A program made the position numbers and the translations under genes. The notes under the pieces were generated by a model. It ran no database searches. It was not told the origin of the DNA and saw nothing but the letters and a program-made list of their open reading frames with translations. A DNA stretch of 64,000 nt from an uncultured virus (IMG/VR IMGVR_UViG_3300010885_058378) (lineage: Duplodnaviria; Heunggongvirae; Uroviricota; Caudoviricetes): positions 62,001-126,000 of the IMG/VR virus record IMGVR_UViG_3300010885_058378; one strand, given 5' to 3'. Position 1 is the first letter of the stretch. The number at the start of each line of letters is the position of its first letter. This document shows positions 1 to 64,000 of the stretch, in pieces.

Positions 1-2
1 AA

Positions 3-632
3 TGTTTTTTAAAATTTAGAACTATTAATAATCCAGAATGGATGGAAAGTAATCGAAAAGCACAGCTTATAGCACAAAATAAACCAGAGCAAAAAAAGAA
101 AAATGCTCTAGGAGTGTCAAGAAGCTGGGATAATAAGAGGAAAAAGAAAGCTTCAATCTATCTAAAAAATAGATGGAAAACAGATCCAAAATTTGCCGAA
201 AAAGCCAGATCAAATTTAAAAATTAATGATACTCAACATATAAAAAATACATTTGGAATTGGTGGACTAAAAGGATTTTATAATGAAATATACTATGATA
301 GCGCATTAGAGTTATCGTATTTATTATGGTGTGAACAACTTAGTATTCCAATTAAAAGATATGATCTAGATCCAATACAATATGAAATATCAAATAAACA
401 AAAGTTATATTTTCCAGATTTCATTATCCATGAGGACATAGTGGTAGAGATAAAAGGTAAGGGCTTGTATTTTGCTAAAAATAAAGAACAAAATTTAGCG
501 AAAACTGCAGAAGCCAAGAAAAAACTAAAAAATAAATTTATAATAATATTTGATCAAGACAAAGAAGTTAAAACCTACTATAAAAAAGCCAGAAAATTAC
601 ATCATGAAATTAAAAAGCAAAAAGATAATTAA
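3..632 (+). CDS. TnsA-like PD-(D/E)xK endonuclease (putative homing endonuclease), 5'-truncated by the window edge
   Basis: The frame is open from position 3, upstream of the tracked ATG at 42. Motifs YDSALEL...YFPDF...VVEIKG are typical of TnsA-N-like endonucleases, with basic helical repeats N-terminally. It overlaps the next gene by 29 nt. Confidence 0.75.
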   Translation, partial: CFLKFRTINNPEWMESNRKAQLIAQNKPEQKKKNALGVSRSWDNKRKKKASIYLKNRWKTDPKFAEKARSNLKINDTQHIKNTFGIGGLKGFYNEIYYDSALELSYLLWCEQLSIPIKRYDLDPIQYEISNKQKLYFPDFIIHEDIVVEIKGKGLYFAKNKEQNLAKTAEAKKKLKNKFIIIFDQDKEVKTYYKKARKLHHEIKKQKDN

Positions 633-711
633 GAATTACACAGGAAAAGTCCATGATATCTCTGTTAAAAATTCTGCATCCTATAATGTAGAGGGGTTGG
701 GAGTACATAAT
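604..711 (+). mobile_element. Intein C-terminal fragment (Int-C, 36 aa), probable naturally split intein
   Basis: MKLKSKKIIKNYTGKVHDISVKNSASYNVEGLGVHN followed by Ser+1. Block F (VHDISV...Y) and block G (HN|S) are present. It is basic, starts with its own Met, and has the size of known split Int-C halves. Confidence 0.88.
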
Positions 712-1437
712 TCTGCTGCAGGATGTTTGGTATCATATCTTATTGGTATTACTCAAATTGATCCTATCAAATATGATTTACTCTTTGAGAGATTTTATAA
801 TGAGGGCCGTAATACTGCGGATCATATTTCCATGCCAGATATTGATGTTGATGTTCCAATTAATAAAAGAGAACAGATCATCGAATATATTAAAAATAAG
901 TATGGTTCAGACAAGGTTTCTCAAATGATTACATTTAATACTATGAAAGGCAGGGGTGCCTTAAAAGAAGTATTAAGAGTGTATGACAATATCTCTTTTG
1001 AAGAAATGAATCGAATAACAAAGTTCATTCCTGACGAAGCAAAAATTGCTGACGAATTACAGGAAATGAAAGAAGATACCGGAGAGGCATCTATTATCAG
1101 GTGGGCACTAGAAAACAATGTTGACAAACTGAAGGAGTGGTGCTATATTAGTGATGATGGTTCTCTTGCCGGACCTTTGGCCAAAAGGTTTGAACAAGCC
1201 ATCCGACTTGAAGGAACTAAATCTAATCAATCCAAACATGCCGCCGGTGTAGTTATTAGTAGTCAAAGTCTCAGTGCTGTTTGTCCCATGGTTTATGATT
1301 CTAAAAATAAACAAGCAATAGCAGGGATGGAGATGCAAGATTTGGAAAATTTAGGTTTAATCAAATTTGATATTCTAGGCGTTGCTATGTTAGACAAAAT
1401 TATGACCATATCAGAAATTTTATGCAAAGGAGAATAA
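604..1437 (+). CDS. dnaE: DNA polymerase III alpha (DnaE) middle fragment (palm/thumb) with N-terminal split-intein C-half
   Basis: Likely ATG at 604. The intein C-half ends VHN|S, followed by SAAGCLVSYLIGITQIDP, LLFERF, catalytic PDIDVD, KHAAGVVI and GLIKFDILG, all DnaE motifs. The gene ends right after the KFDxLG helix. Confidence 0.93.
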   Translation: MKLKSKKIIKNYTGKVHDISVKNSASYNVEGLGVHNSAAGCLVSYLIGITQIDPIKYDLLFERFYNEGRNTADHISMPDIDVDVPINKREQIIEYIKNKYGSDKVSQMITFNTMKGRGALKEVLRVYDNISFEEMNRITKFIPDEAKIADELQEMKEDTGEASIIRWALENNVDKLKEWCYISDDGSLAGPLAKRFEQAIRLEGTKSNQSKHAAGVVISSQSLSAVCPMVYDSKNKQAIAGMEMQDLENLGLIKFDILGVAMLDKIMTISEILCKGE

Positions 1438-1438
1438 A

Positions 1439-1618
1439 ATGCAAAAACAATTTCATGAACTAGCGATTGGTGATAGATTCACAGTTAATGGCGTTGAATA
1501 TATTAAAACTGAAGAAGTTAGAGTTAGCTGTTGCAGAAGTATCAATTGTTATGCTTCTTCTGACGCTAATCAAAAAGGACATTTTCCCGGAAATACAGAA
1601 GTTACAATAAATGGCTAA
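1439..1618 (+). CDS. Small hypothetical protein (59 aa), below the ORF-track cutoff
   Basis: ATG at 1439 with AGGAG upstream. MQKQFHELAIGDRFTVNGVEYIKTEEVRVSCCRSINC...; the stop overlaps the exonuclease start, filling the gap exactly. Confidence 0.7.
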   Translation: MQKQFHELAIGDRFTVNGVEYIKTEEVRVSCCRSINCYASSDANQKGHFPGNTEVTING

Positions 1619-2306
1619 TCTACAAAAAATTTGTGTCTTTGATTTGGAAACAGACGGAGTTAATCCTGATCTTTGCAGTCCAGTTCAAATTGCTGCGGTT
1701 ATGGTTGATCCACTAAAATTAGAAATAGTTAAAGATTCGGAGTTTAATATTACCGTTAAGCCATTGATACTAGAAGAAAAACCAGAGTATGTTTATTCTG
1801 ATTCCGATGTTCTGGACTTTCATGCCAAGGTAAAAGGAAGTACAAAAGATCAGATTTTAGAATCTTGGAAAGCATACCAGAAGCAAGAGCACGGATGGAA
1901 TATGTTCATATCCTACTTGGAAATGTATCATATTAGATCCAGCGGTAAGAAGTCTTGTTTCACGGCACCTATTGCTGCTGGTTATAATATTAATAGGTTT
2001 GATCTTAGGATAATAGAAAGATTAAGTCAAAAATATAATAATCTGAATAAAGAAGGACGATCCTCTTTGTTTTATCCTAGAGACGTGATAGATATCATGA
2101 ATTTAGTATTTTATTGGTTTGAAGGAAATAGCGAACTAAAAAATTATACTCTAGATAACCTTAGAGATTATCTTGGTATAGATAAAGAAGGTGCTCACGA
2201 TGCTCTTAAGGATGTTCAAGATACGGCAAATATCTTAATTAGATTTTTAAAGTTACACAGAAGCTTGTCAAATAAGATTAAGTTTAAATCATCATTTATT
2301 GGATAA
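1611..2306 (+). CDS. dnaQ: DEDDh 3'-5' exonuclease (DnaQ/epsilon-like proofreading subunit)
   Basis: ExoI VFDLETDG, ExoII GYNINRFD, ExoIII HDALKD; lies between DnaE fragments. Confidence 0.88.
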   Translation: MANLQKICVFDLETDGVNPDLCSPVQIAAVMVDPLKLEIVKDSEFNITVKPLILEEKPEYVYSDSDVLDFHAKVKGSTKDQILESWKAYQKQEHGWNMFISYLEMYHIRSSGKKSCFTAPIAAGYNINRFDLRIIERLSQKYNNLNKEGRSSLFYPRDVIDIMNLVFYWFEGNSELKNYTLDNLRDYLGIDKEGAHDALKDVQDTANILIRFLKLHRSLSNKIKFKSSFIG

Positions 2307-2314
2307 ATTAATTA

Positions 2315-3940
2315 ATGGGTAAGTTTTTTACGTTTGATTGTGGTTGCAAGTTTCCGGTTATAGGCGATAATGAGAATTTTCCAAGAATAGATTTTTCTCC
2401 AAAATTATCTAATATCAACCTTAACTGTGAAAAAACATGGGATTTAATATCTCTTGGTAATACCAAAGGATGTTTTCAATTAGAATCCAGACTAGGCCAA
2501 ACAATGGCCAGAAAACTTAAACCTCATAATATTGAGCAGTTATCGGGATTAATTAGTATTCTCAGGCCAGGATGTCTTGAGGCTATGAGAGATGGTAAAA
2601 GCGTATCAAACCATTATATTGATAAAAAGAATGGATTAGCATCTATTGATTACTTTCATACTGCCTTAGAACCTATTCTTAAAGATACATATTCTGAAAT
2701 GATTTATCAAGAACAGGCTATGTCTATTGCTAAAGAATTAGCTGGATTTAATCTTAAAGAAGCAGACGATCTTAGAAAAGCAATTGGTAAAAAACAAGCG
2801 GATAAAATGGCTAAGGTCAAAGAACAATTTATTATTGGTTCAAAAAATAAGGGACTGATAAACGAGCAGGAAGCAGAACAAATCTTTGAATGGATTGAAA
2901 AAAGTCAAAGATATTTATTTAATGCTAGTCATTCTATTAGTTATGCAATGAATGCTTATCTGTCTGCTTATGCTAAGGCCCATTTCCCAAGAGTCTTTTT
3001 TGCTTCGTATCTTAGGTTTGCCAAAGATAAGATAGATCCTCAACAAGAGATTAAAGAGTTGGTTAGAAATGCTATTGAAATGGATATTGAAATAAGAATA
3101 CCAGACTTTAGAAATTTAAATGAATTATTCATACTCAAGGATAAAAAGATATATTTTGGATTAACAGATATTAAGGGTGTTGGTAATTCAGTATATAAAA
3201 AGATTATCGATCTTGTTAAAGATTGTGATGTTAATGAATTATCTTGGTCACAAACCATGTCTATAGTTCTTTTAAATATAAACTCTATTGCGGCCAAAGC
3301 AATGATTAGTTGTGGGGCGTTTGACTATTTTAAAAAGAATAGATCAGAATTGTTATTTGAATATGAGATATGCAGCGGCTTAACAAAGAAAGAGTTGGGA
3401 TCTTTTAATGACTATATATCTGTTAAACCAGAATCTGGAATATTAGACATATTAAGACACATATATGACAATACTAAGCTTATAAAAGGTAGGAAAGAGG
3501 CTATTAATAACTATATACAATCTATGATACGTCCTCCATATTCTTTGGTTGATAAAATAGAATGGCTATCTGATTCAGAAAATGGTCTACTTGGGGTGGG
3601 AATTACTTGTTCCAAATTAGATGCTTATGATGTAAGTTCTGCAAATTGTAATTGTAAAACCTTTAAAACATCTTTAATTAAAGATAATATTATATTAGTT
3701 GGTGAAATTTCTAATATCAATATTACCAAAACAAAAAATGGTAAAAACCCCGGATTGGAGATGGCATTTGTAACGATTGAGGACCAGTTTGGTACACTAG
3801 ATACTGTGGTCTTTTTTCCAGAACCATTCTCTCAATATAGATCGTATTTATTTATAGGAAGCATACTTGTATTTTCTGGTAATCGTAGTAAGTCGAAAGA
3901 TGGGCTGATTGTGGAAAAGTGCTTTAATCCAGTTTCTTGA
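2315..3940 (+). CDS. dnaE: DNA polymerase III alpha (DnaE) C-terminal fragment (fingers, HhH, OB fold)
   Basis: GCFQLES, LRPG, IYQEQAM, ADDLRKAIGKK, FNASHS, FGLTDIKGVG (HhH), MAFVTIED (OB). Confidence 0.93.
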   Translation: MGKFFTFDCGCKFPVIGDNENFPRIDFSPKLSNINLNCEKTWDLISLGNTKGCFQLESRLGQTMARKLKPHNIEQLSGLISILRPGCLEAMRDGKSVSNHYIDKKNGLASIDYFHTALEPILKDTYSEMIYQEQAMSIAKELAGFNLKEADDLRKAIGKKQADKMAKVKEQFIIGSKNKGLINEQEAEQIFEWIEKSQRYLFNASHSISYAMNAYLSAYAKAHFPRVFFASYLRFAKDKIDPQQEIKELVRNAIEMDIEIRIPDFRNLNELFILKDKKIYFGLTDIKGVGNSVYKKIIDLVKDCDVNELSWSQTMSIVLLNINSIAAKAMISCGAFDYFKKNRSELLFEYEICSGLTKKELGSFNDYISVKPESGILDILRHIYDNTKLIKGRKEAINNYIQSMIRPPYSLVDKIEWLSDSENGLLGVGITCSKLDAYDVSSANCNCKTFKTSLIKDNIILVGEISNINITKTKNGKNPGLEMAFVTIEDQFGTLDTVVFFPEPFSQYRSYLFIGSILVFSGNRSKSKDGLIVEKCFNPVS

Positions 3941-3964
3941 CAGTGTACAGCGGCAGTTTATAAT
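3937..3964 (+). promoter_or_regulatory. Consensus sigma70-type promoter upstream of ssb
   Basis: TTGACA (3937-3942), 16-nt spacer, TATAAT (3959-3964). SD TAAGGAG at 3989-3995 precedes ATG 4003. Confidence 0.8.
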
Positions 3965-4002
3965 ATGGTAGTTGCGAGTTTTCTTTCTTAAGGAGTTGAT
4001 TT

Positions 4003-4374
4003 ATGAATATTACGTTGCTAAAGGGTAATCTTGCTAGGGATCCAGAACTAAGAAATGTAAATACTGGAGGAAAGCAAACATCAGTAGTTAATTTTACTGT
4101 TGCTGTTTCTCGTGAGTATACAAAGGCTAGTGGAGACAAGGATAAGATTACTTCCTTTATAAATTGCGAAGCGTGGGATAGTGGTGCGGAAATGATATCT
4201 GAGTCATTCAAGAAGGGTGATCTGGTTATGGTTGAAGGATCTCTGAGAAATGATTCGTGGGAAAAGGATGGAGTTAAGCATAGTAGTCTAAAAGTTAGAG
4301 TAAATAACTTTTCAAAGATTACAAGACTTTCTAAGAATTCCAGACAGGATTCACAAGAGCCAGTAGCATTCTGA
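4003..4374 (+). CDS. ssb: Single-stranded DNA-binding protein
   Basis: MNITLLKGNLARDPELR...F.VAV...FINCEAW...KGDLVMVEGSL..DSWEKDG: bacterial-type SSB OB fold with a short tail ending in F. Confidence 0.95.
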   Translation: MNITLLKGNLARDPELRNVNTGGKQTSVVNFTVAVSREYTKASGDKDKITSFINCEAWDSGAEMISESFKKGDLVMVEGSLRNDSWEKDGVKHSSLKVRVNNFSKITRLSKNSRQDSQEPVAF

Positions 4375-4399
4375 TAAAGATATTTAAACCCTTTTAAAG

Positions 4400-4432
4400 A
4401 TATGGGGGTGCTAACACCACCCCCGTATTTTT
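4400..4432 (+). terminator. Rho-independent terminator after ssb
   Basis: TATGGGGGTG-ctaacac-CACCCCCGTA stem-loop followed by TTTTT. Confidence 0.8.
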
Positions 4433-4440
4433 ATCTTCTT

Positions 4441-6111
4441 ATGACAAAACCAAAACTTAAAATCTTAATGTGTTCTGAAGCTAGTTTTATAAATTCTGGT
4501 TTTGGAATTTATACAAAAGAACTACTGAATAGACTATATGATACCGACAAGTATGATATAGCAGAATTTGCTTCTTATGGATTTGTTAATGACCCAAGAG
4601 ACACTTCTATAAGATGGAAGTATTATGCTAATGCTGTTAAGGATGGAGATCCTAGGCACAAAGAATATTCTTCTAGGGGAGACAATCAATTTGGAAGATG
4701 GAGATTTGAAAAAGTTCTTTTAGATTTTAAGCCCGACGTTGTTATTGATATCAGAGACTACTGGATGACAGCTTATCAGAGGACTTCCCCTCTGCGTAAG
4801 TTTTTCCATTGGGTGTTAATGCCAACAGTAGACTCATCACCACAACAAGAAGAATGGATTGATACTTTCTTAGACGCCGATGCCATATTCACCTATTCTG
4901 ATTGGGGTGCAAAAGTATTAAAAGACCAAGCATCTGGTAAAATCAATTATATAGATACAACATCGCCAGGAATAGACTGTAATGTATTTAAGCCAAAAGA
5001 CAGAAATACAATCAGATCAAATTTTGGAATAAGCGAAGATAGTTTTGTTGTTGGTTCAGTAATGAGGAACCAAAAAAGAAAATTAATTCCTGAGCTTTTT
5101 GCAACATTCAGGATCATTCTAGATAAACTAGAAGCAAATAACAATAAAGAGCTGGCAGATAAAATATTCCTATATCTGCATACAAGCTATCCAGATATGG
5201 GATGGGATATACCGGAAATACTAAGACAGAACAGATTGACCAATAAAGTATTATTCACATACTTATGCAAAAGCTGTGGTAAGGTTTCTTGTTCAAAATT
5301 TCAAGGACCGAGCAAAGTATGCGATAGATGCCTAGCCAAAGCGAGCAGTTTCCCATCTGTTACAGACGGGGTTAGCTCTGAGGAATTAAGCAACATATAT
5401 AATATATTTGATTTATATGTGCAGTATTCTATTTGCGAAGGATTTGGTATGCCACAAGTTGAGGCTGGTGCTTGTGGTGTGCCTATTGCTACTGTAAATT
5501 ATAGTGCCATGTGCGACATAGTAGACAGACTCAATGCTTATCCTATAAAAATTAAATCAGCATTTAAAGAACTAGAAACCAAAGCAATCAGAGTATATCC
5601 AGACAATCAGGATCTTGCTGAATACATTTTAGACTTAGCATCTCAGCCAAAACCCATTCTGAATAAGAAGAGATTTGAAACACATGAACTAACACATAAA
5701 CACTATGATTGGAATAACACTTTTAAGAAATGGGAAAAATATCTAGATAGTCTAGATTCATCGGGCTATAGATCAAATTGGAATACTGGAGAATATCTTG
5801 AACCATTGAATACTCAAATCAATAATCCCAGTAATAGTAATTTTGATAATCTTTTACATATCCTAAATAATAATATGAAAAATGCATCAATGATTGGTGA
5901 TCAAAAAATGCTAGAGTTATTGAATAGCTCAGATTATGGATTCGTTCAAAATGGACCAACAAGTATTCTAGGATATGGTTTTCAAGACCTTAAAGAATAT
6001 ATTAAAACCAATATAGACAATAACAATCAAGCAAAACAAGCAAAAGACAGTAATATTACATTTGATGAAGATTTTATCTTATATTCGAAGCTAAAGAATA
6101 AACAACAATGA
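4441..6111 (+). CDS. GT-B (GT4-like) glycosyltransferase with Zn-finger-like insertion
   Basis: SGFGIY N-terminal loop, RNQKRK, EGFGMPQVEAGACGVP (ExFG...E motif), CxxC...CxxC insertion. The start is moved to ATG 4441 because the tracked start at 4402 lies in the terminator. Confidence 0.88.
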   Translation: MTKPKLKILMCSEASFINSGFGIYTKELLNRLYDTDKYDIAEFASYGFVNDPRDTSIRWKYYANAVKDGDPRHKEYSSRGDNQFGRWRFEKVLLDFKPDVVIDIRDYWMTAYQRTSPLRKFFHWVLMPTVDSSPQQEEWIDTFLDADAIFTYSDWGAKVLKDQASGKINYIDTTSPGIDCNVFKPKDRNTIRSNFGISEDSFVVGSVMRNQKRKLIPELFATFRIILDKLEANNNKELADKIFLYLHTSYPDMGWDIPEILRQNRLTNKVLFTYLCKSCGKVSCSKFQGPSKVCDRCLAKASSFPSVTDGVSSEELSNIYNIFDLYVQYSICEGFGMPQVEAGACGVPIATVNYSAMCDIVDRLNAYPIKIKSAFKELETKAIRVYPDNQDLAEYILDLASQPKPILNKKRFETHELTHKHYDWNNTFKKWEKYLDSLDSSGYRSNWNTGEYLEPLNTQINNPSNSNFDNLLHILNNNMKNASMIGDQKMLELLNSSDYGFVQNGPTSILGYGFQDLKEYIKTNIDNNNQAKQAKDSNITFDEDFILYSKLKNKQQ

Positions 6112-7106
6112 ATATTTTATATATAGGACCATATAGACAAAAGGGTATTATTGGAATAACGTCTCTATTTGTTCTAATTAATATACTGTCTAAAGCTAAT
6201 ACCCGTGTTAGTTCTAGACCTATCTACATCAATGGTGCTGAGCCAGTGGATGTTGGAAATGAAACAATTCTGTCTAGTGAAAAAAGTAGACTAGATAATT
6301 ACGATATGGTTATCCAACATGTAGACCCAAAAGACTGTATAAAAATAAACTCAGTTAAGAAAAATGTAATCATACCTATTCTTAATGAAAGAATATTAGA
6401 TGAAAATACTATTAATAAGCTTGCAGATTTCGACATGGTATTGACAGATACGAAATATTCCTACTCCAGAATTGCAAATGCCGGTAATAAACTATCAAGT
6501 AAAACAAAGAACTATGATTACGATATTCCAATGTCTTCAATATCACAAAATAAATTCAATATAGGAACTTTGGGTCATACTAAAAAACTATATTTTATTG
6601 GTAGTTATAGACATAATATTGCTAATATTAATTATTTATGCAAGTCCTTCATAAGAAACACAGTAAACAATGAGTGTTCTTTGGTATTGTTTTTATTTGA
6701 TATCGATGCCAAAATTAAAAACGATATTGAAAGCATGATATCTAATATATATACAGAAAATAATATTAAGCATGCCATCAACAGAGTCCTTGTTGCACCA
6801 ATAGACCCAACACTAGAGAATATACTTATTGCTCATCAAACTGGCGATATTTTTATTGACTTACAAGACGATAATAGCAACACAGTAAATAGTAAATTTG
6901 CAACAATTCTTAAGAAATCAATCGTTTCATTCGGTGTTGATGACTATGATTATAGTTATAATAGAAATCATACCATATATAGCACAGGATGTGCGGGTGT
7001 TTCATATAAGTCAATAGAGACAAAAACAAAAAGAGCAATATCAGATAATATATATAGTGAGCATATAATACCATTTAAAAAACAGCATATTAATAAAATC
7101 ATATGA
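6108..7106 (+). CDS. Divergent GT-B glycosyltransferase-like protein
   Basis: MNILYIGPYRQ Rossmann-like start, LYFIGSY, AHQTGDIFIDL; ATGA-coupled to the GT4 gene. The catalytic ExxG motif is not evident. Confidence 0.5.
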   Translation: MNILYIGPYRQKGIIGITSLFVLINILSKANTRVSSRPIYINGAEPVDVGNETILSSEKSRLDNYDMVIQHVDPKDCIKINSVKKNVIIPILNERILDENTINKLADFDMVLTDTKYSYSRIANAGNKLSSKTKNYDYDIPMSSISQNKFNIGTLGHTKKLYFIGSYRHNIANINYLCKSFIRNTVNNECSLVLFLFDIDAKIKNDIESMISNIYTENNIKHAINRVLVAPIDPTLENILIAHQTGDIFIDLQDDNSNTVNSKFATILKKSIVSFGVDDYDYSYNRNHTIYSTGCAGVSYKSIETKTKRAISDNIYSEHIIPFKKQHINKII

Positions 7107-7981
7107 GTATCACCAATTCAATTCTAAATATCGCTTACGGAACTCTTAATAAAAGAATTAATCTTCTTTATTCTCCTAGCTTAATGTTGTTTGATAATAT
7201 TTTTAATGATGTAGATAATATTAATTTATTTTTTGATGGAGATGAGGTATCAGATTACTATTATGATTGTTATTTTTCTAATAATTTTTTAGACCATACA
7301 AATAATACTAAAAAACTATCAGATAAAGCACACCTAAAGGATATTATAGCTTTTCATTACCCTCCTCCCCCAAGCTTTAAAAAAGAAGATGTAGTACTAT
7401 TGCAAAATAATACTAAACACATTCATAAGATCTTTTTTGGCGAACATATTATGCAATCATGGAGATATCCTCAAGATAATAAAACAACAATTATGAATTA
7501 TGGTATCCCTGTTACTGAATGGTCAGCAACAAGAGATAAGAATGTATTAATATTTAATCTAGAAAATAATCCACAAATAGACACTTTACACAAAACAATA
7601 TCTTCAAACATACCCAATACAGACATTATAAAAGCCATTAGTCCATCAAATATCTCTATTAATAATCTTGGACAATTTTTATCACAATACAAAGTCTGCA
7701 TCGATCTTGGCAATACGGTCAATACTCTGTTTGCGATGTCCTGTGGGGTAGAATGTGTTTCTCCCATAACAAATGATAAAGATAATTCTCTTATGCACAA
7801 TATTAGTGATTTTAATAGCATATTATATACTTTAACAAATATTTTATCAAAAAATACAAGCGAGCAAACGCGACACGAAGGTTCGGAACTAATTTACTCA
7901 AAATATGATTATAATACATTCAAAAATAATATGGTGGAATATATGACTAATTTTAAAAACAATGAGATATTTGTACTATGA
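7103..7981 (+). CDS. Divergent glycosyltransferase-like protein
   Basis: C-terminal LSQYKVCIDL...FAMSCGVECVS resembles the GT-B EAMxxGxP segment; operon-coupled. Confidence 0.5.
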   Translation: MSITNSILNIAYGTLNKRINLLYSPSLMLFDNIFNDVDNINLFFDGDEVSDYYYDCYFSNNFLDHTNNTKKLSDKAHLKDIIAFHYPPPPSFKKEDVVLLQNNTKHIHKIFFGEHIMQSWRYPQDNKTTIMNYGIPVTEWSATRDKNVLIFNLENNPQIDTLHKTISSNIPNTDIIKAISPSNISINNLGQFLSQYKVCIDLGNTVNTLFAMSCGVECVSPITNDKDNSLMHNISDFNSILYTLTNILSKNTSEQTRHEGSELIYSKYDYNTFKNNMVEYMTNFKNNEIFVL

Positions 7982-8394
7982 GCAGACATTATAATATCAC
8001 ATATAAAAATTATGTGCCTAATAGTTCTAATAGCATTAATATAGATTTATCTGAACTTGATAATATAATAAATCATTCATCAGATGGAATATATTGTTCC
8101 TGTTTAAACTATATAAAGATTGAAGAAATAGATGCTATCTTTCATAAGGTTCTTAATAAAACTAAGCCAACAGGAGTGGTAATATTTAGTATCATAGATG
8201 TTAAAAAGTATTCAAATGATTTTTTACAGAACCAAATAGGTGGACAGGAATTTTTAAGCAAACTTAATGGCGTTCAATCAATACTATCTATAGAAGATAT
8301 ATATACTAGAATTGATAATAATATTTTTACAATAAAACAAATCTTGCAAGAAGGCGGAACTATTGATGTTGCCCTAGAAAGGATTAAGATATGA
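7978..8394 (+). CDS. Class I SAM-methyltransferase-like protein (truncated/divergent)
   Basis: SDGIYCSCLNYI...VLNKTKPTGVVIFSIID resembles the D.I....L.H...LKPGG.L segment; no clear GxG motif I. Confidence 0.4.
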   Translation: MSRHYNITYKNYVPNSSNSINIDLSELDNIINHSSDGIYCSCLNYIKIEEIDAIFHKVLNKTKPTGVVIFSIIDVKKYSNDFLQNQIGGQEFLSKLNGVQSILSIEDIYTRIDNNIFTIKQILQEGGTIDVALERIKI

Positions 8395-9146
8395 GTAAAT
8401 TTAATACCTCTTGTAAAAAATGCTATTTTGCTCAAGAAGTATCGTCTGGAAAGTCTTGTGAATTTTATATTCCAGATGCTATAGCTTCCAATAAAAAAAT
8501 AGAAGTTATTGATAACTATAACTATATTCATAATTATTTATGCAAATATGGACTATCAAAAGATAAAGCCGATGAAATATCAACTAATAAAAGTGAGATT
8601 GATCTTAAAGTATATGCAAAAAGCAGAGTAGCTCCAGCTTATGATTTGTTCTGCATGGTAGGTGATGATGATGAGATAGAGAATATCTGTGATCAGATTA
8701 TAAAATTAGAGATTAAACCAGAGCGCATAAATCTGTCATTTAAACGAGATTATGACATGAAAAGGGCTCAGTCTGCTTGTGATAAAATACTAGGTAATCA
8801 GATGTCTTGGAAATTACATTATTTTCTAGAAGACAAACCAGAATACGAAACCCTGCATATTGCAACATCCACAGATGATAAATTATCAAGCTGTAAATTT
8901 ATATGGATAGTTAATCAAAAAATATTAGAGTCGGCTATAAAAAAAGATAGCATTAATAAAATTAATTATATAGTTAATGTAGATCAACCAGATGCTGCTA
9001 TTCTAATGAGTGAAATGTCAACAAATTATTTTTATGGAATATTCTTAACAATAGAGAATATGAATGGAATATATAAAAATATCAATCATAACCTAGGCCA
9101 AGCAATAGAAGAATCATATAAAGACACTATAATACATTATGATTGA
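8391..9146 (+). CDS. Hypothetical protein, N-terminal Cys cluster (CKKC...C...C)
   Basis: 251-aa ORF coupled to neighbours by overlapping start/stop codons. Confidence 0.6.
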   Translation: MSKFNTSCKKCYFAQEVSSGKSCEFYIPDAIASNKKIEVIDNYNYIHNYLCKYGLSKDKADEISTNKSEIDLKVYAKSRVAPAYDLFCMVGDDDEIENICDQIIKLEIKPERINLSFKRDYDMKRAQSACDKILGNQMSWKLHYFLEDKPEYETLHIATSTDDKLSSCKFIWIVNQKILESAIKKDSINKINYIVNVDQPDAAILMSEMSTNYFYGIFLTIENMNGIYKNINHNLGQAIEESYKDTIIHYD

Positions 9147-9816
9147 TGCTCTAATACTAGTACCAGAAATTACTAAAGGAATGAAGTCCATAGGATCTAA
9201 ATCCTTACTAGAGATCAAAAAAAAATTATCAGTATTAGACTATCAGATACAGTCGATTAGAAACATAGATAAGAATATTAAGATATCAATTTGCACCGGC
9301 TTTGATTCTGAAAAAATTATTAATACAATCAGTAATAACTATGGAAATGTTAATTATATATATAACCAGGACTATAAAACCACAAATCAAGCATACTCCA
9401 TAAAGATATATTTAGAACAACAGACTCATTGTGAACAGCTACTAATCGTATCAAATGGAGTCTTATTAAAAGACAAATGCATAACTAAAAATATGCTAAA
9501 TAGCGAATGTAAGGTATTCATTTTAAATAAAACTCGTGAAAACTTTAATCTTGGATGTTCAGAGCAACAACAGTTTGAATATCTATTTTATGATCTACCA
9601 GAACTTTGGTCAGAATGTATTTATCTCAATAAGGAAGCATTGACAGTATTACGAAATTTATTTACAAGTAACTGTGCCTCTCAGATGTACCTTTTTGAAC
9701 TGATCAATGAAATGATAAATAAAAATATACTATTCAAAAAACAATATATAGATAAAAAATTAATTATGAAAATTTGTAATTTCAAGGATATAACTAAAGC
9801 TAAAAATTTTATATGA
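9139..9816 (+). CDS. NTP-transferase-like protein (LicC/GlmU GT-A-fold family, degenerate)
   Basis: ALILVPEITKGMKSIGSKSLL, CTGF..EKI, YNQDYKTTNQAYS match the layout of sugar/choline-phosphate nucleotidyltransferases, but the GxGxR motif is altered. Confidence 0.6.
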   Translation: MIDALILVPEITKGMKSIGSKSLLEIKKKLSVLDYQIQSIRNIDKNIKISICTGFDSEKIINTISNNYGNVNYIYNQDYKTTNQAYSIKIYLEQQTHCEQLLIVSNGVLLKDKCITKNMLNSECKVFILNKTRENFNLGCSEQQQFEYLFYDLPELWSECIYLNKEALTVLRNLFTSNCASQMYLFELINEMINKNILFKKQYIDKKLIMKICNFKDITKAKNFI

Positions 9817-10547
9817 CAACATTATTAGTTCAAAACTCTAAATCTAAATTTATACAAACTAGTGTATATTCTAATATTCCTAATACTAACATTATTGGGT
9901 CTAGCATAGATAGTCATCTATATAAGATATACTATTCACACAATCCTACTCATGCCATATTTTGTGCAAACAGACTCACTGATGAGATTATTCAGTTTAT
10001 ATCAGACTTCTCTTCTACGAAGGTAAAATGTTTTATATATCACGATAATTTATCTTTTGAGATATTAGATCAATTCAAAGAATTGCCGGTAACTCATATT
10101 AGCAAAATAAAAATTAAATCCGAATATAAATCTGTTTTATTACCTAAAAATCTAATTAATAGTCAATTATTTTATAATAATGCATCAATAACTAAAAAAG
10201 AATCAATAGTATGCTTCGTTGATGATTATGAAACCATTCCAGAAAGTCTAAGCAATTATTTATATCCTAATACGACTATTCCAATAAAACTATTTAATAA
10301 TTATAATATTCCTCATTATCAAAATCTTGGCATGTTAGACGAAACAAGTAAAGCAAATATTTTACAGTCTCATAAGTATTATTTATCTATAGAAAATAAT
10401 AAAAATGACTATTCGCTGGAGGCTAGTCTTTGTGGTAGTATAGTTGTTGATATTGATAAAATTCAAAATTATGAAACAATAGAATATACAGAACCAAAAG
10501 ACTATTACGATCTCGCAACTTTTATTAAAGAAAGTATTTTAATATGA
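9813..10547 (+). CDS. Hypothetical protein, possibly GT-B-like
   Basis: QNLGML...ILQSHKYYL...YSLEASLCGS resembles the GT-B C-terminal EA..CG motif. Confidence 0.45.
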   Translation: MTTLLVQNSKSKFIQTSVYSNIPNTNIIGSSIDSHLYKIYYSHNPTHAIFCANRLTDEIIQFISDFSSTKVKCFIYHDNLSFEILDQFKELPVTHISKIKIKSEYKSVLLPKNLINSQLFYNNASITKKESIVCFVDDYETIPESLSNYLYPNTTIPIKLFNNYNIPHYQNLGMLDETSKANILQSHKYYLSIENNKNDYSLEASLCGSIVVDIDKIQNYETIEYTEPKDYYDLATFIKESILI

Positions 10548-10999
10548 ATGACGTAGGTTTTGTTTTAGTTAAGCTTTCAAATGACGAGGCCCACAATAAC
10601 ATACTTTCTGCTATAAAAGAAATAGAAAAAAATAATCCATATAATCAAACTGTAATTTTTAATAGCTATTGTGAAAAAGCCAATCTATATAATTTGCCAG
10701 TATTACATCTAAGCCAATCACAATTTTTTAATGGAACTTTATTTTTATTTGATTTACCCAGTGTTATACTTACTAATAAATTCCCCAATCTAAAAAGAAG
10801 AATATTATATACCAATTCCTTACCGTGGTCTAGTAATCCAGGCACCAGATACGAAGAATGGAAATCTCTTTATGATCAAGATTCATTAGATATTTTAGTT
10901 AATAATAATGATATCTATAATATATATGATATATGCTGGAAAAAACCGATAGGAATATCTGAAAGGTTTAATTATGAAGAAATCTCAAAATTTATATGA
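10544..10999 (+). CDS. Hypothetical protein in the glycosyltransferase cluster
   Basis: 151-aa ORF with ATGA coupling. Confidence 0.6.
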   Translation: MNDVGFVLVKLSNDEAHNNILSAIKEIEKNNPYNQTVIFNSYCEKANLYNLPVLHLSQSQFFNGTLFLFDLPSVILTNKFPNLKRRILYTNSLPWSSNPGTRYEEWKSLYDQDSLDILVNNNDIYNIYDICWKKPIGISERFNYEEISKFI

Positions 11000-11771
11000 T
11001 GGTTTAACAGACTCTGATAAACTTGAACTATTGCAAACTTTGTATATTGATCAAAAACATAGTTTTGCAGATATTGCATCTATGCATGGAACATATGCGA
11101 ATAAAATTAGACGAGATGCTAAAAGACTTAAGCTAAGTATCAGAGATAAATCAGAGGCTCAAAAGAATGCTTTGAGTACTGGCAAGCACGAACATCCAAC
11201 AAAAGGTAAAAAAAGAAATGACGTTGTTAAACAGAAAATAGGAAAGTCTGTTATGGACTCTTGGGATAATCTCACAGAAACAGAATTGGAACAAAGAAAA
11301 CAGAAAGCTAAATTAGCTTGGGAAAAATTAGACGAAGATACTAAGATTAATATGCAGCAATCGGCCATGAAAGCCGTTAGAGAATCTAGCAAAACAGGAT
11401 CAAAACTAGAAAAGTTCATACATAAAAAATTGTTGAGCTTAGGATATCAAGTTCAGTTTCATAAAGAGCAATCGTTGGTAAATACCAAGTTGCAGATTGA
11501 TATCTTTTTGCCTACTATTAATACGGCCATTGAGGTTGACGGTCCAAGTCATTTTGAACCAGTTTGGGGAGAAAAGAGTTTGGAACGTAATGTTGGATAT
11601 GACCAGAAGAAAGAGGGTTTAATAACTGGCAGAGGATGGCATCTAATTAGAATTAAACAATTAAAAGATTATTCTCCTTCACGAGCATCATTGGTGGTTG
11701 AAAAATTGATACCGATTCTTGATAAATGTTCAAATGAAAAAACTCCACAAAAAATAATAATAGAGGACTGA
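10974..11771 (+). CDS. Vsr/DUF559-like endonuclease with N-terminal HTH and basic repeats (putative homing endonuclease)
   Basis: SFADIASMHGTYANKIRR (HTH-like), GSKLE, IDIFLP..NTAIEVDGPSHF, DQKKE...GWHLIRI. Confidence 0.78.
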   Translation: MKKSQNLYDGLTDSDKLELLQTLYIDQKHSFADIASMHGTYANKIRRDAKRLKLSIRDKSEAQKNALSTGKHEHPTKGKKRNDVVKQKIGKSVMDSWDNLTETELEQRKQKAKLAWEKLDEDTKINMQQSAMKAVRESSKTGSKLEKFIHKKLLSLGYQVQFHKEQSLVNTKLQIDIFLPTINTAIEVDGPSHFEPVWGEKSLERNVGYDQKKEGLITGRGWHLIRIKQLKDYSPSRASLVVEKLIPILDKCSNEKTPQKIIIED

Positions 11772-11775
11772 TTTT

Positions 11776-12504
11776 ATGGTTAAAAAGGAAAAGACAGAGA
11801 AAGTTGAAGAAGTTAAGGCTGACGTTGTTGATAAGAAGATTCCAAAGACTACGGATTTAGAATGGACCGATTATGTTTTAAGCCTATTATCAGAAGACGA
11901 AAAGATATCGGGCAATCCAACAACCGATGGATTAAGACGAATTTTTGAAATTGCTCTTAATTGTAGAGTTGTTGTTTCTAGTTCTAAGGTTGTACAATCT
12001 CCTGATCCAAATAACGAAAAAAGAGCCACTGTGGTTCATTCTGTTGTGTATCTTTTAAATGATGCCTCTCCTGACAGGCCTGAATTTAATACCGTGTCTG
12101 TGGATGGAGCAGCGGACGTTTATTGGGGGAACTGTGACAAGGTTTATAGGAATCATCCTGTTGCCGTAGCAGAAACACGAGCAGAAGGCAGAGCTTTAAG
12201 AAGAGCCCTTAAACTAAGGAAAGTAGTAGCAGCAGAAGAATTGGCCAAAGAAATTGAAGACAATCCAGATAACAGTAGTGTTTCTAAGATTAGTAATAAT
12301 CAGATTAATTTTATTGACGTTATGGCTCAAAGACTTAATATAAATGTGGTTAAGTTGTTTAATAATAATCAATTACCCACAGATAATGTCTATTCTGTTT
12401 CTCATGATGATGCTGTTAATATTATACGATTATTGTCAAAGTATCAACAAAATATATCAGAGATTTCAGAAGATATTATGGGATACTCTAGCGATTGGAA
12501 ATAA
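11776..12504 (+). CDS. Rad52/Sak-like single-strand annealing protein
   Basis: HPVAVAETRAEGRALRRAL helix and preceding beta-strands typical of the Rad52/Rad22 family; C-terminal ISNNQINFI module. Confidence 0.6.
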   Translation: MVKKEKTEKVEEVKADVVDKKIPKTTDLEWTDYVLSLLSEDEKISGNPTTDGLRRIFEIALNCRVVVSSSKVVQSPDPNNEKRATVVHSVVYLLNDASPDRPEFNTVSVDGAADVYWGNCDKVYRNHPVAVAETRAEGRALRRALKLRKVVAAEELAKEIEDNPDNSSVSKISNNQINFIDVMAQRLNINVVKLFNNNQLPTDNVYSVSHDDAVNIIRLLSKYQQNISEISEDIMGYSSDWK

Positions 12505-12506
12505 AT

Positions 12507-12842
12507 ATGAAAGTTTTATACAGAGCGAGTGATAAGTTATCTTTTGAGCTTGAAGGATCTGGTCAAAAGGAAATATTTAAAGAGTTAGCACTAATCCAAG
12601 AAATTTTTGCTGAAGCTAAGTGCGGATTGTGCGGAAGTACTAACCTAAGATTCATAGTAAGGAATGTAGAAGGAAATGATTACTATGAACTTAGGTGTTC
12701 TGATTGTGGTGCTATATTAGCATTCGGTCAGCACAAGAAGGGCGGAACATTATTTCCAAAAAGAAAAGATGATGATGGAAATAATCTTCCAAACAGAGGC
12801 TGGCATAAGTGGACAGCTAAAGATACTAAAGACAAGAACTAA
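12507..12842 (+). CDS. Zn-ribbon protein
   Basis: CGLCGS...YYELRCSDCGA; ATG at 12507 just after the previous stop. Confidence 0.7.
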   Translation: MKVLYRASDKLSFELEGSGQKEIFKELALIQEIFAEAKCGLCGSTNLRFIVRNVEGNDYYELRCSDCGAILAFGQHKKGGTLFPKRKDDDGNNLPNRGWHKWTAKDTKDKN

Positions 12843-12863
12843 TTCTTATTCTTTTTTAATTTT

Positions 12864-12904
12864 CGACAACCCTGCGTTCATCTTGGGCGCAGGTGTTGTC
12901 GTTT
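12864..12904 (+). terminator. Stem-loop at the junction of the convergent transcription units
   Basis: CGACAAC-CCTGCGTTCA-tct-TGGGCGCAGG-t-GTTGTCG followed by TTT. G.U pairs favour folding on the + transcript. Confidence 0.65.
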
Positions 12905-12906
12905 AA

Positions 12907-15900
12907 TTATTCATATTCGTATGGTATCATTTCCCATGGAAAATAACTAGCAGCAACATCGGACTTATTTTCTATCTTATCAACGCTGCCAAAAAATGAT
13001 CTGAATATCATTTCATTTTGTAGTTTAAAAAAGTCTGGTAGTGTTGTTGGTTCCAGACTGAATGTTAGAGGATTCCTTTGTAGTGCCACCCAAACATACA
13101 GACTATTATTTATATTACCTACTTGAGCATTAGATAAGTCTGTCTCGTATGGAACTGGGGGACTTGTAAAACTAGCTGGTCTAAAATCAGACTTTGATCC
13201 ATATCTATAAACCGTAGATAAAATATCAACTCCTCTTAACATTCTGGGTATTCTTTTTACCATTACTGATATGTTATTTGCATTGTCTAGATTAACGATA
13301 TTACAAACTCTTGTTGGTTTTCCTATTCTAGTATTGCCTAATGTCATCATACCTTTGCCTCCTGGACTTCCAATATTAGTTTGGCAACCACCAATTCCAG
13401 ACAAATCTAAAGTATCACCAGAATTGTCATTACCTTGATTTTCGTTTGTTAATGGAACAGCATATGATTCTGTTGATTCTATTGTCACCTCTGAACCTGG
13501 ACCCAGAATATTATCCATGGTTTGATCGCCATTAATATTAAAATATCTTAGTTTAGTCAAAGTTTTCCATCCTGTAATAGCAGGATACTGTCTTTGAAAT
13601 GCATTTTTTTGCTGAGTAATACTGTTACTATTTATTGTATATGTAAACTCATTAACATTAGAAGTTATATTCTCTGTTGCACCAAAATCAAACTGTATTC
13701 CCTGATCAGGTTTAGTTGTAAAAAATGGACATATATTATTATCTATATGAGGAGTAGAAATATCTAATACAGGATTAGCTTCTGTGCATTTATATTTTGT
13801 TGAAATCAATACTTTAGGATTGCTTTCAAAATCTTGAAAACATGATTGTTTGCTGTCAATATTAATCCAATAATGGTCTTTATTAGCCTCTCTGTAATAA
13901 ACATAAATTGGACCGGACTGTGCCCCCTCATTTTGTCCTCTCCATTCGATTCCAGATAATACTGGTTCAATTTTTGGCAGTATGTATGGGGATATTCTTC
14001 TGGAGTCTGTTATTGGCAGTGATGATTTTAATTTATAGTTAGAGTAATCAGATCTGTTTAATTGATATATTGTATTATTTGCAGGAATATCAAAAACTGT
14101 TTGTTCATCTAATAATTGTATTATAGAGTTTTTCTCTTCTAATAAATCTTTTATAGCAGCATATGTCTTTTTCTTGTTGCAAGCCGAGGCATTTGCTGGA
14201 CTTGGTGTGTAGCAGTCTATCGGATCATCCTCTAGTTTGGCGTAGTGTTTTTGTAAATATTTTAATTTAGAAGAATTTAATATTGTAGATGTTGATCCTG
14301 GAACCCCAACTGCTGCTTCAAGAGTATTGTCTACTCCTGTGCTCTCTATAGTAGATAGTCTAGAAATGACCCAACTAAGTTCACTAGTGGTAATAGATCT
14401 CATTGGTTTATATTCATAATACTTATTTTCTATCTCTAATTCGCCAGTACTTATTCCTGAAGTTAGTGAGTTGACTCCATCATCTGTTCGTATTATAGAA
14501 AAATTACTTGGTATATCATTATATGCAGATGAGAACTGTATGTTTTTAACTATTATATCATGATTCGTGGCATCATCGGTATCAGATTTAATATAATAAT
14601 AATCCTTGTTTTCTTTTTCTTTTCTAAAGATTGGAGTTAAAACATTTAGATCTTCTTTAGAGTATGAGAACCCATAGCTGGAATTAGAAACAAAACCAGT
14701 ATTCTCTATCCCGCTTACAAAGATTTTTATCTTATTATGTTTTATCTTGTCGTTGTTTCTATTATTAAAAATATCATTAATTTCTTGTAATTGATTATTA
14801 TGTATATTATTTGATAACATATTCTTATTCATAAACAAAGACATATCTCCATAAGATCCAACCGAATGAGTTGTTGGAGCAATATCTGTTATATTGTTAA
14901 ATACGTTTTTATTAATATAATCTGCTCCCCATATATTATATTTTTTGCTTGTCTTATCTATAATTGTTGTTTCGTCTTTATATGTTAAAAAAATATTCAT
15001 TGTATTAGGAACAGACATTAGATTATATCCAGAAACACTATTCTCAAACACTAATAAAGAATAGTATTTATTATTTTTATAGATTAATCCTTTTTTACTT
15101 ATTGTTGCATTAGTTGAGGAGGTTCCAGAACAACTAACTATGTCACCCTTCTTAAATATATCATAAGGTATTTTACCTTTAACTAGTACAGCTTTGTTCT
15201 CTGATAAATCGATACTAGATAAAGAATTGGAAGATCCTAAAATAGCATTATGTTGTAAATAATGGTTTGCTTTAGATAGTGCTGAAGGATCTAGTTTTAG
15301 ATTTGTCCAAGTTTCATTATTTTTTGCAATACATATTTGTGATGGATTTTCACATCCGTTTCCTGTAAATGCAACTCTAACTATGTCTCCTTCGTTTATG
15401 AATGAGTCTGATATAGCAGTGGGGAGTGGTAAACTTGGTAAATTTGATCCACAGCTTAAATTTATTTGTTTAATAAAATTTTGATCAATTAAATCTTCAA
15501 TAGAATTAATAAGATCAAATGAGAAATCACCCAAACCATCTACTCCTCCAGATAATTTGATAAACTTATATCTATCTGGTTTTAGTATCGGTGTGTTATG
15601 ATATTTAAAAATACTCGCTTCAGCAGTATACCATAAAGAACTAGGTTTTTTAAAATTAATTAATATCTTTTCTGGAGAACCAAATGGATATTTAGCATAG
15701 CTCGGAAAATAAATCTGTCTTCCTTGATTCTCCAAGCTTTCACTAAAACGAACTTCTTTAAAGTAATCAAAAATAGCATTATACCCCGGACTATTTACGG
15801 CACCTTCAAGACCAGCCAAAGCACCAACTAAAGTTCCCCCAGTTGTTGCTCCATAACCAGCCAAAGCGGCCATGATTTGTATTATAGCATAGTCTGGGAA

Positions 15901-18900
15901 TTCTGGCGGCCTAACCATAACACCTTGACCTGTTGGATCGTCCTGCGAGGTTAAGCAAGTTGTTGAGTCAGCTATACAGGAATATGGGGCATTATAATTA
16001 GCAATTGGTAATAAGTGTTTTTGACTACTAAGATCTGCAATAAAACTGTAACCAGGATACGATGGATCTTTTTTATAGTCAAACAGAGATAATGCATCAT
16101 TATTCCCATAAGAAGCCAAACTGGGATTAGTGGTAGGAGTAGAATCCCTAACTGGACCAACATGAAGTATTAATTCCCAGTTGCATAATGAGTTATACAA
16201 TAAATGAGATTTAGTTTTATTCTCTGTACTCTCTAAGCCAGATAAATATTGATTATTTATTGTTGAATCTAGCACATTCATATCATCTTCTTCATCAAGA
16301 ACCATAATATTCAGAGTAAATTTAGTTTTTCCATCAAGATCTCCTTCTCTCTGTTTTGGGGCATGATCAGGACCACACGGACCATCCATTGGACCCTTGT
16401 TTCTAAACAAAGTATTTGCAACAAATTTACTAAAATTATTATTACTAATATTTAATCTGTTGTGTTTTATAATAGAAGAATATTCGCAACATTCTCTGTC
16501 AGAGTATCCTGTTGCCGCAATGGTCGGCAAAATCTCATCATTTGATCTTATAATATTTTGTAATCTAGAGGCTTGGCTTGTCATATAGGAATATTGTCCG
16601 CTAGGATGATAATATCCAGAGCCTAGCATATTCATATCGCAAGGAACATTAAATTTTGAGGCATGGTCTGAGAATTTAACACTAAAATTATAATTGTTAT
16701 TTTGTATAGTCTCTTGATTTAATAAAACTAATTTAAATATATTACCTGGTAATCCAGATGGACTATTCATTCCCACCAAATCCTTAAGATAACTTTCAAC
16801 TTTTGTATTATTTAATGATCCATCAATACTGGTTTGGTTAGGTTTATAATTACCAAAAAATATTCTTGGATTTAATGTTTGATCTAAAAATTCTTCACTA
16901 CTTTTAAGAGGAGATGGTGGGGGATTTGCTGTGGAGCCAAATCTGGAACTATCTTCAGCACTTGCATATTCTACATCTAGCCAAACCACCATATTTTTAG
17001 TATTAACATAGTTTAAAAAATTTAATTTAATCTCAATATCTTTGATTCCAAATGCATTTACTCTTGGAATCCTAAATTGCATTCGTCCGTCTGGTAATTG
17101 AATTTTATCTGGTAAAGAATTAGGCCCAGTAACAGCAAATGAATAATAGAAATTAGTTGTAGCTTGATCAGTTAAAAATTCATCATTAGCTATTGGAAAG
17201 TTATTAGTTGCCGTAGCTTCTATTCCTTTTGGTTCGCCACCAGCAAGTATTCTATATCCATGATTGCTAGAATTATTGCTATTTGTTATTTTTGTATCTA
17301 TATAATTTTTATGTTTTTGATTATCATTGTATAGTTGAATATCTGCTCCTGGCGGCGGAGATTCACAAGAACAAGCAGGATCCCATTGAATTTCTTTTGC
17401 TATTCCTAGTGTTACTGAACTAGAAAAAGTTTTTGATTGTATTATATTATTTTCGCTATTTATTGGTCCAGATCGTAGTCTTGTTATCTGGGGGCCTAGA
17501 AAGCTAAAAGAGTCTCTTGCTCCAGGATTAAACTTTAATACTCCACATCTATTAGCATGTATAGAATATTCATTTCCTCCAGAATATGGTATCCACCCAC
17601 TATTTGGATGAAAAACACCCTTACTAAATGGCAAAATTAAGCCAGTACCACTTACCATTACTGCTTTTTGATAGCATAATTTGTAAGTTGATGTGTCTGG
17701 GAAATTACGATAATTTAGTGGAAAACCAGTTATTACAGGAAGATTTGTTGACGCTCCTGGCCCAGCAACAATACCGTTGTCGTTAATTGAGGTCTGTGGT
17801 TTAGTTAGTCCATTAATCTCCACCCCTATAGAATCTATAAATTTTTTACTATATCCTCCATAAGCTTTGATTTTTGGTGCTTTCTTTGTGCTAATTGTTG
17901 GATAGTTAAAGTCTCCAACCTCTTTAATATTTTTGGCTAAATTTCTTGCAGAGTCCCATTCATAAGCTCGTAATGTGAATCCTTCAGGGTCTTTATTGGT
18001 TCGAATTGTTCTATTAAAGTTAACATTCCTGGTATTAACAACATTTCCGTGGCTGTCAGTTTCAGAAATTCTGGAACTTGTTTTGACACTTCTAATTTTT
18101 GGAAAATATAAACTTAGGCATTGAGAACACTCGTCTTGGTCTGTTCTTATTTTTTCTAACCATACTGAATGCAGTTTTACTATTGTATTGTTGTTTTCAT
18201 ATATCAAAGTTAACGGACAAGTCTCTCTATATATATAATTTGAACTATAACCAAAAATATAATCTTTAGATAATGAATATACATCATCTTGGGCTCTTGT
18301 TCCTAATGTTCCTATAAATTCCCTAACAGAAAAATCTGTTTTTATTGGATAAATTACTCCATGATAATTACTAATTGCTATTTTATTTATCTTTGATATA
18401 TTTGATTTTATAAGATCTTTATCAAGAATTAATGGAATATTTTCGCTAACTATATATGAAGGAGTAACCAATGGAGGATATACCCAAGATATATTTTTAC
18501 TATCCCAATATTTGCCATAAGAAACGGCATTTTCTTTCATAGCCCCGCCCTGACCAATAACTAACTGTCTACCATCAACAACATATATGGTTTTTTGTTT
18601 TTTAAATGTTCCAAATGGACTAGATATTGTGCATTGAAAAGTATATTTACCTGTATAATTTGTATAGAATATAACCTCATTAGAAGTTCCAGATAATAGT
18701 CCATTATCTCCAAAAGTTCCTTCTGGTCCACTCAGTTGTTCCCAAAAGAAAGAGTTTTGACTATTAATATAATTTATCAAAGATAGTTCAGACCCTTCGT
18801 CATAAGACTTCTCTATCTCTGCTATTGTCAAAGCAGATAATTGTATTCCCGATTCTTGTAGCTTAGAACAATGTGGCTGAGTTGGACCAAATTGTAGATT

Positions 18901-20637
18901 AATTTCTGCTCCATCATTCACTACAGTAGAATAAATGTAATCATATATTGTTTGATTGTTAGCATCAAGACCCTGGTTAGCAGGATCATTATAATCTATA
19001 TTATCTGATCGATAAACACGGGGGACATCTCCCTTATATGCCATGCTGGGAATAAATAATGTTTTAAGATCTAGAGAGACATCTCTAAAACGAGGTTTTC
19101 CAACATCATATAATGGTATGGTTATTTTTTTTGTATTATCAACTAGAACATCTATATTTGCATTAAACTCATTTAGTTTTGTTTGTATTGTGGTGTTGTC
19201 AAAAATAATTCTTTGATTATTATATACTGAAGTATTTGTTAGGGCTTTACTACAATAATTATCTAAAACTTGTGTGATTGCGATACCTTTGTTGTCAAAT
19301 TTTAAAACATCAGTCTTTGCAGAAATAGACGAAGTTCCTGATAGTTTAAGGTGTGCCCCATATTTTGATATTAATTTATAAAAGAGTTGTGAATTATCAT
19401 TAATTAAATTATTATTAAGAGTTATTGGAGAAAATTTAGTATCTAAATACAAAGATTTATTTGTCTTATCATTAGTTGTATTTTGTAAAAATCTGCTAAT
19501 ATCTATTAATAGGTTTTTTAAGTTTAATATTTCACCATTAATATCAATAAAGGACTCATTGAGTTTACTTTCTATAATATTCCTTATGTCTATAGAGTCT
19601 AATGCTTCTATAGAAAAATCACCAATGAATGGACTAGTACTTAGTGCATGGGCAATTTTTTTATAGAATCTTGATCTTTTTAAATTTTTATTACTAAAAG
19701 ATCTTTTTTCATCAAGGGTTAGTATCCTATATATTGATGAATATTTTTGATAAAGAGCGGATGAAACGTATGATCTGCATGATATATTGTATGATAAGGA
19801 AGAAACTCTCTCAGCATCGCTATTATGAAAGAAAAAACAGTCTCCGTCAGGAATCCAGAGTATTGGATTCATATCCATCCTGTGCAAAGAAGATGTATTG
19901 TCATAAACATTCTCTGATTTATACATATTAGCTATTTTAAATAATGGATTAGTCCCTAAAGAGCTAAGTTCCACAATAGTTTTTCCTAGTTCCTCGTCAA
20001 ACACATAACTTCCATCTTTGATGGTTCTGCTCTGTGCATTAACCAAATATAGTCTAGAATTATTTATTTTAATATAAACATTATTAGCATCTCCGCTTTT
20101 AACTAATCTTGATCCATTTGGAAAATATGTTAATGGTTGCTCTTTACCTCCATGAATATTAGAATTATTAGTTATATCTTTTAGTCTAAACCAACAAAGA
20201 ATTCCATAATATACAGAGTAAGGAGTATTCTGTCCATTTAATAACCAATCAATAGACATTTTAGCATTACTAGTTGTCCAGCTTTTAAAGTTTGGGGTGA
20301 AAGAGAAAAAACTCTCAATACCTAATTGTCCACTAGTTAATAAAGGATTGCTATTATAACAGCTGCCGTGAGATGACAATAGTTTATTATCAACATATGT
20401 ATCAGAATTAATAATTAATGGCTGCCATACATCTAATACATCATCAAGAATGGAACTTGCTTGAGATTGTTGTATCAGAGCATCAAGAGACGGTGAACGA
20501 ATTAATCCTCCTGGACTACTATCGTTATAAGTTAATGTCCCATTGGAACTGACTGTATACGGCAACAAGTCATCTAATAATGAATGCTTAATAATATTGC
20601 AATTGCTAGTTTTATCTATAATCCTTGAACTAAACAT
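12907..20637 (-). CDS. Very large virion (tail tip/fibre) protein, 2576 aa, with PKD/Ig-like and possible P-domain-like segments
   Basis: Last gene of the tail operon; Asn/Ser-rich. FFWEQLSGP...GKYTFQCTIS is PKD-like, and IKDIEIKLNF...NWELIL resembles a proprotein-convertase P domain with insertions. Confidence 0.6.
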   Translation of the reverse strand: MFSSRIIDKTSNCNIIKHSLLDDLLPYTVSSNGTLTYNDSSPGGLIRSPSLDALIQQSQASSILDDVLDVWQPLIINSDTYVDNKLLSSHGSCYNSNPLLTSGQLGIESFFSFTPNFKSWTTSNAKMSIDWLLNGQNTPYSVYYGILCWFRLKDITNNSNIHGGKEQPLTYFPNGSRLVKSGDANNVYIKINNSRLYLVNAQSRTIKDGSYVFDEELGKTIVELSSLGTNPLFKIANMYKSENVYDNTSSLHRMDMNPILWIPDGDCFFFHNSDAERVSSLSYNISCRSYVSSALYQKYSSIYRILTLDEKRSFSNKNLKRSRFYKKIAHALSTSPFIGDFSIEALDSIDIRNIIESKLNESFIDINGEILNLKNLLIDISRFLQNTTNDKTNKSLYLDTKFSPITLNNNLINDNSQLFYKLISKYGAHLKLSGTSSISAKTDVLKFDNKGIAITQVLDNYCSKALTNTSVYNNQRIIFDNTTIQTKLNEFNANIDVLVDNTKKITIPLYDVGKPRFRDVSLDLKTLFIPSMAYKGDVPRVYRSDNIDYNDPANQGLDANNQTIYDYIYSTVVNDGAEINLQFGPTQPHCSKLQESGIQLSALTIAEIEKSYDEGSELSLINYINSQNSFFWEQLSGPEGTFGDNGLLSGTSNEVIFYTNYTGKYTFQCTISSPFGTFKKQKTIYVVDGRQLVIGQGGAMKENAVSYGKYWDSKNISWVYPPLVTPSYIVSENIPLILDKDLIKSNISKINKIAISNYHGVIYPIKTDFSVREFIGTLGTRAQDDVYSLSKDYIFGYSSNYIYRETCPLTLIYENNNTIVKLHSVWLEKIRTDQDECSQCLSLYFPKIRSVKTSSRISETDSHGNVVNTRNVNFNRTIRTNKDPEGFTLRAYEWDSARNLAKNIKEVGDFNYPTISTKKAPKIKAYGGYSKKFIDSIGVEINGLTKPQTSINDNGIVAGPGASTNLPVITGFPLNYRNFPDTSTYKLCYQKAVMVSGTGLILPFSKGVFHPNSGWIPYSGGNEYSIHANRCGVLKFNPGARDSFSFLGPQITRLRSGPINSENNIIQSKTFSSSVTLGIAKEIQWDPACSCESPPPGADIQLYNDNQKHKNYIDTKITNSNNSSNHGYRILAGGEPKGIEATATNNFPIANDEFLTDQATTNFYYSFAVTGPNSLPDKIQLPDGRMQFRIPRVNAFGIKDIEIKLNFLNYVNTKNMVVWLDVEYASAEDSSRFGSTANPPPSPLKSSEEFLDQTLNPRIFFGNYKPNQTSIDGSLNNTKVESYLKDLVGMNSPSGLPGNIFKLVLLNQETIQNNNYNFSVKFSDHASKFNVPCDMNMLGSGYYHPSGQYSYMTSQASRLQNIIRSNDEILPTIAATGYSDRECCEYSSIIKHNRLNISNNNFSKFVANTLFRNKGPMDGPCGPDHAPKQREGDLDGKTKFTLNIMVLDEEDDMNVLDSTINNQYLSGLESTENKTKSHLLYNSLCNWELILHVGPVRDSTPTTNPSLASYGNNDALSLFDYKKDPSYPGYSFIADLSSQKHLLPIANYNAPYSCIADSTTCLTSQDDPTGQGVMVRPPEFPDYAIIQIMAALAGYGATTGGTLVGALAGLEGAVNSPGYNAIFDYFKEVRFSESLENQGRQIYFPSYAKYPFGSPEKILINFKKPSSLWYTAEASIFKYHNTPILKPDRYKFIKLSGGVDGLGDFSFDLINSIEDLIDQNFIKQINLSCGSNLPSLPLPTAISDSFINEGDIVRVAFTGNGCENPSQICIAKNNETWTNLKLDPSALSKANHYLQHNAILGSSNSLSSIDLSENKAVLVKGKIPYDIFKKGDIVSCSGTSSTNATISKKGLIYKNNKYYSLLVFENSVSGYNLMSVPNTMNIFLTYKDETTIIDKTSKKYNIWGADYINKNVFNNITDIAPTTHSVGSYGDMSLFMNKNMLSNNIHNNQLQEINDIFNNRNNDKIKHNKIKIFVSGIENTGFVSNSSYGFSYSKEDLNVLTPIFRKEKENKDYYYIKSDTDDATNHDIIVKNIQFSSAYNDIPSNFSIIRTDDGVNSLTSGISTGELEIENKYYEYKPMRSITTSELSWVISRLSTIESTGVDNTLEAAVGVPGSTSTILNSSKLKYLQKHYAKLEDDPIDCYTPSPANASACNKKKTYAAIKDLLEEKNSIIQLLDEQTVFDIPANNTIYQLNRSDYSNYKLKSSLPITDSRRISPYILPKIEPVLSGIEWRGQNEGAQSGPIYVYYREANKDHYWINIDSKQSCFQDFESNPKVLISTKYKCTEANPVLDISTPHIDNNICPFFTTKPDQGIQFDFGATENITSNVNEFTYTINSNSITQQKNAFQRQYPAITGWKTLTKLRYFNINGDQTMDNILGPGSEVTIESTESYAVPLTNENQGNDNSGDTLDLSGIGGCQTNIGSPGGKGMMTLGNTRIGKPTRVCNIVNLDNANNISVMVKRIPRMLRGVDILSTVYRYGSKSDFRPASFTSPPVPYETDLSNAQVGNINNSLYVWVALQRNPLTFSLEPTTLPDFFKLQNEMIFRSFFGSVDKIENKSDVAASYFPWEMIPYEYE

Positions 20638-23600
20638 TATTTAATTGCCGTTAGTGTCCACTTTCCATTTAAGAATGTAAATATAGCTATAGCGTTAGTT
20701 GTTACCGTAAATCCTAGAGGGTTATCAAAATTAACGGTCATTGTTGGAACAACTCCTGATCTTCTACCTTGTACATAATGCATATCTATTAGGGTCTGAG
20801 TTGCGCTAGTAATCTTACCTTTAACAATTAGCGATGGTTTGCTGACTGGCTCATAAAAACCTGTCTTTTTGTTGTATCTGCAAAGTAATTTTGTTCCTCG
20901 TGGAGCACAATATCCTGTTTTATCTTTAATATATATTAATCTTCTATACCCCTGTCGTAAAGGCTCGCTGCTAAATTCAATATCGTCAATATAACCTCTT
21001 GTAACATATGTCTCATCAAAATCTGGTTGTTTAATTAAATCTTCTTCAAGAGTAGCATATATCATTCTGTAAATATACTTCTTTTTTGCTTTTTTGTCTA
21101 AAAAACTTTTTAATGTGGTTATATCATTAGAGTTGGTAAGAATATAAGGAGGATCAATCTCTTCTCCTCCGCCACCTCCGGCCCAAACCATTCTGTCTTG
21201 ATCCCAAATTAGATCAATAGGACCAACTTTCCATAAGTCAGGACGCTCTGCCCAATTTAAATAAAAATCATTTAATTTAACTTTTTCTGACCACTTCCCT
21301 CCAACAAATTTTTGAGTTTTACTAATTATACTTCCTTTAAAACCATTAGTATAATCGCTTGCAGTTCCAGGAAGATATCCTCCATCAACACTCATATCGT
21401 CCTCTATCTTAATGGGAGTAACATCAGTATTATTTATTGCTGTTGTACTAAGTGATGACCATGATGGTGGTAAATTCTCATAATTAAAAGTTTTGGCAAA
21501 AATATTAGTATTGCCCGATATAGTAAATAGTTCACCAACAGATAATGAACTATATTTTTTAGTAGCCCCGCTATTGGTTAATTTAAGCTTAAATCTTTTT
21601 GGTCTACCAAAATTGTCATAGGCTAATGGTTCATCAGCAGCATTAGGAACAGGATATCCGTCAGCATCATATCCCCAAGAGTGTAGTGTTAATGGTCCTC
21701 GTAGCCCAAAGAATCTTTGGTTGTTTTCATGCAACATATTAAGCGTATCATTAGCTTGGGATCTAATATTATATAAAGCTTCATCAGTAGGATAATAGTC
21801 TAAATTATTAGGTGGAACACCATCTGGATGATTAGTATGAGCCCTTAGATTTCTACTAGTCTCAAGCTTGTATCCCGTTTTATTTTGTGGAACTGATCCT
21901 CTTGCCACAATTTCTATGCAATGGCGTAATCTGTCTCTGAAAATTCTACCTCCAACAGTTAAGCCCCCTATATCGTCATGTGCTCCGTCTGGATGAGCAC
22001 CAGTATAGTTTTGAGAGTTAGAGTTTTTAAATTCTCCATAAGGAACAACTATAGGGTTTAATGTAATCAAATTAATTGGAATATCTTCATCTGTTACTAT
22101 CTTAGCATTTAATTTTTCACCAGCATTACCACACTTATCACATGTTATCTGTGTTGCTACTTCTGTTCTAGTTCCAGTTTGATCATATTGTACAACACTG
22201 ATATCTCTAACTTTTGTACCTCTACAAAATGGACAATTTGAAGTATTATGTAAAGAATATGAAAATGTTGAATTTTTAAAAGTTGGATAAAAAGATACTG
22301 GAGACAATATTCCATCTAAACTCATTGCTGACTGCATTCCATAGTCTTTTGATAATTGATTTTCAAGTTCTTTTCTCTGAAATAATTGTACAGTCGATGT
22401 TACTCTTGCTACTGACTTTAATGATGATATTGATGAGGCCGTCTCTAATTTGCTACTTGGCGGCTGACCAGCATCTGAACTATTAACAAGGGACCACTTA
22501 GTTGCTTTTGATGCTCTGGTATTAAAACCTCCGGGACTACTAGATATGGAAAAATCATCAATTACTTTTGGAGTTCTTGATGGTTCATTAATAAGAGGAG
22601 AAGCCTGACCAACCAATACTGTGCTAGGACTCCAACTAAATAGTTTCGAAGACAGGTCTGAACTTCCAAATTGGGCATTATTTAATCTTTCTTGTAATAT
22701 TAGATCTCTTTCTTTATTTTTTAAATTGGTAATTTCTTGATTAATTTGAGAGATCTGTTTTCCTCTTTTCAGATTTAACCTATTAGCTCTTCTTATTCTG
22801 TCATTTTCTTCTTTATTAAATAGTCCTAATTTCCTCGTATATGTTCTGAATGAATAAGTTGTGGATATTCCCTGTTGTCCAACACTTGTTTGTATAGAGG
22901 TTATAATTGGACCATCAACAAAGTATGCTGGAGTTTGTAAGTCTAATACTTTGTATGTTGCAATGGTGGTGTTTTCGGTATTAGGAGAGAAAGAAATACT
23001 TGCTCCTGGAATATATGATAAATCAACAACTGACACCACTGAGTCTTTAACGTCTTTATAGGCATAACCAGATGGTGATATAATATGTAATCCTGTATTA
23101 GCTAGTGCAAAATTACCACCTATATTAAATAATGGAAGTCCTGGCATATCTAATTGAGCAGTTTCTATAACGCTCTGGTAGTTCACTTTTGTTTGTATCT
23201 CTTTAAAAGCAACAATATCTAACTGATGCATTCCTCCATAATTCCAAGGAACAAAATCATCATTAAATTCTATGTTAACATTCGAAATTAAATTGTTTAA
23301 TGCTTTATCAACTTCTGCTTGTGTGGTTTGGCGACTTGAATATGTGCAAGTTAATGGGAATGTTGACGATTGAGTAACAATCTGACCAGACGGGAAAATA
23401 CCAGTACCCTCTAGTGCCGGATAATTAGTCCATGGTCCATAAACAAATTGGTTTGATTTGATTGGAATACCAGCAAAAAAAGGATGGGCGGCTTTTGGTG
23501 CTAGTTCAACATTATTTGCAGTATGATTAGATGATACGGTATATAGTCCAAGAAAATATGGATTATCACTATCGTCTAATACTATTGGACTAATATAGTT

Positions 23601-26600
23601 CAACATGTATCTTATCCAATCCATATCCCAATTATCTTTTCTGGTAGTCTTTAAGTATATCATCAAGTCTTCAGCGGAAATATTGGATATTACTGTTCTA
23701 TTAGGATCTTTAGCATTCTCTTCACTAGATAAATTTAAGTTAATTCCTGGAGAATCTATTAAGATTTTTGGATTTTCAAATCTAGTAGGATCTATATATA
23801 TAAAGCTTTCTTCAACTGATGTTGAAACATAAAGCTTTGATCTTGGGATTGATACAGGTGTTGATCCACTATTATCTTTTATTTCTGTTTTCCAAGCGTC
23901 ATATGACTTTACTGTATTGCTTAAAGACAATAATCCCATACTGTCATCAGTAGCCACTACGTTAGGGACAATAGATGAGCTATATTTTTGATCAACTATA
24001 ACATAGTCATTATTTGATAAAGAAGAAATATCTAATGATGGAAATATGTAGCTATCAGTACAACTTCTTGTTTTATACTCATTAAGAGTGAGCCAACTAT
24101 CATAACTAAAATAAGGATTGGCTTGTTCTTTTATAATGTCTTGAATTGGTGTGGTCTTATTAGCAGCAATACACTTGGCTTGTCTAATATAGTCATAATT
24201 ATAATTATTATTATAACCCAACAATGGTTGAATCTTACCAGAATCATCAGTTAGGGTCATCCACTGTGTTCCTCCAACAGCCATACTATCATCTATTATG
24301 TTTCCATATTCTTCCCAGGCCCCGTCATTAGTTGGAGTATAATTATATCTTAAATTACCATCACCACTGAATATGTATCCGTATCCTACATTTGTAGGAA
24401 AGGCGAATCCAGTAACACTATCTTCTCTATAGGTTCTTAACTGATCAGCAGACACCATATATTTTTTGCCATAATACTTAGCAATTTCTGTAATAAATTT
24501 ATGAATTATTTTTAAGTCTTGCAAAGCTTTTTCTTGAATATATTGGCTACCATCATTTTTATCTGGATAAACGGCAGTTGGATATAATTCGTCTCCGGCA
24601 ATATTAGGACCAAGTAATTTCCAATACCAGTCTGTTTCTTGAAAAGCAATTTTTTCAGCTTTATCAAGTTGCATACCCATATTATTTACTAGTTCATTTC
24701 GTGTTTTAATATAGTAGGCTCTTCTTATTAATTCTATTAAATCTGGCTTGTATGTTTTTGCTAATGAATAAACAAGATAATTATCAAATCCTGCTATTGC
24801 TGCTCGTATTTCTGATTCTGTTAATACAAAAAACTCTACAGGATCGTAGCTATTTAATATTCCAAGATCATTATATGTTGTTGTTGGAGGATCCAGATTT
24901 GCTGTTTGAGGAAGAATAAAGTCTGTTCCGGTTTCCAGATAATCTCGGCTAATTGGCACATTAAGCTTTGGTAATTCTGATATTCTTACTATTATCGAGA
25001 TTTGAGATGTCCAGGTGTCGTACCATACTGGACGTATTCTTCTAAAATCAGTATTTGCAGAATCATTGGCTCCAACCTTTAATCCAATTTTATTATCATA
25101 AATAAAACCAAAAAATGGACAGATATTATCTAAATATAATGGAAACCATCTTCCTTTAGAAGGATCTGAGGATGAGTATCCTTGAGCATGACTATTTTTA
25201 AAGCATGGTTCATAATTCCCATATTTAACATCAACACCATCCAAGAGTTCGGTGTTTGTGTTCCATATAGCATCATTAGTATCAAAACCTTTTAAGGCAG
25301 CAGTTTGTATAGCGTCTTCGTCGTTAATTATGCTAACATATGCAGTCTCTAGTCTACTTGATGTTCCAAGATAGTCTGATATTTTTTTATTTCTTGAACT
25401 ATTAAAATTTGGAAATCTTATTTTTCCATGACCATATTGTTGATTAGTAATATCTGGAGCATCATTTCCTGTTGGTGCTCCGGCAGCCAAAGAATAGTAA
25501 TTAACAAATTTTCTTGTTCTGGGATTATAAATAAAATTATTTTGAGTATATGCTAATCTATAACTTTTTACTTGGTATAATCTTTGTTGCTGTCCGCCAA
25601 CAACCAAACATCTTGACGGAGTATCATTCTTTTCTTTTCCTATAGTATTTGATGATACTTGATAATTATTGCATTCTAATGATTTTATAGTATTTTCAAT
25701 AATATTCGTACTAGGCTGTTTTAGTCTTGATATGGCTTTAACTTTTATAACATGATAAAGATTAGAGTTATATACTCGTGGAATCATGTCTATACTAAAA
25801 TCACAACCGGCTCTATCACTAATATCGTTTAATAAGTCTGTTATACTAAGAAATGGTCCTGTGGTTCTTATATCATTTGGCAATCTTTTTTTTGTTCTGG
25901 TATTATCTGTATATATAACATCATGAAGATCTAATACAAATTGACATCTATTTGCCCCCCCTGTATCAGCCATTGCATTTAAAGCTTGAGGATATACTAC
26001 TCCAAATCTATTAAAAGCTGATGTTACTGGTTCATATAAATTACCATTATCCTCTCTTTGCATACATTTAGATATGATTCTTCCAAATGGAGAAAATGCT
26101 CTTTTGATAGCTTCATTATCTCTACCTGATAAAACAGTGTCTAATTTAAATGTACTATCATGTGTTACTGAAGTTAACATCATTAAAGCATCTAAAATAG
26201 AATTTATACTAACTCCTCTATCGTCTGGTCGTGCTATTCCATAGTTTCCTGCTCCAAAAGACTCTAAAAATCCATAAATGTTGAAAATATTAGGAATGGT
26301 TCCGTGCTTTAAATCAGTATCGGTATAGGTGGCGCCCAGTTTTTTTAAATAGTTCTTTGGACCACCATATGTGGATGCTTGTGCCTTACTAAAAATTGAT
26401 CCAGCATATTTATCAACTATAATATAAGAAGAATTTAGAATGGATTGTGGACCATTAATAATAACAGTATAATTTTTACCTCCACTGCCAATATCTCGTG
26501 ACCAAGATTGAACAAAGCCCCCAAATTGAAAATCCCCCATTTTAAAATAAACAGGAGTATCAATTATATCATACTTATATCCTGGATGACTATCCTCAGC

Positions 26601-27059
26601 AACGTTTGAGTAAGTATTATTTTCTTGTATTCTTGTTTTTCTTCCAAAGAATCCAGGATCAGGATCTTTCCAGTATTTTGATATTAATCCTTTGGTTTCT
26701 GATAATTCATAGTATACTTTTCCTGGAACTATTCTGTTCTCTATCGGGGTATCAACAGTAGCTGCTGATCCAGTATATTTATCAATAAAACATCCTACTC
26801 CACTACAAAGAGTATAATGATCATCAGTATTGATAGTACCACTGAACTGCGGATACATGCTTCCGTCATTTGGTTGGCCTGCTGTGATAGAAGGAGACGG
26901 ATCACAAGAGTAGACCAATTCATCTTCTACTAAATTAACTGTTAATTGTGATGGCTGTGTTCCCCAGCCAAAGTTGCTAGTGAAACTGGCTACACTAGCT
27001 CCTAAAAATAATGTTTGAGCAATTGGCTTATCTATATTTGAACATACTTTTGTTGGCAT
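20637..27059 (-). CDS. Large tail-tip/baseplate-hub-like protein, 2140 aa
   Basis: N-terminal FLGASVASF...GWG..PSQLTVNLVED and ITSIQTSVGQQGISTTYSFRTY followed by a coiled coil, a hub/Tal-like layout; downstream of the TMP. Confidence 0.55.
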   Translation of the reverse strand: MPTKVCSNIDKPIAQTLFLGASVASFTSNFGWGTQPSQLTVNLVEDELVYSCDPSPSITAGQPNDGSMYPQFSGTINTDDHYTLCSGVGCFIDKYTGSAATVDTPIENRIVPGKVYYELSETKGLISKYWKDPDPGFFGRKTRIQENNTYSNVAEDSHPGYKYDIIDTPVYFKMGDFQFGGFVQSWSRDIGSGGKNYTVIINGPQSILNSSYIIVDKYAGSIFSKAQASTYGGPKNYLKKLGATYTDTDLKHGTIPNIFNIYGFLESFGAGNYGIARPDDRGVSINSILDALMMLTSVTHDSTFKLDTVLSGRDNEAIKRAFSPFGRIISKCMQREDNGNLYEPVTSAFNRFGVVYPQALNAMADTGGANRCQFVLDLHDVIYTDNTRTKKRLPNDIRTTGPFLSITDLLNDISDRAGCDFSIDMIPRVYNSNLYHVIKVKAISRLKQPSTNIIENTIKSLECNNYQVSSNTIGKEKNDTPSRCLVVGGQQQRLYQVKSYRLAYTQNNFIYNPRTRKFVNYYSLAAGAPTGNDAPDITNQQYGHGKIRFPNFNSSRNKKISDYLGTSSRLETAYVSIINDEDAIQTAALKGFDTNDAIWNTNTELLDGVDVKYGNYEPCFKNSHAQGYSSSDPSKGRWFPLYLDNICPFFGFIYDNKIGLKVGANDSANTDFRRIRPVWYDTWTSQISIIVRISELPKLNVPISRDYLETGTDFILPQTANLDPPTTTYNDLGILNSYDPVEFFVLTESEIRAAIAGFDNYLVYSLAKTYKPDLIELIRRAYYIKTRNELVNNMGMQLDKAEKIAFQETDWYWKLLGPNIAGDELYPTAVYPDKNDGSQYIQEKALQDLKIIHKFITEIAKYYGKKYMVSADQLRTYREDSVTGFAFPTNVGYGYIFSGDGNLRYNYTPTNDGAWEEYGNIIDDSMAVGGTQWMTLTDDSGKIQPLLGYNNNYNYDYIRQAKCIAANKTTPIQDIIKEQANPYFSYDSWLTLNEYKTRSCTDSYIFPSLDISSLSNNDYVIVDQKYSSSIVPNVVATDDSMGLLSLSNTVKSYDAWKTEIKDNSGSTPVSIPRSKLYVSTSVEESFIYIDPTRFENPKILIDSPGINLNLSSEENAKDPNRTVISNISAEDLMIYLKTTRKDNWDMDWIRYMLNYISPIVLDDSDNPYFLGLYTVSSNHTANNVELAPKAAHPFFAGIPIKSNQFVYGPWTNYPALEGTGIFPSGQIVTQSSTFPLTCTYSSRQTTQAEVDKALNNLISNVNIEFNDDFVPWNYGGMHQLDIVAFKEIQTKVNYQSVIETAQLDMPGLPLFNIGGNFALANTGLHIISPSGYAYKDVKDSVVSVVDLSYIPGASISFSPNTENTTIATYKVLDLQTPAYFVDGPIITSIQTSVGQQGISTTYSFRTYTRKLGLFNKEENDRIRRANRLNLKRGKQISQINQEITNLKNKERDLILQERLNNAQFGSSDLSSKLFSWSPSTVLVGQASPLINEPSRTPKVIDDFSISSSPGGFNTRASKATKWSLVNSSDAGQPPSSKLETASSISSLKSVARVTSTVQLFQRKELENQLSKDYGMQSAMSLDGILSPVSFYPTFKNSTFSYSLHNTSNCPFCRGTKVRDISVVQYDQTGTRTEVATQITCDKCGNAGEKLNAKIVTDEDIPINLITLNPIVVPYGEFKNSNSQNYTGAHPDGAHDDIGGLTVGGRIFRDRLRHCIEIVARGSVPQNKTGYKLETSRNLRAHTNHPDGVPPNNLDYYPTDEALYNIRSQANDTLNMLHENNQRFFGLRGPLTLHSWGYDADGYPVPNAADEPLAYDNFGRPKRFKLKLTNSGATKKYSSLSVGELFTISGNTNIFAKTFNYENLPPSWSSLSTTAINNTDVTPIKIEDDMSVDGGYLPGTASDYTNGFKGSIISKTQKFVGGKWSEKVKLNDFYLNWAERPDLWKVGPIDLIWDQDRMVWAGGGGGEEIDPPYILTNSNDITTLKSFLDKKAKKKYIYRMIYATLEEDLIKQPDFDETYVTRGYIDDIEFSSEPLRQGYRRLIYIKDKTGYCAPRGTKLLCRYNKKTGFYEPVSKPSLIVKGKITSATQTLIDMHYVQGRRSGVVPTMTVNFDNPLGFTVTTNAIAIFTFLNGKWTLTAIK

Positions 27060-27060
27060 A

Positions 27061-29076
27061 TTAATAATCTAAATAATTTTTACTATTTGTGCATTGCTGA
27101 TAAACCCATCCAACTGATTTTGAATATCTTCCATTAGTAGGATCCCATGATTGAGTATCATTGGTCACATAAACTTGTCCTTGGGCATTATTATTACCCC
27201 TATTAAAATAATTAGCATTTCCGAATATGTATGAAGCCCTATCTCCAAATGGCTTTAGTCCTTCAATAATTCCTGTTATAGTTTGATACACCGTTCCTCC
27301 CGTCCATAGCGGACAAGTGGTATTTTGCATAAAGAATCCGCCCATGCTAGACGGTGGAACTACTCCAACCTCTATTGTTACGCTTTTTCTTGTTGATGTT
27401 TTTGTTCCAAGATTCTGTAAAACTGGCCCTAATGATCGACCCAAAACGAAAGCTTCTCCTATAACATCTGTTGGTCCAGTTTCTTCAATACTAACACTTT
27501 CATATAAAACACCACTTATTATTGTAAACTTATTATTAAACTCATAACTATATGATATGCTACCCTTCTTAGGATTATGTGTTTCAGAAGTTGATATTGG
27601 TATAATATTTAATACAGAATTTCTAGAATACACTGGATTGTTTGGGGGCTGTGGTGGATTAACTGCTCCTGGTATATATCCTTTTGTTCTGTCAGGACTG
27701 CTCATTGGTATACAAGCTCTTCTGTACAAATATGGTTTAACTTCATTTATCCATCCACTAACAGCGTTAGCATACTTACTAGCCATTAAATTTTTACTAA
27801 CTGTAGGCAATCCAACATCGACTATTGATGTATTAAATGCTAAATTATCTAATAATCCTGTGGATGACGTTAAATCAAATTTTAAAGGACTTCCACTACC
27901 GCTAACATATGGCAAACCAGTAATACTTGGACTACTAATACTTAATCCTATAATATCTCCTTGAACTCTAACAGTATGAATATATTTATCGTCAGTACTC
28001 ATTTCTAATGAATAATCTTCAATAAAAGTTATTCCTGTTGGCATGGCTAACCAAGTATCAGTTATTTCGTATTTGGCAGAATGAACATCAAAATTGGTGG
28101 ATCTGAGATGGTTATAAAAATAACCTAGAGCTGCTCCTCCAGCAGCAGCCGTACTTACCATTGGGGACCACAAAGCATTTCCTGTCTTTTTATCAAAAAC
28201 AGCAGATGATCGTTCCATCACCCAGTTTTTAGCATTATTAAATGCTGATACTGCTAATGGTGGATATTGGTCAAAATCTATTTTATTTTGTTCATTTATT
28301 GGCAAAGTACTTTTACAAAATCCTGTTCCAGAAGGTATTCCGATGGCGCTAATGGTTCTAGAAACTTTAAACTGAGGAATGCTTAAATAATTAATATCAA
28401 CTGGTGCTACTGCTGTTCCTCCAGTATTTGTTTGGTTTGATTGGGGTTGTCCAGCAGTATTTGATGGAGCTGTTGGCTTTAGCTTAGGATTATCATACTC
28501 TGTTTTTTGTATTACATTAATAGTGCCTTTACTGTAAATATAGTCTTCTAATGGTTCTATGCTCCAACTATCACTATAATCTTTAACATACCAACCGCTG
28601 TATGCTGGTTCCAAATACTCTAATACAGCGGTATAATCTGCGGTAAATATCCAATTATCATTACTCTTGTTAACATCAAAACTAACTAATCTAACACCAC
28701 CAGCACTAAATATGTTAGTTTCTACAGCGTTTGGTGCTGATTTGCATGTTATATTAAAACTTCCACAAGTATTTATTTTGAATATTTGATTTAATCCACT
28801 AATTGCTGACATCATTGGACCGATGCCACTACCATTAGGTGATGCTTCTTTAGTAATAGTAACTTTACCAGTTAATGTTATTCTGTTGGTAAAAACCATA
28901 GGTTCTCCTGCTTCGTTTCTTTCAACAGAAGTGGAGAAATCAATGAATGGAGTTGGTCCAGCAACAGTGTGGATACCGCTACCGTTGAAATATACTCCAA
29001 CAGCATTAGTAGGACCAAGAGCTTGTATAGTAGCAAAATCTTGTGTAGAATTTAGAGCTTCTAATGAATAAACCAT
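27061..29076 (-). CDS. Putative tail structural protein (distal-tail/hub-like)
   Basis: Beta-rich ORF with repeated Y.(D/E)S.S(I/L)E strands; likely ATG at 29076 with AAGGA upstream; tail-module context. Confidence 0.5.
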   Translation of the reverse strand: MVYSLEALNSTQDFATIQALGPTNAVGVYFNGSGIHTVAGPTPFIDFSTSVERNEAGEPMVFTNRITLTGKVTITKEASPNGSGIGPMMSAISGLNQIFKINTCGSFNITCKSAPNAVETNIFSAGGVRLVSFDVNKSNDNWIFTADYTAVLEYLEPAYSGWYVKDYSDSWSIEPLEDYIYSKGTINVIQKTEYDNPKLKPTAPSNTAGQPQSNQTNTGGTAVAPVDINYLSIPQFKVSRTISAIGIPSGTGFCKSTLPINEQNKIDFDQYPPLAVSAFNNAKNWVMERSSAVFDKKTGNALWSPMVSTAAAGGAALGYFYNHLRSTNFDVHSAKYEITDTWLAMPTGITFIEDYSLEMSTDDKYIHTVRVQGDIIGLSISSPSITGLPYVSGSGSPLKFDLTSSTGLLDNLAFNTSIVDVGLPTVSKNLMASKYANAVSGWINEVKPYLYRRACIPMSSPDRTKGYIPGAVNPPQPPNNPVYSRNSVLNIIPISTSETHNPKKGSISYSYEFNNKFTIISGVLYESVSIEETGPTDVIGEAFVLGRSLGPVLQNLGTKTSTRKSVTIEVGVVPPSSMGGFFMQNTTCPLWTGGTVYQTITGIIEGLKPFGDRASYIFGNANYFNRGNNNAQGQVYVTNDTQSWDPTNGRYSKSVGWVYQQCTNSKNYLDY

Positions 29077-29100
29077 AATCAAATATCCTTAGTATCTTAT

Positions 29101-32100
29101 TTATGCTATATCAAACCAATTTTGAGAGTATCCTAACGAGCTGAAAGTAAATGAACCACCACTAACATTGTTACTTATAAATACTTGGGTAGTATTAGCT
29201 ATTACTATAATAATTCTACTTCTATCGCTTCCATCTGTATGAGTCCACACTTTAAAAATGGGACTCATATTTCCATAATTACTGAGCAGAATATTCCAAG
29301 AAGCCTTATTATCCGTTGACTGATATAGTTTCCCGTCAGTTGTTGCAATAATATATTTTCCACTACTGCTAGTAGTTACATATGTTCCATATCCGTATAT
29401 TATCTTGTCTACATTAAACATACTATTTTGTGTAGATGATGTTATAACACTCCAATTTATTCCGTTACTACTGGTCATCACATTCATTCCTGCTCCATAT
29501 GGTCTATTTCCTATTATTATAAACTCATTATTAAGATATTCTAATGACGAACAAGGCACAATTTGTCCACTAAATGATCTTACTGTCCATGTTAATCCAT
29601 CCGGTGATGTTGCACAGGAGCCTGAGTTGTCTGTAGCAGCAACAATGGTGTTGGCCCCATAAGCAATTCCTTTCCAATTAGCATAAGCTGGTAATGTAGA
29701 ATAAGTAAAATCATAAACACTACCATTTAAGAACTTAATAATAGCAACTTGAGAACTAGTATTTGATGTTAATATAAAGTTGTTATTAATAGGATCATAT
29801 GTAGAATTAATCCACAAGGCGCTAGTACTCGGTATCTCATTTGATATATCATATGATTGCCAAGTCATGCCATTATCAGTAGAATAATTAATTATATAAC
29901 TAGCATATGCTGCAGCAACGAATACTCCATTACCATAACAGATTGTTGTCCAATTTTGATTATCTGGTAAGTTCTTTAAAACAAAAAGACCACCATAGGT
30001 TTGAGATACCATAGCCTTGTTATTGCCATACGATACAGCAACAGCATTGGCTTGAGGTATAGATATTGTTGGTGTTACGGTTACTGTTGAAGTGGGGGTG
30101 GTCGTTGGGGTGACGCTAATAGTAGGAGTAACTGTTATTGGGGTAGTTGTAACAGTATTTGTTATGCTTGGGGTTATAGTAATTGTTGGACTAACACTAG
30201 CTGTTGGAGTCGCAGTATTCGTGGAAGTTATTGTTGGGGTGGGGGTGGTAGTTTGACTATTAGTTGGAGTAACGCTAATTGTTGGAGTAACTGTTGCTGT
30301 TGATGTTATACTCGGTGTTATTGTTCTAGTTGGAGTAGTAGTAGCAGTTGTACTACTAGTAGGGGTAACTGTTATTGTTGGACTAATACTAATTGTTGGA
30401 GTCGCAGTATTTGTGGAAGTTATTGTTGGGGTGCTTGTTGGCGTATTTGTTACGCTTGGTGTTATGCTAATTGTTGGCGTGATTGTATTAGTAGGAGTAA
30501 TTGATGGAGTATTCGTCGTCGTTATAGATGGTGTGGAACTATTAGTTGAAGTTACTGTATTGGTAGGAGTTACTGTTTTCGTTGGCGTTGTAGTTAAGGT
30601 AACACTCGGCGTTATGGTATTGGTAGCGGTATTACTTGGTGTTATAGTGCTTGTGTTCGTTTTAGTAGGGGTTATACTATTAGTTGGCGTATTGCTAGGT
30701 GTTGTTGTGGGTGTTTTTGTTTGTGTTGGGGTAGGGGTCAGAGTAGTAGACTGAGCAACAAAAGAGAACTCCCTCTCTGCTCCATCATAAATAACCTCAC
30801 CATTATTATTCAGTCTACCGGCTGCTGCTTTAAATGTATAGGTTCTTCCATTCACCATCCTTAATCTAACATCATTATAGTTTAGTGTTATGCTACCATT
30901 AGCATTTATGCCATCATAATCATCACTAAAATTAAGACTATCACAAGCTAAATGATAGCCACCAAAAATTGAGTTAGCAGGTATTGTTGGGGAGACAAAA
31001 TTAATTGTAAAAGATTGTGCCGATGTTGTAACTGATACAGTTGGTTGCCCTATTGGTGAACCAATATTTAAAACAGGAACAGTCAAGCTAGCAGATCCAA
31101 TTGTTCCACAATTTGTTAGATTATTATCACAAGCACTAACATAAAAAGTTACAGTACTACCAGCAGATGGAAAAGTATTAGCTTCATAATAGCTGAAGAC
31201 ACTGTTGTTTGCAGTAATACCCTCATCTCCAATTCCAGGAACACTAGACTCTACTCTATAATTAATTGGTCCTGTGTTTGTTGATAATATATTTAAGTTT
31301 TCTGGATAATTCCAGGAAATACTAAAAGATGGCTGATTATTAGTAATAATAGTTTGTACAACAATGTTCGTAGGAGCAGTTGCTGGAAGATTAGCTGTTG
31401 ATAATGATATTGATTGATTTAATAATGAAATATTAGGCAATAATTTACCATCAAAAAACAATCCTTTATATAAAGCTTGTATATTATCGTTAATAAAAAC
31501 ACTATTTTGATAAATTAATTGTCCAAGATTTACCGGACTGCACATTGATTTGCTTGGAGTAACTGTTGGAGTAGATGTTTTAGTCGGGGTTGGAGTCTTA
31601 GTATTTGTTGGTGTTTTTGTCGGGGTTCTAGAATTAGTTACAGAAATTGTTGGAGTTATAGTAGGAGTAGATGTGTTTGTTGATGACGGCGTTTTAGTTT
31701 TAGTTACACTCGGAGTTACAGTTCTAGTAGCAGTTACTGTTAATGTACTTGTTTTTGTTGGTGTTTGAGTAACAGAACCTGTAGGAGTTTTTGTTAAAGA
31801 AACTGATGGAGTAACAGTATTTGATGGAGTAAGTGTCTGGGTTGGAGTTGGAGTTGGGGTGATACATCCAAGATTCGTTGGTCCATTAGCCACACCAGTT
31901 ACTGAGTCTGCAGTTACTGATGTTGGAACAGAATCACTTTTTGTAGAATAAGTCCAATAATCAGCTCCAGTTCCACCCTTATTTGGATCATAATAAGCAG
32001 CTTTATACCATTCATTCTCTGTTGGTATCCAGTAAGAGTTACTATTATTTTTTGATGGCTTACCAGTTCCTTGTATTATAAAACCAGATAAAGAATACAC

Positions 32101-32781
32101 TCCATCCTCTGTAGTTGAGTTGGATGGAACTCCTGTTGGTTTTCCATTACTTAGCCAGTTCACATATCTTGCAACACAAAACCAATTTATAAAATTAACT
32201 GGTTTATCTCCCATGTTTGCAAGAGAAGCATAAGAATATAATCCTGAAATTCCTGATCTAGAAATGCCTCCTCTTTGTGCAATATCTCCCATTTGAGAAA
32301 CCCACAAAGATAAGCTGTTAGAAGATATTGCTACTGCATTTAAAAATTCAACATATTCATTATTAGTTATTAGATATTTTTTAATTTGATAAGTATAGCT
32401 CACAGATCCAAGATTATTATTAGAAGAGTCAGAACTATTATTTGTGTTATTAATTAAAACATAGTTCTGTGAGTCTATGCTTGCCGAACTTTTTGCTATT
32501 CTAAAACCCAAATCACTTCTTTTAGAGTCAAAGAAGTTAATATCAGCATAAGTCTTTTTTAAAGAATCTCCATTGCTAGCAAATGATCCACCTCTAAAAA
32601 TTGGATAGCTATTACTTATAGTATCTAAAAGCTCATTAACATTTCCGCTTTGATCATATGTTCCGTAGTAACTAGGTTGTCCATTTGATCCTACAGAAGT
32701 AATATTACCAGTTAAAGCATTCCATGATGCTGAATTATTATAATTAGCGGTATTACAATTATTTAATAAATAACTCATCAC
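29101..32781 (-). CDS. Fibre/adhesin: permuted FGE-sulfatase (C-type lectin fold) domain, Thr/Pro-rich stalks, Ig/FN3-like region, C-terminal BNR/beta-propeller-like domain
   Basis: YGTYDQSGNV, RGGSF, LGFRIA, KPVNFINW, PTENEWYKAAYY; TPT/TPS repeats; W..I.YG.G.FVA and S.DG.TW repeats. Confidence 0.8.
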   Translation of the reverse strand: MMSYLLNNCNTANYNNSASWNALTGNITSVGSNGQPSYYGTYDQSGNVNELLDTISNSYPIFRGGSFASNGDSLKKTYADINFFDSKRSDLGFRIAKSSASIDSQNYVLINNTNNSSDSSNNNLGSVSYTYQIKKYLITNNEYVEFLNAVAISSNSLSLWVSQMGDIAQRGGISRSGISGLYSYASLANMGDKPVNFINWFCVARYVNWLSNGKPTGVPSNSTTEDGVYSLSGFIIQGTGKPSKNNSNSYWIPTENEWYKAAYYDPNKGGTGADYWTYSTKSDSVPTSVTADSVTGVANGPTNLGCITPTPTPTQTLTPSNTVTPSVSLTKTPTGSVTQTPTKTSTLTVTATRTVTPSVTKTKTPSSTNTSTPTITPTISVTNSRTPTKTPTNTKTPTPTKTSTPTVTPSKSMCSPVNLGQLIYQNSVFINDNIQALYKGLFFDGKLLPNISLLNQSISLSTANLPATAPTNIVVQTIITNNQPSFSISWNYPENLNILSTNTGPINYRVESSVPGIGDEGITANNSVFSYYEANTFPSAGSTVTFYVSACDNNLTNCGTIGSASLTVPVLNIGSPIGQPTVSVTTSAQSFTINFVSPTIPANSIFGGYHLACDSLNFSDDYDGINANGSITLNYNDVRLRMVNGRTYTFKAAAGRLNNNGEVIYDGAEREFSFVAQSTTLTPTPTQTKTPTTTPSNTPTNSITPTKTNTSTITPSNTATNTITPSVTLTTTPTKTVTPTNTVTSTNSSTPSITTTNTPSITPTNTITPTISITPSVTNTPTSTPTITSTNTATPTISISPTITVTPTSSTTATTTPTRTITPSITSTATVTPTISVTPTNSQTTTPTPTITSTNTATPTASVSPTITITPSITNTVTTTPITVTPTISVTPTTTPTSTVTVTPTISIPQANAVAVSYGNNKAMVSQTYGGLFVLKNLPDNQNWTTICYGNGVFVAAAYASYIINYSTDNGMTWQSYDISNEIPSTSALWINSTYDPINNNFILTSNTSSQVAIIKFLNGSVYDFTYSTLPAYANWKGIAYGANTIVAATDNSGSCATSPDGLTWTVRSFSGQIVPCSSLEYLNNEFIIIGNRPYGAGMNVMTSSNGINWSVITSSTQNSMFNVDKIIYGYGTYVTTSSSGKYIIATTDGKLYQSTDNKASWNILLSNYGNMSPIFKVWTHTDGSDRSRIIIVIANTTQVFISNNVSGGSFTFSSLGYSQNWFDIA
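30055..30750 (-). repeat. Thr/Pro/Ser-rich mucin-like coding repeat (~6-aa period, TP[T/S]xTx)
   Basis: About 230 aa of TPTITSTNTATPTISISPT...-type degenerate repeats. Confidence 0.9.
31550..31865 (-). repeat. Second Thr/Pro/Ser-rich coding repeat
   Basis: About 105 aa, TPTPTPTQTLTPSNTVTPS... Confidence 0.9.
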
Positions 32782-32798
32782 GTTTCCTTATAGGGCTA

Positions 32799-34298
32799 TC
32801 AACAACTTGTAGTTCCGCCACATTGAACCGTTAATGTGTCAGTAGCAGTTTCTCCTGATGTTAAATTAGTAGTAATAACCCTTAATGCTCTTGTGTTGCT
32901 GTCAGATAAATCTGAAGTTAAGCGAGTACCAAAGGTTATATTTCCATTAATGTCAGTAACGGCTATGCCGCTAATTGGTAAAGTACTGATTTTCCCATCA
33001 CTGATTGTTGGTATAAATTCATATCTATATGCTTGAGCCGGTGAGCCAACAATAGTAGCTGTTAGGTCTCTTGTTCCGGTGCAACAAGGATAACTTAAAC
33101 TTAGTAACGGAGCATTAGTAAATCCTACAGAGTATTTATCGAGACAATTAGAACAAATAATAGTAGACTCTGAGCTAGATACTTTAGAATTATTACAGTC
33201 TTGAGTTAGCTCCATCTTTAATTTGCATATTTTTTCTAATCTAGCAACACCATAAGATAATAATGTATTTATTGAATATGGCTCAACCCCAATAGTGTTT
33301 TGTGGACATAACCCTGTTGATGCACAAAACGACAGTCTAACAGATACTGTTTGGTTATCACTAGTTGGTACAATAACTCCACTATTTGGATATAAAACAA
33401 TTGGCCAATTAGCATCAGAAGTAAAAAATCTATAACTATACTTTTCTCCGGCCTTAAGATTTGAAAGAGTAGCAGATACTGTTGTTTTGCTAGTTGTGGA
33501 ACTGGTCAGAGTAACAGAGTTTGGTAGTGAAACTGTTGGTTTTGTTAAACAATTATCACAAACTATTGAAAAAGAAGTTTGAGTTTTTGTTTGCAAAGCA
33601 CTAATATCGATAGGAGTAATAGTTAGCTTAATTTTACCATAAAGTTCATCTCCAGCATAACACTGGTTAGACTGTTGATACTTTAGAATATCGCTTTGTG
33701 ATTTCTGACAATTATCTGATGAATTGCAAAAAGAAGCTAAGGAGCTAAGAATATATGTTTCTTTTGTTGATTGTATTGTGCCAGATGATGGCAGAATACT
33801 AATGGGCCAATTGCCATCAATTCCTTCAAACTTATATGTATATTCCTGATTTGGAATTAATCCACTAATAGTTATTGGTATATTGTTAGCATTTTTAGTA
33901 CTAGCATTAAGAGTAACATCAGGAGCTGATATGTCTATATTGGGTAAACAGGTGTCACATTCTACTAAACATGAACGACTATAAACAACGTTATTATTAT
34001 TAGAGTTGGTGATAACTAGGTCTAAAACAGTATATAATGTTGTATTATCAACAGACAATGTTGTTTGTTTAAGATTAGTTGTTGGAATGTTATAAAACAC
34101 ACTAGGGTCACTTGGTGAGCATGAAGCGGCACTTGGACAAAAGTATGCATAAGAATTTAGTTGTGGAGGATAAAAAACTCCTGAACGAGGCATAATTTTT
34201 ACTGGCCAATTCCCGCCTCTATTATTAAAAATAAAGTTATATTGTTCTTTATCATCTAATCCGTCCACAGATACATCTATAAGCTTGATTGTTGACAT
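32799..34298 (-). CDS. Putative virion protein with four Cys-containing beta-sandwich-like repeats
   Basis: Repeats of L...Y.Y.F....NWP..I.P.SG.I...FC....C...C.(N/T)CL. Confidence 0.65.
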   Translation of the reverse strand: MSTIKLIDVSVDGLDDKEQYNFIFNNRGGNWPVKIMPRSGVFYPPQLNSYAYFCPSAASCSPSDPSVFYNIPTTNLKQTTLSVDNTTLYTVLDLVITNSNNNNVVYSRSCLVECDTCLPNIDISAPDVTLNASTKNANNIPITISGLIPNQEYTYKFEGIDGNWPISILPSSGTIQSTKETYILSSLASFCNSSDNCQKSQSDILKYQQSNQCYAGDELYGKIKLTITPIDISALQTKTQTSFSIVCDNCLTKPTVSLPNSVTLTSSTTSKTTVSATLSNLKAGEKYSYRFFTSDANWPIVLYPNSGVIVPTSDNQTVSVRLSFCASTGLCPQNTIGVEPYSINTLLSYGVARLEKICKLKMELTQDCNNSKVSSSESTIICSNCLDKYSVGFTNAPLLSLSYPCCTGTRDLTATIVGSPAQAYRYEFIPTISDGKISTLPISGIAVTDINGNITFGTRLTSDLSDSNTRALRVITTNLTSGETATDTLTVQCGGTTSC

Positions 34299-34315
34299 TA
34301 CATTATACCTTTTAT

Positions 34316-35533
34316 TTATGAGTCTTGTATATTTTTTATATCTACAGATGAATTTATCGAGCTTGGTGCCGAATAATTCTTACATGTTAACTTTAAAACA
34401 TTACTATAGTGAATAATAGTAGGATAATCTTGATCAGTTAAAGATGCTCTTAATGTTATCGAAGGTCTATACCACGACTGTTTAGTTACGTTATTGTTTT
34501 GAGAAACGTATGTCAAAACGTTATTAGTATTACTAGGATACTGTTCTGTTGACGGGCAAAATACACCGTCTATTTTTATTGAATCTGTTGCTGAAGTAAT
34601 TTTTATTAGTCCTGTTGGATGAGAAACATAATAAGGCCATGTTGCCGATAGTGACTCTATTGAATATCTATATGTTTTATTTTTACTAAAATTTGTCAAA
34701 TTAACAGATAGTGTTTCTTTTTGGTTCTTGACTCTGTCATCCTCATTAGTAATACTAGAAGATATTATAGCTTGTGGCAAACAATCTATACACTTTATAG
34801 TAAACTCATTACTTAATACAGAGTCTCCATCATATGATTGTGGCGTTAATTCAAGTTGTAATATTATGTGCTTATCATTTAAGTTAGAAACTAAACATGA
34901 AACAGGAATATTATATTCTATATTTGATACGTTACAGTTCTGGGTTGTTGGAGATAGAGTCAGTATTGATTGTATTGATCCAGAAGTTGAGGTGGATCTT
35001 AATGTTCCACTAATAGGGGTTATATTGGCTGGCCAATTACTATTAATGGTATTGAATTTATATGAATATGTTTCATTAATCTGTAAATTATCGGCATTAA
35101 TATGTAAAAAACTACTATTTCCTGTCCTTGTATTTAAATCGACTGAATCAATACTAACTCTTGGTAATATATCGGGATCAGCAAAATTGGTTACTGTTCC
35201 ACCTAATACTGGTATGCTAAGTGGCAGAAATGATGTGTCTCTAACAATAAAATAATATGATAGTTTAGAGTCTAGATATTCTAATGTTGAATCGGGGTGT
35301 GGAATATAAGTATATTTTGTATTTCCTAATTCGTCAGTGGTTTCTGTTAGTTTTGTCCAAAATTTTAATATTTTACCATTAATGTCCTGACTACTATAAA
35401 TACTCCCGATTGACTGAATAAATCTATCATATATAATCTTGTCTGTTGTAGACAAATTTTGTGGTTTAGTTTTTAATGGTAGTTGTGCTTTGCCATTATA
35501 GTGTGTAATAAAAAATTGGCTATTTATAATCAT
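34316..35533 (-). CDS. Putative virion protein with two copies of the same NWP/Cys repeat
   Basis: NLQINETYSYKF..NWPANITPISG...CIDCL and NFSKNKTYRYSI..TWPYYVSHPTG...FC. Confidence 0.65.
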   Translation of the reverse strand: MIINSQFFITHYNGKAQLPLKTKPQNLSTTDKIIYDRFIQSIGSIYSSQDINGKILKFWTKLTETTDELGNTKYTYIPHPDSTLEYLDSKLSYYFIVRDTSFLPLSIPVLGGTVTNFADPDILPRVSIDSVDLNTRTGNSSFLHINADNLQINETYSYKFNTINSNWPANITPISGTLRSTSTSGSIQSILTLSPTTQNCNVSNIEYNIPVSCLVSNLNDKHIILQLELTPQSYDGDSVLSNEFTIKCIDCLPQAIISSSITNEDDRVKNQKETLSVNLTNFSKNKTYRYSIESLSATWPYYVSHPTGLIKITSATDSIKIDGVFCPSTEQYPSNTNNVLTYVSQNNNVTKQSWYRPSITLRASLTDQDYPTIIHYSNVLKLTCKNYSAPSSINSSVDIKNIQDS

Positions 35534-35576
35534 ATTTAATCCATTTATTTATGGTTTGTACTAATAATTACACCAT

Positions 35577-36674
35577 TTAGATATTTGACATACATATAGA
35601 ATCATTTAAAACTCTGCCACCAAGCTTAATTATAGATACTTCTGGAATAGGGGCTGGTAAACTATCTTTTGCTAAAAGGGTTGTATTTTTAATAGGCAAA
35701 AAAATTATTAAATTTGATAAACCAGTTGATACTTCCGGAATAAACTGTGCAATAATTTGATCTTTAACTTGATAGGTCCAATTATTATTCTGATCTAATA
35801 CAGTATAAAGGGGAGACTCTATTGTTGTTGATTCTGTACTTGTGAAACATCCGAAAATTGTTGTTAAAGAATAAATTCCAGAATATTCAATAGAATTACC
35901 AATTTGTTGGTTTAATTCAAATACTGTGTCAGATACTATACTTTTAACCGTTATTATTGCGCTGCCTGATCCACTATTCGCAAATACTATAATTATATTA
36001 GCATTTAATGTTACAGACTTACTGATAACTACTTTTGAGGCGGCTTCATCTATAGAAACAATTGACCCTAATAGTGTTCCGTCTTGCTTATATGCCAACA
36101 TGCCAACAGATAAGCTTGAGATATTAGCAAGAGTAATACTTGTTGATGATGATACTGCAGAAGATACTATTTTGGATACTCTGTTGAGTGATTGATCCAA
36201 TCCTGGTCCTTGGATCGTTGATCCAACCATAACGGATGATGTTGATTCATTATTTCCAGTTATTTGTATTAAACTACCACCATTAGGTCCAAAATTAGAA
36301 GAACTAGAACTCAATAATTTACCTGTAACAGAAACCACAGATTCTGGATAACAAACTATTAATATATAATCAGTATATATGATAGTATTATTTGTGTCTT
36401 TTATTACTAATCTTAATAGTGTTTTTGTTTGTGCTTTACGTAAAGATTTTATCTTAATAAATACTGTAGGATTAAATAAATTAGATCCAAAAATAGAATA
36501 AGAACCATTTGATGGCTCAAAACTTATAATATTAGCCGGGCTCTGTGGAAGACTAACGGGAGTATCAAAATACAGTATATATTGATTCTTCTGTTTTAGA
36601 TTAGATGGAGTTGGAAAGGATATAACTATCCCTTTTTCAGCCTCTTCTAAAGAATAATTAACAGTATTAATCAT
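35577..36674 (-). CDS. Putative fibre/virion structural protein
   Basis: Ser/Ile-rich and beta-rich; TSITLANISSLSVGM-type segments seen in phage fibres; context. Confidence 0.5.
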   Translation of the reverse strand: MINTVNYSLEEAEKGIVISFPTPSNLKQKNQYILYFDTPVSLPQSPANIISFEPSNGSYSIFGSNLFNPTVFIKIKSLRKAQTKTLLRLVIKDTNNTIIYTDYILIVCYPESVVSVTGKLLSSSSSNFGPNGGSLIQITGNNESTSSVMVGSTIQGPGLDQSLNRVSKIVSSAVSSSTSITLANISSLSVGMLAYKQDGTLLGSIVSIDEAASKVVISKSVTLNANIIIVFANSGSGSAIITVKSIVSDTVFELNQQIGNSIEYSGIYSLTTIFGCFTSTESTTIESPLYTVLDQNNNWTYQVKDQIIAQFIPEVSTGLSNLIIFLPIKNTTLLAKDSLPAPIPEVSIIKLGGRVLNDSICMSNI

Positions 36675-36687
36675 ATATTATATCCAG

Positions 36688-37245
36688 TTAAGATTGTGTA
36701 GCACATTTAATAGTAATAATTTTTTCAATTAATTTTTTACTATCTGTAATTGAAGATACTATGAATTTAAATATACTAATATTTTGTTGATTATTTGAAA
36801 TAGATAGATTTACTGGAACAACACCTTTTCTTACAGATATTGTTTCATTAGTTGTTGTCCCTGGTTTTGGGATTGTGTATTCAGAATACTTTACAGACTG
36901 TACGTTAATATCTGTTGGTAATGAATTTGTTGTCAATTCAACAAGCTCAAAAGAATACTGATAAGGATCTAATTTTAATTTACTAACTTCAAATTCTAAT
37001 ATTCCACCTAAGCAACAGAAATTTTCTACTATATCATTTCCTACTATTGTATTCTCATAATTTAGTACAATTTCTGGAGTAGGATCAAAGCAAATTTTTT
37101 GAGCTATCCATTCTACTATGGATCCATCCATAAGTTTTGTATACAGTCTTCCAGTAACGCTATTTATTACTAATTCTCCAACTAAAACCTGATCGACACT
37201 TGGAAAGCCATTACCGCTTTCGTCTCTTTTTAATAGTAGTTTCAT
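36688..37245 (-). CDS. Fibre-associated protein with N-terminal LKR...P...GEL.IN...GRLY attachment motif
   Basis: ATG at 37245 overlaps the upstream stop (ATGA). MKLLLKRDESGNGFPSVDQVLVGELVINSVTGRLYTK resembles N-termini common in phage fibre proteins. Confidence 0.6.
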   Translation of the reverse strand: MKLLLKRDESGNGFPSVDQVLVGELVINSVTGRLYTKLMDGSIVEWIAQKICFDPTPEIVLNYENTIVGNDIVENFCCLGGILEFEVSKLKLDPYQYSFELVELTTNSLPTDINVQSVKYSEYTIPKPGTTTNETISVRKGVVPVNLSISNNQQNISIFKFIVSSITDSKKLIEKIITIKCATQS

Positions 37246-39725
37246 ACTGAACATACTCCTGTAAATAATACTGTTCCGAAATCCCAGTTGCTTAATTGAT
37301 CTGTTTGTTGTTGAGAAACAGCATCAGGATCATCTTCTGGTAGAACATTACCAGAACTATAAATATAAGAAAAAGCGCTTTGACCAAAAGAGTTCCATGC
37401 TGATATTCTATAATAATAATTTATTTTAGATGTTGTGCCAGTAATTGTTTCTGTAGTATTAGTTATTAATTGATCAAGAGCGGAAACTGCAGGATCATAA
37501 CTTGGATAATATTGCCAAGTTAATCCATTATCAGATGATTCTTCTATTGAAAAACCCAATAAATTGGAAGATCCATTTTGTCCAGCGACCCATGATAATT
37601 TAATGTCTGAGTATGCGCTAGTATCAAATGTTCTGACTTGAGTCAAACCATATGGAGCCTTTGGAACAGATAATCCTGGAATTATTGTTGAAGAAGCATT
37701 GGAATATTCTCCTATACCAATATAGTTTTGAGCAGCAACCCTGAAGCGATATGAGGTCAATGGAGATAATCCAATTATAGTAGCCTTATTAGAATATGCA
37801 TTTGCTCTATTAATATAGAAATTACTACTATTGGGAATATCTGTCCAAGTTGAACCACCATTAGTAGAAAATTGTATTAGATAGTTTATTATCTGACTAT
37901 TACCGTCGCTTAATGGAATGGTCCAAGTTATCGAGGACTCTGAATTACCAGATCCATTATTGTCAGGATCCAACATTATATTAGATGGTTTTCCTGGTAT
38001 TGTTGGATTGCTCTTTGGTATTCTAGAAATTATTTTACCAGATTGATCTATTGTTAATAATGCATTTGGTATATATGGACCAGCATTATCTCCTGTGGGC
38101 TTGGGTCTGAGATATAGATTTTCTGAAATAATATTATCACTATATAGTGTTGATCTTACTGTTAGATCAGCATATGTTGTTATATATTTTTTAGTTTCGA
38201 CTACACCATTAATCTCAATTCCTGTAGGAATACTATCTATGGCATATGCCCCACTAGTATTAATCATAACCTTTGGCTTGGTATCATAAGACCATCCAGA
38301 AGGAATTAACTTAGCCCTATCCATATACTTGGTAAAGTATACTCCAGAAGTTGGACTTCCACTAACTGAATTTGGTATATTAGAATCAACCTTAAAAGCA
38401 GGTACTAATCCAACAGGAATATTATTTTCATTTAAATCAAAAATACTTGCATCATAATTTTCATGCAGAGTTTTTCTTTCTCCATAAATTATAAAATCAA
38501 TATTTTCACCAAGCATATTAAATGCAGTATGCGTATTGGGTCGAATACTAATACTATTTAATGTACTGGGCTTAAATTTTAATTCACTATTAGCAACATC
38601 CGACTGGGTGCAACTATATTTTTCTTTAGCTGTTCGTCCCAATTGCATATCAAGATACGCACCTTTTGTAATAGAGTAGGCGTATCCATTTCCGCTATAT
38701 GCTGTCTGATCCGCCCATGGAATTGGCGTACATATTTTTGCAACAAACCCAGCAACGGGATTGGAACTTGTGCCTTCTGGATCAACAATAGTAGTTTCTT
38801 TGAATAAAACTTCTAGTGGAGTTTGTAAATCTGGATTGGCTTCATCAGCGACATATGTGATTTGAGCAGCTAGTTTTATGTGAACGATCTCTCTTGTATC
38901 ATTACGAACTAATTCAATAGTGTCATATCCTTCACCTAATTCTTGTTTGAGAATTTCTAAGGTTGGGGTGTTTTTCCAATCTTGCGACCATATAGGCTTA
39001 TTTGCATAAAATATAATTTGACCATTCTCTATTTTTATTGGACGCCTTGGATATCTATTCCATAAAACCCCGTCTGCATTTAGATAAGATGCGGCTTGCC
39101 ATTCTGCTGGATTATTGACACCCATGTGAGTTAATATACTACCAGCATATCCTTGATAATTTGGAAATATTTGAATGCCACTAGTAAATGTTGTAATTGC
39201 ACCAATTTTAATGGATGGTGGAATTGGAGGATCTGATGAGGCTAAACCTTCTACATATTCTATACTTGGAAACGATTTAATCTCATGAGAATCTGGGCTG
39301 TTGATATTACCAGAACTAACATACAAAGGGCCATAACTATATGATGGCATAGTTAACATTGATAATCCAGTATTATATACTAGTTTATTATCTGGTATTC
39401 CTACTAAATCTTGTTCTCCAGATCTAAATACTATAGCTCCATCAGAACCAGGATATGCTGATACTACATGTCCTAAATTGTCTATTTTTTGTATGGATTG
39501 ATAATTTAAATTTTTAACTCGTAAACCACTAGCATCAACATACCCTTGAGATACTAACTGAATACCACTTGCTCCAACAAGCCACATATTTCCACTAGCA
39601 GCCAATTGGATGTTCTTATCTCCCAGGATATTATAATATTTTCCATCTATTTTTTTATTTCCGGTGTTAATACTAACTCCGGGCCAGCCGCTAGGTCCAA
39701 TAATTGTATACCAGGGATTACTCAT
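37242..39725 (-). CDS. Tail fibre-like protein with two C-terminal fibronectin type III domains
   Basis: PGKPSNI...ITWTIP.SDG...I.NY.I...GLSPLTSYRFRVAAQN..G.GEYS and a second copy ending YYYRISAWNSFG (~37360-38000). Confidence 0.8.
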   Translation of the reverse strand: MSNPWYTIIGPSGWPGVSINTGNKKIDGKYYNILGDKNIQLAASGNMWLVGASGIQLVSQGYVDASGLRVKNLNYQSIQKIDNLGHVVSAYPGSDGAIVFRSGEQDLVGIPDNKLVYNTGLSMLTMPSYSYGPLYVSSGNINSPDSHEIKSFPSIEYVEGLASSDPPIPPSIKIGAITTFTSGIQIFPNYQGYAGSILTHMGVNNPAEWQAASYLNADGVLWNRYPRRPIKIENGQIIFYANKPIWSQDWKNTPTLEILKQELGEGYDTIELVRNDTREIVHIKLAAQITYVADEANPDLQTPLEVLFKETTIVDPEGTSSNPVAGFVAKICTPIPWADQTAYSGNGYAYSITKGAYLDMQLGRTAKEKYSCTQSDVANSELKFKPSTLNSISIRPNTHTAFNMLGENIDFIIYGERKTLHENYDASIFDLNENNIPVGLVPAFKVDSNIPNSVSGSPTSGVYFTKYMDRAKLIPSGWSYDTKPKVMINTSGAYAIDSIPTGIEINGVVETKKYITTYADLTVRSTLYSDNIISENLYLRPKPTGDNAGPYIPNALLTIDQSGKIISRIPKSNPTIPGKPSNIMLDPDNNGSGNSESSITWTIPLSDGNSQIINYLIQFSTNGGSTWTDIPNSSNFYINRANAYSNKATIIGLSPLTSYRFRVAAQNYIGIGEYSNASSTIIPGLSVPKAPYGLTQVRTFDTSAYSDIKLSWVAGQNGSSNLLGFSIEESSDNGLTWQYYPSYDPAVSALDQLITNTTETITGTTSKINYYYRISAWNSFGQSAFSYIYSSGNVLPEDDPDAVSQQQTDQLSNWDFGTVLFTGVCSV

Positions 39726-39741
39726 GATTAATTTCCTCTAT

Positions 39742-42700
39742 TTAATTAAACCATCCAGGACCATTATTATTTGTATCACACCACCAAGGAATCTCATTAT
39801 ATGATAGAGTGTTATCGGAACATAGCGAGATAGTATCTTCATCTAATCTTAATGGCTTAGCATTAAATGAACAACCAGCAGATATGCAACTCGCAACAGA
39901 GCCAAAAACAGAAGCATAAGGATTATTATATTGGGTTAATAGATTTATTGATGGAGATACTGTGGTTGTCCCTTGTGATGTAGGAGTATCTACCACTACT
40001 GGATCAGTTAACCCTGTAAAACTTTTTGCAGATCGTATGGTTCCGTCACCAACAACAATATGGTCAACATATAACCACCCACTAACACTAAGATTAGCAT
40101 ATAATTTTGCTGCCGAACCTGTGATATCAATACCTGTGGCTATAACTTCTGGCTCACTACGCTTAATACTTACGGTAGATGTTCCTGTAAAATCGTTAGA
40201 ATTAACAGGACGATAGTAGGCTGCCTTATGCCATTCATTAAGATTGGGCAACCAATACTTTCTATACGATGACTTAACAACATTATAAGAATTACTTCCT
40301 ATACTATATATTGTATATGCTCCGACACTTAAATTATAATCAATATCAGACTCACTTAGCGTAATACTTGCTCCATTATGTAGCCAATTAATGAATTTAA
40401 TGGCACTCAAGTAGCTAACAAAAACTACTGGTTTATCACCCATATTTGACTTTGTACTATACTCATATCCAGCATTACTAATACGAGTAATTCCTCCTTG
40501 AGCATTACTACTCATTCTAATGTCATATAGTTCACGATCATTAATTTTTGCTACTGCATTTAAAAATGCACAGTATTGTGTATTTGTTACTTCGTATTTA
40601 CCAATACGATAAATATTATTTACAACACCAAGATTATTAATAACTTGTTGAGAATAAACTGTTGGAGATCCTGCTGGGTTTTTAATATAAATAGGATTTA
40701 AATCTTCTATATTTTTAGGATTATTAACTCCAACAAAAGACATATTAAGACCATTTGTACTAGAGATATAAGTCTGGTCTGTTATACCTTGTAGACTAGC
40801 AATTCTAAACCCAACATAATTATATCCTGATGCTCTAATTAAGGACTCAATACTTTTTAAAACATTAGATCCTATTATGCTGTCATTTGCTGTAGAATAA
40901 GCTCCTCCCGCAATAAATTCTATACTATCTCTAGATTCTATTGCGTCTTGTTTTTCTATCCATTCAGCAGCATTACCGTTCTGATCGTATGTTCCATAGT
41001 AAGACGGCAATCCATTAGTGCCCACACTAGACAATAATCCAGAAAAAATATTTCTACTATTATCATATGCGTAATTTGCAGATGAATACTGGTTTGATAA
41101 TCCTACTCCTGTAATATTAATTATTGTAGAAAACATATCCGAACGACCCGTGGCAAAACCCGAATAGATTCCAGAAGGTATTAATATTCTTCCTGTATTT
41201 GCTTTAATAAATAATGCTGGATCATCACCAAGTCCATATACTGAGAAATTAATATCTTTTTGGCCAGCATTAAATGTTGTATCTACTAATGGTCTAATGC
41301 TTAAAGTATTAGAAGAAGAATTTGAAATTATTCCATCATCAACACTCTTAGTCATTGTTAAATATCCACCCTTAGTTATGGAGTAAATATTAATATTCGA
41401 TGTTGTATTTTGTACGATGCTTTCATCAACTAAAAGTCCAACAATAGCATTGCCATTTAGCTCTAAACTAATAATTTTTCTATATAAATTGGATCCATTG
41501 TATGATATTACTATTTGGTCTCCAGGAGCAAACTCATCAGAAGGAATGCTATCTGTGAAAGTAATTTGTCTTAAACAAGCTGTTGCTGTTCGTGGAGAAT
41601 ATTTCGTCCAAACTATGTCTCTCTCAGTTAAGAAATAGTCATCTAGAGTATATATTCCAGTAATTGCTCCGTTTGCTGTTGTGCTCAATAATTTATTTGC
41701 TGGAACAGGAATTCTTAATGATCCTGCTGAGTCAATACTGAGTGGACTATTAATTATTTTGCCACCAGAAACCATCAATAATCCACTAGACCCTAAATTG
41801 CTAATAGTTATATTAGATGCATCAATATTTTGTGCAGATATACTTGTTAAGTATGAGGTTCCTGTGGCGTATACTGAGGAGGATGAGAATGTTATGGACG
41901 ATTGTGGACTAACGGTTATTTGACTGCTTCCATTAGTTAATGACAAATTACCATTATTATTAATCTGTAATCTATTTCCACTATATCCAACATATGTAGA
42001 ATCTACTGTGGTTTGTATGGTTTTTATTCCTGTGACACCAGAAACTACTGTGATATCTAATGAGCCCTTTTCTCCATAAACTGTTGTATTGACTGCTCGT
42101 GATTCTATCTGGGCATAATTTGTTTGATTGCCTGTGGAGTTTTTAGCAGAAAGGTTGATCTGGGAAACTACGCTTCCACTAGCTATGTCTGTGGATGGTT
42201 TATGATAAAGTGTTATATTTGCTGGATAACAGGATGTTCTATTTTCTAGTCTTAAGCCTTCTTGACAAACTGTATTAACAATATGAAATACTGTTGATGG
42301 TCGTGAGCCTGATGGAATGTTGATTCCTACTCTTCCGTCATAAGAAAAAAATAAATTTTTATTTAATGATCCACTTCCATAAACTATAAAATCACTACCA
42401 TTACTATTATTATTAACAATAAATGGATATGTGCCACTGGTCGGTATGATAGTATCTGCGGATGATGCTGAATTTGCTCCGATAAATACTCTTTGAGACC
42501 CTGAGTCCCAATACATTTCTGCATTATTGATGTCTGCACTCATTATAGAAAAAGTATCAGAATCATTATTTAATGACTGTACGCCCATTCTTTCTGGCGG
42601 CTTATTATTTAGTACTACCCAATCTTTCCCTGTTGACGCCAATCTTGCATAATTATTAAACGAATCTAGTGTGCATACTAGCGAACCATCCTTATCGTTT

Positions 42701-43200
42701 ACAAATAATGAGTTTGATGATTCTATTAGTTTTAATTCAATAATAATATTGTTTGACTGGTCTAATGATGGAAGATTAATACTAATAGATTTTGAAGAGC
42801 AGTCTACAAGATACAAGGCGCTTATAGGATCTAAACATAAGTCTTTATCAATAACGATTGTGTTGTTTAATCCTTTATCAAAAGAACTTTGATTAGCAAA
42901 TACATAAAAGTCATTACCAGAAGATGGAAAATCTACTGTATTGTTATTATTAGATGATGAAATAGTCTCAATTCTTTTAACAACAATATTACCACTATTA
43001 TCAAATACTATTTCCCCAACACCAGTTTCAAATAAGCGACTATTTAAGTTTCTGGCTATGTAAGGAATTAAATATCCTACATGATTGGTATTAAGAATAT
43101 TATATGTTTTTATAGCAGATACTGGCTTAATAACGTCATTTTCTATAACGAAATTAAATCCAATATTATCAAATACTCTAATTGATTTATTAGGTGTCAT
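39742..43200 (-). CDS. Tail fibre-like protein with permuted FGE-sulfatase (C-type lectin fold) domain
   Basis: YGTYDQNGNAAEW, VGFRIAS, IGKYEVTNTQY, KPVVFVSY, LPNLNEWHKAAYY; GRVGIN...P fibre motif; first gene after the TMP. Confidence 0.8.
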   Translation of the reverse strand: MTPNKSIRVFDNIGFNFVIENDVIKPVSAIKTYNILNTNHVGYLIPYIARNLNSRLFETGVGEIVFDNSGNIVVKRIETISSSNNNNTVDFPSSGNDFYVFANQSSFDKGLNNTIVIDKDLCLDPISALYLVDCSSKSISINLPSLDQSNNIIIELKLIESSNSLFVNDKDGSLVCTLDSFNNYARLASTGKDWVVLNNKPPERMGVQSLNNDSDTFSIMSADINNAEMYWDSGSQRVFIGANSASSADTIIPTSGTYPFIVNNNSNGSDFIVYGSGSLNKNLFFSYDGRVGINIPSGSRPSTVFHIVNTVCQEGLRLENRTSCYPANITLYHKPSTDIASGSVVSQINLSAKNSTGNQTNYAQIESRAVNTTVYGEKGSLDITVVSGVTGIKTIQTTVDSTYVGYSGNRLQINNNGNLSLTNGSSQITVSPQSSITFSSSSVYATGTSYLTSISAQNIDASNITISNLGSSGLLMVSGGKIINSPLSIDSAGSLRIPVPANKLLSTTANGAITGIYTLDDYFLTERDIVWTKYSPRTATACLRQITFTDSIPSDEFAPGDQIVISYNGSNLYRKIISLELNGNAIVGLLVDESIVQNTTSNINIYSITKGGYLTMTKSVDDGIISNSSSNTLSIRPLVDTTFNAGQKDINFSVYGLGDDPALFIKANTGRILIPSGIYSGFATGRSDMFSTIINITGVGLSNQYSSANYAYDNSRNIFSGLLSSVGTNGLPSYYGTYDQNGNAAEWIEKQDAIESRDSIEFIAGGAYSTANDSIIGSNVLKSIESLIRASGYNYVGFRIASLQGITDQTYISSTNGLNMSFVGVNNPKNIEDLNPIYIKNPAGSPTVYSQQVINNLGVVNNIYRIGKYEVTNTQYCAFLNAVAKINDRELYDIRMSSNAQGGITRISNAGYEYSTKSNMGDKPVVFVSYLSAIKFINWLHNGASITLSESDIDYNLSVGAYTIYSIGSNSYNVVKSSYRKYWLPNLNEWHKAAYYRPVNSNDFTGTSTVSIKRSEPEVIATGIDITGSAAKLYANLSVSGWLYVDHIVVGDGTIRSAKSFTGLTDPVVVDTPTSQGTTTVSPSINLLTQYNNPYASVFGSVASCISAGCSFNAKPLRLDEDTISLCSDNTLSYNEIPWWCDTNNNGPGWFN

Positions 43201-43202
43201 GA

Positions 43203-46200
43203 TTAAGCTTTACCCATTGGTTTGTTGTTAGCGGATGAATTAAAGGCGCCTTCAGTAACTTTTCTATCATAGCTTGCAAAAGTATTTTGACTAGCATGGC
43301 GACCAGATAATTCTCCTGCTTGTGCTGCACTACTTACTATTCTATCTCCTTCTTTTCCGAATCCTAGAAAATCAACGACGTTCTTAACTTCGCCATGTAT
43401 ATTTAAAGTATTTGGCAAATTATCAGCAGATTGTGCAAACCCAGCTGTTGAATTACCAAAAGATTGGGTTGCATTAGCAAATGTTTGGCCGAAATTATTT
43501 AATGTTTCAGTACTACTTTGCATCATTTGACTATATGATTCCATTCCTGATTGGAGTGCGGTGCTTAGTTGGCCAACTGCTTCGTTCATAGCCTGTCCTA
43601 CTGCAGTGCTAATACTAGATGATATATCATTAGATACACCACTACTACCACCACTGCCTCCAGTAACTGGTCCAGCATTGGCATAATATTTGGGTGCAAC
43701 TATTCCACCATTGGCCAAATAGTTAACAATTCCACCTCTATTGAAATGGCCACTATTTATAGCATTAAGAAGAGGCATATGTTGCTGACTAGATTCTCTG
43801 TTAACAACAAACTCTCCAGGAGTTAGCATGGCTGGTACAGTATCTGTTCCCTGAGATAATGATGGAACTAATGCTCCATTATTAGCATATACTAAACCTC
43901 CAGAATTGTAAGTAGCAGCATCATATCTTGCCGGATCACTACTTTGTTGTTGTGCTTTTTTATATTCTGGTGACTGAGTATAGTGTAATGGAATACGTCC
44001 TTGCTCCGCTAAATCATTTGCTCTCTGTTTGAATCTTTGTGATTGTTCTCTATTAGCAATATCTATTGATCCTGCTTCAGTTCCAACCTTTAGACTTTCA
44101 GAACCAAAACCGATGCTTCCTCCAACAACAGCACCAGCAGCAGGACCAACCACTGGAACAACACTTCCAGCAGATGCTCCAATTGCGGCTCCCCTAGCAG
44201 CCGATTCCATTTGTGCTAATCTTTCATCTGTATTGTTTGATATTTCTTGATTAGCTAATTTACCTATTATTGAACCTCCAGAAGATGCTGAGCCAGATAT
44301 TGCTCCGAATACAGCCCTTGTTGGAGCGCTAATTCCTTGTTGTATAGCTTTTTCATCTTGTAGTCCTGCCATTGCTCCTCCTGCTATTGCTAACACTGGA
44401 GCCATTTTACCGGCTATTTGACCAGAGACTCTTCCTGCTGAAGACAAAGATGATGAGATCATTGGTGCTGCATTTGCTGCTGTATCTAATGACGCTTTAG
44501 AAATATCTCCAATGGCCTGAGTTTTATCTAGTGATGATTTTTCATTAGATAGTAATGTTTGAGTACCAGTTACAATATCGGCCATGCCTCTACCAACTCC
44601 TGCAACCCCTTTCATAGGAGCATTAGTAGCAAAAGTTTGAGCCAATCCTAATGCTGATGATGCTGTATCTAGAGTAACATTGCCTTCATATGCTGCTTTG
44701 CCAATATCACTTACATTTTTAGCTGTCGTAGTAGCCGTTTTAACGATAGCATTTACAGAGCCTCCATCGGCAAAATAACTTACTAGTCCTCCCTTGCTAT
44801 ATCCATGGAATTTCATTAATTGTTTTAGAATACTTTCTGCTCTCTTATTCCCCTTTACTTTGCTCATGTGCTGCATCAAGGTGCTTAATAGCTCATATGG
44901 AGCTTTTTTGATTTGGCTTGCAGAATATCCTTTACCTCCTGTTATAGCAGCTAATCCCTTTGGATCATCAACAAATGACTCGATTTGTTTCATTAATCCT
45001 GAAGATTTTAGCTTTTTGCCTCCAAAAGGATCAATCTTCATTCCGGCAGTTTTAGTTTGGAAAGAATGAGCCAATTCATGCTGAACTACTGATGTTTTGG
45101 CATTAGGATCCCTAAATACCATTTTGTTACCTGAAGTAACCATAGCCTCAGGATTTTTTACTGGACCTATATTCTTAGCAACTTTCTTTTGAGCCTCAGC
45201 TAGTGCCGTAGGATCAACAGATACTGATTGTGGAGTAGACTTATCGATAAATTCTGATAAGAACTTATCCCTTCTTGCTGGAGTAACATAATCAGCCAGA
45301 TCATTAGCTAGATTCTCTTGAACTTGTCTTATATTTACTGGATCAGTAACATTTATAACTTCTGGTAGTGGTCGTTTGGTCGGTAGTACTGCTACATCTG
45401 GTTTTGTTCTGGCCATAAATTCTTCAGCGGTAACTCTGGGCTTACTAGCTCTTTTAGCGGCCTTTGCTTCTTCAGCAAGTCTAGTATATTCTGCTGCTGT
45501 TATTTTGGGTTTGACTGGAGACCCTGATGTTGGCATAGTCAAATCAATATTTGATAATTTTTCATCCAATGCTCTGCTTCTTACAGCTTTGGCTTTTGCT
45601 GCTAGTCTACCATAATTACCATCATATTCTAATGGATTAATATCGTCTATGCTTCTTATCTTTGTAGGGGCAGACTCTGCGAATGTTACAGGCTTTGCTG
45701 GTGCCATATCCTTAAAAGGAGAAGTAACATTTGATCTATTAAGATTTGGTCTTGAATAATTTGGAGTTATACCTCTAACTCCTATAACATCACCCATTTG
45801 AGTAGCAACGTCTTGAACACCCTCAACAAAATTATTAACTACTCTTCCAGCTCCGCGAGCACCTGGAATTCTACCTCCCAATCTTCCTGCTCCTCTAGCA
45901 ACCCCCGTAATAGCTCTGTCTACTGTTCCAGCAGCCCTACCAACACTAGCAGCACCAGGTATTCTACTAGCAGCCCTACCAACACCAGAAACACCAGGTA
46001 TTCTACTAGCGACTCTTCCAGCAGCCCCTGCCATTCTACCGGCAGCATTAAATACTGCTCCTTCTGCATTGATTACTGCTCCTACGCCTTGAGAGGCTGC
46101 ATATCCAGCAGTTTGGAAGCCTGCTGTGGTAAAACCTAAATAACTATCCATTCCACCAGCCAACTCTACATTTCTAGCATCATTTCTTTGTAGAGCAGTT

Positions 46201-49200
46201 TCTGTTCCATTTTGTATTGGCCCCATACCAGCAACAGCTTGTCCAGCTTCAACAAAACTAGTTGCTCCAGCACCCATAGCTCTTAGTCCAACATCGGCAG
46301 CCGCAGAAGTTGCTGCAGAATAAGCCCCCTGTTGGTTATTTAGTCTGTTGCTGTTTGCAGTAAATGTTCTTGCTCTTATAATGGCAACATCTTGAGCAGC
46401 CGCTATCTCTTGAGGAGATGGCATTGGTCTGCCATTAGCTCTAGCCTCATCATACATATTTTCGGCTGTTCTGTTTCTTAAATTATTTTCATCTCCAATT
46501 TTAACAGCTGTATCATCTCCAGACATAGCATACCCAATACCTCCAACAATAGGAGATACAACTGTTGCAACTGCTCCGGCAGTTATATTTGCCGCCCCAT
46601 AAAGGGCGTCTCCAATACCCTGAGTTACTCCTCCAACATATCCTACTGCTGCCGTAGCAGGATTGCTACTATTTATATATAATGATGCTTGTCTATCTTC
46701 TTCAGCTTTTTGTTGTTGTGCTCTAACCTTTTCTGATGCAGTAACCTGTTGAGCCCCCTCAAATTGCGCTATTGCTTCACTATTAGCTTGATCCTGTAAT
46801 AATTGTTCGGTTGTTGGAACAACATAATTTTCAAGTTTTTCCATATACGGTTTTGGCATATATTTTCTTTGTTCAGTCCTGTACTGTTCTCTTTGATCTT
46901 CTTTAACTTTTCCTTCACTAAGCAATTGATTAAATTTATTGTCTATTTTGCCTGTTTGTTCATCTATTTTAGATCGATTTCTCTCATTAATTACTTGCTG
47001 TCTTCTTTGTTTCTTATAAGCTTCTCTATTTCCTTCATCATCTCTCCATGCTCCTGATTCTAATAGCTGATTAAATTCAACATCAAATGTTTGTTCTTGA
47101 GCTGCTATTTGTGCTCTTTTTTCTATTCCTATTTTTGTACTAGTAATAGCACTGTCTGCTTCTCTCTTTTTCTTGGTATCACTTGAAGTTGTGGCCGTTT
47201 GAATTGAAGAAGATAATCCTGGACTAGCAGTTGTTCTATAAACATTTTGTGTTTCTGCTTCTGCTCGTAATTTTGGATCATTACTATATTCCAATGGATC
47301 TGTAGCACCAGCATGTTGATAAGCTATTTGACTATTAGACAGCTGATTTGGATACTTTATCATTGCCTCAGTAGCTAGTGTATTCGATGGTGATCCAAGA
47401 GGAAAACCGAAAGAATCTCTGCGTGAACTTTCTCTATCTCTAGTTGTTTTTTGAGACTCAAACCTTGGATTAGGATCAATTCCATATGCACGATAGCTTC
47501 CAGCAACATAATCTCCAGGCAATGATACTCTAGGACTTGGAACCATTGGACCAATATTAACACCTAATCTTTCATCCTTATTCTTAATTTCTGGTGTTCT
47601 CAGATTAACAGGAGCATTAGTCTGAGATGCTAATCCTTGTCGAACGCCCGAAGAGACCGCAGGATCAGTTATATCAGGTCTTGCAGTAGTATACTGCTGT
47701 CTAATTCCCGATTCGATTGCGGCATTTTGTTGGGCAGCCTGTTGCTCATTGCTTGGTCTTGAGTAGGCTTCATTTATTCTGGAGGCCGTTGCTGAATCAA
47801 GACCGCTAGGATTTACTGCGTTGGGTCGCTGAAGGGCAGGCGATTCAGAAGTTTCAGATTCGGGATTGATAAGAGGATTAAGTCTATTGTATCTGTCTCT
47901 CTTTACTCTTTTTGATGCTGCAAGATTGTCTTCAACATCTCTGGATTGAATATTATCAAGTTTTTGAGATAATGTTCTTTTATAGTTTATAGTATCTAAT
48001 CGATTTTGTTGGTCAGGAGTTCTTTTTGATGGCGGAATATTATTTAAAGCCATTTTCCTGGTTATTTCAGATTCACTTAATCCATCAATTACGGCTTCTG
48101 AATAGCCCTGTTTTGTACGCAAAGCAGCATATTCTGTTTCTTCTTCTGAACTTCTTCCTTTGCTTCCTTTAAGCCATAATGATCGTCTTCGTGACTCTTC
48201 AGATTTAATTCTTTTTCTCTCATTGATAGTTTCTTGTGTTGGTCCAACATTTATTGCCGCTCCTCTGCCCCAAGGTATTTTTGTCATAATCGGTAGAGGA
48301 ACTGCTACTGGAACTGGTTGTTCCATAGGGCTTTGAGCCATTTGATTATTTGATGCTTCAGTTTCAGCAGCACTGGCTTTTTCAAATCTTTCTTTAGATC
48401 TTTTCTTTTCTTCATTATAAAAATTAACTCCAACAATACCAGAGTTAGGATCTTCCTTTATGCTGTCATATCCTGAATTATTAGCACTTCTGAGTTGTGC
48501 ATCAGCCTTTCTATTATTATAATTATCCCATCTATTTTGAAATTCTGGTTCATATTTTTTGGCTTCTGATTGTCTTTCATCCTCTGTCATACCCATCCAT
48601 CTACCATCACCTACCTGAGATTGTGCCCAACTAGATGATGTTCTAGAAACTACCTCATCAGGTCTTCTTCCAGTTGCCTCTGACATCATCCATGATTCTT
48701 TTTGAGCATCTATTCTTTCTTCTTTTCTTTTTTGTACTTCGCCACCATCTGCTAAATAAACCACTCCGCCCTTACTATAATTTCCACTATTAATAGCCTT
48801 CAATAGTGGTAAGTGTTCTGAGGTTGATCTTGCATTAATCACAAACTCGCCCGGAGTTAACATAGCAGGAACAGTATCAGTTCCTTGTGGTTGGAAATTT
48901 ACTAATTGACCTTCACTAGCATAAATTAATCCTCCGCGAGCCTTCGGAGGAGCAACTGGGGCGGCAACTCCGATATTTAATGGAACTTTAGCTCCGCCAG
49001 GAGCATTAATTCTACCCTCATTCATATCATTATTAGCCATGCTTGCTTCAACAGTTGTTCTAAGATCATCTATACTAACCTTAAGGTTGGCATTTGCTGA
49101 TACTAGAGCCTGCTGAGATTCTAATAAAGCCAACTCTCCTTGTGCCTTAGTAGCGTCAGCCTGCAATCCAACAGACTGTAAATACTTACCAGCAGCTTCT

Positions 49201-52200
49201 TGCATTGCGGGATCAGCTTTAGGATTTTCCATAGCAGCTATTGATTGCTGAACAAGAGGATTATTCATCATTCCACTCTCGATAGCCATACTCTTTGTTA
49301 ATTGTAGTTGTTGTTGTTTAAAATAATCAGCAACAGCTTGGTCAGCACTTACCCCAGGCTTTCCTTTACCCTGAGCATATTGATTTCTAATATTTAGCTC
49401 TTGAGCCGCTTTTACTCCAGGATCTTGTGATAGGGCCAGTGTTTCTTTTCTTTGATTGGCTAATACTGTGTTGCCAGCCTTAGTAGCTTCTCTTACGCTT
49501 CCTGTTTCTCTTAATGTTTGATTAAATGCCTTACGAGCATCTCTTTGATTACTAGCACCATTTAATCCTCCAGAAAGATTTCTTTGAAGTCTTATAAATG
49601 TTTTATTAAGTTTGTCGGCTTCTTCTGGAGTATTTGTTAGTAATGTATTAACAAAACTTTCTCTATTCTTCTGAAGATCTCTAACATTCTTTAAATCATC
49701 AAATGCTTTTTCTACTAATTCTGTGCTACTTGCTAATGTGTCTAAAGCTTCTCTTGTATCTCTTAATTGATCGTCTAATGATCTTAGTTGTATAGCAGAT
49801 TTTTTAAGTTCATCAGGATCGCTCATGCCCTGTCTTTTTTCTTCTACTGCTGTTCTTTGTGCTTGTAAGTCAACAATTCTATTTTTAATTCCACCAACAG
49901 AGGTTTGTCCACCGGCTAATCCGGCCACATCACCCATAACTCTTGCTTGTTTCTCACCATAAGTTTCGCCAACTCCGGTCATAACCTCTCTAAGATTTCT
50001 ATTCCCTTGGGTGCTAATATCTCTAGATTTCTTAAAATAATTCTGAGAATCTTTTGCTGCTTTACTAGCATCTCTAAGACCTTCGGAGAAATCGGCTAAT
50101 GCCCCTTGCTTAAACGATGATAATGCTTTTACTGCTTCAAGCGTTTTAACTCCAAAGGCCCCAAGAATATTATCAGCCTCTCCTAATCCTTCTCTAAAAG
50201 CGTCTAATTCTGCTTGAGGCGTATCATTTTTTTTCTTAGATTCTTCTGCTAAATTATTTATTCTTGTTTCTGCTTGTTTTTTAAGACTTGTCTTTTGTTC
50301 GTCTGATAAGTTTGTTTTATCTATTTGTTCATTAGTAGTTTTAATAGCCTCTGTTTTGGCTTGATCAACGTTCAAATTTGCATTAGTATTTAATTTTTCT
50401 GCTATACTTTTTGTTATAGCATTTGGTAATTGTTGTTGTAGTTGTGCTCCGCCTATTAACTGGTTCCTAGTTTTTTCATCAACTCCTGCTGTTGCAGACT
50501 GTAAGGCTTGATTAAAATCTTTTTCAGAATAGGCATTTGGATTTTCAAGAACATTTAATTCTCTTAGCTTGGGTCCACGATCTTGTGATTCTCCTCTTAA
50601 TGCTGATCTACTTTCTTCGGCTGATGATTTTCTAACATCAGATTCGAATTTAATTCTATTAACAGATTCACTAATAATACTTGATAATTTTTCAAAACTA
50701 GCTGCTAGTTTTCTGCCAGCTTTGTCTGCAGCCTCTAAAGCATCAGACATTTGTTTTGTTTTTATTGCAGATTGAACCTGAACATTTGTCAGTATTTTTT
50801 GATTAGCAACTTCATCTAATATTGCATCTTGTTTTTCTTTAGAAACCTTCTCATACCCACCTTCTTCCATAATTCTTGCTCTAACCGTTTTAAGAGCATC
50901 TTCATCTGCTAATACTAATGCTCTTCTAGCACCAATTAATTCTTTATCTGCTTGTATAGATTCTACACTAGCTCCAGTATTAATTTTTTGTGATATTAAA
51001 GCAAATGCCTTGTCTCCACTATCAGCATTTCTTTCAGCTATCTTGCTATCTAATTCATTAAAATCTTGAGTATCCATCTTCGGCTTTTCTGCTCCGGATA
51101 GAAACTCTGTCCATGTTCTGGTTTTACCCTTTTCATTTTGTGCAACCTTAGTCTCAGCAGAAACAGCTTTTAGAGATGATTCTGATGATCTAACAAGAGC
51201 CTTATCTAAAGCCTTTTGTAGATCTATATTACCAATATCTTTCTCAAAATCCTTGAAAGCCTTAGCTAAATCTTTTTCAGAAGCGGCCACTTCTTCAAAT
51301 CGTAAATTCTTTTCCATTTCTAGAGCAGCAGTTTTTTGTGCTCCAGTAAAATCAGTAAAATAATCAGTAGTAGCATAAACTACTGTTCCTAAAGCCGCTA
51401 ATCCGCCTAATAGAGGATTTATAGCCATTAATTGAGAAGCAGTAGTTAAACCAGTTGCTAGTGTTGATCCGGCCTGTTCAATAGCGGCACCCTTACCAGC
51501 AGCAGCAATCTTTCCTTCGTCTGTGGAAGTATCATACATTAGATTTGCAATATTTTTCCCTTGTCCACCAACTAATCCTGCCACCATACCAACGTCTCCC
51601 AAAGCTGTTCCAATTCCTTGAGACGCTGTTCCTGAGAAGTATCTTTCTTGAACAGCTTTTTTAATAGGACTATTTCTCCAATCAGTCAACCCACCAGCGC
51701 CAACTCCTTTTTCGCCCTGCTCTTTGGCCATTTCATTAATCATTTCTCTTCTTTTACCAACTTCTTCCTTAGCAAGAGAGAGTGCTTCTGATGCTGATTT
51801 GACTGAGACACCTCTAACAGTTCCAGCATTCTTATACTCTTCTAATCTCATTGCAATAAGCTGCTTATCCATCTGGGCCAATGTTTTACGATCAGTCATT
51901 GACTGAGAAATATAGCTTTGAATATCAGATCCACCAATACCCATATCCGATAATTCTGATTTTTTAATTCCTGTAACTTTTTGAGTAGCACTACTAAAAG
52001 ACATTTCTTTTATTTCTTTGGCCTGTTCATCTAATCTGCGTTTAACTTCTTCTTTAATTTGACTAGCATTACCAAATGATGGTCCGTATCCTCCTGGTCC
52101 ACCGCTAAGACTTTGTGTTAATTGCTTCTCCCTTTGTGCTTTAATACTTTTTTCTATCCTGTCGGCTTCTGTTAAAATGGCTTGCTGGGCACCACCAGAA

Positions 52201-55200
52201 CCAAGAACTTTACCCTTTTTTGATTCTTTTAATCCTGCTTCTAAAAATTGTCGTTTTACTACTGCTGTTTTAGCTTGATCTCTAACATTCTTTAATGCTT
52301 TTTCTGCTGCTATTATAGTGTCTATTGATGCTCCAGTAATCTTGAGTCTTTCAACATCCTTAGTCATTGCCTTTTCAATATCTTTATAAGATATGTCAGC
52401 TCCTGCCCCAACTTGCTCAAGAACTTTCTTAAAGCTTATCATACTATAACCAGCTTCTTCAAACCCTTTTGTTAATAGTTTAATATTATTAACTAGTTCT
52501 GATGAAGCTTCTATACTTTTACTATCAATAGTTTCTGGTCTGGTTTTTAATTTTTGAACTGCTGGTTCAGCAAAACCTTTTAATGCTTTCATTATTTCTT
52601 CGATACTAAAAACACTACCTCCAGTAGCAAATCTTTGAATTACTCCTCCACCAACTACTCCTCCCTTATTATAACCCTGTAATTTATCCGCTTTATTTAA
52701 TGTCTCTAACTTGCCATATCCTATTTTTTCTGCTGCTTTCTTATTAACAACAAATTCACCAGGAGTTAATAATGCAGGAACAGTGTCCTTTGATGATATT
52801 CCTGCTTGTCCTCCTTGAGCAAAGGTCTCGATATTGGTTGGCTTCAAGGGAGATGATCCAACATATTTTAATGCTAATCCTAGTGGTTTTTCAAAAAGTT
52901 TGGATTCAAATGAATTTATTAATTCGGGATCTCCAGATTGTATTCTGGACATAAGTTGACCCAATAAAGCCCCTTCTCTTACATCTCCTTCACTTCCGGC
53001 ATAAATAGATTTTCTTGATCCTCCAGGCAAGGTAAACTCTGTTCCATCTTCGGATTTTAATGTTTGAGATCCTTCTTGAACACGTACTCCAACCGACATC
53101 ATCCCAGCATCTGGATTTTTATCGAACTTACCTTTTAATCCTGTTTGATTTTCAGTAGGAGCATATTTATCTTTAAGAGTATCGTAATTATCATGCATCC
53201 ATTGTACCACTAGTCCTTTTTGTAATTCATAATCTAAATCATAAGTTTTTGGATCTAAAGTTTCATCAAAACTTAATACCATTGGCTTTCCTGATCTATC
53301 TCCTTGAGCAACAGTGAAGTTGCTTCCTCCATTAACTCTCATCTTAGCTTGTTGTTCTGCTTTATTCTTTTCTGTATATAAGTAGAATCCTTCTCCTTGA
53401 CCATATCCTTTAGCAATATTAGAAAGAGCGCCCTTTTCTTTAAAGCTTTTTAGAACGCTATCATCAACTCCAGTATTGCTTCCGTGATATAGTTTAACTT
53501 TTCCTCCAGTAGCATATCCTCTATTTTTTCTCCACATTTTTTCATCATTAGTTTTGGTCTCAAACTCTTTTGGCTTGCGACCTTGTTTTTCCATAGCCTC
53601 TTGTATTCTTTTTTGTTTATTAGCCTGGGCAAGTTCATATCTTTCTTGTTCTGGTGATGTTTTTTTAGATGGTATTAGTCCAAATCTTTTGTTTATCTCC
53701 CAGTCTGGAATAGCATAGTCTTTATATCTATTATCTAATCGTTCTTCTAATTTTGCTGTGAGTTCTTCTTGGCTCATGCCCAAAGTCTTTGCTCGTGCGG
53801 CAATATCGGGTGGAGAATATGATCCTCTTACCCAGCCACCGTCAGAAAGCATTTGTATGTCTTCTTTGACGGGTTCTGGAATTCCATATTGTTGTCTAAA
53901 ATGTTTTTGGAATTCTTCAACAGCCTTGCCTCTACTATTACTATCTATTGTTCTTTTAACTTCTGTTGGAATATCAGGATCGATACCAAATATTTTTGCT
54001 GCTTTAGGTCCGATTCCCATTGGGAAGTCAATCGGACGAGTTCTTAAAGCATCATCTAATATTGTAGCGTCTGCTGATCCAAAAATTTGTTCTAGTAAAG
54101 CTCCTTCAATATTACCTTGACCTAATGTTTCTCTTTGTTTTTTACTTAATTTCTTTGGTTCTATGCCAAGAAGTTTTGAAGCTCCTCCTACAATTTCTTC
54201 TGTTTGACCACTAAGATAATCAATTACATTTTGATATTGATTTGGTAATCCTCTCTGAACTATTGAAGCATCTATTGATCTTTCTTGTCCAGACGAATCA
54301 ACTCCAAGATTCCAAGTTTCTGGCCCTAGTAATCCAGTATATCCCAATGGATTTAAGCCTACTAATCCTAATTGTTTGGATGATAATACAGCATTAGTTG
54401 TTTCTGCTAAAGTTGTAGCCTTTTGAGTTCCTTGTGATTGTTTAAATTTATCTATTAAGTAATCTCTTGTTGCAATATAGTAGGCCAGTTTATCTGCTTT
54501 TGTTTCTGGTCTAAATGCAGAATTCCAGTATTTTAATTTTCCTCCTTCAGCGGTATCTCTTACTGTTTTTCCTGAGAATGGACCAAAACTTGCGTCATTT
54601 GGTAATCTGTCTGTTCCAAATCTTTTTAATATCTCTGTTCCTTGTGCTGGTAATATCCCAGAAGACTTCTTGACCTGAGTGGCCTTTTCTACATTTTTTA
54701 GTATAGCCTCTTCTAGTCCAGAAGGCATTGCTGTTGGAACTCCGCCAAATTCACCGGACATCTGTTCTGATAGTTGTGCTGCTATGGCTTCTTTTGTTAT
54801 GTCTGATGGTTGTGTCGATACGGCGGATTTTCTTGATGGGTCTAGTCCATAAATTTCTGGATATTTTGCAGATAGGGCGCTTATTATATTAAATGCTCTA
54901 TAGCCAAATGCTCCTTTAGATACTCGGTCTCTTTTGTCCCTTATCTGCTTAACTTGATCAGCTATTTCTGGATAATTTTTCTTTAAATCAGCACTAACAT
55001 TACCATAAGGACCACCAGGAGCATTTGATAATATTTGTGAAACCTCATCATTGGATCGTATTTTTTCTTGATCAACAAATTTTTGTATTTCTTCTATTAG
55101 CATAGGAACCATAGTGCTACGATTACGCAATTGTGATCTATTGCCCATTAATATTGATGCTATATCAGGATTCATTAAATTAGCCAGCGATTTATCATCA

Positions 55201-58200
55201 CCATGAAATAATGCGTCTCTAACTGCAGTAGCACTAATGTCTTCTATTCTAGGAATATCTTTAACATCTATTCCTGCTCTTTGGTATTTACCTAACACTT
55301 TATCGTCTTTACCAGAGGTTATTGCCATAGCTCCTTTTAATCTAGCAAATTTTCTTCTATCTCCATCGCCAATAACTTCCATAAATTTTGGTAAACTACC
55401 GGCAGGCTGACCTTGGGTGCTAATCATAGCATTTCCAAAATTCATTTTGCTGAATAAGGTCCTTATATCTGCTGGAAAAATACCATATCGCGCAGCATGA
55501 TCTATGCCTTCTTTACCAACAATCATTGGAAGATCAGGAGCAACACTAACAAGAATATCTTCTAAAGAAGAGCTTGGGTTCTTTGCTAACATATTTTCTA
55601 ATAAAGTATCTAACGCTCCTCTATGACCTCTTGTTGGTGGGGCAAAACCGCCCATATAAAATCCACCAGCCTGAACTATTTCTGGTAATTCATTCTCTTT
55701 TTTACGCCGTAAGCCAAAACCATCTGATTTTCTTCCTAATACTGTTGCCTTTTTTCCAAGCTCATCTCGTAATATTGTTTCTTCCAAACCAAAATCAGTA
55801 TCAGCTCCTCTTGTGGTTCCTGGTTTACGACCATATAGCCCTTGTCCAGTAGCGTCTCTTTGTTCTCTATTTGCTCGTAATTTTTCTTGTTCTGATTGAG
55901 TATTAGAACTTAATATATATGCTCTATCAACATCTCTTAAATAAGCATCAAGTTTGGATTCACTAGCAGTTGATGTTATAGCAATAACTTCATTAACTTT
56001 ATCAATATCTTCAGGAGTTAATATTTGGGAGCGAATTGTTTTTCTTAAAGAAGCATCATCATTGGCGCTAAATCCTGTAGCCAAACTACTTTTTCCACTA
56101 CCAGCAGCACCAGCGATTGCTGTTAGTCTTGACAAAGAACCAGTTTTTCTTGCTTTAGCAGATAGTTCTCCTAGTTTTGTTGTATAGTCACTAACATCGG
56201 TTATTCCTAGTTTTTCCATTGCTTTATCAACAATACTAGCATTTGCTGGATCTCTAAGAACATCAGTATCAATAATTCCAATTTTTCTTTCTACTTTTCC
56301 ACCAGCAGCATAAGTTTGTCTCTGAATACCAGCACTACCCAATAGATCAGTTAGTGTAGAATCTAAAGCTCCTTGAAGATTACTATCAAGTCTAGGATAG
56401 TTCTGAACTAGTGTTGTTAAAAATTCTTCTTTCCCACTATCTTCTATTCTATCAATATAAGATTGAGAAATACTATTATCTAATAATGCCTGATTAACTT
56501 CTGGATTTAATGGTTTAAAATCTTTAGCCTTTTTAATACCAAGAGATTTTGCCCAAAGAGAGGATGCGGCGGTGGCTGCTTCGGGAGTTTTAGCAGGCTT
56601 GTCTCCCCTGCTAATAGATCGATTTTGTTGTATAATTTGATCTAATGTTCCAACTTTGTATGAACGTCCATATACAACATCCGAACTGTTATAGCTAGAC
56701 TCTAAAGAATCAAATGCATCCGCTAAATCATTATTGTCTCCACCAAATAAAGAAACAACTCTTGATTTATATTTATCAAAACTCTCTGATGATCGTGTTC
56801 GTAATCCTTGAAATAATTGGTGGGTCATTTCGTGATAAAAAGTATCATTTTTTCTACCAGAAAGTCTTCCGGTGCTCATGGTGATCGCGCCACGGCCAGT
56901 AGCTTTAGCTGTGGTTTGCATCTGATCCATGGCAGTTAATTCTGCTTGGTTTTTTAATTTTTTAGTATTAGATATCTTCATTTGAAGATCATTAATCTCA
57001 TCCCAAGTTTGTTTAGCTAATGCTTCATCATATGAAAAAGATCCGTCATCAAAAGTTTTTACTTGTGTTTTTATTATTTTCTTCAATTCTTTTTGTTTTT
57101 CTGCTACTAATTTTTCATATCCATAAAGATCCTGGTCATTGGCCTCTGTATATCCAGAACTAGATAGGTCATAGCCAGATGTTCTTTTGGTGCCGGTGCC
57201 AGTTCTATCGAATTGGCCAAGACCTCTTAATCCTAAATCAGTAAAATCAATATGATTTGGTAGAGCTAATGATAAATCTTCTCTAGGCAGTCCTATGAAT
57301 TTAGCAAAGTCGCTCATTCTTCTATAAATAGCGCTATTAGCTAATTTACTCTTGAAAGAATCTGCAAACTGCTTTCTATCGAATGGCATTGAGTCAAAAG
57401 CTTCGGTTGCTTTTGCTTGATCCACTTTGAATCTAAAGTCTTCTGGATATTCCAAGAAGGATCCTCCACTAAAAGCTTTATCAACTTGTTCTTTATTTAG
57501 CTTGGCGTCTATTTCTTTGAAATAGGCATTACTAATTCTTTTGGGAAATGGAAAAGTTCCACTTCCAAATGATCGGGTTTCTTTTGCTTTTCCTCCGACC
57601 ATGAACCTGGCCAATCCTTTGGTTTCTTTCATCTTCTTTACAAAACCATTGTCATCCAGTGTAGGTATTTTTCTTGTTCGTCGTTGTATTTTGTTATTAA
57701 TAATTCTATCTGGATCACCTTCTGGAAGATAATTAAACATATAATCATCTCTAATGACTCTATCCCAAGATGATGTTTTCACATTCCCAAATCCTTCATT
57801 ATTTTGCATTATTTTTAATCTGTTAGCTAATTTATCAGATTGTATAATATCTTGTCCTGGTCCAGTTCCGTGCTCCTTGGCTACTGCTGCTTTAATTAGT
57901 GTATCATTTAATGATTGTAATTTAAGAAGGGGTCTTCCATAAACATCAACCTGATTTGTATCTTTAAATGCTTGCGATACATTTTCTGCTCCTAAATCTG
58001 TAATAAAGTCAATAGTTATTTGCTTAGCAGCTCTTGCCTTCTCTCTATTGCTAGCAGAGGCTGGTCCACCAGAAGCCCCATAAACTTCTCTTTCTTGTTT
58101 AGATAATCTCATTTCAAATGCATCAACACCATCTAGCCTTGAAGATGTTTTGAATCTACCTTGCTCTTTAGGGTATAATAGAGTTTTATTATCAGGTTTT

Positions 58201-60131
58201 TTATATTTTTTATTAAATAATTCTGGAGTTGGATCAACCTCAACCGCAATACTGTCTCCATCACTAGCTTTTAATTTACCCGCATTGGCTTTATTGCTTT
58301 TTGCAAAAGGTAGCGGATCTATATCATCATATAATTTACCTCCTTGAGTAACCATGCCAGCATTAGCAAATCTTTGTCTTTTTTTTGCTGATCCGGCCCT
58401 TATACTTCCACCGCCCCCATACTTATTCATATTATGAAGATTATCTGATCCTATAGTCTCAACAGCCTTTTTTCGTATCACAAATTCTCCTGGCTCTAAC
58501 ATTGCAGGAACAGTATCTCCACTACCAGTTCCTGGAACAACTCCACCTCTTGCAAATTTTCTAATTACTCCACCATTAGCTTTACCATCTGGTCCTCTTT
58601 TAACTCCAGTACTAAAACCACTAGCAAATTGAGTTAAAGCTTTGGCACCCTTAAATGCTGTTATAACAGCAAGAGCGGGTAATATTCCTTTAACAGCATC
58701 TGTCACTTTAATTAGTCCACTAGCTAAACTTAAAGCTCCTCTTATTAATGACTGAAAACCTTTTGATTGTCCTATTTCTCTGAATAGAGCAAAAAACTCT
58801 TGTCTTACTTTGCTAATCTGATTTGCTAAAGAAAGTTGTGCAGTTGCGGCGTCTTTCGCTAACGATCCTTGGCCAGCTTGAGCGGTCTTTAATGCTTCTT
58901 GAGCAACTGTGAACTGCTGAATAAGCGGAATAACTTTACCTATTTGTCGGAATCCACCAAGTTCTTCAACTATCTTAGAGAACTGAGCAGTTCTTGGATC
59001 AATTCCACTCAACCCCTTACTTAATAATTCAACAGCTTTATATGCTCCTACGAATTTACCTTCGGTATCAGTTAGATTAACTCCAAACTCTTTGAGAGAA
59101 TCAATTGTGCTTCCTCTCTGAATACGAGTAAAAATAGTTCTTAAACCAGTAGCAATAGTTTCAGCACTTTCACGAGTTGTAGCACGAACACTTGTAAACA
59201 CTGCTATAAATTCATTTAAAGCATCCTTACCTTCACTAACTCCTTTACTTGCAGTTGCAAATACGCTACCCGTTCTTTGAACAGCAGTAATAATGTCAGA
59301 AGATTCAACGGCGAATTTTGCAGCAACAGTATTTACAGCACCTAGTGCTCCTTCTAAATCATCAGCACTAATACCAAACTGTCTCATTAATGCGATACTT
59401 CCTTCTACTGTCTCATTCATATTATCAAATGATGGAGCTAAACTACTTAAAGCTAAAGCTCTTAATGCTTTTTCTGTTTCTCTCGCACTCAAACCAGCCT
59501 GTGCTAATGTAGAAGCAACAGAGGTTAAATCTTTAGAACTAACACCAAATGTTGTTGATAGATTTGTAATTTGTTCTTGTAGTTTGGCAAGACCGGTTGA
59601 CGATTCACCAGTAACTTGTTGTAGTTTAACTAACTCTTTATCATAATCAATAAATGCTTGAACACCCTGACTAATACTATTTGTTAATCCGTATATAACA
59701 CTAGTAACAGTACTAAATGCTACGAATCTTCTAATGGCAAGACCAGCCTGTTTACCGAACTCTTGCATCTCTGCTGATGCTGATCCAAGATCTTTTGCTG
59801 ATGAGGCTGATGCTTTGTTAAGTTTATTAACAGCATTAGCTGCCGCATTGATTTGTTGTGGAACATTATTTATTTTGACACTATTTATACTATTACCAAA
59901 AGCTTTGATAGCTGCCGAGGCAGCAGTAGCAGATGTTGTTGTTGAACCAAATGCTGCATTTAAGCCTTTTAGGGACGAGGACAAAGCCGCAACATTTTTA
60001 GTAACAGCAGGATCAAGCTTAAAAGTAATATTTGCATTAATGTTACCAAGATCTTTTTTAATTTGTGCAGCAATTTGCTTTACATTTGTTGGTCCTTGTA
60101 AATTCAGTTGTGCAGTTAAGTTGAATGCCAT
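43203..60131 (-). CDS. Giant tape measure protein (5642 aa) carrying multiple enzyme-like domains
   Basis: N-terminal TMP domain (FIDYDKELVKLQQVTG, LAQAGLS, IATGLRTIFTRI); follows the tube and chaperone genes. It has four DTVPA(M/L)L(T/E)PGEFV blocks and internal nuclease, peptidase, kinase, nucleotidyltransferase and ART motifs. Confidence 0.9.
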   Translation of the reverse strand: MAFNLTAQLNLQGPTNVKQIAAQIKKDLGNINANITFKLDPAVTKNVAALSSSLKGLNAAFGSTTTSATAASAAIKAFGNSINSVKINNVPQQINAAANAVNKLNKASASSAKDLGSASAEMQEFGKQAGLAIRRFVAFSTVTSVIYGLTNSISQGVQAFIDYDKELVKLQQVTGESSTGLAKLQEQITNLSTTFGVSSKDLTSVASTLAQAGLSARETEKALRALALSSLAPSFDNMNETVEGSIALMRQFGISADDLEGALGAVNTVAAKFAVESSDIITAVQRTGSVFATASKGVSEGKDALNEFIAVFTSVRATTRESAETIATGLRTIFTRIQRGSTIDSLKEFGVNLTDTEGKFVGAYKAVELLSKGLSGIDPRTAQFSKIVEELGGFRQIGKVIPLIQQFTVAQEALKTAQAGQGSLAKDAATAQLSLANQISKVRQEFFALFREIGQSKGFQSLIRGALSLASGLIKVTDAVKGILPALAVITAFKGAKALTQFASGFSTGVKRGPDGKANGGVIRKFARGGVVPGTGSGDTVPAMLEPGEFVIRKKAVETIGSDNLHNMNKYGGGGSIRAGSAKKRQRFANAGMVTQGGKLYDDIDPLPFAKSNKANAGKLKASDGDSIAVEVDPTPELFNKKYKKPDNKTLLYPKEQGRFKTSSRLDGVDAFEMRLSKQEREVYGASGGPASASNREKARAAKQITIDFITDLGAENVSQAFKDTNQVDVYGRPLLKLQSLNDTLIKAAVAKEHGTGPGQDIIQSDKLANRLKIMQNNEGFGNVKTSSWDRVIRDDYMFNYLPEGDPDRIINNKIQRRTRKIPTLDDNGFVKKMKETKGLARFMVGGKAKETRSFGSGTFPFPKRISNAYFKEIDAKLNKEQVDKAFSGGSFLEYPEDFRFKVDQAKATEAFDSMPFDRKQFADSFKSKLANSAIYRRMSDFAKFIGLPREDLSLALPNHIDFTDLGLRGLGQFDRTGTGTKRTSGYDLSSSGYTEANDQDLYGYEKLVAEKQKELKKIIKTQVKTFDDGSFSYDEALAKQTWDEINDLQMKISNTKKLKNQAELTAMDQMQTTAKATGRGAITMSTGRLSGRKNDTFYHEMTHQLFQGLRTRSSESFDKYKSRVVSLFGGDNNDLADAFDSLESSYNSSDVVYGRSYKVGTLDQIIQQNRSISRGDKPAKTPEAATAASSLWAKSLGIKKAKDFKPLNPEVNQALLDNSISQSYIDRIEDSGKEEFLTTLVQNYPRLDSNLQGALDSTLTDLLGSAGIQRQTYAAGGKVERKIGIIDTDVLRDPANASIVDKAMEKLGITDVSDYTTKLGELSAKARKTGSLSRLTAIAGAAGSGKSSLATGFSANDDASLRKTIRSQILTPEDIDKVNEVIAITSTASESKLDAYLRDVDRAYILSSNTQSEQEKLRANREQRDATGQGLYGRKPGTTRGADTDFGLEETILRDELGKKATVLGRKSDGFGLRRKKENELPEIVQAGGFYMGGFAPPTRGHRGALDTLLENMLAKNPSSSLEDILVSVAPDLPMIVGKEGIDHAARYGIFPADIRTLFSKMNFGNAMISTQGQPAGSLPKFMEVIGDGDRRKFARLKGAMAITSGKDDKVLGKYQRAGIDVKDIPRIEDISATAVRDALFHGDDKSLANLMNPDIASILMGNRSQLRNRSTMVPMLIEEIQKFVDQEKIRSNDEVSQILSNAPGGPYGNVSADLKKNYPEIADQVKQIRDKRDRVSKGAFGYRAFNIISALSAKYPEIYGLDPSRKSAVSTQPSDITKEAIAAQLSEQMSGEFGGVPTAMPSGLEEAILKNVEKATQVKKSSGILPAQGTEILKRFGTDRLPNDASFGPFSGKTVRDTAEGGKLKYWNSAFRPETKADKLAYYIATRDYLIDKFKQSQGTQKATTLAETTNAVLSSKQLGLVGLNPLGYTGLLGPETWNLGVDSSGQERSIDASIVQRGLPNQYQNVIDYLSGQTEEIVGGASKLLGIEPKKLSKKQRETLGQGNIEGALLEQIFGSADATILDDALRTRPIDFPMGIGPKAAKIFGIDPDIPTEVKRTIDSNSRGKAVEEFQKHFRQQYGIPEPVKEDIQMLSDGGWVRGSYSPPDIAARAKTLGMSQEELTAKLEERLDNRYKDYAIPDWEINKRFGLIPSKKTSPEQERYELAQANKQKRIQEAMEKQGRKPKEFETKTNDEKMWRKNRGYATGGKVKLYHGSNTGVDDSVLKSFKEKGALSNIAKGYGQGEGFYLYTEKNKAEQQAKMRVNGGSNFTVAQGDRSGKPMVLSFDETLDPKTYDLDYELQKGLVVQWMHDNYDTLKDKYAPTENQTGLKGKFDKNPDAGMMSVGVRVQEGSQTLKSEDGTEFTLPGGSRKSIYAGSEGDVREGALLGQLMSRIQSGDPELINSFESKLFEKPLGLALKYVGSSPLKPTNIETFAQGGQAGISSKDTVPALLTPGEFVVNKKAAEKIGYGKLETLNKADKLQGYNKGGVVGGGVIQRFATGGSVFSIEEIMKALKGFAEPAVQKLKTRPETIDSKSIEASSELVNNIKLLTKGFEEAGYSMISFKKVLEQVGAGADISYKDIEKAMTKDVERLKITGASIDTIIAAEKALKNVRDQAKTAVVKRQFLEAGLKESKKGKVLGSGGAQQAILTEADRIEKSIKAQREKQLTQSLSGGPGGYGPSFGNASQIKEEVKRRLDEQAKEIKEMSFSSATQKVTGIKKSELSDMGIGGSDIQSYISQSMTDRKTLAQMDKQLIAMRLEEYKNAGTVRGVSVKSASEALSLAKEEVGKRREMINEMAKEQGEKGVGAGGLTDWRNSPIKKAVQERYFSGTASQGIGTALGDVGMVAGLVGGQGKNIANLMYDTSTDEGKIAAAGKGAAIEQAGSTLATGLTTASQLMAINPLLGGLAALGTVVYATTDYFTDFTGAQKTAALEMEKNLRFEEVAASEKDLAKAFKDFEKDIGNIDLQKALDKALVRSSESSLKAVSAETKVAQNEKGKTRTWTEFLSGAEKPKMDTQDFNELDSKIAERNADSGDKAFALISQKINTGASVESIQADKELIGARRALVLADEDALKTVRARIMEEGGYEKVSKEKQDAILDEVANQKILTNVQVQSAIKTKQMSDALEAADKAGRKLAASFEKLSSIISESVNRIKFESDVRKSSAEESRSALRGESQDRGPKLRELNVLENPNAYSEKDFNQALQSATAGVDEKTRNQLIGGAQLQQQLPNAITKSIAEKLNTNANLNVDQAKTEAIKTTNEQIDKTNLSDEQKTSLKKQAETRINNLAEESKKKNDTPQAELDAFREGLGEADNILGAFGVKTLEAVKALSSFKQGALADFSEGLRDASKAAKDSQNYFKKSRDISTQGNRNLREVMTGVGETYGEKQARVMGDVAGLAGGQTSVGGIKNRIVDLQAQRTAVEEKRQGMSDPDELKKSAIQLRSLDDQLRDTREALDTLASSTELVEKAFDDLKNVRDLQKNRESFVNTLLTNTPEEADKLNKTFIRLQRNLSGGLNGASNQRDARKAFNQTLRETGSVREATKAGNTVLANQRKETLALSQDPGVKAAQELNIRNQYAQGKGKPGVSADQAVADYFKQQQLQLTKSMAIESGMMNNPLVQQSIAAMENPKADPAMQEAAGKYLQSVGLQADATKAQGELALLESQQALVSANANLKVSIDDLRTTVEASMANNDMNEGRINAPGGAKVPLNIGVAAPVAPPKARGGLIYASEGQLVNFQPQGTDTVPAMLTPGEFVINARSTSEHLPLLKAINSGNYSKGGVVYLADGGEVQKRKEERIDAQKESWMMSEATGRRPDEVVSRTSSSWAQSQVGDGRWMGMTEDERQSEAKKYEPEFQNRWDNYNNRKADAQLRSANNSGYDSIKEDPNSGIVGVNFYNEEKKRSKERFEKASAAETEASNNQMAQSPMEQPVPVAVPLPIMTKIPWGRGAAINVGPTQETINERKRIKSEESRRRSLWLKGSKGRSSEEETEYAALRTKQGYSEAVIDGLSESEITRKMALNNIPPSKRTPDQQNRLDTINYKRTLSQKLDNIQSRDVEDNLAASKRVKRDRYNRLNPLINPESETSESPALQRPNAVNPSGLDSATASRINEAYSRPSNEQQAAQQNAAIESGIRQQYTTARPDITDPAVSSGVRQGLASQTNAPVNLRTPEIKNKDERLGVNIGPMVPSPRVSLPGDYVAGSYRAYGIDPNPRFESQKTTRDRESSRRDSFGFPLGSPSNTLATEAMIKYPNQLSNSQIAYQHAGATDPLEYSNDPKLRAEAETQNVYRTTASPGLSSSIQTATTSSDTKKKREADSAITSTKIGIEKRAQIAAQEQTFDVEFNQLLESGAWRDDEGNREAYKKQRRQQVINERNRSKIDEQTGKIDNKFNQLLSEGKVKEDQREQYRTEQRKYMPKPYMEKLENYVVPTTEQLLQDQANSEAIAQFEGAQQVTASEKVRAQQQKAEEDRQASLYINSSNPATAAVGYVGGVTQGIGDALYGAANITAGAVATVVSPIVGGIGYAMSGDDTAVKIGDENNLRNRTAENMYDEARANGRPMPSPQEIAAAQDVAIIRARTFTANSNRLNNQQGAYSAATSAAADVGLRAMGAGATSFVEAGQAVAGMGPIQNGTETALQRNDARNVELAGGMDSYLGFTTAGFQTAGYAASQGVGAVINAEGAVFNAAGRMAGAAGRVASRIPGVSGVGRAASRIPGAASVGRAAGTVDRAITGVARGAGRLGGRIPGARGAGRVVNNFVEGVQDVATQMGDVIGVRGITPNYSRPNLNRSNVTSPFKDMAPAKPVTFAESAPTKIRSIDDINPLEYDGNYGRLAAKAKAVRSRALDEKLSNIDLTMPTSGSPVKPKITAAEYTRLAEEAKAAKRASKPRVTAEEFMARTKPDVAVLPTKRPLPEVINVTDPVNIRQVQENLANDLADYVTPARRDKFLSEFIDKSTPQSVSVDPTALAEAQKKVAKNIGPVKNPEAMVTSGNKMVFRDPNAKTSVVQHELAHSFQTKTAGMKIDPFGGKKLKSSGLMKQIESFVDDPKGLAAITGGKGYSASQIKKAPYELLSTLMQHMSKVKGNKRAESILKQLMKFHGYSKGGLVSYFADGGSVNAIVKTATTTAKNVSDIGKAAYEGNVTLDTASSALGLAQTFATNAPMKGVAGVGRGMADIVTGTQTLLSNEKSSLDKTQAIGDISKASLDTAANAAPMISSSLSSAGRVSGQIAGKMAPVLAIAGGAMAGLQDEKAIQQGISAPTRAVFGAISGSASSGGSIIGKLANQEISNNTDERLAQMESAARGAAIGASAGSVVPVVGPAAGAVVGGSIGFGSESLKVGTEAGSIDIANREQSQRFKQRANDLAEQGRIPLHYTQSPEYKKAQQQSSDPARYDAATYNSGGLVYANNGALVPSLSQGTDTVPAMLTPGEFVVNRESSQQHMPLLNAINSGHFNRGGIVNYLANGGIVAPKYYANAGPVTGGSGGSSGVSNDISSSISTAVGQAMNEAVGQLSTALQSGMESYSQMMQSSTETLNNFGQTFANATQSFGNSTAGFAQSADNLPNTLNIHGEVKNVVDFLGFGKEGDRIVSSAAQAGELSGRHASQNTFASYDRKVTEGAFNSSANNKPMGKA

Positions 60132-60161
60132 AATTTGATTGTCCTAATTAATTATTTAGCT

Positions 60162-60206
60162 AAAAAAATATTCCCAGCCACAAGAAAAATCTCATGGTTG
60201 GGAATA
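60162..60206 (-). terminator. Rho-independent terminator-like hairpin between chaperone gene and TMP
   Basis: Inverted repeat TATTCCCAGCCA / TGGTTGGGAATA (60169-60206) with an A7 run at 60162-60168, i.e. a U-tract on the - transcript. Confidence 0.65.
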
Positions 60207-60233
60207 CTAAAAAGAAGAATTATGTTATAAAAA

Positions 60234-61133
60234 CTAAGCTGGAGCAACCTCTTTTGATTCAGAAACGACGGGCTGAGCTGGTTGGGTCTCTGGCTCGACT
60301 GTTTCTGTTTTTGCTGTTGGTTCATCTTTTTTGTCTTCTTCTAAGATAACTGGGTTTCCGTTTTCATCTAGGAAAGGCTGTGCATCAACGAGATAATCTC
60401 CATCAGAAGTTACTCTGTTGCCATACTTGTCAACAAAATTACCTTCTTCGTCTATGAATCTTCCACTCTCATCAATCAGCCTACCTTCCGCATCAATTAG
60501 TCTGCCCTTCTTGTCTACTAATCGTAGCTTATCATCAACAAATTTAAACTTCTTTAAGAATTTGTTTTCTGGTAAATTACTTTCGTAGTCATTATCCAAA
60601 CCATACAGCATATTGGCCAAGTTTTGTGCTCCTAGTAGTCCAACCTGATCAGTTGATCTATTAAGATAGTCTTCCATATTATTAAAATACGGTTGCTTGC
60701 TATCATTATACACCACACAAACACTAACTAAATAGTTAAATCTAGCATTATCAGCTTGACCTTCAGCACTATGGTTGTCTAGAGATGTACGAACACTGAT
60801 AAGATCTCGTATTTCATCTCTGACGCCCTTCATTTTAATCGCAAGGTCTTTGGCTTCGTTTAAACTAAATCCACCCTTAGCAAGCCTCTTCTCGCCATCA
60901 AGCAACTCTTTTTGCAAGGTGGTGAACTTAGCCTGTTTTTCATCATTCCATAATCCTTGATCTTCTAATAGATCGTCTAGTTTTGCCCTTACAACACTTT
61001 TGCTTTTAATAGCATCAGTAAAAGCTTGATTATAAACTTTCTGAGCCTCTCTTTGATCATTTAAAGACGGTGTTTTAACAAGAAACTCTTTTTCTGCACC
61101 ATCAACTGTTGTTTTAAAAGTCTTAGTCTTCAT
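60234..61133 (-). CDS. Putative tail assembly chaperone
   Basis: Immediately upstream of the TMP. ATG at 61133 with AAGGAG; helical, acidic C-terminus, 7-aa DxxG repeats. Confidence 0.6.
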   Translation of the reverse strand: MKTKTFKTTVDGAEKEFLVKTPSLNDQREAQKVYNQAFTDAIKSKSVVRAKLDDLLEDQGLWNDEKQAKFTTLQKELLDGEKRLAKGGFSLNEAKDLAIKMKGVRDEIRDLISVRTSLDNHSAEGQADNARFNYLVSVCVVYNDSKQPYFNNMEDYLNRSTDQVGLLGAQNLANMLYGLDNDYESNLPENKFLKKFKFVDDKLRLVDKKGRLIDAEGRLIDESGRFIDEEGNFVDKYGNRVTSDGDYLVDAQPFLDENGNPVILEEDKKDEPTAKTETVEPETQPAQPVVSESKEVAPA

Positions 61134-61425
61134 ATCTATCTCCTTCTTTCTTTTTATCAAAGTTAAATTGATATTTTTGTTTTACTGTTCCGTTATTTCC
61201 AAAATAATTGCTAAGATCATCAATTGCTGATCGTGCTTGTTTATTTCCATTATTGAGTATGCTATTTCTAGCATATTCCCACATATCTTCAAATTCTTCA
61301 GCTTCTTTGCTATCATTTTCCCATAAATGTCCAAAAATAGCTTCGAATCTTGCTAGTGAGCCAATCATTGTGGTTTGAAATTTTTTATATACATTATCTA
61401 CTAATATTTTTTGTTCGTTTGTCAT
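61123..61425 (-). CDS. Hypothetical protein (100 aa)
   Basis: ORF tightly packed in the tail operon. Confidence 0.65.
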   Translation of the reverse strand: MTNEQKILVDNVYKKFQTTMIGSLARFEAIFGHLWENDSKEAEEFEDMWEYARNSILNNGNKQARSAIDDLSNYFGNNGTVKQKYQFNFDKKKEGDRYED

Positions 61426-61436
61426 GGTGTTACTTT

Positions 61437-62474
61437 CTATCTTTTTCTTGCTTGAGATGCTTGATTCATTAAATCCATTCTAACGTCGGGTAAATTCCCG
61501 TCATCAACAGAGCCCACTTGCTGAACATAATTCATTTTCTCTTTCATTCTTCTTAAAGAGTCCGGAGAATTTAATCCAATAATATCCTCAATTTCTTCCT
61601 TGCTTTGTGGTATTAAAAATACTTCCTGGGCATTTTTTAATTTCGGATTCATCTCATCAATTTGGGCTTGTTTTTTCGCTTTTTGATTTTTCTCTCTTTG
61701 ATGAATCATCCAACCGTCTAACATATCGTCATCTTCAATAACATTATCTGACGGACACTCAGGATGATCATAAATATTATCATACATTCTAGTTACGCTA
61801 ACTGTTGTACGCTGATCATCTGTCCAGTCACATACTGCTTTATTAAAAACTTTTTCTTTATTGCAGTTCCAGTATGATCTCCACATGGAACTTCGTGCTA
61901 ATTCTTTATATGAGTCTATTGCTATGTTTTTTTTATTAACTTCTGTTACTAAATCATTAAAGTAAATATATGATGCTTGGTCACTAGATACTTGTTTGGG
62001 AAAAACTCTCATATTATTTTTAAATAATGTATTACAAAGTATATACTCATTTTTTATGGATGATGCATATCCTTCTAAACTATGAGAAAATAGATCGTTT
62101 TTATAGTCCATAATTTTATTTAATTGATTTCTATATTCACTTAATGATCTTTTAATTTTTTTTACTTTATCTGATAATGCTGCTGATAAAAACATATCCA
62201 CTTTGCTTCTTTCAATCTTTTTTTCTATATCTTTAATAATCTTGTTTGTGTCCTTTGACCACAGACCCAAACTAATTAGCATATTGTCTAAATCTTCTGC
62301 TCTAATCCAATCATTATATTTTTCATCATTAATAATACTATCATATAATATTTGAGCTTCATACTTAATATCAACAGACGAGTTTTTTAGCTCATATTGC
62401 TCATTTTTATATGTGAATAATATTTTTCCTGATAACACTCTATATAATAATAATTCCAGATCAGCATCAGTCAT
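61437..62474 (-). CDS. Putative tail assembly chaperone, paralog of 60234-61133 with an extra C-terminal domain
   Basis: Shares LD..L...GLW and HS.EG.A motifs with 60234-61133; lies between tube and TMP genes. Confidence 0.55.
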   Translation of the reverse strand: MTDADLELLLYRVLSGKILFTYKNEQYELKNSSVDIKYEAQILYDSIINDEKYNDWIRAEDLDNMLISLGLWSKDTNKIIKDIEKKIERSKVDMFLSAALSDKVKKIKRSLSEYRNQLNKIMDYKNDLFSHSLEGYASSIKNEYILCNTLFKNNMRVFPKQVSSDQASYIYFNDLVTEVNKKNIAIDSYKELARSSMWRSYWNCNKEKVFNKAVCDWTDDQRTTVSVTRMYDNIYDHPECPSDNVIEDDDMLDGWMIHQREKNQKAKKQAQIDEMNPKLKNAQEVFLIPQSKEEIEDIIGLNSPDSLRRMKEKMNYVQQVGSVDDGNLPDVRMDLMNQASQARKR

Positions 62475-62610
62475 CCTTGTTCCTGGTTTGTTTTAACTTT
62501 AGAATTTCAGAATCCTTGTCCTTTAACTGCTGCTGTAAACGCTCTAGCAGTTTTTGCATATTATACATGTCTACATATAATTTTCCTACTATACTAAATA
62601 GCTCATCCAT
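62467..62610 (-). CDS. Small coiled-coil protein (47 aa), below the ORF-track cutoff
   Basis: MDELFSIVGKLYVDMYNMQKLLERLQQQLKDKDSEILKLKQTRNKDD; AGGA upstream; the stop overlaps the next start. Confidence 0.65.
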   Translation of the reverse strand: MDELFSIVGKLYVDMYNMQKLLERLQQQLKDKDSEILKLKQTRNKDD

Positions 62611-62665
62611 AGTTGTCCTAAGTCCTGTTCAATATCCCTTGTCTGCTTACAAATTTAAATAATTA

Positions 62666-63787
62666 TCAGTCACCCACTATAGCATCGTTAGTATTATCTA
62701 CAAAACTAATAGCCGTAGGATCAGTACCAGTGCCGAATGTTCCGCTACCAGTTACAACAAGCTTATTAAAGGTTTGATAGCTATATGTGACAGTAGCATT
62801 ACCACCACCAGTATCTCCACCATTATAATTAACACTTGTTAGTTTATTCTTTTTTCCAAGATCAAGCCTTAATGAATCATTAATACCAGAACCACAAATA
62901 ACAATATTAACTTCTTTATCTTGTAAATTCTTATAAACAGTAGAACAACTTGATGTTAGTGAACTAAAGTCTGAAGCCTCAACCATATCTCCACTAGCAG
63001 CAATAATTTGGAATTCACTAGTAACTTCGAGTGGGAATGTTACATAACGATAGTATGGAGCCATGGATCCTAGTTCGTAAATTGCTTCACGACCAAGGTT
63101 AGCACTAATAGTAACGCTTTGCATTCTTGGCTTTCCACCACCAGGAGCAGGAATACCACCGCCAACACCAGTTGGAATAATACTTTGTACCGTGTTATAT
63201 TTATAACGTCTAGCAATTGATGGAGCTGTCATGGTTCCAGCGTCAGTGCCTCCACCGAAGATACCATTCGAACTTGGAGCCCCATTTAATCCGCTATTCC
63301 ATACTTTATTATTTCCAACAAGGGTAACGTCTTCTGTAGCATTTCCTTCAACAGGAATGGTATAGCTAATGCTTGACAAATACATTCCGCTGCAGTCAAC
63401 ATAATTACTTGGTGTTCCAGTAGCTGCTGCTAAATCGTCGCTATAAAGACCTAAACGAACGTTAACTCTATTATTGGCTAAGGAAACAAGTTCTTTTCCA
63501 CTAGCACTAGCAGGACCAGCACTTCCACCCATGCATAATAGATATAGTGGGAATGTTCCATCAATAACTTTGCTCATTGTAACTTCAACTTCAGGAACAT
63601 TTTCAATGTTGTCATAAAGTTCGATTTGACCTAATTGAAAAACTTGTTCTAGTGTGAAGTTTGTTGTGATGCCTATGCTTTGTAAGCCTCTGGGATAGTA
63701 CCAGTTACCATTAACTGATGTTCCGTCTACGTTTTGTCCTTTAAGAGCAACACCTTGTGTGGCGTAAAAAATTCTATTAAATGGCAT
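62666..63787 (-). CDS. Putative major tail tube protein with internal duplication
   Basis: Upstream of chaperones and TMP; beta-rich; GLQSIGITTNFTLEQVFQLG is repeated as RMQSVTISANLGREAIYELG; SD GGAG. Confidence 0.7.
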   Translation of the reverse strand: MPFNRIFYATQGVALKGQNVDGTSVNGNWYYPRGLQSIGITTNFTLEQVFQLGQIELYDNIENVPEVEVTMSKVIDGTFPLYLLCMGGSAGPASASGKELVSLANNRVNVRLGLYSDDLAAATGTPSNYVDCSGMYLSSISYTIPVEGNATEDVTLVGNNKVWNSGLNGAPSSNGIFGGGTDAGTMTAPSIARRYKYNTVQSIIPTGVGGGIPAPGGGKPRMQSVTISANLGREAIYELGSMAPYYRYVTFPLEVTSEFQIIAASGDMVEASDFSSLTSSCSTVYKNLQDKEVNIVICGSGINDSLRLDLGKKNKLTSVNYNGGDTGGGNATVTYSYQTFNKLVVTGSGTFGTGTDPTAISFVDNTNDAIVGD

Positions 63788-63838
63788 TTGTATTCTCCGA
63801 ATAAGGGGTGTTTTGATTTATATGTAATATACACCAAG

Positions 63839-64000
63839 TCATGGAAAAATTTCTATCGACCATCTGATAAGACCATTATATAAGTTGCTGCTCAAAGTAT
63901 TCATTTCGCCAAGACTGCTACTTTTAATATTACACCAATACTGCCTAAAATTAGATACCAAATCAGGATAATTTTGTCCATTTCGATTAATGCTTCCTTC
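63839..64000 (-). CDS. 3' end of an upstream gene (possibly tail completion/terminator), truncated by the window edge
   Basis: Open frame from the edge, ...LYNGLIRWSIEIFP*, TGA at 63839-63841. Function is guessed from position only. Confidence 0.55.
   Translation of the reverse strand, partial: EGSINRNGQNYPDLVSNFRQYWCNIKSSSLGEMNTLSSNLYNGLIRWSIEIFP

What the first reader, a model, noticed from the sequence alone, without database searches (positions are those of the whole stretch)
43670..58580. Recurrent (F/Y)AxGG motif and four DTVPAMLTPGEFV blocks bound the TMP cassettes
Seen: the long block GG...DTVPA(M/L)L(T/E)PGEFV(I/V)...L..(M/L/I)N...GG occurs four times (~58408-58580, 52615-52825, 48740-48940, 43670-43910). 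Short forms sit at domain boundaries: FANAG before the nuclease, FMVGG before peptidase 1, YAAGG before the kinase, LSDGG after the PD-(D/E)xK domain, YATGG directly before the ART LYHG, FAQGG after it, and YSKGG/FADGG after peptidase 2. Recalled from memory: one similar FATGG...GEFV...YATGG block lies near the processed C-terminus of lambda gpH. Inference: the motif is an amplified proteolytic-processing signal that releases cargo domains, and/or a recombination junction for swapping cassettes.
Basis: partly seen in the sequence, partly recalled or inferred. Interest (0 to 1): 0.87.

Follow-up and report, generated by a model that had tools for sequence, protein, structure and literature searches.

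The report
Repeated joint module in giant tape measure
A 5,642-residue phage tail "ruler" protein is built from swappable enzyme-like segments separated by copies of one short conserved joint, the same element that phage lambda's ruler has once beside its cutting site; whether the joints are cut is still untested.

Summary
ORF 43203-60131 (-) encodes a 5,642-aa TP901-type tape measure protein (TMP). It has four ~75-aa blocks with the core DTVPA(M/L)L(T/E)PGEFV at aa 515-596, 2434-2509, 3729-3805 and 5406-5483.

- **What the block is:** an unnamed module with no Pfam hit. It matches lambda gpH 730-802 and two sites in mycobacteriophage Douge gp16. It hits 25,993 protein clusters, and the top 150 are 935-7,872 aa with 3-13 copies.
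- **What the short form is:** the flank unit of the block, GG-x-V-Q-K-(F/Y)-A-x-GG-x-V, standing alone.
- **Junction role (shown):** in about 26 related giant TMPs, and in 150+ more distant ones, cassettes are gained, lost or permuted exactly at these units. Free-standing homologues of the ART-fold cassette lack them.
- **DNA:** the copies are old. Synonymous sites have diverged and exact DNA matches are at most 14 nt, so selection acts on the protein.
- **Cleavage (not shown):** it rests on analogy with lambda gpH to gpH* and on a T5 look-alike. No universal protease was found.
- **Cargo names:** only the ART fold gained support.

This scan has reported the same feature before on other DNA (at least 12 genomes, by earlier AI notes).

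The parts
43203..60131 (-). Giant tape measure protein gene, 5,642 aa
   Evidence: One open frame. PF10145 E 3.1e-24 and TIGR01760 E 5.3e-32 on the N-terminal part.
58617..60131 (-). N-terminal TP901-type TMP core (aa 1-505)
   Evidence: Conserved at 56-100% identity in 40 viral-contig loci. A profile of it finds no internal paralogue.
58344..58589 (-). Block 1 (aa 515-596), followed by FANAG/TQGG (aa 588-598)
   Evidence: Block profile, 92 bits. PHROG TMP families hit. The first block lies at about aa 510-640 in all 28 sequences.
57606..58334 (-).
   Evidence: No family hit. Replaced by other sequence in G004. Identity unverified.
57591..57605 (-). Short joint FMVGG (aa 843-847)
   Evidence: A breakpoint cluster of 5 lies 4 aa away.
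56313..57590 (-).
   Evidence: Absent from G001 and G002, exactly between the two joints. Present in 73 giant proteins. No Pfam family. Weak Atlas leads to LPD domains of polyvalent proteins.
56298..56312 (-). Short joint YAAGG (aa 1274-1278)
53850..56297 (-). Cassette aa 1279-2094 (P-loop and HIGH-nucleotidyltransferase-like motifs, then unknown)
   Evidence: Only sub-threshold Pfam hints. In 18 homologous copies a joint is present on the left in 18 and on the right in 17.
53835..53849 (-). Short joint LSDGG (aa 2095-2099)
53517..53834 (-). Mini cassette aa 2100-2205
   Evidence: Missing in G004, exactly between joints. Found at other positions in P0142, P0083 and P0144.
53502..53516 (-). Short joint YATGG (aa 2206-2210)
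   Evidence: Lies in the low-confidence linker just before strand 1 of the folded model.
52824..53501 (-). ART-fold cassette aa 2211-2436
   Evidence: AlphaFold2 model, pLDDT 76.4, pTM 0.68. The best structural matches are almost all ADP-ribosyltransferase-fold chains, Z 4.4-7.7. H17, Y51 and E103 are invariant in 17 sequences.
52605..52832 (-). Block 2 (aa 2434-2509), includes FAQGG and FATGG
   Evidence: Block profile, 81 bits.
48948..52604 (-). Long segment aa 2510-3728, the most conserved cassette and the likely ruler
   Evidence: No family hit. Homologous in 79 of 150 distant giant TMPs. Its length is about 1,300 aa in WIN, L004, L005-L008, L010 and L043.
48717..48947 (-). Block 3 (aa 3729-3805)
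   Evidence: Block profile, 96 bits.
45492..48716 (-). Low-complexity segment aa 3806-4880
   Evidence: No significant family.
44802..45491 (-).
   Evidence: Motif only. Homologues in 4 of 150. A joint follows it in 4 of 4 copies.
44760..44801 (-). Double short joint YSKGG...FADGG (aa 5111-5124)
43917..44759 (-). Gly/Ala-rich hydrophobic segment aa 5125-5405
   Evidence: Hydropathy peak at aa 5324-5342. Lambda has a hydrophobic stretch before its block in the same way.
43683..43916 (-). Block 4 (aa 5406-5483)
   Evidence: Block profile, 92 bits. Lies 159 aa from the C-terminus, as in 22 of 27 related TMPs and 143 of 150 distant ones.
43206..43682 (-). C-terminal tail aa 5484-5642, presumed hub-binding end
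   Evidence: Assigned by position, by analogy with lambda 818-849 and Douge 1658-1699. Not tested.

Best explanation
Shown here:
- The four blocks are copies of a widespread, unnamed TMP module of about 75 aa. It has a core, G(T/S)DTVPAMLTPGEFV(V/I)N(K/R)KA...L..(I/M/L)N, with one or two units of about 9 aa on each side, GG-x-(V/I)-x-(K/R)-(F/Y)-A-x-GG-x-V.
- The short (F/Y)AxGG forms are that flank unit alone.
- In this lineage of 130-250 kb uncultured phages the TMP is a modular carrier. Its order is: conserved N-terminal core, block, variable enzyme-like cassettes each fenced by a unit, block, a ~1,200-aa ruler-like segment, block, further segments, last block, then a ~135-160 aa C-terminal tail.
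- The unit and the block are the joints at which cassettes are inserted, lost and reordered.
- They are kept by selection on the protein, not by DNA homology.
- They belong to the TMP context, not to the cargo domains.

Inferred:
- The joints are extended, glycine-hinged connectors read by a conserved partner.
- Most likely they are sites of limited proteolysis, as where lambda gpH is cut to gpH* plus gpHC. The chain would then be separated into ruler pieces and free enzymes, during tail maturation or after ejection ahead of the DNA.
For: - **Blocks and consensus:**
- **Lambda:** gpH 732-802 matches at 27.4 bits and at E 7.7e-4. Lambda is cut in its glycine-rich region at about residue 690-710, the exact site is unknown, and residues ~690-817 are unresolved (passages of PMC12617516). 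Fragments 1-710, 1-721 and 1-738 weigh 77.7, 78.5 and 80.2 kDa, against the ~78 kDa reported for gpH*.
- **T5:** pb2 is cut after R1127 (passage of PMC10038345), and AEGG follows directly in the sequence.
- **Close relatives:** all 30 related records searched have 2-9 blocks inside one 2,329-7,577-aa frame.
- **Wide distribution:** 25,993 clusters at E<=1e-3 and 1,365 at E<=1e-30. The top 150 have 3-13 stretches.
- **Exact cassette indels and permutations:**
- **Breakpoint enrichment:** 109 of 569 against 24.4 expected. By motif class the fold values are 4.8 for [FY]xxGG, 2.8 for other hydrophobic-xxGG, 1.7 for other GG, and 0.5-1.5 for controls.
- **Joints at cassette flanks in about 176 giant TMPs (left and right):** pep1 16 and 16 of 18; the kinase-like cassette 18 and 17 of 18; ART 10 and 11 of 13 (near-duplicate rows were not removed).
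- **Free-standing homologues:** 0 of 6 homologues of the ART-fold cassette (239-285 aa) have a joint at either border.
- **Fold models:** the joints are low-confidence linkers outside the folded ART model, residues 1-9 and 241-246. The block alone does not fold, pLDDT 59.
- **DNA:** old copies with diverged synonymous sites.
- **A cultured phage:** in cyanomyophage S-SCSM1 the block (aa 600-656) directly precedes a glucosaminidase domain (aa 697-816) in a protein whose record note reads 'lysozym (virion protein)'.
Against: - No cleavage was observed, and none can be observed with these tools.
- No protease is universal. The pep1 cassette occurs in 17 of 150 distant giant TMPs and pep2 in 4 of 150. 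Any HExxH occurs in 109 of 210.
- The genome's trypsin-like and subtilase genes recur in only 6 and 5 of 8 near-complete relatives.
- No JAB, C48, C39 or M23 family was found among the 112 ORFs scanned.
- The long block is conserved far beyond what a cleavage site needs.
- The repeated GG-x-V pattern, with a conserved hydrophobic residue at +2, suggests strand-like structure.
- T5 is cut before AEGG, not after GG, and it gives no profile match.
- The paper on Thermus phage P23-45, whose 5,002-aa TMP has a fused RNA polymerase, never uses 'proteoly' and uses 'cleav' only for tag removal. That TMP also lacks the block.
- 5 of 27 related TMPs have no C-terminal block.
Confidence: 0.45

Rival explanations
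1. The joints are never cut. Block and unit are a structural connector or docking element. In this reading they are short strands that pair between the three or six TMP chains, or that bind a repeated tail component such as the tube lumen or the assembly chaperone. They keep modules in register in the tube and act as hinges when the chain is ejected. The cargo then works while still fused.
For: - The block core is long and nearly invariant, and the repeated GG-x-V-x-x-(F/Y)-A-x unit has a period of about 9.
- The block does not fold alone, apart from two short helices. That fits folding on a partner.
- Copy number rises with length, r = 0.59 in 210 proteins.
- No universal protease was found.
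- The P23-45 paper gives a TMP-fused enzyme and never mentions proteolysis of it.
- For Douge gp16, which has two blocks, the passages read report a trimeric TMP through the tube and no cleavage.
Against: - Lambda, the only characterised protein with the block, is cut next to it.
- The core is identical in phages of cyanobacteria, actinobacteria and proteobacteria, and in both sipho- and myophage proteins. Their tube and chaperone proteins differ widely, which makes a phage-specific docking partner harder to see.
- The cargo cassettes look like soluble enzymes that would act away from a membrane-spanning ruler.
Confidence: 0.35
2. The motifs are mainly DNA-level recombination signals. Repeated coding sequence drives cassette exchange by homologous recombination, and the peptide itself has little function.
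For: - Cassette exchange occurs exactly at the motifs.
- Some joints share short strings such as GGAGGAAAAG.
Against: - The longest exact DNA match between blocks is 8-14 nt.
- Nucleotide identity of the cores is 53-69%.
- Third positions under conserved residues agree in 6-8 of 12-18 cases.
- The peptide is conserved across phages with very different base composition and hosts. That points to selection on the protein.
Confidence: 0.07
3. The block is itself an active or ligand-binding domain, for example a cell-wall-binding or lytic element or a self-cleaving module, and not a joint.
For: - D, E, G, P and N are invariant.
- T5's region after its cut is reported to be muralytic (passage).
- In S-SCSM1 the block lies in a wall-hydrolase protein.
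- By eye the core resembles the LysM pattern.
Against: - 0 of 99 block copies hit LysM or any wall-binding Pfam family at E<=10.
- hhalign against E. coli MltD's LysM pair gives probability 0.2%.
- The model has no autonomous fold.
- The residue after GG varies, so there is no fixed nucleophile for self-cleavage.
Confidence: 0.08

Closest known systems
Phage lambda tape measure gpH, C-terminal glycine-rich region, and its maturation to gpH* plus gpHC
   Same: It has one copy of the same module, FATGG...GEFV...YATGG at aa 732-802, with a profile match. The module follows a hydrophobic stretch and precedes the hub-binding C-terminus. Cleavage occurs in the same glycine-rich region.
   Different: Lambda has one copy and no cargo. 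The exact cut site and the protease are unknown, and the block region (~690-817) is unresolved in the structures. The window has four blocks plus isolated units fencing enzyme-like cassettes.
Thermus phage P23-45 gp96, a 5,002-aa TMP fused to a virion RNA polymerase (PMC10770324)
   Same: It is a giant TMP that carries an enzyme into the host (abstract).
   Different: It has no block (best domain score -4.3). It carries one N-terminal cargo, not a row of swappable cassettes. The paper does not discuss cleavage of the TMP (term search).
Polyvalent proteins of phages and conjugative elements (Iyer et al. 2017, PMC5512222)
   Same: Many unrelated enzymatic domains sit in one polypeptide delivered with the DNA. 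Processing into units by embedded zincin-like peptidases was proposed (passages). The Atlas gives weak leads from the pep1 cassette to LPD families.
   Different: 'Tape measure' occurs 0 times in that paper, and neither a joint motif nor a linker is described. Here the carrier is the TMP and the joints are a defined conserved module.
Phage T5 pb2, cut after R1127 into pb2* and pb2C (PMC10038345)
   Same: The cut lies between a hydrophobic stretch and a C-terminal piece that stays in the tip. The residues after the cut are AEGG.
   Different: There is no profile match to the block. The cut lies before the AxGG, not after GG. This is a resemblance only.
Mycobacteriophage Douge gp16 TMP (PDB 8ZDO; PMC13033339)
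   Same: It has two block copies, at aa 963-1036 and 1412-1464 (E 3.4e-9).
   Different: It is 1,699 aa. Only residues 1658-1699 are modelled, so the block has not been seen in this structure either.

Membership tests
TP901-family phage tail tape measure protein (PF10145 / TIGR01760) | Match to the family core model above the curated cut-off | tested here: met
   PF10145 scores 86.4 bits against a cut-off of 33.2. TIGR01760 scores 111.2 bits against 28.8.
TP901-family phage tail tape measure protein (PF10145 / TIGR01760) | Gene sits in a tail module, upstream of distal tail and fibre genes | tested here: inconclusive
   The downstream ORFs have fn3 and minor-tail-protein hits. The upstream ORFs have no hits.
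TP901-family phage tail tape measure protein (PF10145 / TIGR01760) | Protein length sets tail length | not testable with these tools
   The virus is uncultured.
Lambda gpH-type C-terminal joint module (unnamed; no Pfam) | Profile similarity to lambda gpH aa ~730-800 | tested here: met
   27.4 bits and E 7.7e-4.
Lambda gpH-type C-terminal joint module (unnamed; no Pfam) | Lies about 70-260 aa from the TMP C-terminus | tested here: met
   Block 4 ends 159 aa from the end. The same holds in 143 of 150 distant TMPs. Blocks 1-3 are internal.
Lambda gpH-type C-terminal joint module (unnamed; no Pfam) | Proteolytic cut at or next to the module | not testable with these tools
   This needs protein chemistry. 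In lambda itself the site is unmapped.
Polyvalent proteins (Iyer et al. 2017) | Several unrelated catalytic domains in one virion-delivered polypeptide | tested here: inconclusive
   The ART-like fold is supported. The other cassettes rest on motifs or sub-threshold hits only.
Polyvalent proteins (Iyer et al. 2017) | Zincin-like MPTase domain | tested here: inconclusive
   HExxH at aa 1100 and 5018. No Pfam match. Not folded.
ADP-ribosyltransferase superfamily (cassette aa 2211-2436) | ART fold | tested here: inconclusive
   In VIA-align the top rows are nearly all ART-fold chains, but Z is only 4.4-7.7 over 79-137 aligned residues. Foldseek gives no match at E<=0.001. Pfam DUF3990 gives E 0.026.
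ADP-ribosyltransferase superfamily (cassette aa 2211-2436) | Catalytic H-Y-E or R-S-E residues | tested here: inconclusive
   H17, Y51 and E103 are invariant in 17 sequences. Their placement in an NAD pocket was not checked.
LysM peptidoglycan-binding domain (for the block) | Sequence or profile similarity to LysM | tested here: not met
   0 of 99 copies hit PF01476 at E<=10. hhalign probability is 0.2%.
Di-glycine processing systems (clan CE LxGG proteases, C39 double-glycine peptidases, JAB, M23) | A protease of such a family encoded by the phage | tested here: not met
   None among the 98 + 14 ORFs scanned against Pfam. The genome is about 95% complete, and the families named are from my recollection.

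The most novel reading that the evidence does not exclude
The joints form a di-glycine cleavage code. The giant TMP would be a true polyprotein, cut at every block and unit by one conserved activity of phage or host, or by the module itself. One tail would then deliver a train of free enzymes ahead of the DNA: ART, zincins, and kinase- or nucleotidyltransferase-like domains. The same code would explain the unmapped lambda gpH to gpH* cut.
Probability: 0.3. Interest if true: 0.9.

Novelty: new variant of a known kind. Interest (0 to 1): 0.72.

Why it matters
- **Scale of the family.** The module is in about 26,000 protein clusters, yet it has no Pfam family and has never been seen in a structure. 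Five literature searches found no description of it. That is no proof that none exists.
- **A testable candidate for lambda.** The lambda paper read here (passages) says the site and the catalyst of the gpH cleavage are unknown. This module gives a concrete candidate site.
- **A natural insertion point.** It shows where tails accept foreign domains, which bears on how phages evolve and deliver pre-made effectors. It also suggests where cargo could be placed in laboratory phages.

Tried and rejected
- **Cargo families:** Pfam, PHROG and NCBIfam on the cargo segments gave nothing significant. phmmer of aa 600-2440 and 3800-5642 against PDB sequences gave nothing.
- **Concatenated TMP units:** rejected. 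A profile of the N-terminal core finds only the N-terminus in 27 of 27 TMPs. The 20%-identity BLAST matches were run without composition correction.
- **LysM-like reading of the block:** rejected.
- **Embedded zincins as the general processing enzyme:** rejected, because they are present in a minority of TMPs.
- **Trypsin and subtilase gene pair as a universal protease:** not universal.
- **T5 pb2 as a homologue:** no profile hit.
- **P23-45 TMP:** no block.
- **Megablast of the gene against 50,697 phage records:** no match.
- **Block monomer fold:** low confidence, so not used for fold search.
- **Complex prediction (three copies of the block):** never ran. The queue was full and the tool was then declared unavailable. 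Self-association is therefore untested.
- **Frameshifted chaperone pair upstream:** not supported. The second ORF has its own GGAG plus ATG at 61133.
- **Xu et al. 2014 on gpG-gpH binding:** not held in the library.
- **Tal2009 glycine-site cleavage:** my recollection only. The passages read do not state it.
- **Self-BLAST of the protein:** gave only the identity hit.
Full report
**The gene.** The window is bases 62001-126000 of a 131,481-bp virus record judged 95% complete. ORF 43203-60131 on the minus strand is one open frame of 5,642 aa. Its first ~500 residues are a TP901-type tape measure core: PF10145 at E 3.1e-24 and TIGR01760 at E 5.3e-32. Megablast against 50,697 phage records finds nothing.

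DTVPA occurs four times, each followed by (M/L)L(T/E)PGEFV. An iterated profile delimits the blocks at aa 515-596, 2434-2509, 3729-3805 and 5406-5483. These are window 58344-58589, 52605-52832, 48717-48947 and 43683-43916.

**What the block is.**
- The four copies share 16 invariant positions.
- Over 136 copies in 28 related sequences the consensus has three parts. Upstream: GG(L/V)(I/V)..(Y/F)AxGG. Core: G(T)DTVPAMLTPGEFV(V/I)N(K/R)KA......L..(I/M/L)N. Downstream: (Y/F)xxGG(V/I)V.(Y)(L/F)AxGGxV.
- The isolated short forms have the logo GG-x-(V/I)-Q-(K/R)-(F/Y)-A-x-G-G-x-(V/A). They are the block's flank unit standing alone.
- No Pfam family matches: none for the four copies at E<=1, and 0 of 99 copies hit a relevant family at E<=10.
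- Seventeen PHROG families, most of them TMP families, match block 1. The match is usually near their C-terminal end, and three families are hit at different positions by blocks 1 and 2.
- tblastn places it in TMPs of Gordonia, Mycobacterium, Nodularia, Ralstonia, Burkholderia, Dinoroseobacter, Rhizobium and other phages (109 records; 44 records).
- It also lies in hub-region virion proteins of T4-like cyanomyophages, with an identical core.
- Against 1.84 billion representative proteins the profile finds 25,993 at E<=1e-3, 7,346 at E<=1e-10 and 1,365 at E<=1e-30. The best 150 are 935-7,872 aa with 3-13 matched stretches. A single copy scored at most about 118 bits, so I infer that the 1,365 carry more than one copy.

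**Link to lambda.** gpH has FATGG (734), GEFV (755) and YATGG (779). It matches the profile at 27.4 bits and at E 7.7e-4. According to passages of PMC12617516:
- gpH loses a ~14-kDa C-terminal piece from its glycine-rich region;
- gpH* is about 78 kDa, roughly residues 1-710;
- the exact site and the catalyst are unknown;
- only residues 818-849 are resolved, bound to gpI, and ~690-817 are not.

Fragments 1-710, 1-721 and 1-738 weigh 77.7, 78.5 and 80.2 kDa. A cut at or just before the first unit of the module is therefore compatible with the data but is not shown.

The only other solved-structure sequence with the block is Douge gp16, with two copies. There only residues 1658-1699 are modelled. 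The block has thus not been seen in either of these two structures.

**Link to T5.** pb2 is cut after R1127 (PMC10038345). The sequence there reads ...FVPR|AEGG.... T5 does not match the profile, so this is a look-alike only.

**The joints bound cassettes.** Forty viral-contig loci encode relatives of the N-terminal core at 56-100% identity. In all 30 records that could be searched, 2-9 blocks lie in one frame of 2,329-7,577 aa. I fetched the full genes.

- The first block always follows the core, at about aa 510-640. In 22 of 27 TMPs the last block ends 77-206 aa from the C-terminus; one of these, G005, is cut by its contig end. Five TMPs lack a terminal block.
- Against close relatives, the differences are whole cassettes bounded by joints:
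  - The window reads ...FMVGG|KAKETR...(426 aa)...YAAGG|KVERK..., while G001 and G002 read ...FMVGG|KVERK....
  - The window reads ...LSDGG|(~100 aa)...YATGG|KVKLYHG, while G004 reads ...LADGG|AVKLYHG.
  - G006 and G022 have a different cassette after the same joint.
  - G014, G015 and G017 have the window's cassettes in another order.
- Over all pairs, 109 of 569 clustered alignment ends lie within 5 aa of [FYWLM]xxGG, against 24.4 expected.
- By motif class the fold values are 4.8 for [FY]xxGG, 2.8 for other hydrophobic-xxGG, 1.7 for other GG, 1.5 for PP, 1.3 for SS and 0.5 for [FY]xxAA. The pairs are phylogenetically related, so these are not independent events.
- In about 176 giant TMPs (near-duplicates not removed), joints lie at the projected borders of each cassette as follows:

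| Cassette | Left border | Right border |
|---|---|---|
| pep1 | 16 of 18 | 16 of 18 |
| kinase-like | 18 of 18 | 17 of 18 |
| ART | 10 of 13 | 11 of 13 |
| mini | 3 of 4 | 4 of 4 |
| pep2 | 1 of 4 | 4 of 4 |
| aa 600-842 | 2 of 3 | 2 of 3 |

- The neighbours of a given cassette differ from one protein to another.
- In the 150 distant representatives the plan is the same. Each has 3-11 copies. 125 of 150 have the same N-terminal core. The first block starts at a median of aa 513. The last block ends a median of 135 aa from the C-terminus, and within 260 aa in 143 of 150.

**The joint belongs to the TMP, not to the cargo.** The ART-fold cassette has free-standing homologues of 239-285 aa with their own starts and ends. 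None of the 6 has a joint before the first strand or after the last conserved motif. A seventh hit, P0211, does carry joints but fills a 1,263-nt contig, so it is a gene fragment. In the AlphaFold2 model of aa 2200-2445 (pLDDT 76.4, pTM 0.68), YATGG and FAQGG fall in the low-confidence ends, residues 1-9 and 241-246, outside the folded domain.

**Selection acts on the protein.** Between the four cores, nucleotide identity is 53-69%. Third positions under conserved residues agree in 6-8 of 12-18 cases. The longest exact DNA match between whole blocks is 8-14 nt. The copies are old, and long DNA homology cannot drive the exchange. Microhomology remains possible.

**The cargo.**
- Structural search of the aa 2200-2445 model returns almost only ADP-ribosyltransferase-fold chains (tRNA 2'-phosphotransferase, PARPs, diphtheria- and pertussis-type catalytic domains, DarT, Arr), at Z 4.4-7.7. 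Foldseek alone gives nothing significant. H17, Y51 and E103 are invariant in the alignment. I read this as support for an ART-like fold. Activity is untested.
- The other names rest on motifs. HEMTH lies at aa 1100 and HELAH at aa 5018. P-loop families reach E 0.009-0.25, and a HIGH-nucleotidyltransferase-associated family reaches E 0.035.
- The pep1 cassette occurs in 73 giant proteins. Most of them carry PF10145 as their only precomputed Pfam family, and none carries a family assignable to the cassette. The Atlas gives weak leads (0.85-0.90) from it to LPD domains of polyvalent proteins.
- The polyvalent-protein paper proposes processing by embedded zincins, but it never mentions tape measures or a joint.

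**How it most likely works.** That the module is the joint of a modular TMP is shown. What the joint does is inferred.

For cutting:
- the lambda precedent, and the T5 look-alike;
- the hydrophobic-x-x-G-G shape, which from my recollection resembles the sites of clan CE, C39 and M23 peptidases;
- soluble enzymes need to leave a ruler.

Against cutting:
- no protease is universal;
- the block is far longer than a cleavage site;
- the unit repeats with a conserved hydrophobic residue at +2;
- the P23-45 paper on a TMP-fused polymerase never mentions proteolysis, and that TMP lacks the block.

The block alone does not fold (pLDDT 59, two short helices), which fits either a linear recognition element or folding on a partner. 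The trimer prediction could not be run.

My estimates are: joint plus limited proteolysis 0.45; uncut connector or docking element 0.35; DNA-level signal 0.07; autonomous active or binding domain 0.08.

**Earlier notes of this scan.** Look-ups made after my own analysis show that the same feature was reported on at least 12 other genomes, with the same reading: junction module, lambda homology, cleavage untested. These are AI notes and not independent evidence. My calls reproduce their main claims on this window.

Noticed in passing
G000 13249-14902 (outside the window; L064): Adjacent trypsin-like (PF00089, E 7e-12) and subtilase (PF00082, E 2e-51) genes lie next to two giant ORFs of 1,406 and 1,654 aa and an HNH gene. 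Trypsin recurs in 6 of 8 and subtilase in 5 of 8 near-complete relatives, as a neighbouring pair in five of them. They are candidate maturation proteases but are not universal.
   Followed up: partly
related TMPs, e.g. G017 near aa 2408 and P0087, P0144, P0062: A second block subtype, GG(S/T)(V/I)PA(M/L)VS(N/S/T)GEA(Y/F)(V/I)PP, often follows cassettes. My profile scores it low (30-60 bits), often as two overlapping hits.
   Followed up: no
L070 (Synechococcus phage S-SCSM1) 3171-6023; L069 (S-SM2) 4002-6302: T4-like cyanomyophage hub-region proteins carry one block with the identical DTVPAMLTPGEFV core. In S-SCSM1 it sits at aa 600-656, directly before a glucosaminidase domain at aa 697-816, in a protein whose record note reads 'lysozym (virion protein)'.
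   Followed up: partly
window 12907-27059 (-): Two further giant ORFs of 2,576 and 2,140 aa lie downstream of the tail genes, with no Pfam or PHROG match.
   Followed up: no
window 39742-43200 and 29101-32781 (-): Two large tail-region proteins carry FGE-sulfatase-like domains (E 2.6e-11 and 8.4e-12), and fn3 domains lie nearby. They are probably receptor-binding or fibre proteins.
   Followed up: no
G000 52625-54679 and 60358-61773 with window 550-3940: RecA is interrupted by a LAGLIDADG/Hint element, and DNA polymerase III alpha is split with intein-like hits. The genome also has a Volactin actin-like gene (G000 2744-3745) and a ClpP-like protease (G000 36931-37593).
   Followed up: no
window 43206-43694 (-): The C-terminal 163 aa give a weak PHROG hit (E 0.0073) to a family described as 'released from the phage upon host infection'.
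   Followed up: no
window 61123-61160: The two small ORFs upstream of the TMP overlap. The second has its own GGAG and ATG (61133), so no programmed frameshift need be invoked.
   Followed up: partly
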